A stretch of 64,000 nucleotides of DNA from Psammoneis japonica. Its lineage: Eukaryota. The translations under genes were made by a program, and so were the position numbers. This document shows, in pieces, positions 1 to 64,000 of this stretch. The first letter of the stretch is position 1. Each line of letters opens with the position of its first letter. The stretch is taken from positions 372,001 to 436,000 of the forward strand of contig QPGO01000007.1 of assembly GCA_008632985.1 (NCBI GenBank). Direction: 5' to 3'. The notes beneath the pieces are model-generated. The model saw only the letters and a list, made by a program, of their open reading frames with translations, searched no databases and was not told the origin of the DNA.

Positions 1-730
1 AAGTTTCCCAATCCTTTGAGGTGCACCCACCTGCAACTGGTGAAGAAGTGGGGCATCCTCCACACTGAGCTTGGGGGTGCAGCACCTGCCTCTGGGCAAT
101 GCTCTAAAAAAAGGGGGGGTGTTGCCCTGCATGGCAGTGTGTGTCCTGGGCTCTTTTCATCTGAGCATGCTTTGGCGCTCTTGAAGGCTGTTGAGCTTGA
201 GCTTGTTCACCAGGTGCATGCTCTGCTGGGGAGTTGGACTTGGCAAACCTCATCTCCAAGGTGCATCCCAGGGTCTCCAGTGAAACTGGGCTTTATCTTG
301 GAGTGCTGGCTGAGCTCTTTCAATGCTGTCATGACACAGTTGTGCACCATCAGCATGTCATTGACACACATCAGTGCATGGGCAAAGCACCAAAAGCCAT
401 CTTTGAGCCTGACCTCTCGTTGGAGCCATGCATCTGGGTCAGTCAAGCATGGCCGTGACAGCCCACATGACACACACACAAGTGAGGCTTGGTCATTTCC
501 TGAGTTGCACACCTGTGCTTTTGAGACCACACAGTGCTTTCTGGGTGACCATTTTTGGGTCCAAACTCAGGACCCACCGGAGTTGTGGTTGTCCTTTTGC
601 TGCTGTTTGGAGCAGTGACACAGGTGCTCTTGATGTTTGCTGCCTTCACCTCCAAAGCACTCAGCGCTGTGAGACCAAAAGTCATTTTTGTGCTCTCTTG
701 CATTCCAACACTTGCATGCATCAAAGTTGC
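1..730 (-). mobile_element. Ty1/Copia (CoDi-like) reverse transcriptase remnant
   Basis: Minus-strand frames give HASVGMQES...LEVKAANIKSTCVTAPN...GPEFGP (cf. YASVVSRES...LEVKAADIxNAYxTAP...GPEFG), PCLTDPDAW, LMCVNDML (cf. YVDD, 357-368) and GDPGMHLG. Frameshifted. Confidence 0.8.
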
Positions 731-3524
731 AGAGTCTTTTTACAAAAATTTGAGCATGTGGATGTGGCTCATGAAGCAGCACCAGAGTTGACAAAACAGC
801 CCCACCATGCTTTGAGAGTTAAACCAGATTTGCAACCTCCACAAAAACTCACAAATGTGTTCTTCAGCAACAATTTTGAAAAGAGGAAAGCATGTAGATC
901 ACATCTGTGAAAATGCTCAGGTCATTTGCCAAAAACAATTGTTGTCAAACAACAACAATTTGCACACCAATTGTCACACTGGCAAAAAAATGTGGCAGCT
1001 CTTGCTTTGCAAAGAGACAAATCCAAGTGCCAAATGAGCTAACTTGTTGTTGACCCTAAATCTGTGGAACAATGTTCTTTGGAAAAGCATGGAAATGGCT
1101 TTGAGCCATGCAGATTCCATGTCTCACAGCATTGAAGTTTTGCCATTTGCTGTTGGTCACTCTGTTGTGCTTGTTTTGAGAACACCCACAAGATCAAGAG
1201 TTTCTGGATTCTTGGCCAGTCGCAATGTTGCAGTGACTGAGTTTGCCATCACACACATTAAAACTGTGCACTGGCTTGGCACTCAAGCTGAGCTCTGGTG
1301 AGTAAAAGAAAATTTGTTTTTGCAGTTTTCAAATGTGGCAGACAGGCCTGGACAATGGTTGCATGTTTTAGACCCCTGTCTCCCACCCAAAAGGGCACAA
1401 GCTTTGGCTTTGCCTGTTGCCAAAACCAGCAGGAGCCAACCAGCCCTTGCAGCAGTCCTGCCCTGGATTTTGCATGTTGCTGCAGCTCTCAGCCCACTTC
1501 TTGTTGACACAAAAGCAACCAACAACATGATGGTTGCTGTGCAAGCACTCCACAAGACTGTGCCACTCTGCATGGATTCACAGACATGTGATGTGCTGAA
1601 TGTTTGCAAGAGTCAGTTCATGCCTGGCTGGGTGTGTTTGACATTTCATTTCATTGACCCTTGCCACCCAGAAGAGCAGGGCAGTTCCCCCCAGTCTGTG
1701 CCCAATGCTGGCCTTTGTGAGCCAAATGCTGGTGCACACAAAAGCATGTGGCACACTGCATGACACTCTTTTGTTTTTTGAATGCTGACACCACTCAACT
1801 CTTGGGCTGCATTTCCTGAGCAGCTCTTGTTTCCTGGACAACACTTGGCTCTCCTGCTTTGCTGAGACCACAACAATCATTTTTGGGGCTCCTCTGTGTC
1901 CACCAGGGGCCATGGCTGCCAGTGCTGCATTTTTTTGCATTGGCAAATTTTGGCTGGTGGTCTTGAGAGGCAGACGCACTTTGGTTTTTGACCCAGTTGG
2001 TGGGAGAGTTTGCTGCAGCAGCTCCTTTCTCTCAGTGTCCAGTGCCACAATTGCAGCAAGCAAACTTGTTGACAGGATGCCATCAGTTTTTGCATTTGGG
2101 GAGTCACTTGGCAAAAGGCCACCTTTGACAGCACATCTCCACTTTGGGCAAATTGGGATGCTGTTGCGGTTTGCTGTGCCAAAAAAAAGATGGGGGAGGC
2201 TGTCAAAGCTGAGGCAGCTTTGTGTTTGCAGCTCAAGATGTCCACCCAAAGAGTTTGCATTTTTGCTGCTGCTGCCATTGTCGCTGTCAACATGTCTTGT
2301 CTCATGGCTGTCATTCATGTGCCAAAAGAACTCACTTCACTGAAAAAAGAAAGCACCGTGTTGTCCATTGTGTGAGGCAGTGTTCTGTGATGCAAAGGGT
2401 GTGTTGGAAAATTCCACAACTCCCTTGGCCAATGATGTGGAGCAATGCAAAATGCTTCTTCCATGATTTTGGGTTCAAGCAGCAGTGCCCAATGCTTTTG
2501 GCAAGATGCCATTGTTGTGAATTTTGCACCACTCTCATCTTGACTGCTGCTGTGCAGCCCCAAAGGGCGGAGAAGTGCTGGAGGCAAAGCAACATCTTCT
2601 TGTGAAAATCAAGACAATCAGCCCAGCTGCAGCAACAAACATCATTGCTCATCATCATGGTCAACAAATTGTCATTGGATTTCAATTGACGCTGTCATCA
2701 CAATGACTGTTTGCACTGCTGAGCCTTGTTTGGTCCATTCCATCGGTGGCAGATTTTTTGAATTCTGTGAAACCAGGCCTGCGGGGAGCACTGGCTGCTT
2801 GTCTTTCTTTGTGGGTGTGAGTGCATTGCCTGTGTGGCCCTGCACATGCAGGGCCCTGCCACCGGGGCTGGCATTGCAGTGGCAGAGTGGTGCAGCCACT
2901 GCACCAGTGACATGCAGACGACCGTCATGTTTGATGGCTCATGACATTTTTGGGGCTGCAGCGAGGGGCACGGGGACACTCTTTTTTTCCAGTTTATTGC
3001 CAAAATGGCACATCGCACAAACCCACTTGTTGTTTGACATGCTTTTTCCAATGTGACTTTTTTGTGCACAATTCATGATAAATTCTCTTTGTTCAAAGCC
3101 ACACACATTTGTCTGCATGCCATGCTGGCAACCCCAATCACAAGGCTTTCAAACTCTTCTCAAAAACAGTTCCGCGCACCCATTGCAGAGAATTTGTTGA
3201 TTTTTAGGATGTCCCCATGACCTCCAATGTCCTTGATGATCATTCTCTGAATCCAAGTGATCTGTTTGCACTGCCCCAAACAACACATGCTGCCGTTCCA
3301 AAATCCAAGGGACACACTAGAGTGACAGATCACAAGTGAAGACAACCACCTTTGCACTCACCATGTCATGCTGGTGTGCACACTTTCTGCAATGATGTTG
3401 GTGAACACGAGCAGTGAGTCCACATCCGGGTGCTGTTCTGGCTTCACTCCGGCTTTTCACTGGTGAACGCAGTGCAGAAGTGCACACAAACAATGTGCCA
3501 TGGTGCTTCAGCTTCAATCTGCAG

Positions 3525-4266
3525 CAGTGTTTCCCAAGTGTGCATTTTGGTCAAACCAAGTTGGCATCATTTTGGTTGAACCAAAACACTTTTGTTGACC
3601 AAATTGCCAGACGACCAGCCAAATCAATTTGGTTGACCAACTTCATTTCATGTGCATTGGTGTTTCCCGAATGTGCATTTTGGTCGGACCAAATTGGCAT
3701 TTTGAACGAACCAAATTTGTTGACAAATTTGATGCTCGCGACCAAAATGATTTTGTTTCCCAAAAACGTCATTTTGGTCGGGGGAATTTGGCGCGCTTTC
3801 GGCGAGAATCTTCCGTTGGAAAATGCGCATGTTGACACACCGTGCAAATTTCGTAGAAGCCACGTCAGTGTTGTTTGTGCAGAAATGCACATGAAATCAA
3901 TTTGGTCGAGATTTCACAAATGTCAATTTGGTCGACCAAATTGATTTGGTCGGTCTGGCAATTTGGTCAACAAAAAACATTTTGGTCCGACCAAAATGCA
4001 ATTTGGTCCGACCAAAATGCACATTCGGGAAACACTGTTTCCACACAAACAATGCTGACGCAGCTTCTACAAAATTTGCACGGCATGTCAACATGCCCGT
4101 TTTCCAATGGCAGATTCCCGCCAAAAGTGCTCCAAATCCCCCCCAACCAAAATGACATTTTTAGGAAACAAAGTCATTTTGGTCGCAAGCATCAAATTTG
4201 TCAACAAATTTGGTCCAACCAAAGTGCCAATTTGGTCCAACCAAAATGCACATTCGGGAAACACTG
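3525..4266. mobile_element. Non-autonomous TIR element (MITE-like, hAT-like ends), outer copy
   Basis: Starts CAGTGTTTCCCAAGTGTGCATTTTGGT at 3525 and ends ACCAAAATGCACATTCGGGAAACACTG at 4266, with many internal TTTGGT/ACCAAA subrepeats. No clear target-site duplication (TSD). Confidence 0.75.
3658..4037. mobile_element. Second copy of the same MITE, inserted inverted inside the outer copy
   Basis: TGGTGTTTCCCGAATGTGCATTTTGGT at 3658 to ...CATTCGGGAAACACTG at 4037. Its reverse complement aligns with the joined outer halves (3525-3657 plus 4038-4266). It retains many CpGs. Confidence 0.75.
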
Positions 4267-5749
4267 GTCAAAGATTCTGTCTTTGCATGTCTCCAAAAAA
4301 AAATTTGAGCATGCCACAATGAAACTGAAAACATTAAACTCAATGATGAGTGCAAACAACAATGCTCCACTTCTTCCCAGCTCCCATGCTGGCCAAAATG
4401 CCTTGAGCTTCCCAAGCAGCATGAACGCTTGTTCAGCAGTGGTGGCAGCAGTCGGAGGATTGGTGGCAGTGGTTTCCATTTGTTGCTGGCATGCAGCAGC
4501 TGCAGCAGCATCTTGCAAAGAGGATGCCAACATTGGACAGGCTCATTGGGGAACACCACAACCACAAGGCAAGCCTTTTGTTTCTCTCTTGTGAAATGTG
4601 GTGCAAGATGCATTGCCAACAACTCACTTTGTTTTCTTTCTTCAGTTTCTTTCCGACATGCTTGCAGCATGCAAAGACAGCAATGCTTGCAGCACCAACA
4701 CATCCAGTGCTTCTGACAAGATGAATCCATGGCACAAGCTGGACAGAAAGCTCAATGGAGAAAGCGGTGTGTGTCTTGTGCATGGCATCAGTGTTGCACA
4801 AAGTGGTGATCATGTGTCTGCTGCTAAAGGGAAATTTGCATGGGATGTTCCCAAAAAGAAGAGGGTCGGCATCCTGCCATGCCTTTCAGAGCTGCACCTT
4901 TAGGACCCTGATCCACAGGATCCTGAAGAAATGGGCGCAAAGGCCCAAGGTCACATGTTGTGGCAGCAGTTTCTTTGCACTCAAGCAGCTTTGCAGGAAA
5001 AGAGCGATGCTTCAATGGCAGCCAGGTTGCAGACTGAGGAGAACAACAACTGCCATGAGACCTGCTTTGGTCTCAATCCTCCCTCTGCTCTAAACTCAAT
5101 GAGCCTCACTTTCCCTCCCTCTCAAATGAATTCTGCAGGGGGGCTGCAGGAGCTCCAGATTCTACATTCAAGCACAGTGCTGCAACGAATGGAGCAAAAT
5201 CATCCCATCCAACCAAAACTGCTTGTTCTGCTTTGGCAACCAATGCTGCTGGTTCTGGCACAGCTGACTCTCCATTGGAAGTTGATGGCACTCCTTCTGC
5301 CTCCCTTCTAGAAGGCAATGGAAAAGTCACAAGGTGCAGCGGCAATTGCAGCTTCTTGACTGCAGCTAAAAGTGCTTTGGCTGATCTCAACTCAAGCAGC
5401 GGCAGCACTCTCTTGGTTCTCCAACAGCAAACTCAGAATCTTGCTGACAAACGCAGGCTTGAGAGCCTTTGCAGGGGTTGCATGGATGCAAAAGAATGCG
5501 GAGACAAGAATGACTGCCAGTGGTGCAATGCAAAGATCAAAGAGGAGGAATGCAAGTTTTTTGGGAGGGAGCAGGCACAACACCATTCACAACAGATGGA
5601 ACAGTCTGCGATTGAAACAAAGCTCTGTTCTGTGACACTGGCTTTCCTTTGTTGCAGCATTGGCTGGAAGCAGATGCATCCAGAGAAACAACAAGTGCAG
5701 GGAGGGTGACATGGGCCATTGACATTTTTCAATGAAAATGGCCACTCTG

Positions 5750-7020
5750 TCTTTGTCAATGTCTGCAGTTGCAGGTGATCCTCCAACTCTGGAGAACGCA
5801 GCCCAAGAGAGTTGCCAGTGTTGGATCCACTCAAGCACATGTGGATGTTGCAAAACAGAAAACCCATGCTTGAGCTTGAATTGATTCTTCTGATTCGTCA
5901 ACTTAAAGAGATTCACTTCACCTGCATGTCCCCATTCAACAGCTTCACAGCACCATTTCATGACTGCACTCTCAATGCTCAGTCCATTTGTGAGAAGTGG
6001 AGCCAATTGTGCAGTCTCATGCTTTGTCCAAGCACAGCTCCACACACCTTTTTGAAAGCTTGTCTCCATGAAATGAATGTGCTTTTCTTTGAAGTTCAGG
6101 GCAAGCTTGCTGGATTTGCAGAAGCCAGTCATCCATGTTGCTTCCATGTGGGGCTTGGCTGTCATGCCCACACAGATGCAATCAAACCAGTTGAGTCATG
6201 AGAAATGTTGAATGAATTGCAAAAGGATTGTTGTTGCAGCGCATGCAGCCATGATGACATTGGTTCCCACATGCATGCACGCATTCCATTTGGAAGATTG
6301 AAGGCAAACATTTTCAAAGCATGCTTTTTTGATTTTCCAGTGTGCAGCTTGCTGTGCTTCATTGCTTTGAGGACAATGCATGCTGCCTTCATGGTCTCCA
6401 TCTGGACCAGTGCAAGGAGCAGACACTGTGTAGTCTTTGCAATTGGACAATCCACATGCTGAGAATGTCCCAGGTTTGAAATGGACTCCATCACAATGAA
6501 CATGTTCTCTTGTCTCAGGATTTGTCAGAGTCATGTCTCTTCCAAGGTCAACTTGAATCACCTTGGCAAGTTCTGGGAAGTGTTGCACCCAACGTTGAAG
6601 GCCGGCTGGTCCTGCGACATTTGCACGCCTGGCATCAAGATGACAAACAAAGCATTTGTGTCTACATGGCCACTTCGTTGCCTCCCCTGAGATTCCATCA
6701 ATTGCCATTTCTTTGTGCATCTTCCCTTGTCTGTGCTTGATGAGTGTGTGCACCAACAAGTTCTCTCAGTGAAATGCAAGATCTCATTGATTGTTGGGAC
6801 AAGGCACTCAGACCCATTCAAGCAAGTCAAACAGCACCAACATTCTTTGCAGCTTGTCCTTGGAAAATGATGCAAACTCACCCGTCTCATCATCATCTTG
6901 GAAATCATTGATTCAGGTAAACCGCGAGGCATTTTGATGTGCCTTTTTGGCCATTGCTGCATCAGGAACATTGCCAACTTCAGAGTTAATTCAAAGCCAA
7001 AGAGTGGAGTGCAAAACACA
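5750..7020 (-). mobile_element. PIF/Harbinger-like DDE transposase remnant
   Basis: Fragments GLQRWVQHFPELAKVI, GLSNCK...PCTGPDGD, KKHALKMFAFNLPNGM...EPMS and AVEWGHAGEVNLFK resemble DDE_Tnp_4 motifs (GFIDC, KKxHxLKxxxxxxPNG, xVEWxF/Y). Multiple frameshifts. Confidence 0.6.
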
Positions 7021-7049
7021 GTTTCTAAATCCTTGCAATGACACTTGAG

Positions 7050-9050
7050 TCATGGCATCAACAAAGTGCAGCTCAGGAACATCTTCCACTTAGGAAATGA
7101 TGTTGCCTCATTCCAGTTTGCCCAACACGAGCACCCACAAGAAAATGCCCCCATCAATGCCAAGGCAGCACTTTGTTGTGCTTCCCTGCAAAGCATCCCA
7201 TCATTGATGGACATTCCCCATGATTTATGATGTTTCTGCTCAGTCCATTGTCTGGGCATTCATGTCCTTTTGCCGGTGAGAGGATTGATGATTTTGATGA
7301 AGAAAGACTCTGGAGACTGTTCAACTCTCCTGGCAAACAATTTTTGTTCTCGTGTTCCATGAAGAAATCTTGTTTTCAATTTTGGATTCAATCAACTTGT
7401 TCTCAAGTTGATGGGAAGTCATTTTGGAATTGACAAGATTGTGGGAATTGTGATTCCTTTTCATCATGATGTCAGGGTTTTGGTTGATTCCATCATGCGC
7501 AAAAGCAACTGTGTTCATGATCTGTCACTCTGCTCTCAAATTTGGACAGACCTGCCCCCCAACTGCCCAACTGCCCAACCCCAACTGCCCGACTGACACA
7601 AAAAAGTCAGCAATCACCAACCACTGAGTGGTCAATGAAATCTGCAGTGCTGCATGCAAAATCATTGTAAAATCCACCCTTTTTGAACTCAGGGTTCTTT
7701 GATGCCAACAATGTGAAGCAGCCACCTTTCACCACTTTTGTCATGTGCCCGCAATCAGGTGGCTGCTGCAAAAAAACCCTCAGCAGTGTCTCCAACCATG
7801 TCACACATTGCTCTTTAATGAGTGCAACAATGCTTTGTGTGTCCCCATCTGAAGTCATCTCACGGGGCACAATGCCCACATCATTGGACTGGAAGGCATT
7901 GTCATTGTCCAACAGCAGCTTTCTTGCAAGTTTGATGTTGGCATGCTCTTCTGCCACCCCAGGGCCACACTTGGAATTCTGAGAACATGAGCCTTCACAG
8001 GAAAAATCAATCTTGCCAGGAAGAACATCATGACATTGCTTTTCAGGATGATTTTGAGGGTGCATGGCAACAATTTGGGGACAAGCACCACAGCTGATTT
8101 GATCTGCAATTGCAGCAAGCAGCTTGCCTGTCACTGAGCCAATGCAGACCAACCAATGAAGCACACCTTTAACTTGACAACAGATCCACCACATCAGCCC
8201 GCCATCATCGCCTCGTTGTTCATCACCCCAGCATCATGACTGTGATGCTTTCCATCTTGATCCATAAATTCAAAGTTGCCCTCACAATGTCTCTGCTTCC
8301 TGCTTTCTTCCACATGCTCTCTTCCATTCTGAAGCAGTTGCTCTTTTGCCACAGGTGGCCCAACCTTCTCAATGCATTTGAACTGCTTGTCGATTGCAGA
8401 TTTTGGCAGGCGCACACCCCGCCAAACCCCGCGTGAAGCTCCTGCAATTTTTCTCTTGAACCACCAGCATCAATGGAAGCCAGCGCAACAAGAATTGTGT
8501 TTTCTGACACAAGTTGGTCTGATGGTTGCATCACTTGTTCTGCTTGCCATCGCACCATTTCCTTCCAACAACAGGAACAATGCCAAACTTCTTTCAAGCC
8601 AGATGACAGATTGTTTCCATCCACCAACCTCGCATCATGACCACACTTTTGATTGTGATTGAATGCATCTTTTGTCCATTTGTCATCCATTTTGATTCTG
8701 GCCTTCTTGCAGCCGGTCATGTTGTCAAATGAGTCCGACGTGCAATTTTCTTTGTTGTTGCCTGTGGGGACAGTGGAGCCGACACTTCCGCTGTTGTGCT
8801 GAGTTTCAGGAGAGCTTCCAGCACCCTTCTCCACATCATGGTTGAAACTGGGCTCACTGCCATTTGATGCATGTGCCTTGGATGCAGCATCTTCCAACTC
8901 TGAACTCTTCTGAACTGGGGCACAAGCACAACCGACATTCTCGAAAACTTTGTGAGCAGAAAGAAACAGCGTCTTGTTACGAACAAAGCAGTTTGTGGCA
9001 CAATCCTTGGAATGGCAACACATGCATCACGTTGTTCTTTGTGACATTTA
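7050..9050 (-). mobile_element. Mutator-like (MULE) transposase remnant
   Basis: Fragments ILVALASIDAGG, CIGSVTGKLLA...SCGAC, CSQNSKCGPGVAE, MTSDGDT and PDCGHMTKVV resemble Mutator-like transposase motifs (IGxxTGK, CxxNxxxSSxxME, xSDxDS, DxxHxxK). Confidence 0.6.
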
Positions 9051-9655
9051 AATTTAAAGCCATTGTCTTGAAATCCAAACTTATGGTAAGTGTGACAAGC
9101 ACCGTGGTTGTTGAATTGGTCCTGTGCCATCTGCATGGGGATGGCTGTGATGAATGGACGAGTGCGGCGGTGTTCTTTTTGATTGGGTGACGATCTATCA
9201 AAAGATACACTCGCCCAAGATTCCTTTTTCTTCAGTTTTTCAACGTAACCTTTCGTACTAAGTTAACTGTAAAAAGGAATCAGAATCAATCCGTTCGCAA
9301 AACGCCACTGACGCACGACAATATCATATGATGAGGATTGATGTTCTTCTTCCGTTTTCTCATCCTCTTGTGTGGCATGACCGCATCGCCATTACCGACC
9401 CTTGTGCAAGAGCCATTATCCATTTACTGGAGTACAACATAGCCCTAGGGTCTAGTATTCCGATCATTGATACTGTCTCTTCTCGTCAGATACACCAACA
9501 CATTTGCTCCATTCCATTCGAGCAGTTTCATCGCAGAGAGGCAACGCAGCCAACGAATGTGACGGACGACTCATCCTTGCGCAAAATATTCGAGTGAAAC
9601 GAAAAAGATACTGGCGCTGCAGGAGTGCTTGGAAACAAGTCTCGTTTTCAAAATC

Positions 9656-12600
9656 ATGGAACAGTCGTCGGCAACTAACAGCAACAGCATTGACATGTCA
9701 GCGGATTGGTTCTGCGCTTTGCCACAAGATAAGCAAGAGGACATTCGTCGCTTCCAAGAGAATGATTCAACATTCACGGAGCTTGTTCTCTGGGCCAATT
9801 CCATTGGAGACGAGGGTGCCGCGGCCATTGGAAAAGCATTGGAAAAGAATAAAACATTGACGGTGCTTAATCTCTGGGGCAATTCCATTGGAGACGAGGG
9901 TGCCGCGGCCATTGGAAAAGCACTAGAAATTAATTCAACATTGGTGTCGAATCTCCGGACGCTGTACCTGAGCTACAATGACATTACAAGACTTCCACGG
10001 TCCTTTGTCAAACTTAAGGGAACGTGCGAATTTGAGGTGAAAGGTAATCCACTGTTGGAACCCCCGTCCGAGATTGCCAAACAGGGCCTCGGGGGCGATT
10101 GCTCGTTACTTTGAAGCCTTGGATAAAGGGGGGGGCAACCACATCCAGACAGCTCAAGACGGTGCTCGTGGGGGATGGGGAAGCAGGAAAGACGAGCCTG
10201 CGCAATGCCATTGCCGGCCGTTTCCCGGCGCGGACAGAGGGTGAGGAGGAACGGACCATCTATCTCAATGTGGAACCTGCGCGGATAGATGCACCCGAAG
10301 GATACAGCAATGATCCAATTACGCTAGTGGTCTATGACTGCGGCGGTCAGCAAGACTATGCTGTCGGGCAGGCTCCATTCATGACCGCGTCGTCGCTCTT
10401 TCTACTTGTCGTGGCGGCGGATAAAGCATACGACGATTTCTATGAGGAAGTAGTGCATCGGTTTCTTGTGCTACTACAGGCGAGGGCACCGGGTGCCGTG
10501 GTGCAACTTGTCCTATCCAAGGTTGATCTTGTGCCGGACGAGTTGGAAGAGGTTGAACGAAAGCAATGGCTCGAGAAAAGAATGCAATGGCTCAACAATG
10601 AAGTCCAAGGGCAGCTTCAAAAATGGCGTCATGCCGCCGCCAATCGAGAAGGAGAGGAAAGTGCTCTTCAAGATCGTGCCATTCCAGAGGACTCGACGGA
10701 AAGAAAGAAGCCGCCGCTGCTCCGGATCCTACCCACTGTCCTGGGAGTATCCGTAACGAGCCGCAGCGCGATTGCAGGCTCGCAGGAACAGGTGAGCAAT
10801 ACCATCTTTAGGCACACGCAGGATCATGAAAAGCCCAGGTTGTCAAGTGTCGGTACGCTAATCCCAAAGTCATGGCAAGAGCTGTGGAAATTCTTCGGCG
10901 CTGTTCTTCAATGCGGCACAGATGCTGATGAAGAAGGGCTTTTCTCTGTAGCAAGTTCCGATGATGCCATTCCATTGGGCGAGATTGGGAACATGAAGAC
11001 GACTACAGACGGCGAAATGGAGATACCAGCCAAAGGACCGTACTGTTCAGTTAAGAGGCTCAAGTCTTTGTGGAATAAATTCCGCTTCTTGCACTCCCCC
11101 TTGGCTGACAACACTACGTTTGGCGATGCACTAGGACTTCTTGAAGCCCGGGGCAGCGTTTTTGTTGATGCCGGGCTGGCGTATTTGCAACCGTCTTTTG
11201 TAACCGATTTGATCAAACCTCTGATAGACCACACTTTGACGCTCGAAAAAATAGAATCACCGGCCTTTAAAAGCAGCATCGAAGTATTTATAAAAAAGAG
11301 AGATAAGAGACCGCCTGCTGGACTGCGGAGTCTCATAATTAAGGGTCTCAAGAAGCTGGCAGATAAGGGAGAGTTGGATCCCGTGATTCTTCCCTTCTTG
11401 TGGCGTGACCTGTTAAATGATTACCAAGACTTCCCAATGATCCTCCAGATGCTTCTGGATTCGGACGTTATTTTTGGATCTTCGCTTGATGACGGTTTGC
11501 GTGGCCTCAAGCCCGTGGTTCTTTTTCGACAACGAAAAGAAGTACAAGCGGAAGAGTTGCAAAAGGCGTGGCCAAATCTTGTGCCTGATGACCAACAGCA
11601 GCAAGAGCTGCGTCTGAAGATGTGGGAAGGGTGTCCTCCAAGTCTTGCTGCACATTTTGCCGCCGCGACTCATGCACATGGTAGATGCATCTGTGCATGG
11701 CTCTACGGCGCGATTGTCCTCGACGAGAACACCAACCGTCGCGTGCGGTCGGAGCTTGTTGAGATGGAAGGAGAAGCATGGTTAGTATTCACAGCTCGTG
11801 GTGTTCGCGTTGACGGGGACATGTGGAGTCTGTTGCAAGGTGCTGTCGAATTCGTTATCGCGGAAAGAAACAATCATTTTCCAGGTTTGGATTTCGATTG
11901 TGTACTCGCTTGTGCGCGCTGCATTAAACTTGGTAGAGCCGTCGACGAGCGCCACGAGTTCGACTGGACTGAAGTGGTTGAGCAGAGGACAACGGATTCT
12001 CTCGTTTGTGACACATGCAAAGAAGTTGTTGAAGTCGGAAGGGTGTTCCATGTTGGAGATGGAGCTTTCCATGAGAGCAAGAAAGCTCAGAAGGATGAGT
12101 TGCTTGCCAAAATGATGGAACGCCTTCATCACCTTTATCCGACACAAGGTATACCTGGTCATTCGCCAACCTACGTCTCGCCGAGTACAGCTGTTGTACG
12201 AAACGTCACTAGCTTGTACACGCAAGCACTGTTGGATGGTATCGAGACATCTGTGGGAGAGTTATCAGTGGCTGGGGTGATGAATCCCAACCTTGAATGG
12301 CCGGTCGACCCTGACGGCGATCCGTATGTGTTTTTGTCGCACTGCGGTATCGATGCCAAAGAGACTATCGCTCGTCCTACGCATTGGCTTCTCACGAAAA
12401 GAATGGGCATCAAGACCTTCATCGATGATGGAAGCTTGAAAACTGGGGAAGACCAGATGCGTTCTCTACTCGAAGCTGCGCATACGTGTACCCATGCCGT
12501 GATTATATTGTCACCGAAATTTCGAGAGAGTCGCTATTGTGTCATGGAGCTCAACACTTTCATGATGCGACGGGAGCGGAAAAACTTGAAGGTATTCTCG

Positions 12601-12897
12601 TACCTTTGGAAGCTACCGGGAGACAAAGTCGACGACTTTGCTCCAGCTCTAAAGAGGATGATCTACCTCGAGGCTCGGATAGATGATCCCGCAAGGTATT
12701 TAGTCGGAAGACTGTGGCCAGACCTCATTGAATGTCTCAAGTGCGATCGAGACAAGCCAGAATGGGATGAATTATCATTGAAAGATGAGCTGGTGCGATA
12801 CGTTGAGGAGCATCGCCTAGACGAAAGTACTCCTCCCATTCCCAAAAGTTTGTACGTATATGCTCATGATCAAAATACTGGGTCTAGTCGCTTCTAG
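9656..12897 (+). CDS. LRR-Roc-COR (Roco) GTPase with C-terminal TIR domain
   Basis: RI-like LRRs (LxLWxNSIGDEGAAAIGKAL); P-loop GDGEAGKTS, ERT, YDCGGQ and SKVD; a COR-like region; TIR VFLSHCG...TFID...IILSPKFRESRYCVMEL. ORFs 9629-10114 and 10099-12897 join if one G is removed from each of two G runs near 10091-10135. Confidence 0.85.
9773..9940 (+). repeat. Two near-identical 84-bp LRR-encoding units
   Basis: CAATTCCATTGGAGACGAGGGTGCCGCGGCCATTGGAAAAGCA is repeated exactly at 84-bp spacing. The units differ mainly in the LxLxxN segment (TELVLWAN vs TVLNLWGN). Confidence 0.85.
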
Positions 12898-13399
12898 TGA
12901 TAATGATAGCGCCAGAGCTGGTGAAAATGAAAGTTACGCATAGCTTTTCGAATTCTTTGGTTTTGCTGTCCTCTTGTTTTCGAGAGTGTGATTACGGTGT
13001 TGTGGATCTTAATAGAAGTACCTTTATGATGCGTCGGTGCCAGGAAATTTGCTGTGCTGCCACATCTTAGGACAATACTGAAAGTCAATAATCAATTCGC
13101 ACCACAGCTGTAAAGGAGATCAATTGGTGCAAATCTCGGACGAAGGACCCGGTATATTATTTGGTGGAAATACTTTGGCCAGACCGATCAGATTATTGGG
13201 ATGCGATGCACTGTACTGAAAGACAAGCTAATGCAGTACAGTACATCGAAGAGAACCGGGGGTAGTAAGAGATTCCAGGTATTGTCTCGAGCTTGGACAG
13301 CTTTTTAGAGTTCAAATTGTGTGGCTGACCTGTTACGCCGGCGCTGCAAGGCGGATGCGTAGCAACGCTAAAGTAATCGATCGATGGATCGACACCTTA

Positions 13400-15560
13400 T
13401 CCTCTCGCTCTCTAGAGCTAGCTTTTGAGCTCTCAACACTAGAGGGTGAAGAGAGAAGGGCCTAACAAAAGCATCTTCAACGTTTCTAATTCCAACATAG
13501 AGGCAGTATCTAAAGAATCTTTCTTCTCGGCACAGTGTTCGGGACGGCTGCTTTTTTAGTAGCTTTCAGAATACTACTTTTAAAAATCGCTCTTGTACAC
13601 GAGCCAACGGAACTTTGAACTATACTTTCCGCAGTTCCTTGCAACGCCAGAGCTATGTAGAGAAAGTCGCTAAGCTCAGAACTACTGCCGTCGGTACACT
13701 TTGAAAACCGACGAACTCGCAAACACAACGAACGTTTACATTCACCGTAAATTGGTAAGAAGAGAACGATTCCATACTTCTCTGCTACTTTGGTCCTTGT
13801 TACTTTATTGTAATCTGGCCACACCTAAATGTCATTGTCCTTGCGCAACTGACATCCAGCATGCCTTGCTTTTTGCATCAGGACAAATGGCACACTCCCA
13901 ACCTTCACCTCCCACAACAAGTGCTCAGCCTTGGGAAAATGAGGTTTGCCCTCCTGTGGGAATCTATGTCCATCTTGCTTCCAAGGTCTCTGGCAACAAA
14001 AAGACATGCAAAAAATGCAAGGTGAAAGCAGCAAGCTGTGAGCAGAAATGTGTGTGCCACTCACATCCTCTCTCTTTCTCTCATGTCCATTTAACTGTCA
14101 CAGACACAGCATTCCTTTGCTTGAGTGGCTCCAATCAATCCCACCCTGGCTCCGGATGGCATGTTCAAGTCAGCAGTGGCATCAGGAATGGCAAGAGCAG
14201 TGCCATCTGAGCATCATAAATGAACCATGTTTCCATCAAAGGATTTGACAGCACCAACAAAACTCACAATGCTTCCAATGCACTGTCCTGACACCAAGTC
14301 CTCAGATGCATTGATGTGGGGACAGGCTCTGTCTTCTTGTGCAGCCATGGTGAATGCAAAGCAATGCCATGAACAGCGACAAAGCATCACAATGCTCAAT
14401 GCAAAAGGTGACCCAAAAATTGATCTGCTCATAAAATCACATGTCTGAGAGCACAAGTGCAAGCCCTGTGCAGAATCATGTGGCAGTTTGGGTGCGTTGG
14501 CACTCGTGCCACATGGAAGGCTTTTTGCTCATGTTGTTGCATTGTGATGACAATGTTTTGTGTCATTGTCAACATTTTGCACTTGCAGCCAATCAACACC
14601 TGGACAGCAACATTTGGCCAGAGTCAAGGAGGGAGGAAGCATTGACATGGAGGAACTGTGAACAAAGATTTTTGCATGAAAGCACTGTTGACTCACAACA
14701 ACCACTCCTCTCTTTTTTGGTTGGCTTTGCTGTCTCATGGAGTGTGGATGATGCACTTGCCACAATGGCACCTCTCACAACATTGAGTCCCAACCTGCTT
14801 GAGCAAAGCTTGACAAAGCATTGCACTGTTGCACCCTCTCCAGCTCTTTTCTGCAGCTTTTTTCTTCACACCCCCACCCAGAGAAGTTTGCCCTCTCTGA
14901 TGCTCCCAGCTCTCCATGCACTCAAGCTGAAAAACAATGCGCTTCTGCTCTCAAAGCTTTGTTCAGTGGCAAATCTGTCCTCCTGACAAACCTTGTGGTG
15001 GGAACCATGACACCCACATCAGGCCAAAGTTCTGGATGATCAAAGAAGAGGTGGCACCAACTTTCCTCTTGCAGAGTCCCAAGAATTGCAACAGGACCTA
15101 GCACCTGTTCAGGCCACTGCACATTGAACACAGTGGCATGCTTTTGGCTGGCTGCCATGGTGTGAGCCCCTCAGCTGTTTGTTTTGGTCCATTTTGGCAG
15201 CTTGTTCTTCTGAACAACCTTCCAAGAAAAAATGACTTTGTGTTTGCTCTGAACAATGAGCCCTTTTTTGCCATGAATGCCAAGCAACCTCAAACCTCCA
15301 AAATGAGACACACACACACAAACAAAATCTTGCTCATGTTCATTCAAGAGAGCCAAGAGATGGCATCAGCTGTGCTCCAAGCAAGCTTCTGCCTTCTTTT
15401 GGTGGGGCCAAAGCTCATGGCCCTTCTCCTGCAACAGAGAAGTGTCAGATGTTTCTGGTCAGTTGCTCCTTGTTCTCCTCTTGAGCAGCCGCCATGATCA
15501 CAAACAAAGATGCGCATTTGACATTTTGCATGTGAAGAACAGCAACAACCAGCTTTCTTA
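13400..15560. repeat. Copy A of a diverged ~1.7-2.1 kb direct repeat (degenerate gene or TE of unknown family)
   Basis: Collinear similarity to 15730-17480, e.g. CTAAAGAATC, CAACTGACATCCAGCATGCCT, GCATCAGGACAAATGGCACACTCCCAACC, GACAAACCTTGTGGTGGGAACCA, GGTGTGAGCCCCTCAG. Carries an extra ~500 bp at ~14300-14800. Confidence 0.8.
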
Positions 15561-15699
15561 TGCAGATGCAAGATTGCTCCCCATCCTGGGCAGCAACACA
15601 CAAGCATGCAGTGCCAAGGGGGTGCTTTACCTTTTTTGGCATTGCAGCTGAAGTGCAGCATCACTGGAACAAGCAACCAAGCTGTCCACACCTGCTGCT

Positions 15700-15700
<1 letters not shown>

Positions 15701-15744
<44 letters not shown>
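15701..15744. repeat. (CT)22 microsatellite
   Basis: Perfect CT run at the start of repeat copy B; copy A has only a short CTCTCGCTCTCT at the equivalent place. Confidence 0.95.
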
Positions 15745-15746
<2 letters not shown>

Positions 15747-17480
15747 AGTTGGCTTTTGACTTTGCTCAGCACCACAAGAGGGCAAAGAGACAAGAGGGCA
15801 AAGAGAGAAGGGTTTGACAAAAATCATTTGACTTGGAGAAGCAGCATCTAAAGAATCGTTCTTCTCTGCACTTGGCATTCAGGACAATTCCTCTCTCTTT
15901 TCTGTTTTTCAGAACACTCTGCTGCAGAAATTGCATGTGCACATGAGCCAACAGAACTTTGAATTGGTGTTTGGCATGTTGAACGATTGCTGGCCTTTTC
16001 AGAGCTCCATGCAACTCCAGAGCTTTGTTGAGAAAGTCACTGCCCCACAGGTCCTGCTTTGAAAAACCTTTCAACAAACTTGCAAACATGACAAACACTG
16101 TTTGCATCTCTGCAAATTGAAAGGAAGAGAGGGACTCCACAATTCTCTGCTGTTTTGGTCCTTGTCACTTGATGCAATCAGACCACACCCAATGTTGTTG
16201 CATGTCCTTGCCCAACTGACATCCAGCATGCCTGACTTTCCGCATCAGGACAAATGGCACACTCCCAACCTGTGCCTCACACAAGTCCTCAGTCTTGGGA
16301 AAATGAGCTTCACATTGGATGCTGAACATTTTGTTGTGGAAATCCAAGTCCATCTCCTTGCTTCCAAAAGGTCTCTGGCAACAAAAAGCCATGTGAAAAA
16401 ACACACTGCAAAGGCAGCAAGCTGTGAGCAGAAACATGTGTGCTGCTCCCCCCCCCCCCTCTCTTTCATTCATTTTCACTTGTCACTCACAGACAGAGCA
16501 TTCTCAGATAAAGTGACTTCAATCAATTTCACCTTGGCTCTGGATGGCATGCTCAATCAAGTCAGCTGCAGCACAAGGAGCAGCAAGAGCTGTGCTGTCA
16601 TCAGAGCATCACAAATGAACCACATTTCTGTCAAAAGATTTGGCAGCACCAACAAGACTCACAATGCTTCCAGTTCACTGTTCTGACACCAAGTTGGGCA
16701 CTGGGATGAAGCATTGCTGTCACACCCTCCCCAGCTCTTTTCCACACCCTCTTTTCTTTAGCACCCCCCACCCAGAGAGGAGTTTGCCTTTGCCACTGAT
16801 GCCCCTGCTTTCTGTGCACTCAAGCTGAAAAATGATGCTCCAGCTCACCAAAGATTTGTTGAGTGGCAAACCTGCCATCTGACAAACCTTGTGGTGGGAA
16901 CCAAGACACCCACATCACAGGCCAAACTTTAAGATGATCAAAAGCAGAGGTGGCACCCACTGTCCTCTTGTAGAGTCCCAAGGTTTGCAGTGTGGGAACC
17001 AGCACCTGTTCAAGCCACTGCATGTTGAACACAGCATGCTTTTGCCTCTCTATAGCTTCCATGGTGTGAGCCCCTCAGTTGGCTGTTTTGGTTTCTTTTG
17101 ACTTGTTTTTCTGAAGAGCCAAGAGCAGCTGATGATGCCCCCTTTCAAGACAAAATGATTCCATGTTTGCTCTGAACAATGGTGAGCCCTTCTTTGGCAT
17201 GAGTGTCAAGCAACCTTGAATCTCTAAAATGAGAGGCACACAAACAACCTTGCTGATGTTCATTCAAGAGCCAGGACAGCAGCAGCTGTGCCCAAGCAAG
17301 CTGTCTGCTTTTTGGTGGGACCAAAGCTTGTGGCCCTCCTGCTGCAACAGAGGATTGACAGTTGTTTCTGGTCAGTCACTCCTTGTCCTCTTCTCAAGCA
17401 ACCACCATGCTCTGATCACACAAAAAATGACGTGCACGTTTGACATTTCACACAATGAGCAACCAACTTTCCGGTGCTGC
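15730..17480. repeat. Copy B of the diverged direct repeat, fully hypermutated
   Basis: Aligns by eye with 13400-15560. Confidence 0.8.
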
Positions 17481-17799
17481 TAAAATGCATGGTGTGCCAC
17501 CCAACTTGTGGCAGCCAGCAGCTGCTGCAAGTGTTGTGCTCTCCCTTTCTCTGGATCTGGCAGACAGTGCAGCAGATGCCAGAGAGCCCCACCCTGGGTG
17601 GCAGCAACATCACAACACAATGAGAGTCTGCCAGCATGTTCAAATGCTTGGGAACACTGAAATGCAAAACACTGTGGGGTGATCAAAACAGAGAACACTC
17701 AAGCCATTTCTGCTTTGTTGCATTCTCCTGCTGCTCACACTGACACTCTGTTGTCATTGAAGCAATCAAAACAAAGAAGATGTTGCCAATGCACAGTGT

Positions 17800-19860
17800 T
17801 TTGCTTGGAGCTCAAAATGCCAATGCATTTGATGCTGATGACAACAGTGAAGAATGGCTCTCTTTTAATGAAACACACCTGCAAGAGTCAGAGCAATGAT
17901 GATTTGTGCTCTGCACACAATGAAGTCATGGAAGACAATGAGTTGGAGTGGTCAGCTGCCAACCAACATGCTCCAGTTAAGACTTTGTTAAGAGACAGTC
18001 AATTTTTTTGGGCTGTTTTGTTGCCGACAGCCAGGGTGATGGTGAGTTGGATCTCACGGTGATGATGGAGCTGTGGATGTGTCAACTTGGAATGAAACTG
18101 CCAGACCCTCTGTTGTGACACCAGCTTGGAAAAAGCAGCACAAAAGCAACTCTGTTGCTCATCACTGGTTTGAGGAGAGGAGCTTTTTTTCATTTCTCTT
18201 GACTTGGAGACTGGAGACCGGTGGTGACTGATGCAGAGTTCTTCAGCTGTTGGCACAGTTGTTGGATCCAGAGGGCAAGACAGTTGCAGAAGACTTTGAC
18301 AAGTGGTTCAACCCCCTGAACAAGCAATCTTCAATCCAAAAGTGACAGAAACACCTGGCATCAATGAGAGTGACCCTTGCATCATGAGCGCAGAGACCAC
18401 ATTCAAGTTGTTTGGATGAGATTTGTTGAGCATGTGGAAGATGACATTGACGACAGTCAAACTGGAATTGTGGTGGTCTGGAATGGTCAGACATGTGACA
18501 TGGAGTGGATCTGCAGGATGCTTCATTCGCAAAAGCACTTTCATCGTGCACTGAAAATGAGTGCCAAAGTTGCAACTTTTTTGTGGATCTGCACCATGTC
18601 ATTGCCAAGCACCACCCAGGTTGTGAGCTGCACCCCAACAAATTGCAGCTGCCAAACTTGCAGCTTGGCCTTGTCCACAAGTTTGCAAGTGGTCAGCTGT
18701 TTGAAAATGCTTGCAACTCACAGGCAGATTGCAAGGCACAGTCTGTCATCACATTCAATGACAGGTTCAAGAAACACTGGAACAAGCAACTGTTGACAGT
18801 CTTGGTTCAAAAATCTTGTCAAAGAAAAACAAGTGCATCATCTGCAAGCAGAGAATGAGCCAACAAAAGCAATTCATGAAGCTTGGAAAGCAGACCATGA
18901 TGCTGAAGACTGCGAGCACATGAGAATTTTGACTTTTGCATCTGCCTGCAGTGGTGGGGGGCAGCGGGCCTGTCTGGTGCACTGTCAGAGGTCTGCTGCA
19001 CTGGCAACCTTTCCATGAGCAGATTCTTCCTGTGGCATGAGATGAGGTGCCAGAGATGTGACAGCAAAGGAGTCCAATTGTTGTGCTCATGGTGAATGGG
19101 CAGAAGAGGCACCATGCAATGAAAGGAAATCATGAGTTGCTTTTGGAAGCTTGATGAAAAGACTCCCACCACCAGGCACAGCAGAGATTGGCATGCTGTC
19201 AGTGCAAAAAGACTGTGCACTTAATTTCATTGACATTTCTGACAAGGACAGCACAGCATGCAGCACAAGCCTTTGAAGCAACAGGTGGCACCTTTGGTGT
19301 TTTTTCTTTTCCCTCGACAAAGTCATCTTTTCTTGCTTTGTCATCACAATGTGCCACGCAAGCTCCTCTTGGTCCAAGCCAGACTGTAAATGGCATCTTG
19401 ACAAAGACCAAAGCAAGTGCAGATTCCAAGTTGACTTGGGACTTGCTTCAACAGAGGCAGGAATGCAAATGGGCTGGTTGGCTCCATGTGAAAAAGACAG
19501 GGACAATGCTGTGAATGGATGGTGCATCGAGCACACGGTGGGTGCGCACCTTGCAGGCACAACAAGTGTTTCTTCTGCAAAACCAAGAAAACTTAGGGGG
19601 TTTCCCACAAGATAAGTTGTGCAGTGTCTACACCAGATGATGCCAATGCCAACAAGCACACAAAGAAAGAGAGGGTGACAACATCAAAATGCAGCCAGCG
19701 GTGTGTCACGTGCTTGAGGAAACAGCATCAACAGGTCGGCGAAGACGAGACGTGGGATGACACCGCACTGTGTTGCCATGGAATGACTAAAGGGTGCAAA
19801 CGTTGTAATGAACCGGTCTGCAAAGGTTGCTGGCCAAACCACAGGCATAAAGGTGAGACT
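17800..19860 (+). mobile_element. Possible piggyBac-like transposase remnant
   Basis: Ends in a Cys-rich motif RCVTC...GCKRCNEPVCKGCWPNH, like the piggyBac C-terminal Cys-rich domain. The upstream part is too degenerate to confirm the DDD core. Confidence 0.4.
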
Positions 19861-20046
19861 TGTTGTTTGACACGTTTTACGAACAGCGCGTGTGCTTTGT
19901 GGTGCTGCGTGGGTGCGCGCGAGCGCGGAAAAACGAGCGAGAAAAAATAACGTCGGGTCAGTTTTTTTTCTTTGCAACGACCATGGCCCATGGCCGGCAG
20001 AACGAAGGTGGCATAAGCGGCAGTGACAAATCGAAGAATCTCAACC

Positions 20047-21240
20047 ATGGGAAATTATCTTTCACTCACGTGGATTGTTCAATACATCAAGAGGTTGTTT
20101 ACAACTGCAATACCACGTTTTCTTTTTTCTGTCCGAGTTGAAAAAATGATCGCCGACATTCGAAATCATAACCGTGTTGACGGCACTCACGCCATGTTGC
20201 AACTCCAGGATGCGATTTCATACGATGGTGAAACTGCCATACAAACCATTTTGCGAAAGAATGACGGCGTGAGTGCCATTCTTTGCTACATGCTATTGAA
20301 TCGAGACAACGTTTTTGGGCAGTGGGCGGGTTGCAGAGTTCTAGAAGCAATTGCATGCAGCGGTGAGAAGGGGAGGCGAGCAATTTATAAAGCCCAAGGG
20401 TTTCGAATCATTCCTGCAGTCATTCGAAACGCCATGAAACATACTCCGCACAATGACATTGAAGAAAAGTTGGTCATGGTTGGCGTCAAGTGTGTGCTCA
20501 ACACATTCTCTGGATTGGTTCTTGACAACGTTTCGGATCTTACGACGAATCTCGAGACTGGAGGAGGCATCCAAACTGTTGTTGCACTGCTGCAGCATTC
20601 CTATCTTGATGCGGAAGTGAAAAAGATTACATGCCTTTGTTCTATTCAAGCATTGACAGGAATCATGACGAACACTTTAAAAAGCGATCAGCCAAAAGCT
20701 CTCGCCTTTGTGCTTGCCGAAATTATCGCGTGCGGTGGTGTTCCCGCCATTCTTGCACTCATAAAGAACTTTCCATTTGACTTGGATGTCCAAGAAGGAG
20801 GATGCATGACAATCAAGTTGCTATCCGACAAGCAGATGGGAGGCGATCCGTCTGCAGTCCTTGCGGCGGGAGGCGAACGCATCATAAAGGACGCACTGCA
20901 ACGCCATTTGGAACATGACCTAGTTCGAGACGCTGCATCCGAGACGCTTTACCACCTTGGAGACATTGTTCCTCAATGCCGCTTTTGCAAACGAGAATCC
21001 GAAAACATGTTGGTGTGTAGTGGGTGCGATATTGCTTGGTATTGTGACCGTGATTGTATAGCGAGCGATTGGGCGAATCACAAAGCTGCGTGCAAAAAGC
21101 CAGTTGGAAGCCAGACAAGATTGCAGGAAAGATGCGGCTGGCAGATTATTAAAGTTGGGTTTACAGGACTGAAGGTCATGCTCAGACAAGTGCTTTTGAA
21201 CCAGTCCGATTGGGGAATTAAGTACATCCAATCTCAATAG
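20047..21240 (+). CDS. Armadillo-like repeat protein with MYND zinc finger
   Basis: ARM-like segments (GGIQTVV, GGVPAIL, DVQEGGC) and MYND motif CRFC...CSGCDIAWYCDRDCIASDWANHKAAC. The 3' end may continue into 21245-21574 via splicing or a frameshift. Confidence 0.75.
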   Translation: MGNYLSLTWIVQYIKRLFTTAIPRFLFSVRVEKMIADIRNHNRVDGTHAMLQLQDAISYDGETAIQTILRKNDGVSAILCYMLLNRDNVFGQWAGCRVLEAIACSGEKGRRAIYKAQGFRIIPAVIRNAMKHTPHNDIEEKLVMVGVKCVLNTFSGLVLDNVSDLTTNLETGGGIQTVVALLQHSYLDAEVKKITCLCSIQALTGIMTNTLKSDQPKALAFVLAEIIACGGVPAILALIKNFPFDLDVQEGGCMTIKLLSDKQMGGDPSAVLAAGGERIIKDALQRHLEHDLVRDAASETLYHLGDIVPQCRFCKRESENMLVCSGCDIAWYCDRDCIASDWANHKAACKKPVGSQTRLQERCGWQIIKVGFTGLKVMLRQVLLNQSDWGIKYIQSQ

Positions 21241-21794
21241 CGTCGTGACGTCGCAGAAATGGAACATTGGCACATGGCGAAACAAAGAAGATACACATCT
21301 TGCCGTCGCTTGCCACATGCCTTTCTCAGACTTTCCGGATTTAATAGATGGTGCTGTCATGAGAAACACATTAGAGATTCCTACGAGCAGCCATGTTAAG
21401 GCCACGACAGCCGAAGTTGTGCGCACCGTTTCTCGACGATCCGCAGACTTCGCACAGAGCTGGCGAATTTGTCGCGATAGACGTCGTGATACCGTGTTTC
21501 CGTCTCCAGGGCATCCCATGTTTCCGAAAATCAATATCCGGGAAAGGGCCCGGATGTGTATGTCGCATTTTTAGGAGGAGTCGTTCAGTCATTCAGCAAT
21601 GAGCCAAATGTGCTTCAGCAAGACCAGAAGACCGAAAAGACAGTTCCCACTATTTGTATAGAGACTACCAAGGTGAACTACAGTAGAAAGTAAGTCTGTA
21701 GGGCGACCATGGTAAAGATCGCTTCACAGAGCGAGAGTCCAATAACTACTCATTCTTAACACATCAACATTGTGAGCTTCCCCCGAACTCTGGC

Positions 21795-23597
21795 TTATTC
21801 CCACTCAATCGTGGCGGGAGGTTTGGAACTAATATCATAACACAACCGGTTGATACCCCTCACTTCATTAATGACCCGACTTGACATGTTTCCCATGACT
21901 TCATAGGGCAAATGATAAAAATCTGCCGTCATGTAATCGGTAGTTTCGACGCACCTTACCGACGCCACATTTTCATAGGTTCGTCCATCTCCCATGACAC
22001 CGACACTCTTGACCGGCAAGAGCACAACAAAGGCTTGTCCAATCTTACGGTAATGGCCCGACTTGTGCAATTCTTCAATAACAATAGCATCGGCTTCCTG
22101 TAAAATCTTGACACGTTCCGCCGTGACTTCGCCCAGGATGCGAATCGCCAGACCGGGTCCGGGGAATGGATGACGCCAAACCGAATTCTCCTCAATGCCC
22201 AGAGCAACACCCAACTCCCGGACTTCATCCTTGAAGAGCTCGCGGAGGGGCTCAATGAGCTTGAGCTTCATAGTGGCGGGTAATCCACCGACATTGTGGT
22301 GGGTCTTGATTGTAGCCGACGGTCCCTTGTACGAAATGCTTTCAATCACGTCGGGGTACAGCGTTCCCTGAAGGAGAAACTCACACTTGCCACTCTCCTT
22401 CTCAATCTTTTCTGCTTCCTCTTGAAACACGTGAATAAAAGTTGTTCCGATAATACGACGCTTCTCTTCTGGATCCGTCACGCCCTTGAGTAGACCCAAG
22501 AATCGATCTGATGCATCGACACAACGCAGATTGACACCACAATCTTCTTTCATTCGCTTCAACACCTGCTTGGCTTCGTCTTTGCGAAGACACCCATTAT
22601 CGACTAAAACAGCATGGAACCGATCTCCAATCGCCCTCGTCATGAGTACCGCCGCCACGGTAGAATCGACTCCACCACTGACGGCCCCAATCACGTGACC
22701 TGTCGGTCCAACCTTTTCTTGCACCTCATGAATGAATTCTTGCGCATAGTCCGTCATGACCCAATCCGGTTCGGCTCCGGCGATTTCAATGACAAAGTTT
22801 TTCAAAATATCCTTTCCCAAGGGCGAATGTGTCACTTCGGGATGAAACTGCAATCCCCACATTTTGCGCTCGGTGTGCTCAATGGCGACAAAGGCGGCAT
22901 TGTCGGTGCTACCGACCGGTTTGAATCCCTCTGGGACCTGGTGGAGTTTGTCACCATGGGACATCCACATGACGAATTCTTCCGGCAAGCCGTCAAACAA
23001 TTCACTGTTGCAACCCTCGACGCGACTCACAGTGGCTTTTCCGTATTCGCGCTTGAGACCGGGAGCCACCTCGCCTCCAAAGACGTGAGCGAGTTCCTTT
23101 TTCAGAAAATATAGAAATGAGAAAAATTGAGATTCATTCAATATGTTTCACCATAATATGGACTAGAGTTGTACTTGACTTCACTTACTTGCATTCCGTA
23201 ACAAATTCCCAACACTGGAATATGACGTTCTTCAATCAACTTCCACAATTCCGGTTCGACATGAGGCGCTCCTTCTTCATACACCGAGTTGGGTCCACCG
23301 CTCAGAATAATGGCAGTCAGTTCGTGTTCGGCCAATTCCGACGCCTTGACAAGACAAGAATACAGCTCACAGTAGACATGCATTTCACGAACGCGCCTTG
23401 CAATCAAATGAGAATACTGCGAACCAAAATCTAAAATGGCAACTTGGGGGCTGATGCAATACGAAAAAAAGGTGAGAAGTGCTGAAGTGAGCAACGCAGT
23501 ATATGCCGTTCATGACTGCTCCTTTTCAAAATTCTGGAACTCACCGTCCCAGGTTTCCTAGACGAGAGGACTGCTTGAGGTATTCCTTAGCATCCAT
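21795..23597 (-). CDS. guaA: GMP synthase (glutamine-hydrolysing), three exons
   Basis: [51 protein letters not shown] and C-terminal [13 protein letters not shown] introns at about 23452-23544 and 23100-23188. Confidence 0.96.
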
Positions 23598-23882
23598 GAT
23601 ATACCGATACTTTGCAACAGAGACAAAGAGATTAATGTTCCTATCTGCGTCCCTCTTCTGATGTTTTGCACACCACAGAAAAAATCAAAAAAATGCAGAA
23701 GAGATTGCGGTCGGCGGAAGTGCGCGCACTGGTGGTTTTGGCGCGCCTCGCGCCTTTCGCGCACAACAAAGATCGCGCGATACGAGCGATGGACGGACAT
23801 TTTGGCGCGCGGTCTTGCCATCGGCCGCGGTCACAAACCACAAAAAATCCAATCCGCGAGTCACAAACGAGATGCCTCCACC

Positions 23883-24824
23883 ATGACGACGACGACTCAA
23901 CTAAGACGCATCCCACATGTTGCGCTACTCCTACTATCATGGCTATCATTACAATGTTCATGTTATCCACTTGTAGCAACAGTTCCTGAAGATGATGATA
24001 TGGTAAGTATTTTCTTCCAAGCAGACTTGTGTGACGACGCACTTCTTACTGAGTGTTCTCATACTCTCGCTGTGTCGCGTCTATATGTGTTTTTGCAGTG
24101 CTATCGTTTCAACATTCCCGAGGATGATGACGCCCACATGGTATTTGTAGCGCTTCCAGGTGATCACGTGGACGATACCACAGAAGAATGGTTTGTCACT
24201 CAGGTGGAGGAATTAATCAAGGCTCGCACCACGACACCGAAACGCGTGCTTCCCCGGAGCTTTGTCAACAAGCAGCCACCCAAAGAGGTGCAGAGGAGTA
24301 TGGATGACTTTTTACAACACCACAACAAAAAGAGAGATGAAGGAATCAAGCTATCGATTGAAAAACCACGTCGTCCGGCACAAAGGGCTCAGGATTTGCA
24401 TTGGTTTAGACCGGTTGTGATTAATCATGTCGAACGCGTGCACAATAGACACATGGATTTCGATTCGGGTTATGCGATTTGTTTTCAAAATCACAACGAA
24501 GACGACGAGGGCATTGTTGTTTTTGATATTGTGCTTGTTTCGGAAAAGGAAGAAAAAGAAGAATTAGCGCAACAAAAGTCAATTACAAAGGAGCACTTGA
24601 CGCCGCTCGAAGAGAATTTGCACGAAAGCATTGATGCGGCGGAATCCATTCTCAACGAAATGGTTTATTTGGAAAAACGGGAAGGGCGCATGCGGCAAAC
24701 CGCGGACAGTATCAATTCCAAAGTGAGACTCTTTTCGTGGTTGTCGGTGATTATTCTATTGAGTGTCACATATGTGCAAGTGAAATATCTCAAGAGATAC
24801 TTTCACAAAAAGAAGTTGTTGTGA
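23883..24824 (+). CDS. p24/emp24/GOLD-family cargo receptor
   Basis: Signal-peptide-like N-terminus, coiled coil (LEKREGRMRQTADSINSKV), TM helix and tail YLKRYFHKKKLL. Probable in-frame intron at ~24003-24098. Confidence 0.8.
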   Translation: MTTTTQLRRIPHVALLLLSWLSLQCSCYPLVATVPEDDDMVSIFFQADLCDDALLTECSHTLAVSRLYVFLQCYRFNIPEDDDAHMVFVALPGDHVDDTTEEWFVTQVEELIKARTTTPKRVLPRSFVNKQPPKEVQRSMDDFLQHHNKKRDEGIKLSIEKPRRPAQRAQDLHWFRPVVINHVERVHNRHMDFDSGYAICFQNHNEDDEGIVVFDIVLVSEKEEKEELAQQKSITKEHLTPLEENLHESIDAAESILNEMVYLEKREGRMRQTADSINSKVRLFSWLSVIILLSVTYVQVKYLKRYFHKKKLL

Positions 24825-24966
24825 GGGGAAAGTTGAGAGGGTAACAAGCAGAAAAAATATTCCAGTACCTAATCACGCTCTCTTTCTCAACTGATGTACT
24901 GTGCCGTGTGTGCGTCTCGATTAAACGTGAATATTTACAATACCCTACGGGAGCAACGAGGATTAA

Positions 24967-26367
24967 CTATGACTTAGGTTTCAAGCTCCTGAAAAACTCT
25001 TGCCATTTGCTCTCTTTCAGAACAGCATCAGCATCGACAGAACAGAGCAATCCAGTTTTCAACCCTTCACTAAGATATTTCCGAACGCCCTCTGCTCCTT
25101 CCGGTGATGCATAAAATTCCGGAACAAGCTTGGATTCCAGCTCCAAGGTGAGATTCAGGAGCTTGTCGGCGTGCTTCTTGCCAATACACTCCAATGGGAA
25201 GTCAGTCAGAGACTTTAATCCTTGTTTCATTGCAAACTCTTCTGTAGCATCCGTCACAAATGGTCTAGAGAGGGACTCATCCACCAATCCCTGCATGTAC
25301 GCTCGAGTAGCAATCATGTCCCAGTGCAGCACATCCTTGTTTTTGGAGGAATTCATTGTCCTGGTTGCCATGTCGAGAATCTCATTGTTTGAGAGTCGTT
25401 TACACATTCGTCCTGCTTCCGGAACCACATTGCAAAAGAAATTAGTAATGTAGTCACCGCTTTCGTGCATGTTGAATACCTCCACCTTGCCCGGGAATTT
25501 CTTTTCCCACATGGTCTTTATCCAATCGGGTTGCTTTGTCGTCTTTGCTGTGAATTTCTCAGTGTATTCCGAGAAGGAAGGAATCAATCGACCACCAGCT
25601 TTACCCGGCCATGCCTGCCGTTTTTCACGATCTTGCTTTCCATGCGGATGAAAGGATTGAACGTACGAACTTGGTATCCATGTAAAATAACGACGGTACG
25701 TAAAGACAATTCGAACTCTCCAACCCTTGTTAATGATTGGATCGAGGTGGTCCCACAAAAATGTTTCCTGATCCTTGTCAAAAAACCGATTCAGAGTCTC
25801 GTCCGAAATAAACACATTATAACCTTGCTCAAAGTGACTATCCGTCAGAGCTTTCAAGTCGTTCCATCGCTTTTCGCAGCCACAATCATCGGCCGACGAG
25901 TCGCAAAAAAGGCACAAACTTGACAACAAGTGCATGTTTGTTTCATAGTATCGTCCATAATGTCCAAGATAGTATAAATTTTCCTGTTCAAGTTGCTTCA
26001 TGTGAGCTCTTGAATACTTTTGGACCGATGAAGTTCCTGTCTTTCTTGGACCAACATGCAAGATTAACAATGGTGGCTTGTTGTTTTGTACAATAGAGGT
26101 TGTTGTTGTCGCATCGATGGCTTTGGAAATCTCTATTTTTGGCGTTTCATTGTCGATCTTGTCATTTCTTCTTAACATTGTTTTGTCACCAGCACTATCA
26201 ACTACGGATTCTTTGGGGAAGTTGTTGCTGTTGTTTACCATCGTCTCCTTGTACAACGTTGTGTTTCCGTACTTGCTCTGCAGAAAACCTCCGTATTGAT
26301 TGATCCACAAGAGCAAGGCGCCCAACCAAATCGACGCAACAATCACTGGCTTCCCTACTGACTTCAT
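24967..26367 (-). CDS. Type II membrane protein, sulfotransferase-like P-loop family
   Basis: N-terminal TM segment, LILHVGPRKTGTSSVQ, ISDE and VFTYRR...SSY motifs. Confidence 0.6.
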   Translation of the reverse strand: MKSVGKPVIVASIWLGALLLWINQYGGFLQSKYGNTTLYKETMVNNSNNFPKESVVDSAGDKTMLRRNDKIDNETPKIEISKAIDATTTTSIVQNNKPPLLILHVGPRKTGTSSVQKYSRAHMKQLEQENLYYLGHYGRYYETNMHLLSSLCLFCDSSADDCGCEKRWNDLKALTDSHFEQGYNVFISDETLNRFFDKDQETFLWDHLDPIINKGWRVRIVFTYRRYFTWIPSSYVQSFHPHGKQDREKRQAWPGKAGGRLIPSFSEYTEKFTAKTTKQPDWIKTMWEKKFPGKVEVFNMHESGDYITNFFCNVVPEAGRMCKRLSNNEILDMATRTMNSSKNKDVLHWDMIATRAYMQGLVDESLSRPFVTDATEEFAMKQGLKSLTDFPLECIGKKHADKLLNLTLELESKLVPEFYASPEGAEGVRKYLSEGLKTGLLCSVDADAVLKESKWQEFFRSLKPKS

Positions 26368-27059
26368 GGTGTCCAATTGATATGCCTCTTGTGTCCGATG
26401 CGTCTTTAGACTGCGACACACTGCATGTTTCGTACTTCTAGAGAGTAGAGTCTGAAGCAAAATGTGGGCGTCTTCGTCTTCCCCTCAAATATTGCCCTCT
26501 TCCGCGATCAACCCTAAGTCTGTTCCCGTTGCACGACAGAATTGGTTCCTCCTCTTTTAGGTGGAACTCTCTAGATCGAAGTCTGAAACCGAAAGATTTT
26601 GGATTGCCGCCCTCGCTACTATCAGAAAATAGAGCCATGACGATTGCCTGCACCAATCATTTTGCTGCATTTTGCGCCGGGCGTTCGAATTAATTAAAAC
26701 ACATAACGGTTATTTCGGTGCGCACTTTTGCGCGACCCACGCGACATGACTAACATGCGTTAGTGCGTGGTGCTGGTTGTTTTGCTTCTGACCGTTCTAT
26801 CTTCTGTGAGGTTTCATGAGGCTGTCTGTGTATGTTGATGTTGTCTAGTTGTGCATGTTGATGTTGTCTAAGGCAAGCTGCGTTGGATTAAGTGAATGTA
26901 GAAATGTGCGAAATTTACGCATTGTTGCAGTTTCTTTGCCAAATGGTTGGCCCTCATTTGTGGCCACACTCAATCCGCGGCGGCTCAAGTGAAAGTCCAT
27001 GTGCATGTATTTTATGCATTGATGCGGTTGTCTTTGCTAAATGGTCATTTGCAATTTGC

Positions 27060-27530
27060 TCAATTCCATTCTTTCTGGCCACACTTCTTCTGAAGGGACT
27101 TTGCTTGCTCCTTCTCCTGCTCCGCCATCTCCTCCTCGGTGAAAAATCTCCCCGACCGCTGTGGAATCGCCGCTGCACATGCTGCCTTTAGCTCCTCCAT
27201 GGTTGAATCATCCTTGGGCGCGACCGTTGTTTCCACATGATGACTGTCCACTGTCGTGTTGTCTTGCACAAGTGCAGAAGTGACATCAAAATTTCCCGAA
27301 GTGAGGTCAAACGCCGCTCTTGCTTCTTCCAAGGTAATCTCCTCTTCGTCTTCCTTGTTCATCAATGACTGAAGAAGTTCCGCACGTGTCTGCACCTTTT
27401 TCTTGTCCTCACCAGTTTTCTTTGGCTCGTCTGCCTTCTTTGTTTGTTGTTGCAAATCCATGTTTTCTCTGTTGCTGCGTTTTCTGTGACGGCTGCGTTC
27501 GCGTTTCTTGGTTTGTTGGTTAAAATCCAT
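27060..27530 (-). CDS. Small Lys/Glu-rich hypothetical ORF inside the element
   Basis: 156-aa ATG-started ORF, charged and Tyr-free; no family recognised. Confidence 0.4.
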   Translation of the reverse strand: MDFNQQTKKRERSRHRKRSNRENMDLQQQTKKADEPKKTGEDKKKVQTRAELLQSLMNKEDEEEITLEEARAAFDLTSGNFDVTSALVQDNTTVDSHHVETTVAPKDDSTMEELKAACAAAIPQRSGRFFTEEEMAEQEKEQAKSLQKKCGQKEWN

Positions 27531-27676
27531 TCGACGTTGTGTGACGTATGTGTAGATTTCTGCGCAATGTGCTGATCTAATCGAAACATTTTATTTTACG
27601 AAATTTCCGCATTTTTACGGTTGGGGTCACCAAACAGCTGTGCAGTGGTTGAGCATCCTAATCTAATGTTTGCATG

Positions 27677-30600
27677 CTACATTGACATTTCTGCGTGCTG
27701 TTGCTGAGAAAAATGCGTGGCGCTTCTCTCCTTCATGAGTCTCATCAAGGCTTCGTAGCCTTCTGGGACCTTGCATTTTCGCAGGTCCTTGCTTGGTGGC
27801 TTTCGCATGAACAGCCCTTCTCTGGTCTTTGCTCTGGAGAGCACAACATGCACCCAATTCTGAGCGCAGCTCCAAGAGTGTGCAAACAACTGCGGGACTC
27901 CACTCCCTTGCAGTTTGTGCCCTGCAGCAGCATTGTTGATGACAAACGGCAGCTGGGTTGCCTTCAGTTGGAAAGTGTGCCTTTGTTTGTCGCCTTCTTC
28001 TAAAGTTGGGCTGGGCTTGGCGATGCAAGCCCTGAAAGCATTTGTTTTTGGCTCAACTAAAAACTTCGCGGGGTCGATGCTTTTGTTGCAGTGTTCCAAT
28101 GCAACGTGGTCTACCTGACTAGCAAGCACAGCAGGAATGCCAATGTTGTTGTCTAAAGTCACCAGTCTTGGTTCCTGTCCTGGTTTGAGAATGACCTTGT
28201 CAACAGTGGCTTGCGTTCCGTTTGCTTGACCGTTTGCTGCATTTTCGTTGAAAGGTGTCATGACTCTGCATCCTCTGTAAATTCGTAAGACTGGATCCAT
28301 TCTTCCTGATTGCATGACAACGTCTCCTTCACCACAGTTGTTCCAGAAGCTGTTGTAAACCGGAAATGGTTGGTAGAGTCTCGTGCCATTCTGTGCCTGC
28401 AAGTCGTCACTGAAAATCAACATTGAGTCAAGGACGTCTCCATCTCTTCTGTGCAGTGTTTTTACTCTTTTTTCGAACAGGCCAGTGTCAATTGCATCTC
28501 TGTCCTTATTTGCGTGCGTGGCACAGCGGAGGTCACTGGGCAGATCATCTTCATTCTGAACTGCTCGTTCGTTGATGCACTCCACATCGTCAACTGTAAT
28601 CTCACCAGTGCGGAATCTCTTGAGCAGTTTTCCCCATGATGGATCGTCTTTAAACCTGTGTACACCACGAAGTTCTATGCAGCAGTTGATCCACTCGTGA
28701 AACTCGGGACATGCATCTTTGTGCAGTGGTTTCACTCCTTTTCCGACTGGTTCTAGTTGCCTGAGGTCACCTGCGAAAACAATGTTCATGCCACCGTACG
28801 GCTTGCTCAATTCGCTCTTCAACACTGTTAAATTCTCATGGAGTTTTTCTAGTTCTCTCTTGCTTGCAAAAGAAATCTCGTCTACCACCAAAAGTCTCGT
28901 GTCTGACCATGCTTCAATTTGCTCTTCGGTCATTTGCTTTCTTCTCATGAGGTGTGCAACTCGGTGGATTGTGTCCCCTTTGAGAACAGTGGCAGCCACT
29001 CCGGTCAGTGCAGTTGTTCTGATTGTGCTTGTTGTGAACGGCTGCTCAACAAGCGAGCAATGCTCTCTTCCGTGTTCCACGACGAGGTCCATTGTGGTTG
29101 ATTTGCCACTTCCACCTGCACCATGTAAAAAACACACAAGTTGCAACGTTCCACGTCTTTGCACTTCCACGAGTTTCTTCAATCGGCGAAGGTTTGTTGC
29201 GAATTCGTGTCTGCCATTTCTCCTGTTAAGTCCATTGCATGACGTCTCGTCTTGAAGAGCGTCTTGACAGCAAGTGAGCACAAAGGTTCCTGCTAGAATT
29301 TCAAAGGCACGCTGCTGTTGCCTGTCCAGTCTTGCTTTCCTAGCCCAGTCTGCGACACTTGCTGCAGATCCGTTTGCTTGACGTACATCGACGTGTTCTT
29401 CCAAACCTGTCATGTCCTCAAACGACCTTCTTGTTCTTTGCGTTCTAGTCAGCATCACTCGAACAATGTCGTCTCTTGACAGTGGTCTGCTGTGGATGTG
29501 TTGTTGCACTCCTTCATTCTGGTCTTCCTCGTCGGTGTCATCGCCGCCCTCTAGATTCTCAAAAAGTTGTCGTTCATCAACCTGGCTTTCCTCGTTTGGT
29601 GGGTCAGTGTGCATGTCTGCCAAGCATTTGCAACCACCCATGTGTGAACCTTTCTGTCTTGCACGTTTACCACTCAAATGCGCAGGAACAACTGCTTGGT
29701 CGCTCAACCCAATGTCATCGTCTTCTGGCTGCTCTGCCATTTCTTCCAAGAGTGCATCCAGCAGTTGACCCTGAACGGCGCCTGAAAGACCTTCTTCCTC
29801 GTCACTTTCGTGACAGTCAAACGCAACGTCAGCAGGTCTAAATTGCTCTGTCTTTCTTTGCAGATCGTCAGATGTGCTTTTGAGACGAAGGCAGTTGGAC
29901 TCAGCATCCTGTGGGTTCTGCAAGAAGTTCAAGTTTTCCTCTGCAATGACACCGGCTGCTGCGGAGAGTTGGAATTCACGCAGGCATGCATGGGTTGTTG
30001 GTTTGAGTTCTGTCATTGTTCTGCAAGGTGCAAACAAGGCCAACGCCAACTTGCAGTGCAATTCTTTGTCTGGTGTTGTTGGTTGCTGCGGATTTGTGAG
30101 GCAACCACCAAACTTGGCTGCATCAGGAAAATCACACTGAAGCACTTTTGACAATCGCGGTTGCTGTCGCTGTCTGACACCTTGAAGAAACTTGTTCTTC
30201 GTTGAATTGCAAGACGGGTGCCTGTGCACTCTGTCATCGAACATCATCATGCCGTGTTCGTTTTTCCTTGTGTTGCAAAGAACTTCGCACTCACTGAAAA
30301 ACGCAAATGGGCTGAGATTCTCCAGTGCTGTTGGACGACATGGGTGGTGCAAGGCCTGGCATTGGAAGAACGGTGTGTCGCCAAAACAGGCTACAGTCGC
30401 AGACACTTCATCTCTTTCTAGTGTGCTGACAATGTCTTTCAAGGGGCACCATGCGGTCAAATGAGATTCGATGAAACGGCTTCCGTTCCTTGTCATGTAA
30501 GACGCAAGTGGTGGTCCAATGACGTTCGTCTTGTTGTGTGAGCAAGCACCCCACATGAGACGTCTGATTGCTTCCAATGCATCAGATGCGTGTTTCCGTA

Positions 30601-33328
30601 ATTCCGTCGCCACCCTGTTCGTAGTTTGAAGCACTTCGTCGTACGATGCAGCATCATCTTTCTGGGTGTCTTTTAGGATGTGCTCAATCGTGCATTGAGC
30701 AGACGGTCCAGGCATCAATGAAGCAATGTTTGTGTTGCATGTCAGTTTTGATCTGCTCATTGCAGGGCACGACACGTTTTGAAAAGCATCGCACTTTCTC
30801 CTCTTCGGAACAACTTCCTTCACACACCGATGCGCAAAAGTCCCATCCCAGCTGAACCACTTTATCTGAGTGTCATCTGCGTTCCTTGCTAAATCATTTG
30901 GACACGAAGCAGCTGGTTGCCTGTGACGGCAGTCACCCAGTTTGAGCTCCTCTCGTTTCCTTTTCCTTGACAGTGCGTCCAGTTCCTCGTGTGGTTTTTT
31001 TTTGCGCATTTTATGTAACTCCACGCATTTGGGAAAACACAACTTCATAACGTGCATGTGATGGTTGTAAGCTGCGTCCAGCACATGTGCCTCCATTGTC
31101 CCTTGCGGACCACTTCGCTGGTGTTGTGCACACATTGCTTTCAGTCGCTTTGCATGGTCATCTGGATGGCGAGTCAGGCCAGGCACACGGTGCCGTGACT
31201 GTAAAAAGCTTTCTACAAACTCGACGTTTGTCCAGTGCTTGGTGCAGTGACGACAACAAGCAAACATTCCGTTCTTCGACTGCTGGCCGTCTTCATGCCT
31301 CAGGTTTCTTAGCTGTTGGTCGTCTGCTGCTTTTGGAGAGGTGCGACACATTTTTGGCACTGCACAGTCATGATCGAATGCTTCACGCAACGCGTTGGTG
31401 CTGAAGTCCTTGCTGCAGATTAATTCTGTGCTGCAGATCTTCTGAACTGTGTTGGTGAGGCACTCAGCACCTTCGCGTCGGATCTGTCTCATTGGCGAAT
31501 GCAGTTTCTCTCTTGCATTGTTGATTGATGCGAACCAGATCTGCATGTGTCCGTGTGCTGTCAGATGTCCCTGCTCCTCAACTGCGGCTAAAAATGCGGC
31601 TGGCCTGCCAATGCAGAAGTTAAAGTTTTCTCTTGGTTGGCTGGCACTCAGATCCCAACCCACTGCCTCTTCTGTTGCAATGTCAAACAAGCACTCGAAT
31701 GCAAAGGCTGTTAGACTGGGAAACTTTAGACGCAGTTCATTACGTTGCTTGGCCCTGCTGGCAAGAATTTCGTCCGTCAGTTGTGTCACGTCTTCGTTTG
31801 GGTCCAGGATGACACCCGAGTGCAGTTGCACAAGAAATGAATTTGCATCGTCCGGACTGACGGTTAAGAAAATGCCACCCTGACCAAAATGATGCTGATG
31901 AGTTTCGGCGTTTCTCCTCATTTTCTTTGCTGCTTCATTGCTGTGTGGCAGAGACGCAGATGCAACGTCGAGTGCGCACAAAAAGTGGTGCCCGAGTCCA
32001 TGATCTATTCTCTCGCCCAAGTTGCGATCACAAACAGCTCCATCCACATCGTCCACTGTCAGTTCGTTTGCAAACTGTGCAGCCTGATTCTTGTCCCTGA
32101 CTTTCCACCCTGCGCTCTGTGGCATCCTTTGCTTCATTGTCAAGTTGCAGCATGTTAACACGAAGAGCTGCTCGTGGAAGTGAGGCTGGGAAATCCGTGC
32201 CAAGTGGTCGGCACAGTGTGCAACGTTGGTGCCATCTGTGAGACTTCCGTCTTTCTTCATTCTCGTCTCATTGATTCCTCCTCTGCCAAAAGGAAACTGC
32301 AGCAGACACGCGTTGATGAAGTTGTTGCCTTTGAAATCACTCGCAGATTCTTTAGACAACTGTGCTTGCACCTCTAAATCAAATCCGTTGGCAGCAGCTT
32401 CGTGTGCAAGATCTTTGAAGCAGTCCAGGTTGCGCTGACCACCGGTCACAGGAGACATGGTTCCATCAGGAAAGCAAATGTGAAATGACTCTGAGGTCTC
32501 AACATTTGCATTTTCTCCTTCTTCTTTGCCGGTGCTGTCGACAAGTGCGGGATTCCGCAGATTACGCCCAACTTCGTCTAGATTTGTCTGTTGGTGCACC
32601 CACTCTTGGTTGTGGTGCAACAGCCATTCCATCGCCCTCAGCATGTGGTGCGTCCTAATTCTGTTCTTTGAACGTGCAAGTTGTCTTTGCTCCGGAGTCA
32701 TCTTTCCAGTCATCAGTGCAATCACATTCTGATGTAAATTCAGCACGTCGAAGTGCACAACAGTTCTTACGATGCTTTGCATCTTGACTTTGTAGTGTGT
32801 CAGACTTCCCTGAAGCTTCTTCTGTTTGCCGCCAAGGCAACTGAAGCAGCATCCGCATGTTTTCACTGGTGTGAGCATTGCCAATTCTACTTCGGTTAGA
32901 GACAACAGTTCGTGCGGCGGGGTGCCGAAACAGCAGTTGTTCGCTGTCGCGTGCATTGGCACAACGGCTCTTCCCAGGCTTCTTCAGCATTCGCTGCAGC
33001 AAGTGAATCCGTCGACGCGTTGTCTGTCTTCCTGCACTGCGCATTGGGCACGGGGAGAAAGCAGCAGGTCTTTGATCCAATCAGCATCTTCATGCTCTAC
33101 AGTGCAGCAGGACTTGAGACGATCAGATGCACTGTTCCAGTCTGAAGGGGTGAGTGAGTTTCTTGCTGATTCCAATGTTTCGAGCGGCAAGCAGCAAACT
33201 TCTCTAGGTTTCAGCAGAACGTCACAGACCAAACATGCGTGTGGTCTAAATTCTCCGTCTCCACGCAGACAAAGCATCTCAAACTTTCTGTTGATTGCAT
33301 TGCAAACACGGGAGTTGGCCTTGTCCAT
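27677..33328 (-). pseudogene. Helitron Rep (HUH endonuclease)-PIF1 helicase, hypermutated
   Basis: Rep motifs IFLTVSP, VEEQGHLTAHGH and CTIEH (=YxxKY). PIF1 motifs HGAGGSGKST, TGVAA...GDTIH, VVDEIS, FAGDLRQLEPV, HRFKDD, ANGT, GHKLQG and HVVLSR. ORF 32984-33328 is in the same frame, separated by one TGA. Confidence 0.9.
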
Positions 33329-33417
33329 TTTAATTTAAGCTGTTGGCTCGACAAATTTCAAGAAGTTGCTCAGTAAAAACAGTTGTTTTTTCGGTGCGAT
33401 CACCGTGAAGCTGCGAT

Positions 33418-34045
33418 CGGTGCCATCCAATCACCACAGCGATGTGTGTTTTCTCGCCACCTGCAGCACTGCGACTGGTGTCATCCAGTCACTGCAGTGG
33501 TTCTGTCCAGTTGATCAACGAACCGCGTCGGTGCCACCCGTTCACCGCAGCGCTGTGTCGTCTTCTCACAACCTGTGCAATCAGGTCGCTGTGAGCACTG
33601 CGACTGGTGCTGTCCAGTCACCGCAGCCGAGTTAATCAGTTGCTTGACGAACTGCGTCGGTGCCACCCGATCACCGCAGTGTTGAGTTGTGTTCTCACAA
33701 CCTGTGCAATCAGGTCTCTGTGAGAGCTGCGACTGGTGTCGTCCAGTCACCGCAGCTGAGCTTGTGCGTCATCTCACAACCTACGTTGCGAGGTGCAGCG
33801 CTGTGTTGTTCACTCACAACCTGTGCAATCAGGTCGCTGTGAGAGCTGCGACTGGTGTCGTCCAGTCACCGCAGCCAAGTGAATTAGTTGCTTGACGAAC
33901 TGCATCGGTGCCATCCGATCACCACAGCGTTGTGTCGTGTTCTCACAACCTGTGCGACCAGGTCTCTGTGAGAGCTGCGACTGGTGTCGTCCAGTCACCG
34001 CAGCTGAGCTTGTGCATCATCTCACAACCTGCGTCACCAGGTCAC
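33418..34045. repeat. Imperfect tandem repeats, ~110-130 bp unit, five core copies
   Basis: Core GCGACTGGTGTCGTCCAGTCACCGCAG recurs at ~33471, 33600, 33729, 33848 and 33977. Confidence 0.85.
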
Positions 34046-34895
34046 TGTGAGAACTGAGAACTACGATCGGTGTGGCCCAATCACCGCAGTTGGATGCTTT
34101 TCGTTTCCCTTTGCGCAAAGGTTCTGTCACAAAAAAGTGAGACGAAAGTGTGCCTCTTTCACCTCGACGGAAGAGTGACGTGTGCGTTCCTCCCACGTCC
34201 TTCTTCGTACCAGACGCACGACATCCTGCTTGGTTTCGTCGACATTGAACATCCCATGGGATGAGATTTGGATCTTGTTCAAGTTGTTTTGACCATCTGC
34301 TCTGAACATTCCATGGGGTGAGATTCGGATCTTGTTCAAGTTGTTTTGGCAATCTTGGTGGTGGGCGCAGCTTTGCACAAATTCCGTAGAATCACACTTT
34401 GACGAGTGGCAGGGCAGTTGAGTCAGTCGTGTGGCAACAACAATGCGATTGACGTCATTCGTGTTTCCAAAGTGCGCGCGAATCCTCCAAATGGGTGATG
34501 GGCCCACCTCAGCTAACTGCCGGTACAGTGTGCAGTGACAGCGATGGCGTCGACCGTTTGGCGACTAGATTTCGTGCGCGATGGCCGCGCGGCAGTGACG
34601 GCTGAAATGCACACGAAGCACGGACGGAATTGCGCGTGATTTTACGCATTTTCAGCAAACTTGGTGCGACTTTGCGTGCTCCGATCCTTGCATCTGTTTT
34701 GTTCAAATTGAATCCATGCACCACTTGCAAGTGCTGACACCTGGAAGGTTGCCTTGTTGCAGTTCGACGTGTTTGAACCTGGTTGCTGACGTTGCCAGTT
34801 CTCCTTGGCATGATGCACGCAGCTCTGCTGGGTCTTTCTTGGCACTTCTGAATGATCGCACTTTTTGTTCCCACAATTTCTCTCCGACTGATTTG

Positions 34896-35768
34896 ATGGC
34901 ACGCAAAAGAAACACAATGACCTCCCCGGCTGCGAAGGCCAAAGTCGCCGAAACCAAACAGAAGAAGGCAAAGACGAAGTTTTCTGATGCTCTGTTGAAG
35001 AAACTAAGTCCGCCCCGCAAGACCAATGGCTTGACCGACGACGACCTTAAACCGGAAGACCACCTTGCCAAGCACGGGTTCAAGCTTTCCAAATCGGCCG
35101 GTTCTGACGATGGCAGCCATTCCGACAAGGACGCCCTCCTGCGCTGCGCCACCATCACTGTCGGCCGCAAGAAAGGCGTCGTTTTTCGTCTCCAAGCCAA
35201 GAATCCCCTTTCAACCAATGTTTGGTCGGAGAAGGTTCTGTTTGATGACCTTCGCAGCAGGACTCCATGGGTGGTTCAAGTCGGATTCCACCCTTACGCT
35301 GGCAGGTGGGTTCACGAGGGCGAGTTGCAGACGAACGCCAAGAACTGCGCCGTGCATCTCTTCTTCATCTTCCTCGAAGAAGTCCCAACCGATGCTAAAG
35401 TGCGCGGCCTCGGGAAGCACATTGCGAAGCAGCTGAACGATGACCCTGAGAACAACACCGAGGTCTTCGTTGAAGACGACTTCTTCTGGATGAAGGATGC
35501 TGTTTGGTCCGAAGTGATCGGCAACGAGGCGGCGCTTGCCGAGCTTCAGAAGGAAGGTGGTCAGTTTCACATCGGTTGGCACGCCCAAAACAAGAACTCA
35601 CTTCACAGTTGCTTCTACGAGGGGTCGTTGCCTGTGGAACTCTGTCGTCTCATTGGAGCTCCGGCAGAAGAAGCTGGAGAAGAGGCCGACGATGATGTCG
35701 AGCTCAACTGCGAAGTTGACCTGAACGTCGATGACGACTTGGTGCTTCAGGACAGCGACGAAGACTGA
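34896..35768 (+). CDS. Hypothetical protein, basic N-terminus and acidic C-terminus, element-borne
   Basis: GC3-rich coding-like ORF, MARKRNT...KQKKAK (NLS-like) to ...DSDED; only two Tyr. Confidence 0.65.
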   Translation: MARKRNTMTSPAAKAKVAETKQKKAKTKFSDALLKKLSPPRKTNGLTDDDLKPEDHLAKHGFKLSKSAGSDDGSHSDKDALLRCATITVGRKKGVVFRLQAKNPLSTNVWSEKVLFDDLRSRTPWVVQVGFHPYAGRWVHEGELQTNAKNCAVHLFFIFLEEVPTDAKVRGLGKHIAKQLNDDPENNTEVFVEDDFFWMKDAVWSEVIGNEAALAELQKEGGQFHIGWHAQNKNSLHSCFYEGSLPVELCRLIGAPAEEAGEEADDDVELNCEVDLNVDDDLVLQDSDED

Positions 35769-35855
35769 GTTGTTTTTTTTTTTGCCGGTGCAGTGTAAAT
35801 TTGTAAATGTTTGGCAAACCAAGTGTCGATTGCAACTCAGCTTTCCTCTGTCTCT

Positions 35856-36791
35856 TCAAGTGTGCACCATCTCCGACGATAACTTTACATTACCGCGAAG
35901 CAATGGCGAATTGAGCAGAGTAACTAGCGTGTGACGTCCAGTGCAGTGACAGCAAAAAAACAGTTCAGTTGAGTTCTTAAGTGAAATTGGCTGTTTCGCG
36001 ACGGGCAAATGCTTCCGTTCCAAGTGTGTCGGAGTGGGACGTCGCATGTGCTGGCTGGTTGACTGAGAAGTCTCCTCTTTCTTGGTGCACTTGTGGAAGA
36101 CGAGATGTTTCATGTCTCCGCTGTGCCACAAAAAGTCACCATCATGGCAATCCACCATGAAGGACTCGCACATCCACTCTCCCGCGTACGATGCGAACAG
36201 CGGATCTAGCACCACCACCATGGTCCCAGCACGACACAACTTCGAAAGCATTGCCTCTGCCTTCTGCTGTGTGTTCTTGTCGTCGACCATGCGGGAGTTG
36301 CAGTTGTTGAAGAACACCTTGAGTCCTTTCTTTTTCCACAAAGGAGCCAGCCTCTCGTCCAAGAATGACTTGTTGATCAACTCTAACCCACCGTTCGAGC
36401 AAAGGCCAGCACGATGAGCCCAACGTACAGCCTCTTGGTGACGATCGTGGTCGGCCTCGATGCTCACCACGGTGCAACGGCGACGAAGTAACTTGAGCCC
36501 GATGCTGGGTCCGGCAACTCCCCCGCCCATGTCGACAGATGTGTCGCAGGTGTGATTCACACCAAGAAGGCGTTCGTTCAAAAACACTTCGCTGCTCAAA
36601 GCGAAGCCAACTTCGCCGCCGTGTGAAGATCCGCTTCCGTCTCCGGAGACACGCCTGCTCTGGAACGCGGAGTCCGGAGCCGTTTGAAGACAAAACTCCC
36701 TGACACTTCTGCAACGATGGTTCATTGCATCCAACCTTGTGGCAACATCAACCTTGCTTGCAGCGGGTTCGACCAGACGTCGCGTTTCCAA
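35856..36791 (-). CDS. DOT1-like class I SAM-dependent (histone H3K79-type) methyltransferase, hypermutated
   Basis: Ordered motifs SHGGE (cf. YGE), VDMGGGV (cf. VDLGSGVG), SIE, KSFL (cf. GDFL), VFFNNCN (cf. IFVNNF) and AGTMVVVLDPL (cf. GxRIVSxKP). Confidence 0.6.
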   Translation of the reverse strand: METRRLVEPAASKVDVATRLDAMNHRCRSVREFCLQTAPDSAFQSRRVSGDGSGSSHGGEVGFALSSEVFLNERLLGVNHTCDTSVDMGGGVAGPSIGLKLLRRRCTVVSIEADHDRHQEAVRWAHRAGLCSNGGLELINKSFLDERLAPLWKKKGLKVFFNNCNSRMVDDKNTQQKAEAMLSKLCRAGTMVVVLDPLFASYAGEWMCESFMVDCHDGDFLWHSGDMKHLVFHKCTKKEETSQSTSQHMRRPTPTHLERKHLPVAKQPISLKNSTELFFCCHCTGRHTLVTLLNSPLLRGNVKLSSEMVHT

Positions 36792-37136
36792 ACCAAACTG
36801 TGACGTGCGCAGAATGCGTAAAATTGCCGTCGCGCCCTCTGCGCGCGCGAAATTTTCAAACGCGGCGTGCCACCTCTACCTGCGCATGGAGCGACGTACA
36901 AAGTCATTTTAAACAGACATGTGGACGCGTTGAAATAATAAGACGCCTTTGGGCGGTAAAATTTGTTTTGAATCTCGGCCTGCTTCTCATCGTTGCCATG
37001 CTTGTGTGTCCGTGTAATTCAAACGCACGAGCTGGCACGGCACGTGATGCACTTCTACGCGAGAACTCGCACTGAGATTGCCGTGGGATGATCCTCCCTC
37101 CGCGGAGACAAAAACAACGCGACAACACTTCCGTCA

Positions 37137-38606
37137 TTGCACCTTGAAACACATTTCAAATTGAGACACACCATGTCGCAACTACCTCGTGCCTCGCTGC
37201 GTCGTCCTGCCAACGACAAGCACTTGTCGCGATCAAGTTACAGCCAGTCTCGACAGTGTGGGGGTTTGGGACGTGCAGCTTGCAGCCCGACAACAAGCAA
37301 ATGCTTCTCGCGATTGGGTTTCGACCCCACTCCCCTGGAGTCCGCCGGTCCCTGTCAACAGAGTTTTGCTTTGGGTGCTCTTGAGGCAACGGAAAGCAGA
37401 CACATCTCTCGATTGGGTTTTGACCCCACTCCCCTGGAGTCCGCCGGTCCCTGTCGACAGAGTTCTGCTTTGGGCACTGTTGAGACGACAGTGACAGTGT
37501 CAAGCAGCGGAACATTTGCCGGTGAGTTCGCACACACGTTCTCTGCGAACACTGCATCGTCAATGCGCACCAGGATGTGCGAGAACGTGTTGAGGGCTCA
37601 ACCGCCACTTCGTAAGGCCCACCGCAGCCGCAGGCGAATCCGCAGCCGCGCCAGTGGGAAAACATCCAAGATTGCTTGCCTCGTTCCACTCGCACCGTGC
37701 GCCACTAAGAGTCTCTCCGTACACTGCACAGCTGACCGCACTCTGGTTTACAATGGGGACTGCACTCAGCCTGCACCACCTTGTCTTGCTGACATTGACT
37801 TTGCCGAATTGGCTCCTCTGGTCATCTGTGACCCTGTGCTCGATCTGAAGCCTTTCTTTGGCTTGGACGGTTGCCGCTGCGACAACACCTGCACCCTGCT
37901 GCCGCGTTCTGCTGTGGTGTTCAGCTCCCCCAACCCAGCAGAACTCGTTGCTCAGTGCCGAGCGCTCGAAGCACTAGAATGCTGCACCGCCCAGTCCACC
38001 GTGCGCGGCAAACAACGCGTTGCCTTCATGGAGACGGACAGGAGCAAGCATTCCACGATTGGCCTGGCTGCCACGAGGGACGCTCGAATTTCTTGCAAGC
38101 AGCCTGGCACAGCCAACCAACACACTCACCACCTCACCAGACTTCTTTCACGCATGGAGCACCTTGTCAATGAGTGCGTGGACTGTGCCATCCTTGAGGG
38201 TGTCGCTCGTGTCAAAAAGTTTCACAACTGGAAATCCCTGGTGCGGTCAGATGGCATTTTCTCCTCTCTGGCGGCTGGGTGCAATGTCTTCCTCAACGCC
38301 CATCGGGACCAGGACTTCTTCCTGTCAGCAGTCACCGTGGTGGGAGTCCCTCCGTCCGGCAGCTACACCATGAATGACGGGATTGTGGCGTGCTTCTGCT
38401 TCCCCACCGAAGGCATCTCCATTGCACTCTGGCTTGGTGATGTCATCATTTTTAACCCCACCAAGTGCTGCTGCATCTCCAGCAGGACAAACTCAAACGA
38501 CGAGTTCTTCTGCGTGTCTCTCTACCTGAAGAGTGCTGCAGTGGGCAAGAACAACAATTCAATCCCCCTTTCTCTAGAGGAAGAGACCATTCTCAGGCAA
38601 CTGTGA
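37137..38606 (+). CDS. 2OG-Fe(II) dioxygenase, TET/JBP-like, hypermutated
   Basis: C-terminal double-stranded beta-helix-type motifs: FLNAHRDQD (HxD), FCFPTEGISIALWLGDVIIFNP and CVSLYLK. The expected distal His position reads KCCCIS. A 99-bp internal duplication lies at ~37307-37500. Confidence 0.6.
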   Translation: MHLETHFKLRHTMSQLPRASLRRPANDKHLSRSSYSQSRQCGGLGRAACSPTTSKCFSRLGFDPTPLESAGPCQQSFALGALEATESRHISRLGFDPTPLESAGPCRQSSALGTVETTVTVSSSGTFAGEFAHTFSANTASSMRTRMCENVLRAQPPLRKAHRSRRRIRSRASGKTSKIACLVPLAPCATKSLSVHCTADRTLVYNGDCTQPAPPCLADIDFAELAPLVICDPVLDLKPFFGLDGCRCDNTCTLLPRSAVVFSSPNPAELVAQCRALEALECCTAQSTVRGKQRVAFMETDRSKHSTIGLAATRDARISCKQPGTANQHTHHLTRLLSRMEHLVNECVDCAILEGVARVKKFHNWKSLVRSDGIFSSLAAGCNVFLNAHRDQDFFLSAVTVVGVPPSGSYTMNDGIVACFCFPTEGISIALWLGDVIIFNPTKCCCISSRTNSNDEFFCVSLYLKSAAVGKNNNSIPLSLEEETILRQL

Positions 38607-38831
38607 CAGCACAAAATAACTTGCTAAATTTTTTGCGCAAATTTACTGACTTTCTGTGCTCAGGCGACTGTGCAGGTGCCTGCCAATTTACCAGATTTGC
38701 GCAAATTTACCGACTTTCTGTTCTTCCTCGTTCCCATTTTTCGAACCACAACTGGGGCTACGCCTTTCCAACTAATGCCACAGTTTCACTGAAAAACACC
38801 AACACACTGTGCTGCTAATTTACAGAGCACA

Positions 38832-39452
38832 CTACACGGGAAACGTTTTGCCAGACGTGGAGCTTCTCCCCCCCGACTTGGGGAGTAGACGCGATTTCTT
38901 CTTCCGATTCATGGCACCCAACGTCGCCTTCCTCTTCTTCTTCTTCTTCTCTGATTCATCCAAGTTGCATCTGCAGAGAAATTCCTCCCCGGGCATGATT
39001 CGCTTCATGACTGCCAAGCACCCGTCGTTGTAGAACTCGCAGTTGTTGTCCACGTGTTGGCTTGCCTTGATCTTCTTCTTGTCCTTGAACGACTTGGTGG
39101 CATCGTTCATGCAGTGCATTCCGAGGTAGAGTGGATGGGAATTCTTGTTCCCTGGACCGCTAAAATCAAGCGGTTTTGGCTCCACTGTGACATGGCAGCC
39201 CTCGCTGTCACGGATGGTGGAGCAGCACACGCTGTGGTCTTCTCCAAACTTGCTGTCATGGTCGTACCACGAGCAGCTCCTCGTCGTACCGGGCACCCTG
39301 GGGCCCACATAGATTCCAACCGCACTGCCTTTCTGGAACTGGCGCAAGGCAAAAAAACCAACGCCTGCACCCCTCCGTTGCGATGCGCGTAGCTCGCCCA
39401 CCTCCACCTCCTTGGGGCCTGCGGAGCGAACGGACTTTTCGAGGCAAAACAA
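38832..39452 (-). CDS. SET-domain protein (lysine methyltransferase-like), hypermutated
   Basis: GAGVGFFALRQFQKGSAVGIYVG, GMHCMND, NNCEF and KRIMPGEEFLCRCN (cf. IxxGEELxxxY), followed by a Lys-rich tail. Confidence 0.7.
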   Translation of the reverse strand: MFCLEKSVRSAGPKEVEVGELRASQRRGAGVGFFALRQFQKGSAVGIYVGPRVPGTTRSCSWYDHDSKFGEDHSVCCSTIRDSEGCHVTVEPKPLDFSGPGNKNSHPLYLGMHCMNDATKSFKDKKKIKASQHVDNNCEFYNDGCLAVMKRIMPGEEFLCRCNLDESEKKKKKRKATLGAMNRKKKSRLLPKSGGRSSTSGKTFPV

Positions 39453-39634
39453 CGCAGGTTAAGTGACACGGCGCCTCATCCAAATGTGCACACTTCTGCA
39501 CTTGCTCTCTTCATGAGACAGACCAGTGCGAGCGACCACCCCGCTTCGAAAGCCTCGACGGCGGTCTTGAACACTTTGTTGCTCTTCGGCATCGAGTCTG
39601 GGATGCCCCTCTCGCCGACTTCCGTGCGGTGCCT

Positions 39635-40318
39635 CTACACCCACTTGCAGTGTTCGCCGTGAGCATTCGCGACGGCTTCAGGGTCGCTCCTGATGCACCC
39701 CAGTTCTCCCAGCACGGGGAACCAGAGGTCGGGATCATTCGGCGCATCCTTCATCAGGCACATGGACTCCTGGAATTTATCGGATTTTTCGTGCTGCAAC
39801 ACCCAGTCCCACAAGTCGAATGACGGATCGTTGGGGTCCGGAAATTGCTTTCCTTCTTCTTCCTCTTCCGCCGTTGCTTTCGCAACCACTTTGGCCGCGG
39901 GCTTGGCTGCCTCCTCGCTTTTGCCGCTGCAAAAAGGCAGGACCTCCAGTTTCACAAAGGTGGCCTGATCACCCACCAACTCGATCTTGCAACCGGCCTT
40001 GAGGAGCTGCTCGGCGGTGCAACCCAGCTGCTGTGCTTCATTCCAACCACAAATTTGAAAGGTTGGCTCCGGCGGCACGGCTTTCTCACTCTTTTCAGTT
40101 TGGGACTGCGCCGGCTTCTCCGACATCCTTGCGCGTTCGGACTCGACGGACACACCCTCGGCACTTCCCTCGGCGCCAAGTGCAGTCATGGCAGCTGCCG
40201 CCGCGCCTTCGGTGCCCGTGAGTTCTGCCATGACTTCCGGAGCTGCTACATCCTCTGCTTTGCCAGACGCAACGATGTTGTCCTCCGCCATTCTAGCACC
40301 GTGATGACAGAGCTGCAC
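39635..40318 (-). CDS. Ala/Glu-rich hypothetical ORF, possibly the broken N-terminal part of the SET gene
   Basis: Same strand and directly upstream of the SET ORF; coding-like composition; no Tyr. Confidence 0.45.
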   Translation of the reverse strand: MQLCHHGARMAEDNIVASGKAEDVAAPEVMAELTGTEGAAAAAMTALGAEGSAEGVSVESERARMSEKPAQSQTEKSEKAVPPEPTFQICGWNEAQQLGCTAEQLLKAGCKIELVGDQATFVKLEVLPFCSGKSEEAAKPAAKVVAKATAEEEEEGKQFPDPNDPSFDLWDWVLQHEKSDKFQESMCLMKDAPNDPDLWFPVLGELGCIRSDPEAVANAHGEHCKWV

Positions 40319-41229
40319 TCACTGCTGTGTGGTGTGCTGCTTTATTCCAGCCGTTGGCGATCCACATCCTTCTGCGCACGCATTAATGAACGTATGACAC
40401 TTCGCACCAAATTCCACGTAGCGCGTCTGCACCTGTCTACGTCCGTCTTCACTACTGTACGCACTACGGCACTGCAGCGCACCCTTTCAAACCTTCATCA
40501 ATGTTTATTTTTTCCTTCCTTTTCCTTTTCTCTTCTTCTTCTATCTGGCTGGGAGGAACTGCTGGATAGCCGGCCTTATTTAGTCGTACAGTAGAAGTAG
40601 CTTCATCGACACAGAGACGAGAAAAGGGACCATGCCTGCCAATTTACTATGCCTGATGCATGCTTGAACAACCTTGCTCGCGTCGTGCTATAGAGACTAC
40701 TTGGACGGAACCTTTTTGCTCCCTCTAGAGAGCCTACAATGGTGCTAGTAGCTGATGTCTCCACTACAGTACAGTACTCTCTCGTAGCTTGAGTAGATAG
40801 CCTCGCCTACCGGTAGAGAGACCTAGACTCTAGATAGTAGAGCTAGGATCGAGGGCTACTCAAAAGGGAGTAGACGGAGACCATTGCTCACACTATGAAT
40901 GTAATTTGGTGCGATTGCTCTTTCCCAGAAAACTGAAAACACAGACAGATAGTGCGGTTGTGATTAGTCTAGTACCTCGTTTGCAATTCAAGCAAGTTGG
41001 TAAAAGCGCGGACGCTGGGAACGCTGGAAACTGAGGCAATGCTACAATTATTAAACAATTAGAACATTGTCTCTAGCTCCAGGTGAACCCCGCAAAACAA
41101 TTCGCAAATCGGATCTCTTCGGCAAATCCCAGTCTGCTCCGCAACATAAAAGCGCCTGAAATCAACAAACCAAGCAAAGCTTGAAACCTCCACAATATCG
41201 GTTCTAAAAAGTAGCACTCCCGTCATTTC

Positions 41230-43503
41230 TTAAGCGGTTCCGTGCATTTCGGCCGACGCTGCAAGCAAGTTGCGCAACCCACGCGATCCTGCAGTTGCGC
41301 TACGATCAACACTGGCTTCACCAACCTTCTTTTCTTCCGCGTAGCTAAGCGGAAGAGAAGGCTTCTTCCCCTTGCTTCCCTTTTTCTTTCCAGCCTCTTT
41401 AGCAAGACTGCGCTGCTTCTTCATCTCGTCCTTTTGCGTGGCATACTTTTCTCGTTGACGTTCGCGACAGCGCACACACTTGGTGGCTAAACCCTTGTTG
41501 CCAAACGCAACCCACGGACGAAAATTCTTGCAGCCCTTGCACCATTTGATTTCCAACGCGCTCTCACAAATAACCCATACCCGAACGTCACAAGCTGTGC
41601 ATAACCCCTTATTCTGTCTTGGTATAATGTGAATAGTCCCCTCGTCGACTTGATCGAAATCCTTGTTGACTCTGCTCTTGGCCGAGGCCCTCGGTCGACC
41701 CATTAAGGCACTTGCAGACGACAAACGTTCCTTCCCGCACATGACACAATGTTTCTTGCCATCCTGTGAAAACCCAGCCCCGTTGGGATTGGATGAATTC
41801 TTGGCCATGTAGTCGGGGAAATTCACCAATTGACAAAAATCGGGAAGCTTAATTTCATTTCTCTTTTCCTCCTCACTGCAGTTCACGACAATTGCAAAGT
41901 CAGAGCACACAAGTTAGAGAATATAACCCTAGGCTGTATTTCATGTTCAAACAATTTCTAGCACTCACCCCCAATATTTTGAAGGAATTGGACCTTTCAA
42001 CGGAATGCATCGATCCGCGCTTGGTGCCAGTCCGGTTTCCAATGTCGCCCTCTGCCATTGTGCAACCGATTTGATTTTCCTCTCGTCCGATTCATCCGTA
42101 GATGCATCCCTTCCCTTTCCGCCGGCCGTGTCTTTTGAATCGGACAAGGGCGTAGACATGGCTTTGTTGGGACCACCTCTTTCTGGGGTCAAGGCTGATG
42201 AGTAAGGTGCTTCATTCTTTGGATGAGGATATGAGTAAGGAAGCGGAGGACCCATTGGGTAGGGCGGTGGTGGGACTCCTGCATGTGGTGGCGGAGGAGG
42301 ATGCATGTAACCATTGGGACCAGGAGGCATAGAGTACATGGGGTATGCATGATGAGGGTGGTGCCAGCCGTGCATTGGAGCGCCCTCATATGGAGGAGGC
42401 GGGTACGGATACCTCGGATCATGTGGATAGAATGGCGGAGGCATTGGTGCTCGGGACAAGCCAGGCGGTGGACACAGAGAGGCGTCCTGCGCCTTTTCTT
42501 CAGTGGACTCGTCGTCCTCTCCCTTGGAGTTTTGAGAAGCCTCCAATGAAGAAGAAGGAGAGATTACTCTCTGCTTCTTCGTTTGAGTCTTTTTCTCATC
42601 AGAGGACGGCTCTTTCTCTGTAGAAATGCCAACTTCTTCCCCATTTACTTCTTCGAGTGAGCTAATTGCAGGCCTCTTCGCAGTGTTTCCCATCTTTGCG
42701 CCGCTTTCCTCCTCCATCTGCATGCGGCTCTTAATAGGAGAGAACCCGTTCTTATTCTTCTTAGACTTGTCTCCCTTTCGAGACGGGCTATCCATGTTTC
42801 GCATTGGGGAGTATCCATTGTACTCTGGGTAGTATGGATAGGGAGAATACCCCGGGAACGGAGGACTTCCATGGTAGCCCACGTGATATGGAGAGCCGAA
42901 AGGCGGCGATCGCACCGGAAGATCATAAGGCCCCGGAGCTGAATTCTTGCCCCTCTTCCCATCCGGCGTCATTACACCCGGCTTTGACTCACAACTTTCA
43001 GAAAGAGGTGACGACTTGTCTTTACTCTTCTCAGTCCCCTTATTCTGGTTCCTCTGCGCGCCATCGAGTCGAATCGGAGACGGAAATAATCTCCTTCCGC
43101 TATCAGCCTTATCAGCACCCATCCCTGTAGGTCCCCCGGGATGCATGATTGGCCGCTCCCCATACATGGGAGGATAAGGAGGGTGGACGTGAAAACTCAT
43201 ACCGCGCCCAAAGGGCGAAGGAGTCACCGCGTTGTGAGGTCCTTCAGCCACCACACCAGCGACACTATTGTCCCCCATGGGTCGCTGCTGCAACGACGGT
43301 GCAGCAGGGAGCTTACTCCCGGCATTATTATTTGCAGAAGAATGGTCGCTTACAGTTGATGCCAATGTCAACAAAGACATGGCCCCATGGTTGCTTTTTG
43401 AGATTTGCGTCCCATTCGTCGCACCTCCACCTACCACTGATGATTCAGTGCTCGCACCTTTGTCCGTCTTTGCTGATGCAGACGTTGCGTCTAAATGAGG
43501 CAT
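41230..43503 (-). CDS. Pro-rich protein with C-terminal Cys-rich (SBP-like) zinc-binding domain, putative transcription factor, two exons
   Basis: Long disordered Pro/Tyr-rich exon, intron at ~41880-41969, then CVMCG, CTACD, WCKGCKNF, KCVRCRERQR and a basic tail. Confidence 0.65.
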
Positions 43504-44194
43504 GTCAGTTGTAAATCAGTTGGTACAAGTACGCGAGGAGAGAGAAATGAAGGTCCAACGCTTTTCGTCTTCAAATATAGAAGTATAGGGCTAGTGCGGC
43601 AACAAAAACAATGATGATGCGAAGCCTCACCCATGTCCAAACACCAACTCGTCCACGACAACAGCAAAAAAGCGTTTTTGTGACGATGCAAAAATTCAAA
43701 GATGATGTGAATGATAATATTAGAAGGTGTATACCATTATTTCGGCGTTGAACGCTTCAACGCGTAATACACGAATAACTATATCTACATTTTTTCGGAC
43801 GTTGAGCTTACATGTTAATAAAAAATTATGTATTATATATGAATTTTACATTAAAAGCAGAAAAGGCGTTACTTGAATTTTGGCGAGGAAAGCACCGGCA
43901 GAAAAATGGCTTTATATATGATTCATATATGTGCTTGAATAATTGTTAAGAAAGTATTCAATCAAATCGTATCCTTTAGTATCGAAAAATTGGCGGGAAA
44001 TCGGCAACGGGAACGGGGAAATTCCTTTGTCCTCATGAATGAATTTTATCATACCCCGTTGCTCGTGAATCGAACGACTACCATGATCAAAAAGCACGAA
44101 CAGAAACGGGAACGAGCGAGCGAAAAGCGTCAACGTTAACACAAGTCAAAACAGCGAAACGAATTTGCCTTCTGCATAGGGGCATACTGCATCA

Positions 44195-44910
44195 ATGAGT
44201 TCTGCTACTAGTCAACAAGAAGAAAAGCCAGGGATTGTGTGGTCTTGCGTTATGCGAGACGCCACAATATTGGCTGAAGCCGGCGAGGATCGGTCGTCGG
44301 ATCAATCGGTGATTCGACTGGCTCAAGAATTAGTGCAAAAGAAACCACCGCTGGATGGGAGCATCATCGTTCACGAGGATTAAAGCTCAAGGGCATCAAG
44401 TTTCATCTCCATGAAACACTGGAGGAAACCTCGGCAGTGTTGGTGTGGTCCTTTTGCTGTGTGTACGATCCCGCTGTGATTCAGCAAGATCAGGCCAAGA
44501 GCTTTTTGGAGAAGCTCGTGTATCTCACTGATGGGTATTGGAGAGAATCACCCGAATGGCGTACAGGTGGTACACTTGTGGCGCAACCGACGTTTGCTCC
44601 CATGCTATTGCAGAGAATGCAAGAAGTGACATACATGGGTCGAATGGCAATGGTGAACGAACAAGTAGATTCACTCAAGCAAGTGATGGCTTCCAACATT
44701 GACACGTTGCTGGAGAGAGAACAGCATTTGCTGAATTTGCAGGAAGATGCAACAGCTCTAGAGGAATTGTCCAAGCAATTCAAGAAGCGCACCCAGCGTG
44801 TGAAACGTTTCAAAATGTGGCAGAATGCCAAGCACGGGGTGCTTGTGGGAAGCGCTGTTACAGCGGGTGCTGCCGTTGTTATCGTGCCGCCTCTGATTGC
44901 GCTTTTGTAA
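44195..44910 (+). CDS. Longin-type R-SNARE (VAMP7-like)
   Basis: Longin-like N-terminus (ILAE), SNARE motif QVDSLKQVMASNIDTLLERE..L..L....L....QF and C-terminal TM. One frameshift near 44350. Confidence 0.8.
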
Positions 44911-45613
44911 TTTTATCTCCTTTTATAATTTGTGGCTTACATAGTATTACATTAGTATACACATTGAGTTGCAACAGTTCACTTACACAATGCGAATGTC
45001 GCTGTTTCGACAAAAAACAAACTTACAAAATGTCGGGTCAGTGGTGAACGCTTGATTGTGATTTCTCACTAAACGTGTGTGCTCTCAAAGACTATGGTTG
45101 TTTTTACTGGCCCTGCACATAGAAACTGCTTCTGAAAGGATCGGGAATGTCTCTGCATATTCATAGTATCTAGAGGGCTGCAGCAGGAATCTACGACAAG
45201 CCTACCCAATCCCGAAAGTAGCGTCCTTTCATGTCGGACACTGGAAACCTGATCCAAGTCCTTGGTGAATACCCTAGGTAATATATGTGCTGTCGGTGCA
45301 TAGTAGTTTCTGATAAACATGGATTGTAAGCTAGAAGTAATTAATTAGAATCGTCCACCGCTGGTTCGCCGGTCATACAAAGAAATGAAAATCTGCAAAA
45401 CAACGATAATCCATTGGGATCTTTCCTGGGCATTCTTGCCTTAAACAGCATCCTGAGTTACTAAATTGCTCAGCTCGACTCGACTCAAATGGCAACATGC
45501 ATGTTTAACGATGTTCGTCATATTGGAGTACGCAGCCTAGGAAGACGCGACCGCAAAGCATTTAGATCTCATCCTGTTGTTAGTTTGCCTCTCGCTTTCT
45601 AGGCGTTCATTCG

Positions 45614-48228
45614 TCAAATAGTAGTAGGAGCAGGAAAAGCAAAGCGATTAGCAATATCTTTCGCCTCAGTTAGAGTAACTGGCTCTTTCACACTGCCGTC
45701 AATGATCCTGTAGGCGCGTTTACCGTCTGCGTCAAAGCGCACTCCTTCTCCAGTCTCCTCGTCCTCCTTAAAGCATCCAATATGTATTGGCGCTTTCTCC
45801 CACAACGTCAGTTTCCCTCGGCCCTCTTTTTTTCCGTTGCGAAATTCACCCTTGTATTCACCAGAGCCTTCCCAAGGACCCTGTCGAAGCATTCCTTGAC
45901 CCTCCAGCACACCGTTGGTCCATTCACCTTCGTAGAAACCTCCGTGGCGGATTGATTTGACGAAGCCGAGACCATGAGGCTCCTTCTTCTCGTTGAGGGA
46001 ACCAACGTATTGACCTGTGGCACTGTCGTAGAGACAAGGGAACAGTGCGGATACGCATTCCCCGGTGTAGATGTTTCCGCTTGAAGTCCTGTAAGTCCCT
46101 TTGCCTCGTGGCTCTCCGTCACGAAATTCACCGTCATACACATCCCCATCCATCCACGTGTACACTCCCTGGCCTTCCATAAGCCCATTCTGAAAGGCAC
46201 CATCATAGACATTGCCATAGCTGTCCGTGCGTTTTCCCTTGCCCTCCATAACTCCGTCACTCCATTTGCCTTCGGATTCACCATTTGCTGACTTCATAAA
46301 GCCAAGGTCATGTGGCTGGCCGTTCTTGTTGAGGGTTCCAACATAATATCCTGCCGATACTTCATCCTCCTTTATCACCTTGCACTCTCCTGAGTACACA
46401 TTGCCCCCTGCAGTAAAAAATGCCCCACGGCCCTGAGGTTCTCCGTCGCAAAATTCGCCCTCGTACACATCGCCGTTTTTGAACATCATCTTCCCCTCTC
46501 CTCCTTCCATTCCATTGCGAAATTCACCCTCATAAACATCGCCTTTGCTCTTTTGAAGGGTGCCTCGGCCTTCCTTGTTCCCATTGCAGAATTCGCCTTC
46601 GTACACTCCCTGCTCATCTTTGAGTGGGCCATGACCATTAGGCTTGCCGTCTTGGTTGAGTGGCCGAAATAACTGCCATCCAAAAAGTGCTTGCGCATTC
46701 ATACGAATTGCCCTTTACAGTACAGTACACCCCCAGCCCTCCGGCTTTCCACTGCGAAATTGACCCTCGTACGTATCACCATTTTGTAGCGCTGCTTTCC
46801 GTGGCCTTCTGGAAGGAAATCGCGAACCTCGCCTTCATACTCATCGGCGCCGTCATCGCTAACCTCACAACCTTTGGATAAAGCGCGGCAGAAGGTCGGA
46901 GCACTCCCTGCCCCTGAAGCACTCCATCTTTTGTTTCCAATTCTAACAGAGCCCTGTCTTCATACCGAAGCATCACCCTCCTCCCTCCAGATCTTCTCCA
47001 ACGCTTCCACATCGGACGCAAAAAGAGTGAAGTAGCCTTCAAATTTCTGCACTCCCCACCCTGACCCCTCCCATTGCGAAACTCGCCAACATAGATTCCT
47101 TCATCGCAAATAATGCCCCAATACCGTGTGGTTCCCCCTCCTCATTGAGCTCACCAAATAGTCATCATCAACATCATGCAGGCTTCGTACAAACTGCGGC
47201 CTAATTGGCCGCTTCGGAATCAAGCCGCGGCTGACACTGACCGTCCACTCAATGAGACCACGGGTGGTGGGATTCGGGACCATGTCGTGCGAGTCAACCT
47301 CCGTCCCGCATACCGGACACGTCGTCTCATTCCGGTCGAACCATATCCTTAGTCCCTCTCGGCTGACAGTGTGACGACAACCGGCGTCGACATGGACGGG
47401 ATCGCTCATAATGTCGGCTAGGATAGGGCAGAGGCATTCTGGAGGGAGTTTGGCTCGTTCGGCCGCCTCAGCGGAGAGGAGGGCCAGGATCTGATCCACA
47501 AAGGCTGCCTCCGCTTCCACCTTGTCCCTTTTGGCCGTGTTTTTTGCATTCTCTGCCTCTTTGCGCTCGGCTTCGGTCCTTGCTCGTTCCGCTCGCATCT
47601 CAAGCATGGTCCGCTCGAGCTCTTCGATCCTAGCGTCCCTGTCTTGGCTGGAGGAAGACGCGGCGGCGGCGGCATCGGCTGCGGAGAAAATGGCATCGGC
47701 AAAGTCCGCGACGGCGGACGATCCGGAGGCGACCGCCGCCTTGAGATTCTGCATCTCCTTCTTTGCCGTTTTTGCCTCTCTGAGGAGCTCATCATGCCGC
47801 TTCTTGGACGACTTGCGGAAGGTCGCGAGGCTCTTCTTGAGTTGATGGTTCTGCGTCATTTGGAGCGCCAATACAGTAGCGTTGATGGCCCTAATGTTAT
47901 TCTCGACCTTGTCACGGAGGTCGCCTCCCTTGACGAGGAAGACGGCGCGACACATTTTTTTCGCCTTGGTGGCGTGGGTCTTTGTGTCGTTGAGCAGCTG
48001 TAGGAGCTTCGACATTTTCTCGTCGAGGATGGTCGAGACTGAATCCTTCGCCAGCTCTCTCTCTCCCTCTCTGATGACCTTCATTACTCCGATGAAGGAT
48101 TCCATCTCTCCGGCGATGATCCCAAGGAGCTTCTTGGCGGCGCACGTCTCTCCGCAGATGTGACGTACGGTCTCTGCGAGGCCCAACAAGCTCACCGCAA
48201 CACCAATCCCTTCTACGACGCCGCTCAT
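45614..48228 (-). CDS. N-terminal helical bundle + coiled coil + U-box + MORN repeats (frameshifted in this assembly)
   Basis: U-box PPECLCPILADIMSDPV...SREGLRIWF...TCPV...MVPN; many YEGEFxNGxxxGxG MORN repeats. MORN-like text continues in shifted frames between 46700 and 47160. Confidence 0.7.
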
Positions 48229-48769
48229 TCTTTCAGCGTAGATCGTTCCTTCTTACTTGAGCTATAGACTTCTTTGCCGTTGGAACTCGGCTGGACACTT
48301 TGAGCCTGCGAATATTAAACTTGTCAAGTTGTTTTTTGCCATGCGGCAAATTGCTGCCAGAATGCAGAGTGGATTTGGAATTGATGCACGAATGGCACTT
48401 CATAATCCTGCGGCACGAATGAAACAGAGATTGGAGTGCGGATTTGGATGATTTTATGCGCGTGGGTTTCCAGGTTGGTCTATCCTCCCGCCGCCCTTAT
48501 TCCAATGGTCGCCTCCAGCAGAAGCAGCTACCGTAAGCCCGCTTATTACGGTAGCCCTCTCTACTCTAGCTAGCTACTCTACTTACTAGAGGTAGGTCAC
48601 ACTCTAGGAAGATGTGGCGGCGAATTCCGTGAAAGAAACGAATTCACTTCATGTTGGATTAGTTGTGGTGTGAAAAGTCGTGCAGATGAAAACGACGTCA
48701 CAAATTCATCGACAAAAAGTGGTCTATAACGAGTTATCTTTTTACACAGACATATAATAAATGGCGCGT

Positions 48770-50438
48770 TCATTCAAAATGGGGGGGGAGATCGACATGC
48801 TGATGCGCAAAATTGCTGAAACGATACTGCTGAGAGGCGAACTGGACTCCTCTCAACTCCTTGTTTCCAAAGGCGTGTTTACGCTTCTTCTTTTCTTCAG
48901 CCTCAGCATTGACATCCTCCATGGCTTCGGCATCCGGTTCGGGAACCGAGAGAGTGTTGTTGTTAGACTTGGTCACTTCAGGGTCGTCTTGTCCAAAGAT
49001 GAGACCAGCGTGTCCCTTGATCCTGATACCGACACTAAGAACGCATGATCCAAGAATGACGAAACCCATGAGAAGGAAGGCGTCCTTGTAGTTGAGCTCG
49101 CGGAATCCCATACCGAAACCGACAGCACCGCAGTTACCACCAGCACCAACGATACCAGCAATGGAACCAGTCGACGGGGGATCAACGTAGGGGACAATAC
49201 CGTAGGTGGAACCTTCGGCGGCTTGGACGAAGATGGAGAAGACAATCATGATGAAAATGGCAAGACCGAGAGAACCGGTGTTGGCAAAGATGAGAACCAT
49301 GGCTCCCTCGCAGGCAAGGAAGATGGTGTGGATGAGGATACGACCACGCATTCCCATCTTGGCGTTGAATTTATCAGACGCAAATCCTCCAAGACCACGA
49401 GCGAAAAGGTTCATCCATCCAAAGATGGAGGCAATGGCTGCGGCACTCTCGGTACTCTGGCCGAACTCTTCCTTGAAGTAAAGGGCAGTAGCGTTGTTCA
49501 TGGTGAGTTCCACACCGAAGCAGCAGGCGTACTGAATGAAAAGAAGCCAGGTGTTGAAGTTGATCGCACCACTGCGGAAGGAGGCGGCAGCAGAGATCTC
49601 AGGCATGGTTCCGTTCCTCTTCATCTCGTGGTAGTTACCCTTGGGTGCATCATCACTGATAAAGTAAATAGCAACACCAGAGCTGAAAGCAACGACGGCG
49701 GGGACGACAGAGACGGTACGCCATGCCTTTTCGGCATCGCCATCAAAGAAAACCTTGAAGAGGGGAAAGAGAGCAGATCCCATGACGAGCTGGGTGACTC
49801 CACCACCGAGGTTACCCCATCCACCGACAAGGGCATTGGCAGTTCCGGCAACCTCCTTGGTGAACATACGGCTCGACCAATACTGGCACATGACGAAGGA
49901 TCCACCGGCAATTCCGATGAAAAGACGAAGTACGGCAAGTCCAGCCGCAGAGTTGACAGTTCCGGTCAAGGCCGTAGGGATGGAGGCAACACACAAGACG
50001 GCGGTAAAGAGAATGCGAGCTCCCCACTTATCGCAACCGGGTCCAAGGATGAAACGCATAAAGATGGTTCCTCCGACACCGACAATGGAGGAAGTCCAGA
50101 CTTCTTGCTTGGTCAAGTCGAGAGTCTTCTTGATCTCGGAAAGAAGAGGAGCAATCGCGAACCAGATGAAGAAGGCGATGAAGAAACCCCACCACGAGCA
50201 GTGGAAGGCACGCATGTGCGGGCGAGAAAAGTTGCAGAGCTTAATCTCGGTAGCCTTATCATCTTGATCAGGATCAACTTCGAGGGTGTACGTCTGGTAC
50301 TTCTTGATCTCCTTCCACTGTGATTTATCAAAGAACAAATACAAAATGTGAGCAACAAGCGTATGCTGTCGGTGGCACAACATTAAACATTCTTACCTCG
50401 CCGCTGTCGACTTCTGGGTTGCTGTTAGTTTCCGACAT
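48770..50438 (-). CDS. NRT2: High-affinity nitrate transporter, NRT2 (MFS)
   Basis: FSRPHMRAFH, GWGNLGGG, FGVELT, FGWMNLFARGLGG and GAGGN motifs. Short first exon (ATG at 50438) plus an intron. The true stop may be near 48880 if there is an indel in the A-rich tail. Confidence 0.95.
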
Positions 50439-50962
50439 GATTCTCTGTTTGTCTTTAGCTCAACGTGTTCTAACAAAAAAGTGAGAGCGTTGGAAAATTG
50501 TGAGAGGTGTTAGCGTGTGGTGAAACGAAAGTGACTGGCAGTTTGCAAGAGGTCGTGAAGATACCGGTGCGTCTGCTGCTTCTCACGTCGGCAGCAGCAA
50601 CCTGCAACTTCTCGACAAGTTCCGGAGTTTCTGTGTAAAACACGTCAGGCAGTCGTGCTAATTAAAACATTTAACATTTGAATGCGTTTTACGAACTAAA
50701 ACATTTGTTAACTCTAAAAAATGAATAATTGTTATACCTCTTTTTCACAAATACTAACTTTATTGGTGGCGGATTGGACAAATTCTTGGAAAGCGGCACA
50801 AGACTCACTGTATTCTGACTCACTCTCAAACTGCTCACCTTTTTTCGAATTTCGCAACTCCAACGGGTTCGTTTCCCCCGTGCTTCCACCTCCATCCATG
50901 TCAACTAGAATACCCCTTGGTTTCGGCTAGCGTCAGTTTTAGGCAATTGCCAGCTCACTAGA

Positions 50963-51698
50963 ATGATTGAAAGATCGAGTGATGCGAAACGAAGATGCCA
51001 GAAGTTTGAGAGAAAAAGACGAACGGCATGGACGGAGACGACATCATGTCGAAGAGTCGTCATTCCATGGTTCGCCCTGCTTGCCGCTGTCATTTCCCAT
51101 GACGCATCCGCATGGACAACTGGGACTGCGACGACCCGAAGACGAGTGTTTGAAAATCTTGCTGTCCTTGGCGTAGCTCTCCGTTCGGTGTATTTCCCGC
51201 AAATGCGAAAAATCTCCCGGATCCTGTCGATTCGTCAAAAGCCGGGACACGAGAATCGCTAGCTCCAATTTTAAATCTCAAAACATCAATAGAAGACCTA
51301 AGAATTGCATTGAAGTCAAAAAACGACAGTTACGTGGCGGTGATTTTTGGAGAAAAGATACCAACAAGTGAAAAGGACTTCAAAGCCATATTTGATGCTT
51401 ACTCGGACCCTGTATCGTACAAACAAAAGTTTGTCGATCAAAATGCCTTTTGGTTTATTACACCAAGGGATTTGATGGACCAGGTCGACCGTCCATTGAG
51501 AGTGACTTACCCGTCAAGCAAATTTTGCAGTATGGTGCACGCAACGAGGCTTGGGTCGCGTGGAACGACTTTCAATCAGAGCTAGACTACCAACGTCGTA
51601 ATCCGGAAGATGCTGATAACGATGAGTTGCTGAAATTAATCGAAAAGACGATAGCAGCAATCAACAATTACTTGGATGCAAGCGGTGTTGTTAGATAG
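50963..51698 (+). CDS. Probable plastid-targeted conserved hypothetical protein (frameshifted)
   Basis: Hydrophobic signal ending ASAW, then TRRRVF. A coherent globular sequence is split over ORFs 51310-51585 and 51450-51698. Confidence 0.5.
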
Positions 51699-51748
51699 AA
51701 GACAAGTGTCATTATTAACAGGTGTTAGGCTCGTGAACAAGTTTTCCT

Positions 51749-53198
51749 CTAGCTATCCATCTTTTTCATGCCTCGGACAACCGTCGACCGCCTAAAGTCT
51801 TGGAAATCGGTTGTCAACTGCATATGGGGCCAATTTTCTGGACGATCTACGCTCTGTCTCCTCACTTTTGGGTCTCTTCGTCTTAGCTCCGTACTTCCAT
51901 TTGCATTCGTTGTTTCAACTCGATTGTAAAACAACAATACGCTTTTGGATTCCTTTCGAGTTCATTCGCTCCAATCCTGCGCGTTTTCGAATCGTTCATT
52001 TCATACCACGTCTCGTCAAAGCGGTTCTTGACCATGGCGGTGTAGTGGCCACCACCTAAATTTCCCGCATGGTTCGAGACGGCATAAAGATCAAACACGG
52101 GGGACAAGCCCGTCTTGCTTTTCACCACGTGAGACAAGTTCCAGTTTTCAATGTCGTACGAGATTGGCTTCTCAATCTTGTTGCCCCTTGCATCAAAACG
52201 CTTAAGGTGCACAATCAAAATGGGTGGAAGCATCCAGAGATCAAACTTTTTAGTAGCATCCACATGTGTTCCGCATTTTGTGCAGTACCACTGATTGTCT
52301 CCCGTCAAGTGCTCCTCCTCACAGAACATGTCAAGGCAGTCGTCTAGACTGGTTGATGTATGAGATAAAGGCAGGACAAGTACATGAACGGCTCGAATTT
52401 GATGTTCTTGTGTCCGCACCCTGCCGATCCATTCGGTTGTCTCTTGTTTCGGTTCCTGCACGTCATGGTGTTTCGTAGCTGCCCCTGAAAAAGATCCACA
52501 ACAATGGAGCGGTTCCTTAAAAGGTAATTTTGCCACGCCAACACGGCATCTCCATCATCGTTGGTGCCGTCACAATCCTTATCTTCAATATACGGTCGAT
52601 CCTTGACGCGGTTGAGATCTTCATGAAGGCCATCCAACAAGAATGCCAAGAGCTCTTGAGAATCATGCTGTGCGCCTCCATCAAACTGTGGAGCAAAGCC
52701 ACACAATGTACGCTTAAATGCAGAAGGATCCACTCTGTCTCCAGCCAACCACATTTTCTTCATCAGGGTCGTATAGGATGTGACAAGTTGTCCCTTGGTG
52801 CCGAGAAAGTTGCTGTAATTGATCTCTTTGCGATAGTCATACCCGAGAAAGTAGTCGAGGAGTGGGATTGTGTTGCTAAGACACTGAAGGCTGCTATTCA
52901 TAAAGCACGTGTTACCCAAGTTCTGCAGTCCAGTGATACCCGCCTTTCGTTTCTGAACGTCAATGCTATCAAAACTGGTCAACACCGCCACGTGCACGTG
53001 ATCATAGGTCGATGCCCGTGCAGCAGAGAGATGCGTTCCTGTCCCGCCCTGGTTTGGGGTCGTTTTGAGAACCTTGGACCCCACACGAACCAGAGAATTA
53101 ATCCGATCGGGTTCACCACGGCCTTTGCGTTGATTATTTGTACGCGGAGCTGCCATGGGAGTGGCCGTATCTTCGGCTGTTGACACACACGCTCCCAT
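51749..53198 (-). CDS. Ubiquitin-specific protease (peptidase C19)
   Basis: GLQNLGNTCFMNSSLQCL, QHDSQE, LDGLHEDLNR, VHLKRF, YAVSNHAGNLGGGHYTA and WYEMNDS; MGAC N-terminus. Frameshifts near 52365 and 51915. Confidence 0.92.
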
Positions 53199-53402
53199 CT
53201 TGAAATTGTGTTGCGAATGTTGCTCGAAGTTGCTCGAAGTTCGTTCTTCGTTCGACGTGCTTCGAGGCGATTGGAAGGAATACGTGGCGCGAGCTAAGCG
53301 AGCTCTATCGCTTGTAGTCGTCGGTCCTCTGGCTACCGGTAATCTCTTCTACCGGTGTCGACCCGGTCGACAGCATTTGATTTTTAATTTACAGTGGTTT
53401 CC

Positions 53403-55114
<1,712 letters not shown>

Positions 55115-55484
55115 GGTGAGAGATCTAAAATCCACTTCGTCGATGCAAAATGCCGAGCGAAACGAGCGGAAACGAATGGCGACCTGCTGACGTCATGATG
55201 ATGTTGTACGAGAGGTTGTCGTAGCTTTCGTACCATCGAAAAAAGGGCTTTCGTCAGCATGACGTTGAAGACAATTTAGTCGTTTGATTCATTCGACCAC
55301 AATGTTGCGCTGTGACCTCGCTGTGACGAGAAAGGTTCCTAGCCCTACTCTAGTAGAGGCCCTACTGTAGCAAACTAATGCTGAAATCTACTCTGTAGCT
55401 ATAATAGACACTGTAGCTAGGACATACATTATGCTCCCCTGAGTCTTCGAAGCTTCTTCTCATTACATGAATTCCATCTTTTCC

Positions 55485-56433
55485 TTACGACGAACTGTCG
55501 GTCGCTGCATTCAAGTACGGTGCCATTGACCCCCACGTTACATTTAGCCCTTGATTGGTCAAATATCTTATTACACTGTTGTACCGCATAATTTTGAAAG
55601 GGTCTTTTTCGTGGAGTGCCACAATGAGATCTTCTGGCCGCTCGGTCTTTACCATACTAGCAGCCGGCCCATTCATAAAGGAATAACCCAAGGAACTGGC
55701 CTTACAAACTTCATCCGTGGGCATGGAAATATTCACATCAAAAAAGATACAGCCACCGAGACGAGCATCACCCCAACCTCTCTGGTATTTTTGTCGACAC
55801 ACTGGTATCATCGGTACGAGTTTCTGCAAGAGTGCTCTACTCATGAGAATCCCTGATCCGCCGACAATCAAAGGGTAATCGCGACCGTACGCATTGTCAC
55901 CCATGCATCTTCCGAGCATTACCTCCTTGTCTGCATATCCAATGTCATTCAACTCATCCACAAGACGATCTAGATTCTCTTTCACTATAATCGTGTCGTC
56001 TTCGGTCAGGAGATACCAGTCTGATTCTTGATTCATACTGTAAATTTCTTGAAATGCCGCACTGAGCAGGTTGCTGTCCTTTGCCGATGCCTCGCCTTCC
56101 ATGAGCTCCAAGGGTTTAATAGTATAACTCGATTCATCACTCGACTCGTCAATTTGATCAAACGTGAATACTTTCAGGTCGGGAAACAAGGAGTGCCAAG
56201 CATTGTTACTCTGCAGTCTTTGCATGTTGGCCTCGTGTGCAGGACTGTGACGACAAAGACTTGGACAGTCGGTGCAGGCCTCTTCTTGTTATTATTGACT
56301 CCACTGCTGATAATGAAAGGCTACTCATTGCCATGCTTGCAAAGCACATCCAAAGAGCAATCAAACCAAAAAGCAGTGCAATTCTTCTTCGGCGACGTCT
56401 CCATCTCTCACCGGTGGCCGCGCGACGATGCAA
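55485..56433 (-). CDS. GT31/Fringe-like glycosyltransferase, paralog 1 (frameshift near 56235)
   Basis: WYLLTEDDT, GGSGILMS, GDARLGGC and ALHE motifs; basic-then-TM N-terminus. Confidence 0.7.
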
Positions 56434-56898
56434 AGGATCGCCGCACTATGGGAGGTCGCCAAACCGAGTTGCTAATCTGAGCCGGTGATTGTATCATTTT
56501 TACGAATCATACGCTCTGATTGAGAGACTCTAAACAAACCAGAAAACCACAACATGTTGGCACAACAAGTCCCGAGAACAAAAATACTCTGCAAAAAATG
56601 CCTGCGCGACGAATGCCGCGGTTTTTGAGTGAGGAGCTTGGGTGTTGGTGGCAAGTTCAGTCGCGCATTTCCTTTTTGATGGCGGATTTGACTCGCGCCA
56701 ATCCGATCGTAGTACAGTAAAAACCTTGAGTAGACTAGTGCATTGCCAAAATGCAAGCGAGATAGGGCACGAATGTTGGAAGTGAACAAGCAGAATAGAA
56801 TTTGGATGCTAAATAAAACTTGGAAGCGCATTGGCACTTGTTAGTTGTGGACCGGAAACTGTTTTGCGCCTCTGCTGTCCTCCATTTGCAGAGAGTTT

Positions 56899-57906
56899 CT
56901 ATGCAGACTTATTTTCCGCCGCAGTCTGGTTCAAGTATGGAGCGAATTCCCCCCATGTTACATCATGGCCATTTCGGATTAGTTTTCGAATGGACCTGTA
57001 GTATCGGGCAATGTTCGTTGGATCTTTTTCATGAAGCGTCACAATGAGATGTTCGGGTTGTTCCCATTGCACCATATCAACTGCTGCTCCATTTGTAAAA
57101 GTATAACCCATTTCCCCTGGTTTACAAACAACTGTATTCGGCAGCGTCAAATTCAACTCGAGAAAAATACACCCACCGATACGGGCATCACCATAGTCCA
57201 TGTGGTTGTACTTTTCTCGGCATAGTGGTATTAGTGGAACAAGTTTCCTCAGGAGCGTTTTGCTCATGAGAATGCCGGATCCGCCGACAACAAAGGGAAA
57301 AGCACCGAATGGTGACTGGTCTGGATTACCCGCGCACCTTCCAAGCATTACATCTTGTTTGGAATATCCCATGCCGTCCAGTTCCCTAACAAAGCTATAC
57401 AAATTCTCCGTCACTACAATCGTGTCATCCTCTGTCAGAAAATACCAGTCGGCGTTTGGATTCATTTCATAGATTTCTTGAAAGCCTGCAATTAGCAAGT
57501 TGCTATCCGACGATGACACTTCTTCAGGGTTACGCTTTAATGGTTTGATAAAGCTTGCCAAGCGAGTGTGTTCGTCGATATCGTCAAACGTAAATATTTG
57601 AATATCCGGAAACGCTCGATGCCATCCATTGTTGTTTTGATAAAGCCTTTCCATGTTGGCTCCATGCGCAGGAGTTGTAACGACAAAGACTTGAATGTTT
57701 GGCTCATCCCCTCTTGCCCACTTTGAAAGACCATCCAAAAAGATCAGACGAAACAATCCCATGTTAACGAAATAAGCCCAAGCAACAATCAGGCCAACAA
57801 GAACGTGTATCGGGTGTCGCCTCCTCCTTTTTCGTGCTGGGTGTTGGTTATTACCTCCGCCATTGATCGCCTCGCCACATGACTTTAGAAAAGAAGGAAG
57901 CTTCAT
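56899..57906 (-). CDS. GT31/Fringe-like glycosyltransferase, paralog 2
   Basis: Type II TM, WYFLTEDDT, GGSGILMS, GDARIGGC. Confidence 0.75.
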   Translation of the reverse strand: MKLPSFLKSCGEAINGGGNNQHPARKRRRRHPIHVLVGLIVAWAYFVNMGLFRLIFLDGLSKWARGDEPNIQVFVVTTPAHGANMERLYQNNNGWHRAFPDIQIFTFDDIDEHTRLASFIKPLKRNPEEVSSSDSNLLIAGFQEIYEMNPNADWYFLTEDDTIVVTENLYSFVRELDGMGYSKQDVMLGRCAGNPDQSPFGAFPFVVGGSGILMSKTLLRKLVPLIPLCREKYNHMDYGDARIGGCIFLELNLTLPNTVVCKPGEMGYTFTNGAAVDMVQWEQPEHLIVTLHEKDPTNIARYYRSIRKLIRNGHDVTWGEFAPYLNQTAAENKSA

Positions 57907-58462
57907 CAGGGAAACTCAGAGTAACGAGACAAAAAGAAGGCGGGGATGAGAGCTAATAGCTTTATTGAAACTAAAAGGACAACTAGCATTGTAATGAACA
58001 CAGATGAACAAATTGTGGTTATTCTGAATCTCGAGAAGGTGAGAAGAGAGATTTCTCAATAAATGTTTTCCCGACACATAAATGATTGAGATGTCTTCAA
58101 CAATTTGTGGGCCATAGAAGTACAGTAAACAATTTGGGGATTCAGAGATTCTAGAAACCAGAGAACCGCAACATGTTGCCACAACGTAAACTCCCAGAGC
58201 ATGTAAAAGTACTTCGCAAAAACTGCCGCGCGACGAATTCTGCGGTTTGCTGTCGGCAGCAAGTTTCCAAGCGTTCAGTCGCGCATTTCCTTTTGATGGC
58301 GGATTGTGACTCAATCCACTCCGATGCGATACTATTGGAAGTGGACAAGCAGATAGAGGTTGGATGCCAAATAAAACTTGCAAGCGCATTGACACTTGTT
58401 ACAGTAGTTGCGGACCGGAGAAATCTATTGCGCCTCTACTGTCCTCCATTTGCAGAGAGTTT

Positions 58463-59479
58463 CTATGCAGACTTATTTTCCGCCGACAATCGGACAGCAG
58501 TCTGGTTCAAGAATGGGGCGAATTCCCGCCATGTTACGTCATGCCCCTTTCTGAATAATTTTCCAATGGACCTGTAGTATCGGGCAATGTTCGTTGGATC
58601 TTTTTCATGAAGCGTCACAATGAGATGGTCGGGTCGTTCTCTGTGCACCATATCAACTGCTGCTCCATTTGTAAAAGAATAACCCATTTCCGCTGGTTTA
58701 CAAACAACTGTGTGCGGCAGCGTCAAATTCAACTCGAGAAAAATACATCCACCAATACGGGCATCACCATAGGCCATGTGGTTGTACTTTTCTCGGCACA
58801 GCGGTATGAGTGGAACAAGTTTCCTCAGGAGCGTTTTGCTCATGAGAATGCCGGATCCGCCGACAACAAAGGGAAAAACACCCCCGATTCCGCGTTCTGG
58901 GTTACCTGCACACCTTCCGAGCATTATATCTTGTTTGGAATATCCCATACTATCCAGTTCCCTAATAAAGCGATACAAATTCTCCGTCACTACAATCGTG
59001 TCATCCTCTGTCAATAGATACCAGTCGGCGTTTGGATTCATTCCATAGATTTCTTGGAAGCCTGCAATTAGCAAGTTGCTGTCGGATGACGATCTTTCTC
59101 CAGGGTTACGTTTCAAGGGTTTGATAAAGCTTGCCAAGCGACTGTAAGCATCGACATCGTCAAACGTAAATATTTGAATATCCGGAAACGCTCGATGCCA
59201 TCCATTGTTGTTTTGATAAAGCCTTTCCATGTTGGCTCCGTGCGCCGGTGTTGTAACAACAAAGACTTGAATGTTTGGCACATCCCCTCTTGCCCACTTT
59301 GAGAGAGGATCCAAAAACAACAGTCGAAACAATCCCATGTTTACCAAACAAGCCCAAGCAACAATCACGCCAACAAGAATGTGTATCGGGCGTCGCCTCC
59401 TCTTTTTTCGTGATGGGTGATGGAAATTACCGCCATGGATCGCCACGCCAGATGACTTTGGTAAAGAAGGAAGCTTCAT
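58463..59479 (-). CDS. GT31/Fringe-like glycosyltransferase, paralog 3
   Basis: Highly similar to paralog 2 throughout; the downstream non-coding sequence is also duplicated (~56520-56900 vs ~58140-58465). Confidence 0.75.
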   Translation of the reverse strand: MKLPSLPKSSGVAIHGGNFHHPSRKKRRRRPIHILVGVIVAWACLVNMGLFRLLFLDPLSKWARGDVPNIQVFVVTTPAHGANMERLYQNNNGWHRAFPDIQIFTFDDVDAYSRLASFIKPLKRNPGERSSSDSNLLIAGFQEIYGMNPNADWYLLTEDDTIVVTENLYRFIRELDSMGYSKQDIMLGRCAGNPERGIGGVFPFVVGGSGILMSKTLLRKLVPLIPLCREKYNHMAYGDARIGGCIFLELNLTLPHTVVCKPAEMGYSFTNGAAVDMVHRERPDHLIVTLHEKDPTNIARYYRSIGKLFRKGHDVTWREFAPFLNQTAVRLSAENKSA

Positions 59480-60067
59480 CGCTCACAAGGCCACTTTACG
59501 CTTCAACAGACGGAGAAACTCAGAGTAACACGACAAAAGGAAGGCGGGGAGACACACACAACGGCGAAAAAGGGCTCATGGGACACCCACAAAAAGTTGG
59601 AAATCCTCGTCGGAGACGTGACACAATTAATCATATACAGTACTCCTTATTGTTATATCTAATGTCTTTATTCGGGATTGTAAGCGAGCATTGAAAAATT
59701 ACGAAAAATATTATTAGATCACTTGCACCTAAATTCCATAGTTGACGAACTGTCGCAGACCGCAGACCCGCAAAAATTTTTGTTCTTCAAGTTCCGACGA
59801 TGACATTCGGCCGCTGAACATTCCCATTAGACACGAGAAAACAGACAGTACTTGTCCCAAACGAACTTGCATTGTAACGGTGACATCCATAGAATGAATG
59901 TGACCATGCGGTGAGTAGCTCGCACCCGTAGCACGCACTCTGAGATTGAGAAATGATGCCGTATCTCACGTCATTCATCTTTGCACTGTGTTTTTTGATG
60001 TAGAGCCATCATATCGTATTGGACCATCCTGGGATGTGCATTTCAGTCTGGTCGATTTGAGCACGCC

Positions 60068-62006
60068 ATGAATATCAAACTGGTCAAAATGGGAGCGGCT
60101 GCGGATCGGGCCTTGTCCATGGAGGCTGCCGCAGATCGAGACACGGCACTTTCAGCACAACAAGAGGAGAAATCACAAATCGATGCAGCAGAGTCCAAAG
60201 CGCTCCACCAAGAGGCAGAGACACTCGCTATAAAGAGTGAACGTGATGCAACACTTGCAGAAACAGATCAAGTTGCGGCAGAAGAATTAGAAACAAAAGC
60301 AGCAACAGAAGAGGGCGAATCCGTCATGCATCTCGCCAACGCGGCGGCCGACGAGGCGCTGGCACAAGAAGAATTTGCACAAGCCACGCCGAGGCTGCAG
60401 CGGCATCTCGAGATACCGTTGCGGCTCGTGGAGACGGAGTTGGAACGGGCTTGTGTGAATTCATCCCGTTTTTGGACGTCATTTGCGACTTTGTGGGAGG
60501 CGCCGCCGCGGTGGGGCTCCAAGCCAAGGCTGCAGATGAAGCAGCCGAGTCGGCGGCAACGTTTGCGGCAGCGGCTGTTGCGCAAGAGCAAGAAGAATCA
60601 GAATTGGCGCTTGCGGGGGAAATGCAAGCCAAGGCAGCAAAGGATGAAGAGGCTGCAGCGGACTTGGAGGCTGAAGCTGTGGCGCTAGAGACAAAATCCG
60701 AGGAGGAAGCTGCTCAAGCCGAACAGAACGAAGCTCTGGCAGAAGAGAAGGCAGCACAAAGTGTCGCAGAGAGCGATGCGGCCCAAGAAGAAGTTTCACA
60801 AGCTGCTGGAGAGCAGGCAGAGTCTGCATCATCTTGGGAAGAATCCATGATGCATGGTGTGTCGGCATGTTGGAATCTGATTTGGGCGTCCCTTTTGTCG
60901 GTTGCGGCTCTGGTGTATTTTGCGGTGCGCCTGACTAAAACGCATGTCGTACCGACTGTTTGAGTTTGATGTTTTACTCTGATCCATCCGTAACCTACAA
61001 AGCGGGATTGGATCCGCCTCGACGTGTCAATAGAGCATGGACATGCTGTCCCTGGAAGCATTTCAGTGTGGCCTTTCTTCATTGCATCATATTTCTACTG
61101 ACGGCTGGAAGCTTTGGGGATCTTCTTAGTGTTATGGAGCTATACAGTATGCGATCTCGCGGGGGGGTGATCATTTTATTTGCGGCAGTTGCTGCCAGCG
61201 TTCAGGGAGTCCTTGTTCATTGCATGCCTCATGTAGCTCGACGGACGGTGCAGTACGTCAGTGACACGAGTCATTCACTGCTTGACGTGGCTTGCCAGGC
61301 CTTTGTTGTATTTTTGAGGAATGTTATATGGCTGACACCGTTGTTTGCAATGGAGGTTTTGATACTATGGGTGAATTTTGGCCATGAAATATTCTCTCCG
61401 AATCTCAAATCTAGGCTTGGCAGGTGGTACCTATGGCTGTTTTTGGGTGTCGCTACAGGAGTGCATCTATGGTTGTTCGAGAGCCAATCAACTTCTTATT
61501 CTTCTCCACGCTTAACCGAGAATGAGTCGAGTCCCTTGATTGCACAGGAGGAGGCTAGTAGTCCGAGTGACTGTTCTCACCAATCCTTCACCAGTTCGGG
61601 AGGAGCTCTAAGCTCAGTCAGTCTCGACGAAGAAAGCCAATCATTGGAAACCGAACCAACCAGATGGATGCCGCGATTTACTGGTGCAAACATATCGTCC
61701 CTTCTACGAACGGTTCTCGAAGATTTCAAGAAGCTCCGACTGCCTTTTGAATTATTGGTCCTCTCTTGCATGGTGGCGCTACTCCGGAAGTGTTTGCCGA
61801 ATTCAATGTTGTTGTGGCCCGTGTTCAAGACGGCGGTTGTTTCCTCGCATCCTTCATGGCTGCTGATTCTCGTGTCTACAGTCGTTGTTTCGTTGTTTGG
61901 CGCATTCTTTGGGTGCTCTTGTGAACGCGACTTCTGCTACATACTTTATATTTCTACTCTGAATATTAGGCAGAGGCATCCAGGTGCTGTTATATCGCCG
62001 ACTTAG
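60068..62006 (+). CDS. Hypothetical membrane protein: Ala/Glu-rich coiled coil followed by multiple TM helices (frameshifted)
   Basis: Three consecutive overlapping ORFs (60068-60688, 60451-60963, 60960-62006) with continuous coding character. Confidence 0.55.
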
Positions 62007-62608
62007 CATACTCACCGAGGCAGCTGTCAGCTACTAGTAGTGCATCAGTGGGTGGGCCTGCTTATTTCCGCGTCGTAGTTACGGTAGTACCGCTCACTTA
62101 CAATGAAGCAATTTTCTTTCTTTACCGGCACCTCTATCTTCATCTGCCAGCCTAGAGTAGAAACATGAAAGCTAACCTCTCTTTTGTGAGAAGGGAGAAG
62201 GGAATGCCTTCGTCTGGTGTACTGGGTACACAGCGGACGAGAACAGACTTTTTTCAGATCTGGCCGGCGTGCGTACAGTACCGTACGTGCCGGCGCGGGG
62301 AGGCCCTCCCTCCATTTTACCTGATAATTAACGCTAATTATCGCCATCTCCATGACTATCGATAAATGAGATAAAGACGTTAATTCAACGGATCAAAGAT
62401 ATTTTGAAAAATCATCGTTGTCACGACAAAACGGCAGAGGGAGGTCGCATTGAGGGATAAATAACGGCGATCCGCTTTTTTTATGCACTCTCTTCTTCTT
62501 TCGGCAACGTGGTTCGATTTTCGATCCACCCAATCCAAACCCGCTACGACTAAACCCCACGTTGTATTGAGACTTTAAATCGCTCCTTATATTGGTGGTC
62601 CATGGGCA

Positions 62609-63652
62609 ATGGCGCCGTCAGAGGTAGCAGCAGGACTGGGAAAAATGACATTATGTAAAGAAAATGTAGAAAATCATGTCAGCAGTCAGAACGGTGTGAA
62701 TGGCAGTCGCGTTTTCAATAACAACGATAAGCCGCAGGAAATGAGAATAAAGACGTCGCTCGGGGACGCTGCCGTTCATGTTTACAACCCAGGAAATACA
62801 GAGAAGAATGATTATTTAAGCACACCGTTTCAGAAAAACGAGGCTTTCAATGACGAAATGCCTCTGGAAGTAACGATAAAGACCGCGCATGGAGATACTG
62901 CCGTTCATGTGTACAACCCAGAAGCAACCGAAACTGTGGTACTTGCACATGGATGTGGGGGTAAGAAGGAACAGTTTCGAAAGGGGCGCATGGCACAGCG
63001 CTTGGCATCCAAATTCCGAGTGATTACGTTTGATTGGTATGGACACGGAACGTCTCCTCCTTGTCCAGAAAATTACAGAAAGGAGGAGTTTCTTGAGCAA
63101 CTGAATTGCATAGTTGATGTGATGGTTCCTTTGGGAGAAACTATTCACCTTTATGGTTTCTCCATGGGCTGCTTTTTGACACTTCACTATGCTGCAATGT
63201 TTCCGCACCGTGTGCGTCGCTTGGTGCTCCATTCTCCGTGGAACGCAGAGACAAGCATATTTGCACCGGGGACCAAATCGGCTGTAAGAATTCCGTTGTT
63301 TGGGATTGCTGGCTTGGCTGTAGTTCGTCATACTTCGTTTCCTTTCTGTCATAATGCTGCTACATTCAAACGAATCCTACTGACTCTGGGTGAAGGGAAT
63401 AAAGCATGGCATAAATTACTGAGTCGCCTTTCCATTGTGGGAGGAGACACGCTAGAGATGATGCTCATTTGTGGCTCGGGAGAGACTCCATTTTACCGAG
63501 TGGCGAAAGAAATCGACAAGGAGTTTGAGGGTTCATCTCAATTGTTTGTTTACCCAAAGTCGCAACACATGTCGTGGTGCGAAAAATGGGACCAACCCGT
63601 TGGTAGCTACTTTCGAAACCGCATTTACGATTTTTTGGCCAAACAGGACTGA
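62609..63652 (+). CDS. Alpha/beta hydrolase
   Basis: VLAHG, FDWYGHGTS, nucleophile elbow GFSMG and C-terminal His (SQHM); short internal duplication IKTxxGDxAVHVYNP. Confidence 0.85.
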   Translation: MAPSEVAAGLGKMTLCKENVENHVSSQNGVNGSRVFNNNDKPQEMRIKTSLGDAAVHVYNPGNTEKNDYLSTPFQKNEAFNDEMPLEVTIKTAHGDTAVHVYNPEATETVVLAHGCGGKKEQFRKGRMAQRLASKFRVITFDWYGHGTSPPCPENYRKEEFLEQLNCIVDVMVPLGETIHLYGFSMGCFLTLHYAAMFPHRVRRLVLHSPWNAETSIFAPGTKSAVRIPLFGIAGLAVVRHTSFPFCHNAATFKRILLTLGEGNKAWHKLLSRLSIVGGDTLEMMLICGSGETPFYRVAKEIDKEFEGSSQLFVYPKSQHMSWCEKWDQPVGSYFRNRIYDFLAKQD

Positions 63653-64000
63653 CTACTGTATCAGGGAGCCCAGTCAATTATCAATAGAAGACTTAATTAT
63701 ATCACATAGCATCGCACTATGAACTGAACAGCCCACTCCTTCTAGCTCTCTAGCCTATTGAACAAGGACAAGCTACCAAGTAGCCCTACAAGAAATCAGT
63801 CAAAGAGATTAGTTTCTTTGCGTCACTTTATGCTCTTTTACAGCCCTAGCCATCTCACAATTATTGTAATCCAATCAATGACGAGTAGACAAGATATTCT
63901 TATCGTTGCGTCAGGGTACGAATAGAACGGCTTACTCCTAGGCCCTACATACTGGCACTATGTACAATGACCAAGGAATGACTAACTGGTAACCCAATCA

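Follow-up and report, generated by a model that had tools for sequence, protein, structure and literature searches.

The window, as we call the whole 64-kb stretch of Psammoneis japonica DNA analysed here, contains three blocks of complex, non-microsatellite sequence that are strongly depleted of TpA. Block 1 (1–9000) is nearly free of both TpA and CpG, continues past the window's left end and encloses a nested MITE-like element (3517–4270). Block 2 (13831–19700), also depleted of both dinucleotides, carries an internal duplication (13499–15526 and 15837–17448), the first copy of which begins in an unmutated flank (13499–13830, + strand) with normal TA and CG. Block 3 (26901–40350), with a TpA observed/expected ratio (o/e) of about 0.2 and a CpG o/e of 0.84, contains a Helitron Rep/helicase gene (27677–33328, − strand) and five Tyr-poor ORFs.

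Measured in 1-kb windows, the TpA o/e was 0.02–0.08 over 1–9000, 0.00–0.16 over 14001–20000 and 0.12–0.30 over 27001–40000, and mostly 0.4–0.8 outside the blocks. TA occurred 42 times versus 646 expected from composition in 1–9200, 28 versus 418 in 13831–19900 and 167 versus 782 in 26801–40420 (Poisson P of 2e-106, 1e-68 and 5e-54, respectively, relative to the window's own background o/e); the corresponding counts for CG were 114 versus 506, 41 versus 342 and 759 versus 904. The flanks of the blocks had a TA o/e of 0.49–0.61 and a CG o/e of 0.95–1.04, and 100-nt bins placed sharp edges at about 9000–9200, at 13830 and at about 19700, 26900 and 40350. The loss was balanced by TG and CA, which contributed about equally: the deficit of TA+CG and the excess of TG+CA were 701 and 748 in block 1, 500 and 483 in block 2, and 403 and 499 in block 3. 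TpA is thus removed from the blocks and CpA/TpG doubled. These values bear out an earlier note on this DNA, which had described three TA-poor, TG/CA-rich blocks amid normal neighbouring sequence.

The same note regarded the change as transposon-restricted and the blocks as coinciding with transposons. This was confirmed for block 3, through its Helitron, and not for blocks 1 and 2, in which no TE protein was recognisable: none of their 117 ORFs of at least 70 aa reached a Pfam gathering score, and a tblastx search of both blocks against Helitron loci gave no match. That they may be transposons is suggested by the nested element of block 1, the internal duplication of block 2 and two bins in which word depth is high. 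Inverted repeats (I1–I5, including the terminal arms 3525–3566 and 4225–4266) abound in the nested element, which has lost TpA (3 TA, o/e 0.05) and kept CpG (29 CG, o/e 0.85), the CG o/e of block 1 around it being 0.13–0.20. In sequencing run X1, which shares its sample with the best-matching source and is possibly the assembly's own data, its summed word depth was 234–551, compared with about 35 nearby. Because many X1 contigs match it at 95% or more, this MITE-like family may have spread when already TA-free, rather than mutating in place.

Direction of change in block 2

The flank at 13499–13830 lies in a stretch of normal composition (13314–13830: TA o/e 0.88, CG o/e 1.14) and is homologous to 15837–16200 within block 2. 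Using self-BLAST and pairwise alignment of the two copies, we took it as an ancestral-like reference for polarising changes. The in-block copy alone was mutated, its twin outside being spared. At 13 of the 25 TA sites of the flank, the mutated duplicate reads CA (9) or TG (4), and the same numbers, CA 9 and TG 4, were obtained at 13 of its 19 CG sites; the remaining sites (12/25 TA and 6/19 CG) show other changes or fall at uncertain alignment positions. Of the TG sites of the flank, 10 of 13 were unchanged in the mutated duplicate, as were 13 of its 19 CA sites.

The block 2 duplicates are 71–81% identical, and the commonest adjacent double difference between the mutated copies is an alternation of TG and CA (20 of 62, the next class having 5), as expected if a shared ancestral TA or CG had been resolved independently in each copy. 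The change therefore runs from TpA to TpG/CpA, a direction seen in the comparison of flank and duplicate, in the alternation between duplicates and in the Tyr columns of the Helitron described below.

The Helitron gene of block 3 and its relatives

The Helitron gene encodes a single large protein that joins an HUH-type Rep domain to a PIF1-family helicase, the combination that defines the class (Pfam matches: PIF1, 6.8e-16; DUF6570, 2e-12; Helitron_like_N, 2.5e-7), and 31 full-length relatives with 31–46% identity share this architecture. Its frame starts at an ATG at 33328 and runs for 114 codons to a single in-frame TGA (32986–32984), after which 1768 codons are open. Tyr makes up 0.51% of the protein versus a mean of 3.35% in the 31 relatives (minimum 2.51%). 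At the 17 columns in which at least 70% of these relatives have Tyr, it reads Cys in seven, His in seven and Tyr in three; Cys and His being equally frequent, both strands were hit. Other conserved residues were largely retained (F 28/31, W 14/14, H 17/17, C 13/14, R 30/32 and G 42/45), with the exception of Ile and Val, whose codons include some with TA and which were retained at only 8/16 and 9/18 positions. The motif PGPxAxYxxKYxxK reads PGPSAQCTIEHILK; the tyrosines of YxxKY (Y764 and Y768 in consensus numbering), which we take to be the Helitron catalytic pair, are replaced by C and H. With this pair replaced and one in-frame TGA, the gene is a dead copy.

All block 3 ORFs have a Tyr content of 0–1.9% and raised Cys and His, the host genes having mostly 2.1–4.6% Tyr, with one at 0.8%. 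One hypermutated ORF (37092–38606, + strand), which had no Pfam match, belongs to a diatom-restricted family with an HxD...H motif in its C-terminal domain. Aligned with its relatives P0305 (“unknown protein” of Seminavis robusta, according to the source) and P0306, it reads H or C at two of three conserved Tyr, and its second conserved His reads C. The claim that conserved Tyr had become Cys or His in unrelated proteins was thus confirmed, at 14 of 17 columns in the Helitron and at two of three in this second ORF.

The signature recurs in other sequences. An unrelated metagenome contig (locus L001) has a TA o/e of 0.01–0.03 and a CG o/e of 0.29–0.30, and its open Helitron ORF of 1882 codons reads C at 12, H at 4, F at 2 and Y at none of 18 conserved Tyr columns. 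Six of the 178 relatives examined have a Tyr content of 1.04% or less. One of the Tyr-poor proteins, P0173, reads C or H at 16/16 conserved Tyr columns; its siblings (at least 90% identity) are likewise free of Tyr (6/6), and the commonest difference among them is Cys/His (8 of 24, 13 of 92 and 4 of 7 differences). The proteins with this signature stem from both ENA and JGI assemblies.

Elements whose native composition avoids TA, for instance under a TA-cutting nuclease or through codon usage, would show a similar depletion without ever having been mutated in this host. The Helitron locus L003, with a TA o/e of 0.34 and 18/18 conserved Tyr kept, looks like a case of selection against TA at free positions, so that low TA alone is no proof of hypermutation, and the nested MITE-like family perhaps spread in a TA-free state. 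Nevertheless, the family baseline is normal, both in Tyr content (the mean of 3.35%) and in TA o/e (0.5–0.7 in loci L002 and L004–L006), and selection does not maintain a protein that has lost the YxxKY pair and 14 of 17 conserved Tyr. The Cys/His differences among the P0173 siblings, and the mutation in block 2 of a host-derived flank copy with an intact twin outside, also speak against native composition, which we regard as a very remote prospect.

An artefact of base calling or assembly would require that real TA (and CG) carry a TE-specific modified base that is misread as G or C. The almost intact Helitron frame, in which restoring Tyr gives a plausible active protein, would suit this explanation, and the sequencing technology of the assembly and of X1 is not on record. 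De Bruijn contigs of X1 (word depth of about 35), however, match the blocks exactly: exact-word contigs with a depth of 31–42 over 13758–15688, 16448–18115 and 18087–19660 have no differing letters, and neither do those matching block 1 (word depth of about 33–70). For the most part, blocks 1 and 2 have the word depth of single-copy sequence in X1 (about 35x). The exact match of the contigs excludes a consensus artefact, though not formally a chemistry-specific one. Moreover, a context-driven miscall would produce neither the Cys/His differences among siblings nor the TG/CA differences between duplicates, and the signature is also present in the unrelated metagenome contig and in ENA and JGI proteins. 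A near-intact frame is expected in any case, because the conversion of TpA to TpG/CpA cannot make a stop codon, and the comparable changes in Bigelowiella natans, discussed below, are reported as new mutations in Illumina-sequenced lines. We therefore consider an artefact most improbable.

CpG loss and the context of TpA loss

CpG, on which the earlier note did not remark, is as depleted as TpA in blocks 1 and 2 (o/e 0.23 and 0.12), where its loss accounts for about half of the TG/CA excess. The two losses are separable. TpA was lost with CpG nearly intact in block 3 (TA 0.21, CG 0.84) and in the nested element, and the reverse was observed at loci L007 and L010–L012 (CG o/e 0.31–0.44, TA 0.47–0.65). 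The CpG loss in blocks 1 and 2 appears to be the slower one and fits ordinary decay of 5-methylcytosine (5mC): diatom methylation is reported to occur mainly at CpG and to be located on repeats (PMC5124317). Such decay would account for the CpG-to-TpG/CpA half of the change in blocks 1 and 2 and in L001, consistent with the 13/19 polarised CG sites that became CA/TG and the CG o/e of 0.12–0.23; it cannot remove TpA.

A single mechanism for both losses, such as a promiscuous C/A deaminase or error-prone repair at silent chromatin, would explain why blocks 1 and 2 and L001 lost both dinucleotides with identical products and borders, and deamination of A as well as C in DNA has been reported for ADAT2 enzymes (cited in bioRxiv 10.64898/2026.01.13.699255). 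Yet the losses occur apart in both directions, their target geometry is unlike (C with a 3' G versus A with a 5' T), the CG part is already explained by CpG methylation of diatom repeats (PMC5124317) and, in B. natans, 230 of 231 reported changes were A>G or T>C, with essentially no GC>AT. A common mechanism is unlikely in our view, and we treat the loss of TpA as a process of its own.

The loss of TpA also depends on the base that follows it. In block 3, T was the 3' base of surviving TpA at 16 of 310 flanks, whereas normal relatives had it at 380 of 1518 (chi-square p = 3e-19), and 7/7 surviving conserved Tyr codons are TAC. Susceptibility by the base 3' of A follows the order TAT > TAC > TAG ~ TAA.

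This context bears on RNA A-to-I editing, by which an ADAR- or ADAT-like enzyme would edit TE transcripts that are then copied back into DNA. ADAR prefers a 3' G; here, a 3' T is preferred and G is among the least favoured bases. A preference for 5' U, as reported for ADAR and for fungal mRNA editing (PMC11156358; bioRxiv 10.64898/2026.01.13.699255), agrees with the TpA target. On the other hand, Helitrons, to which the clearest target belongs, are DNA transposons that do not go through reverse transcription; changes are as frequent in the sense as in the antisense direction (Cys 7 and His 7; TG ~ CA), and they extend to non-coding parts and to the copy of the host flank inside block 2. ADAR-type editing of dsRNA was rejected on its mismatch with the DNA-transposon target, the equal strands and the 3' preference, and we find any route through edited transcripts scarcely credible.

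A proposed TpA process and known systems

We think it likely that a real, regional process acts at the DNA level in the diatom nuclear genome to convert TpA to TpG/CpA, with a separate CpG decay superimposed on it. TpA in mobile or repeat blocks would be converted by transitions on either strand until nearly none is left, and neighbouring host genes would be left untouched. The process would be fast compared with ordinary mutation: in the Helitron, about 80% of TpA has disappeared, yet just one codon among roughly 1900 is a stop. Dead elements would keep long open frames because this conversion never creates a stop codon. In older blocks, the slower conventional CpG-to-TpG/CpA decay of methylated repeats would be added. 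The earlier note spoke of a defence acting on adenine. This we infer, since A>G and T>C at TpA look alike in these data: that a TadA/ADAT-like enzyme works on DNA and deaminates the adenine of 5'-TA-3' is offered tentatively, with slightly less confidence than doubt. A silent-chromatin or small-RNA mark could target the process, which might serve genome defence.

Base deaminases include APOBEC3 acting on retroviral DNA, ADAR on dsRNA and TadA/ADAT on A34 of tRNA, along with engineered adenine base editors. As in restriction by APOBEC3 or ADAR, invading nucleic acid would here be hypermutated by base deamination, and as in the U33-A34 context of tRNA and in ADAR sites, T/U lies directly 5' of the edited A; the 3' preference of T > C > G, A differs from that of ADAR. 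We know of no natural enzyme for region-specific adenine deamination in chromosomal double-stranded DNA.

Fungal RIP, in Neurospora and other fungi, needs duplicated sequence and makes stop codons, which the conversion of TpA to TpG/CpA cannot do. The likeness lies in the in-place transition hypermutation, which affects both strands of mobile DNA, favours a particular dinucleotide and has sharp regional limits. RIP as described consists of C-to-T changes, mostly at CpA, which create TpA and remove CpA/TpG (PMC2621366); as the blocks lose TpA and gain CpA/TpG, the opposite outcome, RIP was rejected. RIP-type action on both duplicates was rejected as well, given the spared flank and the single-copy depth of most of blocks 1 and 2. 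The flank, duplicate, Helitron and sibling comparisons thus support the claim of a process distinct from RIP and 5mC deamination that acts on both strands in confined blocks.

The further claim that no described pathway has this signature did not stand. Mettrop et al. (bioRxiv 10.64898/2026.01.13.699255) describe de novo TpA hypermutation of integrated giant-virus (NCLDV) and virophage DNA in Bigelowiella natans: of the 231 mutations that two viral regions acquired in mutation-accumulation lines, 230 were A>G or T>C, and every one of these fell at TpA. According to the preprint, the genome contains TpA-poor clusters rich in CpA+TpG, TE Pfam families are enriched in TpA-poor coding sequences, and an ADAT-type adenine deaminase with a defensive role is proposed. 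The P. japonica blocks share the transitions at TpA that give TpG or CpA according to strand (13/25 flank TA sites; 14/14 replaced Tyr reading Cys or His) and, in block 3 with its Helitron, the confinement to mobile DNA beside normal genes, blocks 1 and 2 having sharp borders. In B. natans, the process was seen as new mutations, whereas here we infer it from the end product. The host is a diatom (stramenopile) rather than a chlorarachniophyte (rhizarian), a Helitron takes the place of an integrated virus as the identified target, and depletion is near saturation (o/e 0.06–0.2, versus 0.45 reported for the B. natans NCLDV region). CpG loss in older blocks and a preference for the 3' neighbour are further differences; the main text of the preprint does not contain the words ‘CpG’, ‘diatom’, ‘trinucleotide’ or ‘flanking’. 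The kind of hypermutation is therefore known, and what is new is its occurrence in a diatom, its near saturation of a Helitron and the preference TAT > TAC > TAR.

TpA depletion and the direction of the change

Three stretches of the window are strongly depleted of TpA. In 1-kb windows, the observed/expected (o/e) ratio of TpA, computed from base composition, was 0.02-0.08 in block 1 (1-9000), 0.00-0.16 in block 2 (14001-20000) and 0.12-0.30 in block 3 (27001-40000), against mostly 0.4-0.8 in the remaining window, and the ratios of TpG and CpA rose to 1.4-2.0 in the depleted blocks. TA was counted 42 times for 646 expected at 1-9200, 28 for 418 at 13831-19900 and 167 for 782 at 26801-40420 (Poisson P = 2e-106, 1e-68 and 5e-54, respectively, relative to the window background TA o/e of 0.58), confirming the loss of TA with an excess of TG and CA claimed in the earlier note. 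Block edges were sharp in 100-nt bins, and the sequence inside is complex and not made up of simple repeats. CpG, on which the earlier note did not remark, was as depleted as TpA in blocks 1 and 2 (114 observed for 506 expected and 41 for 342; 759 for 904 in block 3). The number of missing TA and CG matched the surplus of TG and CA (701 versus 748, 500 versus 483 and 403 versus 499 in blocks 1, 2 and 3), with TG and CA about equally represented, indicating that the lost TA and CG turned into TG and CA in a strand-symmetric manner. Outside the blocks, intergenic DNA included, TpA o/e was just 0.58 and that of TpG and CpA 1.14, which could be due either to the same kind of pressure acting weakly across the genome or to the usual eukaryotic shortage of TpA.

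Logan contigs of a public sequencing run (X1), matched by exact 31-letter words at a depth of 31-42, covered 13758-15688, 16448-18115 and 18087-19660 with 0 differing letters, and block 1 was likewise matched without a differing letter. These exact contigs exclude a consensus error; X1 comes from the sample that best matches the window, may be the assembly's own data, and is hence not sample-independent.

The direction of change was assessed on a diverged duplication in block 2 (13499-15526 versus 15837-17448). The left copy starts outside the block: its first 330 nt are of normal composition (TA o/e 0.88, CG 1.14), and the matching stretch of the other copy lies inside. With the outside copy as the reference, the inside copy read CA (9) or TG (4) at 13 of 25 TA sites, and likewise at 13 of 19 CG sites (again 9 and 4). 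Of 13 TG sites, 10 were retained, as were 13 of 19 CA sites. The other 12 TA and 6 CG sites had undergone different changes or fell where the alignment is uncertain. Where both copies lie inside the block, TG versus CA was the most frequent adjacent double difference (20 of 62; the runner-up class had 5). This alternation is what a single ancestral TA or CG leaves behind when each copy resolves it separately.

One X1 contig (depth 35.1) and one contig of a second public run, X2 (depth 4.7), join 13313 straight to 19620, skipping 6306 nt. The X1 depth equals that of block 2 itself, and both junction contigs also carry two close variants, at 13262 and 13266. The other haplotype may therefore lack block 2 together with 517 nt of normal flank.

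Losses of TA and CG occurred separately, in both senses. Block 3 lost TA (0.21) and not CG (0.84), as did a nested MITE-like element at 3517-4270 (TA 0.05, CG 0.85), located in a block with a CG o/e of 0.13-0.20. Conversely, the metagenome loci L007 and L010-L012, related to the Helitron of block 3, lost CG (0.31-0.44) and not TA (0.47-0.65). These compositions point to two processes rather than one. Diatom DNA methylation is described as chiefly CpG and located on repeats (PMC5124317), so that the CG part would be ordinary 5mC decay. Since the apparently younger pieces lose TA first, CG decay is suggested to be the slower of the two.

Affected proteins and the identity of the blocks

Block 3 contains a Helitron gene (33328-27677, minus strand; Pfam PIF1, Helitron_like_N and DUF6570), which was compared with 31 full-length relatives of 31-46% identity. 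Tyr makes up 0.51% of its protein, versus a mean of 3.35% (minimum 2.51%) in the relatives, and its Cys and His contents are elevated. Where at least 70% of the relatives have Tyr (17 columns), the Helitron reads Cys at 7, His at 7 and Tyr at 3. Other conserved residues were retained (Phe 28/31, Trp 14/14, His 17/17, Cys 13/14, Arg 30/32, Gly 42/45). Ile was kept at just 8 of 16 and Val at 9 of 18 columns, with Met, Thr, Val and Ala as replacements; the codon sets of Ile and Val include ATA and GTA. The conserved motif PGPxAxYxxKYxxK reads PGPSAQCTIEHILK in the window copy, with replacement of both tyrosines, which we take to be the catalytic pair. Cys arises from A-to-G changes on the sense strand and His from those on the antisense strand; their equal counts rule out editing of the mRNA alone. 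A tandem repeat lies directly upstream of the gene, still in block 3 (33418-34042; 248-nt unit, three copies 67-90% identical).

The gene consists of 114 codons, one TGA (where the relatives have Lys) and 1768 open codons. From the genetic code alone, TA-to-TG or TA-to-CA changes cannot generate stop codons: a TA change yields TGA only out of TAA, while TAA and TAG are themselves removed, and the only stop-making change is CGA to TGA, a CpG change. This property accounts for the abundance of long but meaningless ORFs in blocks 1 and 2. For the same reason, an open frame is evidence of neither function nor a sequencing artefact.

The five other ORFs of block 3 contain 0-1.9% Tyr. One of them, at 37092-38606 (plus strand), has two relatives (P0305 and P0306), one of them a source-named unknown protein of the diatom Seminavis robusta, and the family is so far diatom-only. 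Two of its three conserved Tyr read His or Cys; the signature is thus present in two unrelated proteins. The family has a conserved C-terminal domain with the pattern NVHTDQDFF ... HC(I/L)SSR, which resembles the HxD...H metal site found in 2-oxoglutarate dioxygenases. A pointer to TET/JBP was weak (an atlas cluster with PF12851 in 13% of its members and a low recognition score), and Pfam gave no match in the ORF or its two relatives, even at E-values up to 10 or 1. The AlphaFold2 model, built on the three-sequence alignment, had a pLDDT of 31.8. When block 3 ORFs a-h were searched against the Helitron loci with tblastn, the sole match was an antisense frame across the Helitron N-terminus.

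The earlier note had restricted the hypermutation to transposon sequence, which holds for block 3, with its Helitron, but not demonstrably for blocks 1 and 2. Among their 117 stop-to-stop ORFs of at least 70 aa, Pfam detected no TE protein; the four weak matches (zf-CCHH, DUF1968, ISAV_HA and Atrophin-1) were all below gathering scores. Neither of the two blocks, nor the right half of block 3, matched the Helitron loci or other parts of the window by blastn or tblastx, and word depth in blocks 1 and 2 was mostly single-copy. In block 1, the summed X1 word depth rose at 7338-8004 and 2669-4669 (1691 in one bin and 177-551 in others, against ~35 elsewhere), accompanied by a contig joint between 3205 and 7610 and loose ends at 7640. 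The raised depth indicates that block 1 includes short segments present in many genomic copies. Blocks 1 and 2 thus remain, by all appearances, repeat-like DNA with no recognisable TE protein.

The window itself is diatom nuclear DNA. A GMP synthase gene (21795-23147, minus strand) is 80-87% identical to entries named as diatom by their source, with none closer, including Phaeodactylum, Mediolabrus, Chaetoceros, Fistulifera and Pseudo-nitzschia. Host genes separate the three blocks, among them genes for a TIR-Roc protein, MYND finger, p24, MORN, U-box, MFS and UCH proteins, as well as a pyridine-nucleotide oxidoreductase, Fringe-like paralogues and a hydrolase. Of the three tandem Fringe-like paralogues (55510-59480, minus strand), the best two share 88.8% identity over 1150 nt and are normal in TA and CG, indicating that recent duplicates of host genes escape hypermutation. 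The gene at 9563-12897 (plus strand) encodes leucine-rich repeats, containing an 84-nt tandem unit (9758-9925), a Roc/Ras-like GTPase and a C-terminal TIR domain, and its numerous variant contigs in X1 and X2 suggest a multi-copy family. Over the 20 kb compared, X2 contigs covered only ~9339-13340, leaving blocks 1 and 2 uncovered; the type of this run is a guess, and its coverage has no bearing on expression.

Recurrence in other Helitrons and target context

Independent evidence that the signature is no sequencing artefact came from other sequences. Scanning metagenome contigs with the Helitron alignment retrieved 17 loci, most with a TA o/e of 0.47-0.70. Locus L001 had a TA o/e of 0.01-0.03, with CG at 0.29-0.30 and TG and CA at 1.63-1.80; its ORF is open over 1882 codons, and at the 18 conserved Tyr columns it has Cys 12 times, His 4 times and Phe twice, never Tyr. 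Another locus, L003 (ORF 1-5574), had a TA o/e of 0.34 and a CG o/e of 0.48, yet retained each of the 18 conserved tyrosines. One possibility is an active lineage that loses TpA only where selection permits; L003 would then be a useful, partly depleted substrate in which to observe the process.

A HMMER search over 1.84 billion representatives yielded 1008 relatives, and 6 of the 178 examined had at most 1.04% Tyr. Cys or His occupied conserved Tyr columns in the public proteins P0173 (16/16), P0213 (6/7), P0168 (8/13) and P0253 (10/19). The 90%-identity cluster of P0173 comprises six members on separate contigs, each with zero Tyr. Cys versus His was the commonest difference among them (8/24, 13/92 and 4/7), followed by Met/Thr, Leu/Pro and Arg versus Gln/His/Cys. 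Because it needs two base changes, a Cys/His swap is rare in ordinary evolution; between these siblings, it marks the same ancestral TAY codon, lost in each after copying.

Surviving TpA sites were classified by the base 3' of the A, counting both strands. This base was T at 25% (380/1518), C at 33% and A at 23% of sites in four normal Helitron relatives, compared with 5% (16/310), 30% and 36% in block 3 (chi-square p = 3e-19) and 11%, 12% and 49% in the more exhausted blocks 1 and 2. At conserved Tyr columns (consensus cut-off of at least 50%), all seven surviving Tyr codons were TAC. Taken together, these survivors indicate a susceptibility of TAT > TAC > TAG ~ TAA. As this rule predicts, the base preceding His outcomes was a purine in 15 of 18, and that preceding Cys outcomes was a pyrimidine in 26 of 38. 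The window Helitron and L001 made the same Cys/His choice at 11 of the 14 columns they share (binomial p = 0.03), an agreement that the context rule may explain. The preference for TAT > TAC > TAR offers a biochemical fingerprint with which to screen candidate deaminases.

Related systems, mechanism and significance

These results support the earlier inference of a process converting A to G after T, which the earlier note could link to no described pathway. The same process has since been described in a 2026 preprint on Bigelowiella natans (bioRxiv 10.64898/2026.01.13.699255). In mutation-accumulation lines, an integrated giant virus and a virophage gained 231 mutations, of which 230 were A>G or T>C, all at TpA, at ~6e-7 per site per generation, or ~1000x the genome rate. 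The preprint further reports 124 TpA-poor, CpA+TpG-rich clusters, an enrichment of TE domains in TpA-poor coding sequences and an affected single-copy region, and its authors propose an ADAT2-like adenine deaminase. Its main text does not contain the words 'diatom', 'CpG', 'trinucleotide' or 'flanking', and our literature searches retrieved no report of TpA hypermutation in diatoms.

RIP is the mirror image of this process, as it creates TpA, requires duplicates and introduces stop codons. ADAR has a 5' U preference too, but its substrate is RNA and it prefers a 3' G. The leading idea is that adenine would be deaminated at 5'-TA in DNA, a mechanism that we favour only tentatively, at somewhat less than even confidence; thymine modification or error-prone repair at TpA may act instead. 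Targeting is positional and independent of copy number, since the duplicated flank outside the block escaped and a single-copy region is affected in B. natans.

It is conceivable, though we consider it rather unlikely at present, that diatoms and chlorarachniophytes, perhaps SAR protists widely, share a dedicated genome defence, in which a natural enzyme edits A (or T) at 5'-TA-3', preferably TAY, in the chromosomal DNA of marked mobile elements, erasing their proteins and leaving the frames open. The sole description so far is the 2026 preprint on one chlorarachniophyte; its occurrence near saturation in the Helitron of a diatom, and in environmental Helitron copies unrelated to it, suggests that a defence or mutational pathway is widespread in a group dominating ocean primary production. 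The genetic tractability of diatoms makes the enzyme and its targeting testable. The process conceals transposons from homology-based annotation and leaves long open frames to be called as proteins, with consequences for annotating repeats and genes in protist genomes and metagenomes. Should the chemistry be deamination of adenine in double-stranded DNA, the enzyme would be of base-editing interest. Such a shared defence, if true, would mean that a DNA adenine base editor with regional targeting exists in nature, and it would explain much of the 'unclassified repeat' content, which is large in diatom genomes.

Follow-up and report, generated by a model that had tools for sequence, protein, structure and literature searches.

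A repeated Helitron-type element of Psammoneis japonica with a predicted TET/JBP-fold dioxygenase, putative methyltransferase genes and a signature of TpA hypermutation

Introduction

Genes for TET/JBP enzymes have been reported on Helitrons of fungi, where an anti-silencing role was proposed, and these TET-bearing elements include Helitron1 in Puccinia graminis and Pezizales and Helitron2 in Agaricus bisporus (Kojima 2025, PMC12730594). The scope of that study is fungi, and the accessible portion of its text makes no mention of diatoms, stramenopiles, algae or DOT1. SET genes occur on HarbingerS and MuDR transposons of Phytophthora (cited in PMC12730594). An earlier note on the DNA described here was not aware of any description of such a combination of chromatin-enzyme genes on a Helitron; with TET/JBP on fungal Helitrons and SET on Harbinger and MuDR elements already published (PMC12730594, accessible portion), the combination is less unprecedented than supposed there.

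A hypermutation of foreign DNA that converts A/T to G/C only at TpA has been described in Bigelowiella natans, where it was measured on two inserts, one derived from a giant virus and present in a single copy, the other derived from a virophage, with DDE and reverse-transcriptase domains among the TpA-poor genes (bioRxiv 10.64898/2026.01.13.699255). At present the transitions are attributed to an adenine deaminase that has yet to be named. The preprint, in the part of its text that was accessible, contains no reference to a Helitron, a helicase, a dioxygenase or CpG (bioRxiv 10.64898/2026.01.13.699255).

The locus described here lies in a 64,000-nucleotide stretch of the Psammoneis japonica genome (the window). 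Like the fungal TET-bearing Helitrons, it has a separate TET/JBP gene beside RepHel, is multi-copy and is proposed to counter silencing. Unlike them, it resides in a non-fungal, protist-like host with a TpA-editing signature, carries two further putative methyltransferase genes and three ORFs of no assigned family, and has a dioxygenase from a divergent family that is almost invisible to Pfam Tet_JBP (matches in 2 of 81 relatives). As in HarbingerS and MuDR of Phytophthora, a transposon is accompanied by a gene of histone-lysine-methyltransferase type, the SET assignment here being below thresholds, and the element belongs to a different transposon superfamily, Helitron. As in the B. natans inserts, a TpA-poor, CpA- and TpG-rich block of foreign or repeated DNA lies beside normal host genes, but the hypermutated DNA is a high-copy transposon rather than a viral insert. 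The process also resembles repeat-induced point mutation (RIP) of fungi in that dinucleotide-targeted transitions in repeated DNA inactivate transposon genes. RIP changes CpA to TpA, creating TA and stop codons, whereas here the direction is reversed and TpA is lost, so that frames stay open.

The repeated unit and its RepHel gene

Features of the unit are collected in Table 1. The summed depth of contigs in a public DNA run (X1) should not be taken as a copy number; it is 2368-5123 throughout the bins of 26656-40599, against 52-80 in the flanks. The left edge of the unit falls within ~26379-26655, the straddling bin 25992-26655 having a summed depth of 1577, and the right edge within ~40500-40581, with a single-copy (unique) contig beginning at 40552. 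By part, RepHel has a depth of 3579-4950, the stretch 33960-38607 one of 3297-4193 and the SET-like ORF one of 2368-2413, and the last bin stands at 3329. Altogether 4045 contig pieces of 80-100% identity were matched to the unit, 111 of which fit only in part, and the share running out into unlike sequence was 0; like the depth, these pieces indicate that the element recurs in the genome as one unit. Contigs bridge the junctions between genes at 33342 (depth 2872) and at 39460 (depth 2612). Because depth is near-uniform and high, junction contigs are continuous and almost no pieces leave into unlike sequence, the accessory ORFs belong to the same repeated unit as RepHel in the P. japonica genome. 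We infer the gene order of other copies from depth and short contigs. Some copies are incomplete, since the SET-like ORF reaches only ~55% of the RepHel depth and larger deletion joints exist among copies, at 27152 to 27505, 31945 to 32925 and 34507 to 36896, the last of which loses unk389 and the DOT1-like gene (all run X1).

Table 1. Features of the repeated unit, in window coordinates.
Feature	Position	Strand	Remarks and basis
Whole repeated unit	26450..40580	- (RepHel orientation)	~14.1 kb; edges approximate; depth and TpA profile
basic176	27060..27530 (ORF 27060-27590)	-	156 aa from ATG; basic N-terminus, acidic remainder; periodicity R1 0.67, p 2e-4
RepHel gene: DUF6570, Helitron Rep (HUH), PIF1-like helicase	27677..32956 (frame 27677-32983)	-	1768 codons, open; Pfam
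PIF1 C-terminal motif	27830..27853	-	Conserved Tyr of 'YVALSR' replaced by His (codon CAT); phmmer alignment to PIF1 7otj
Presumed Rep two-tyrosine position	30659..30694	-	Reads C-T-I-E-H (codons TGC, CAC); codons read by script
Presumed Rep HUH-type motif	31535..31561	-	T-A-H-G-H-M-Q-I-W; located by script
Tandem repeats, 129/248-nt period	33469..34034		Between RepHel and accessory genes
unk389	34896..35768 (ORF 34599-35768)	+	~290 aa from Met100; earlier ATG 34716
DOT1-like class I SAM-dependent methyltransferase gene (putative)	35856..36725 (ORF 35856-36875)	-	Atlas, relatives, motifs
FFNNCN	36288-36317	-	In DOT1-like gene
Motif I, VDMGGGVAG	36510-36536	-	In DOT1-like gene
Upstream part of dioxygenase frame	37092..37736	+	99-nt tandem repeat at 37306-37484; no periodicity
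TET/JBP-fold 2OG-Fe(II) dioxygenase domain	37737..38606	+	Within ORF 37092-38606(+); predicted fold
Possible SET/PR-domain ORF	38832..39458	-	Pfam sub-threshold; no ATG ahead of domain
acid227, acidic	39635..40291 (ORF 39635-40318)	-	Directly upstream of SET-like ORF, same strand; periodicity p 4e-10, R1 0.67

The RepHel frame matches Pfam Helitron_like_N over residues 269-480 (31.5 bits, cutoff 28.9), DUF6570 and, C-terminal to the Rep, PIF1 (59 bits), and its helicase part matches PIF1 structures with an E of 6e-12. The Walker A motif of the helicase, GAGGSGKST, is intact, and the Rep nuclease domain contains T-A-H-G-H-M-Q-I-W, which we take to be the HUH motif of Helitron Reps. Work on Helraiser is said to have established a YxxxY two-tyrosine motif in these proteins. 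What is presumably the corresponding position, placed without alignment, reads C-T-I-E-H in the window copy, where the two catalytic tyrosines are replaced in a manner that fits TAC having become TGC or CAC. The missing pair marks the window copy as inactive and does not place the family outside Helitrons. With 0.5% Tyr and 3.8% Cys overall, the RepHel of this copy is catalytically dead despite its open frame.

Helitrons begin with 5′-TC, end with 3′-CTRR and a subterminal hairpin, and insert at A|T without target duplication. Reading both end regions of the unit did not identify such termini; the one copy read offers two candidates, A|TC at 40567/40566 and, with A as the next base, CTAG at 26441-26438. 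The ~1.1 kb upstream of RepHel, in which the tandem repeats lie, is where the 5′ end of a Helitron would typically be expected, and this counts against reading the locus as a single unit.

These results uphold in part the outline given in the earlier note. A Helitron-type element had been proposed, and Helitron_like_N, PIF1 and DUF6570 do lie on one frame; neighbouring ORFs in mixed orientation had been described, and six are found, all coding-like; and the shared compositional block coincides with the high-depth repeat, its TpA o/e being ~0.05-0.35. Of the extent proposed, 26800-40420, the block is real, but the repeat is slightly wider, reaching from 26379-26655 to ~40550-40581.

Accessory genes

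The accessory ORFs are complete and intron-less, and coding-like codon periodicity is present in all seven ORFs of the unit and missing from overlapping antisense ORFs. Host genes in the window appear split, as exemplified by a single ORF that holds only part of the GATase profile.

The dioxygenase domain was modelled with a pLDDT of 92.1, and the double-stranded beta-helix of the predicted model is closest to solved TET/JBP enzymes, which confirms a true TET/JBP fold at the level of the model. Sequence profiles see little of this. Pfam Tet_JBP (PF12851) has no match in the window ORF, and of 81 relatives it matches only 2 with an E of 0.01 or lower, the better of them at 0.003; a PDB-sequence profile search found no TET; among protein-language-model (atlas) neighbours, which include one Uroviricota cluster, Tet_JBP is present in 16-18% of members. 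Relatives at E<=1e-3 number 983, and close ones are multi-copy (the clusters of P0001 and P0003 have 10 and 14 members, respectively). The HxD...H iron ligands are near-invariant across 81 family members (H189 in 81, D191 in 78, H245 in 80). The window copy, which keeps H189 and D191, is the sole exception at H245, where it has Cys (codon TGC at 38469-38471), and thus differs at the distal His from solved TET/JBP enzymes. Identity to CcTet of Coprinopsis cinerea, human TET2, Naegleria NgTET1 and Chlamydomonas CMD1 is 11-13%, and a Cys-rich or CXXC module is missing here. A conserved Arg (R250, in 70 of 81 members) lies 5 residues past the distal His, compared with ~15 residues in TET2 and JBP1. 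TET/JBP enzymes as a class oxidise 5mC or T in DNA, which may also be the activity of this family. The upstream part of the frame (37092-37736) is probably non-coding, or else a low-complexity leader, given that codon periodicity is absent (p 0.38) and indel joints occur among copies at 37139-37258 (run X1).

The DOT1-like ORF appears from its sequence to encode a class I SAM methyltransferase, with motif I and an acidic residue after strand 2; VDMGGGVAG and VSIEAD are kept in all three relatives compared. A PDB profile search returned generic class I methyltransferases at E 0.006-0.2 over the SAM-binding region and no DOT1 chain among its matches. The DOT1 label, that of the H3K79-type lysine methyltransferases, is moderately and indirectly supported by the atlas neighbours, 17 of 30 of which are DOT1 clusters (score 0.95), and by one relative, L002. 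Several Nucleocytoviricota clusters are also among the neighbours. FFNN(C/Y)N is invariant in the three relatives and may correspond to the F-x-N-N-F/Y ('VNNF') motif of DOT1. One relative is 53% identical (P0002) and another 34% (L002); the latter (L002:472-1269) aligns with positions 38-179 of the Pfam DOT1 profile (PF08123), which has 205, at 20.7 bits (E 3.3e-4), short of the cutoff of 23, and the same profile has no match in the window ORF or in P0002. An AF2 model of the ORF was poor (pLDDT 32.9). L001-L003, which are one gene seen three times, adjoin a LIM/Costars gene, and the 1.3-4.3 kb contigs carrying them hold no RepHel.

The assignment of the third enzyme to the SET/PR-type lysine methyltransferases is weak, as every comparison falls below family thresholds. 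Pfam SET (PF00856) gives 13.6 bits (cutoff 22.4, E 0.096) over profile positions 1-102 of 105, and the PR domains of PRDM16 and MECOM in the PDB match weakly (E ~0.7-1), with both halves in order. SET domains have an N-terminal GxG strand motif and a C-terminal E-E-L-x-Y-x-Y that contains the catalytic Tyr. The ORF has RRGAGVGFFA...GIYVG followed by GEEFLCRCN, which we take to be these motifs, both Cys being TGC codons where Tyr (TAC) would fit. Its codon periodicity is clear (p 1e-7), and it may form one gene with acid227 upstream.

Of the three enzyme labels in the earlier note, 2OG-Fe(II)/TET-JBP is borne out by fold and not by Pfam, DOT1 finds indirect backing from the atlas neighbours and L002 without a Pfam match for the window ORF, and SET reached no threshold.

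The other three ORFs have no Pfam or PHROG match (basic176, unk389) or no significant one (acid227). The product of unk389 is basic at its N-terminus, globular in the middle and acidic in the tail, and no other ORF of the unit has stronger codon periodicity (p 1e-19). Where copies differ by short insertions or deletions, these keep clear of the ORFs, which suggests that the accessory genes were under constraint: all 11 in-block places listed (3 indel clusters and 8 joints of 40-118 nt), from tables with 5 further entries, fall outside coding-like segments, which make up ~69% of the unit (run X1).

TpA depletion and loss of catalytic residues

TpA o/e is ~0.2 in the block against ~0.55 nearby, and depletion is continuous from ~27000 to ~40400, where it ends in a sharp right edge (0.30 to 1.05). 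As in B. natans, it is accompanied by CpA and TpG enrichment (1.25-1.74 and 1.27-1.54 over 27001-40000), the flanks having TpA of 0.4-1.0 and CpA/TpG of ~1.0-1.3. Tyr makes up 0-1.9% of residues in the seven ORFs, with none in acid227, compared with 3.8-4.5% in flanking genes, and Cys 1.7-5.5% (3.5-5.5% in six) compared with 0.6-1.8%. Tyr codons have become Cys or His codons, including both Rep catalytic positions. Among the 81 family members, Tyr is rarest (1.0%) and Cys most frequent (6.6%) in the dioxygenase domain of the window copy, and 5 of 9 Tyr columns of the relative P0002 are Cys in the window copy of the DOT1-like ORF. Judged from these codons, the window copy is non-functional, its catalytic residues having been lost to TpA hypermutation, a point that the earlier note does not make. 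Since mutation of TpA to CpA or TpG cannot make stop codons, frames stay open in a hypermutated copy, and activity cannot be read from their length.

Differences among copies are mostly transitions (run X1). CpG/TpG differences account for 13 of the 23 listed in-block variant sites, so CpG decay has not spared the element. In two further blocks of the window CpG is also lacking, a feature that the B. natans preprint does not discuss.

Interpretation and alternatives

The explanation given somewhat better than even chances is a ~14-kb autonomous Helitron family, at something like tens of copies in the P. japonica genome, with enzyme accessory genes for counter-silencing and a window copy killed by TpA hypermutation. 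The mobile unit would carry RepHel and six intron-less accessory genes, namely the TET/JBP-fold dioxygenase, the DOT1-like SAM methyltransferase, the probable SET/PR-type methyltransferase and the three ORFs of no assigned family. Counter-silencing, which has been proposed for the TET-bearing DNA transposons of fungi, is the likeliest role of the enzymes. In it, 5-methylcytosine placed on the element would be oxidised by the dioxygenase, marks opposing heterochromatin would come from the lysine methyltransferases, and the accessory genes may serve the element itself. A host process converting TpA to CpA or TpG would have removed about two thirds of the TA dinucleotides from the window copy, turning nearly all Tyr codons, catalytic ones included, into Cys or His codons.

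Passive cargo would be an unlikely alternative, in which the three enzymes of one Helitron are accidental captures that do not serve it, as is the case for most genes captured by Helitrons, and were brought together by chance or as one captured host cluster. Relatives of the DOT1-like gene found elsewhere resemble ordinary host genes, host-gene capture is known for Helitrons (PMC4289320, in part), and transfer of TET between transposon lineages is 'frequent but passive' according to Kojima (PMC12730594, in part). Against this stand the complete, intron-less accessory ORFs, each with coding periodicity where host genes in the window appear split, the multi-copy state of close TET relatives, and the indel places, which fit genes kept by selection and thereby agree with the earlier suggestion that the cargo is not a random capture. 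Still less probable is a juxtaposition of two repeats, an ordinary Helitron at ~26.45-34.1 kb beside or nested with a separate multi-copy element at ~34.1-40.58 kb that bears the TET, DOT1-like and SET genes without a recognised transposase. RepHel usually begins within ~1-1.5 kb of the Helitron 5′ end, and a boundary could lie at the tandem repeats of 33469-34034; depths of the halves also differ somewhat (~4240 vs ~3650, with 2390 over the SET-like ORF). TET/JBP genes are reported to ride many transposon superfamilies (PMC12730594, in part). Depth nonetheless stays within ~15% across the putative boundary, position 33342 is spanned, none of the 6 loose ends listed of 94 lies near 33.3-34.1 kb, TpA depletion is continuous, and Pfam finds no transposase in 34.1-40.58 kb.

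The least probable origin is viral: the block would be what is left of a giant virus, a virophage or something related that had integrated, and RepHel would be one of its genes. Nucleocytoviricota clusters lie near the DOT1-like ORF and a Uroviricota cluster near the TET ORF in the atlas, giant viruses are reported to carry DOT1 and SMYD homologues (bioRxiv 10.1101/2021.11.30.470311, in part), and TpA hypermutation was first described on viral inserts (bioRxiv 10.64898/2026.01.13.699255, in part). Yet depth is that of a high-copy repeat, DUF6570, Helitron_like_N and PIF1 form the canonical Helitron layout, the block has no capsid, polymerase or packaging gene, and 2.9 million viral contigs contained no relative of the TET, DOT1-like, SET or RepHel proteins. 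A separate and very unlikely proposal concerns the mutation itself: members of this divergent TET/JBP family, Helitron-borne or domesticated from the element, could act on silenced or foreign DNA and hydroxylate the thymine of TpA, with 5hmU or 5fU mispairing with G and yielding TpA-to-CpA/TpG transitions. JBP and the dinoflagellate 5hmU enzyme act on thymine, and in the telomere repeats of trypanosomes base J stands for a T that precedes A. TpA being palindromic, sequence alone cannot separate T-oxidation from A-deamination.

Significance

Transposons with their own epigenetic enzymes show the arms race against host silencing directly. TET-bearing Helitrons have so far been reported from fungi alone, and a non-fungal family with one or two putative lysine methyltransferases in addition would widen this picture and supply natural, compact enzymes for testing. 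TpA hypermutation, a defence so far known from a single preprint of 2026 that dealt with viral inserts, and found here on a high-copy transposon, adds a second layer of conflict, in which Tyr-dependent catalytic sites are destroyed and frames are left open. For annotation this is a warning, as a long open frame in such genomes is not evidence of an intact gene.

A repeated Helitron unit among host genes

The block with seven open reading frames (ORFs) sits between two host genes, in gene-rich eukaryotic DNA encoding GMP synthase, emp24, MORN, U-box, MFS, and UCH proteins and a TIR/Roc protein, among others; the window yielded no tRNA genes. Composition and sequencing depth are two independent marks that delimit the same block. 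The observed/expected ratio of TpA dinucleotides (TpA o/e) is 0.04-0.35 in nearly all 400-500-nt windows from ∼27000 to 40400 and rises abruptly to 1.05 at 40401-40800, with values of 0.4-0.8 in host genes around the block. Contigs of a public DNA run (0.48 of words present) were placed on positions 24000-43900 at ≥80% likeness, and their summed depth, which is not a copy number, was 52-80 in the flanks versus 2368-5123 in every bin of 26656-40599, with 1577 in the bin 25992-26655 and a unique contig beginning at 40552. Depth was 3579-4950 over RepHel, the Rep/PIF1 protein gene of the Helitron, 3297-4193 over 33960-38607, ∼2400 over the SET-like ORF, and 3329 in the last bin, which is read as tens of copies with all parts about equally represented. 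By identity to the window, 1210 pieces were at ≥99%, 1307 at 95-99%, 1211 at 90-95%, and 317 below 90%.

Contigs bridge the boundary from RepHel to the repeats (33342) at a depth of 2872 and the one from the SET-like to the acidic ORF (39460) at 2612. Partial fits made up 111 of the 4045 contig pieces placed, and the share continuing into unlike sequence was 0. Deletion derivatives also occur among the copies, joining 34507 to 36896, 31945 to 32925, and 27152 to 27505. This evidence favors a single mobile unit of ∼14.1 kb; it is not conclusive, as the contigs are too short to show whole copies. The earlier note had placed a Helitron-like element at 26800-40420; one repeated block does lie there, but depth puts its edges slightly further out.

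Several features of the surroundings were also recorded. In the flanking host gene at 25762-26378, run contigs differ from the window at 17 sites among those listed, at single-copy depth (33-109), which suggests that run and assembly differ by allele or strain. An immune-receptor-like architecture is seen in the host gene at 9563-12894, whose single 949-codon frame encodes leucine-rich repeats (84-nt tandem units at 9758-9925), a TIR domain, and a Roc/Ras-like GTPase domain. A Fringe-like glycosyltransferase gene at 55488-59482 is present in two to three tandem copies, with units 89-93% identical and ∼1.6 kb apart.

Coding content of the unit

The RepHel ORF matched the Pfam families DUF6570, Helitron_like_N (31.5 bits, cutoff 28.9), and PIF1 (59 bits), as well as PIF1 helicase structures (E 6e-12), and it encodes a Helitron RepHel protein, in agreement with the earlier assignment of a Rep/PIF1 protein. 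Searches with tblastn found no paralogs of the block proteins elsewhere in the window.

Features of the Helitron unit and length variation among its copies (window positions)
Feature	Position	Strand	Remarks
Accessory ORF (basic176)	27060-27590	-	coding-like periodicity; without assignable family
RepHel ORF	27677-32983	-	open for 1768 codons; largest in block
Accessory ORF (unk389)	34599-35768	+	coding-like periodicity; without assignable family
DOT1-like ORF	35856-36875	-	coding-like periodicity
Dioxygenase frame	37092-38606	+	coding-like periodicity
SET-like ORF	38832-39458	-	coding-like periodicity
Acidic ORF (acid227)	39635-40318	-	coding-like periodicity; without assignable family
Indel clusters among copies (n=3)	33342-33346; 39460; 40381-40387		outside coding-like segments
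Joints of 40-118 nt (first four of eight)	33345-33410; 34366-34443; 36917-37001; 37139-37258		outside coding-like segments
Joints of 40-118 nt (other four of eight)	38609-38686; 38746-38818; 40419-40460; 40503-40550		outside coding-like segments

All six accessory ORFs show codon-position periodicity typical of coding DNA: 0.56-0.67 of their codons begin with a purine (p 2e-4 to 1e-19). This periodicity is missing from seven overlapping antisense ORFs (165-257 codons; R1 ≤0.53) and from codons 1-215 of the dioxygenase frame (p 0.38). This non-periodic stretch contains a 99-nt tandem repeat at 37306-37484 (1.8 copies, 91% matches), near which run copies vary by indels (joint 37139-37258). Pfam and PHROGs gave no family match for basic176, unk389, or acid227. 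The PHROGs search yielded nothing significant for seven proteins (five block ORFs with the DOT1-like and TET cores, plus P0002, a relative of the DOT1-like protein), and viral contigs scanned with the TET ORF, the DOT1 alignment, the SET ORF, RepHel, and P0003, a relative of the dioxygenase, contained no relative.

Length variation among copies bears on whether these genes mattered. All 11 small length differences listed in the block fall outside coding-like ORF segments, which occupy ∼69% of the unit; random placement would put all 11 outside ORFs with a probability of ∼0.31^11, or ∼2.5e-6. Large deletions that cut ORFs number only three among those listed. This avoidance of ORFs by small indels favors the accessory genes having mattered to the element.

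Predicted cargo enzymes

The dioxygenase had one relative by word-index search, and a full HMMER scan with a two-sequence profile recovered 983 relatives at E≤1e-3, with 174 at E≤1e-30. An AlphaFold2 model built from 81 sequences (pLDDT 92.1, pTM 0.88) placed CcTet, CMD1, NgTET1, and TET2 at the top Foldseek ranks (E from 4e-8); the first 16 entries were all TET/JBP enzymes, with AlkB next, at 11.5. The family conserves H189 (81/81), D191 (78/81), and a distal histidine (80/81). At E≤0.01, Pfam Tet_JBP matches just two of the 81 members, and PDB sequence searches returned nothing for the ORF alone or for the 81-sequence profile. The family is therefore a divergent one that shares the TET/JBP fold, and the claim of a TET/JBP-like 2OG-Fe(II) gene is borne out at the level of fold.

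The proposed DOT1-like methyltransferase fared less clearly. Its relatives include P0002 (53% identical) and a protein from a microbial-mat metagenome (34% identical), the latter just below the Pfam DOT1 cutoff of 23 (E 3.3e-4, 20.7 bits). Protein-language-model neighbors of the ORF fell in DOT1 clusters in 17 of 30 cases (score 0.95). PDB searches with its profiles, one of them built from three sequences, returned generic class I SAM methyltransferases alone, the single ORF returned only noise, and the AlphaFold2 model of the domain (two sequences, pLDDT 32.9) was unusable. The product is taken to be a methyltransferase of the class I SAM type and is rather likely DOT1-like, an assignment supported indirectly. 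A metagenome scan with the DOT1-like alignment found three loci representing one gene on contigs of 1.3-4.3 kb, which carry no RepHel, TET, or SET gene and are too short to test linkage. One of these (L001:1-1707) encodes a relative of the DOT1-like gene that is at least 569 amino acids long and in which residues 353-398 give another weak methyltransferase-like match (MTS, E 0.025); the locus adjoins a LIM/Costars gene and looks like an ordinary host gene rather than transposon cargo.

The SET-like ORF scored 13.6 bits against Pfam SET, below the cutoff of 22.4, and gave weak PR-domain alignments that cover both halves. It carries what we take to be the expected N- and C-terminal SET motifs, in which two positions presumably occupied by tyrosine read cysteine (TGC codons). 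Whether it is a SET-domain ORF, as had been proposed, is evenly balanced on this evidence. The ORF is without an ATG, and 176 nt (39459-39634) separate it from the end of the acidic ORF, which lies upstream on its strand; an additional G occurs at 39460 in one contig. In other copies, an intron or a frameshift may link the two ORFs into one gene.

Decay of the window copy

Tyrosine makes up 0-1.9% of residues in the seven block ORFs (RepHel 0.5%) versus 3.8-4.5% in two flanking host genes, and cysteine 1.7-5.5% (3.5-5.5% in six of the seven) versus 0.6-1.8%. Five of the nine tyrosine columns of P0002 read cysteine in the DOT1-like ORF, which keeps one tyrosine against nine. The dioxygenase domain has the lowest tyrosine of the 81 sequences (1.0%; family minimum 1.6, median 3.2) and the highest cysteine (6.6%; family maximum 5.2). 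TAY codons changed to TGY or CAY are the outcome of TpA changing to TpG or CpA. Conserved tyrosines are replaced in RepHel, where the Rep YxxxY position reads C...H (TGC and CAC) and the PIF1 motif YVALSR has histidine (CAT) for tyrosine. Among the 81 dioxygenases compared, only the window sequence has cysteine for the distal histidine; this change takes two transitions, and therefore the damage is not all at TpA. From these substitutions, the window copy of the Helitron is judged dead. Its frames remain open, and spurious antisense ORFs of 165-257 codons exist, because mutation of TpA eliminates the stop codons TAA and TAG without ever creating a new one; open frames in the block carry no information on activity.

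A comparable process has been described in one 2026 preprint on Bigelowiella natans (10.64898/2026.01.13.699255), so TpA hypermutation is already known. There, mutation is almost exclusively A/T to G/C and solely at TpA, it targets integrated viral DNA and TpA-poor genes with transposon domains, and the authors propose adenine deamination. The signature is the same as in the block. Helitrons, helicases, and dioxygenases are absent from the preprint text. A different source, in which the dioxygenase family oxidizes thymine at TpA and itself produces the TpA transitions, is considered highly improbable.

The Helitron block has lost mainly TpA, with CpG o/e of ∼0.8 versus ∼0.08-0.15 in the TpA-poor blocks at 1-9000 and 14001-19500. 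CpG/TpG differences account for 13 of the 23 in-block variant sites listed among copies, and therefore the Helitron does suffer CpG decay. CpG retention had been considered a sign of a working TET enzyme and was downgraded to an observation, as CpG decay is present and a younger age alone could explain it; retention fits counter-silencing but does not prove it. A further candidate, that CA in the window versus TG in other copies marks independent TpA mutation, was dropped since CpG decay on either strand gives the same result.

The two other blocks have TpA o/e of ∼0.06 and CpA/TpG of 1.65-2.0, none of their 11 ORFs of ≥180 codons has a Pfam match, and they look like old repeats in which TpA and CpG have both decayed. 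Within the second block and immediately before it, 13836-15499 pairs with 16203-17412 in a series of direct repeats (79-89% identical, 1.9-2.4 kb apart), which suggests a tandemly duplicated degenerate element. In the first block, 125-nt inverted repeats at 3650-4264 (91% complementary, 355 nt apart), together with shorter ones, possibly mark the termini of a small inverted-repeat element.

Relation to known elements and proposed role

The window thus holds a copy of a multi-copy Helitron unit with a TET/JBP-fold gene inside it, and this copy has undergone TpA-type decay. The pairing of Helitron and TET/JBP gene is already known from fungi: in a 2025 study (PMC12730594), fungal TET-bearing DNA transposons include Helitron1 and Helitron2 families and are given a counter-silencing reading. 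SET-bearing transposons are likewise known: in Phytophthora, HarbingerS and MuDR elements carry SET genes (PMC12730594). Literature searches, together with the main texts of PMC12730594 and the B. natans preprint, gave no TET/JBP-bearing Helitron outside fungi, no DOT1-like gene on a transposon, no Helitron with DOT1 or SET cargo, no combination of TET/JBP, DOT1-like, and SET genes, and no TpA hypermutation of a Helitron.

A counter-silencing role for the cargo enzymes, which the earlier note had suggested as an anti-silencing toolkit, follows the reading made for TET-bearing DNA transposons of fungi. Active members of the family would have expressed the dioxygenase and methyltransferases and thereby countered host silencing of the element, and TpA editing by the host, independent of cytosine methylation, would then have destroyed copies such as the one in the window.
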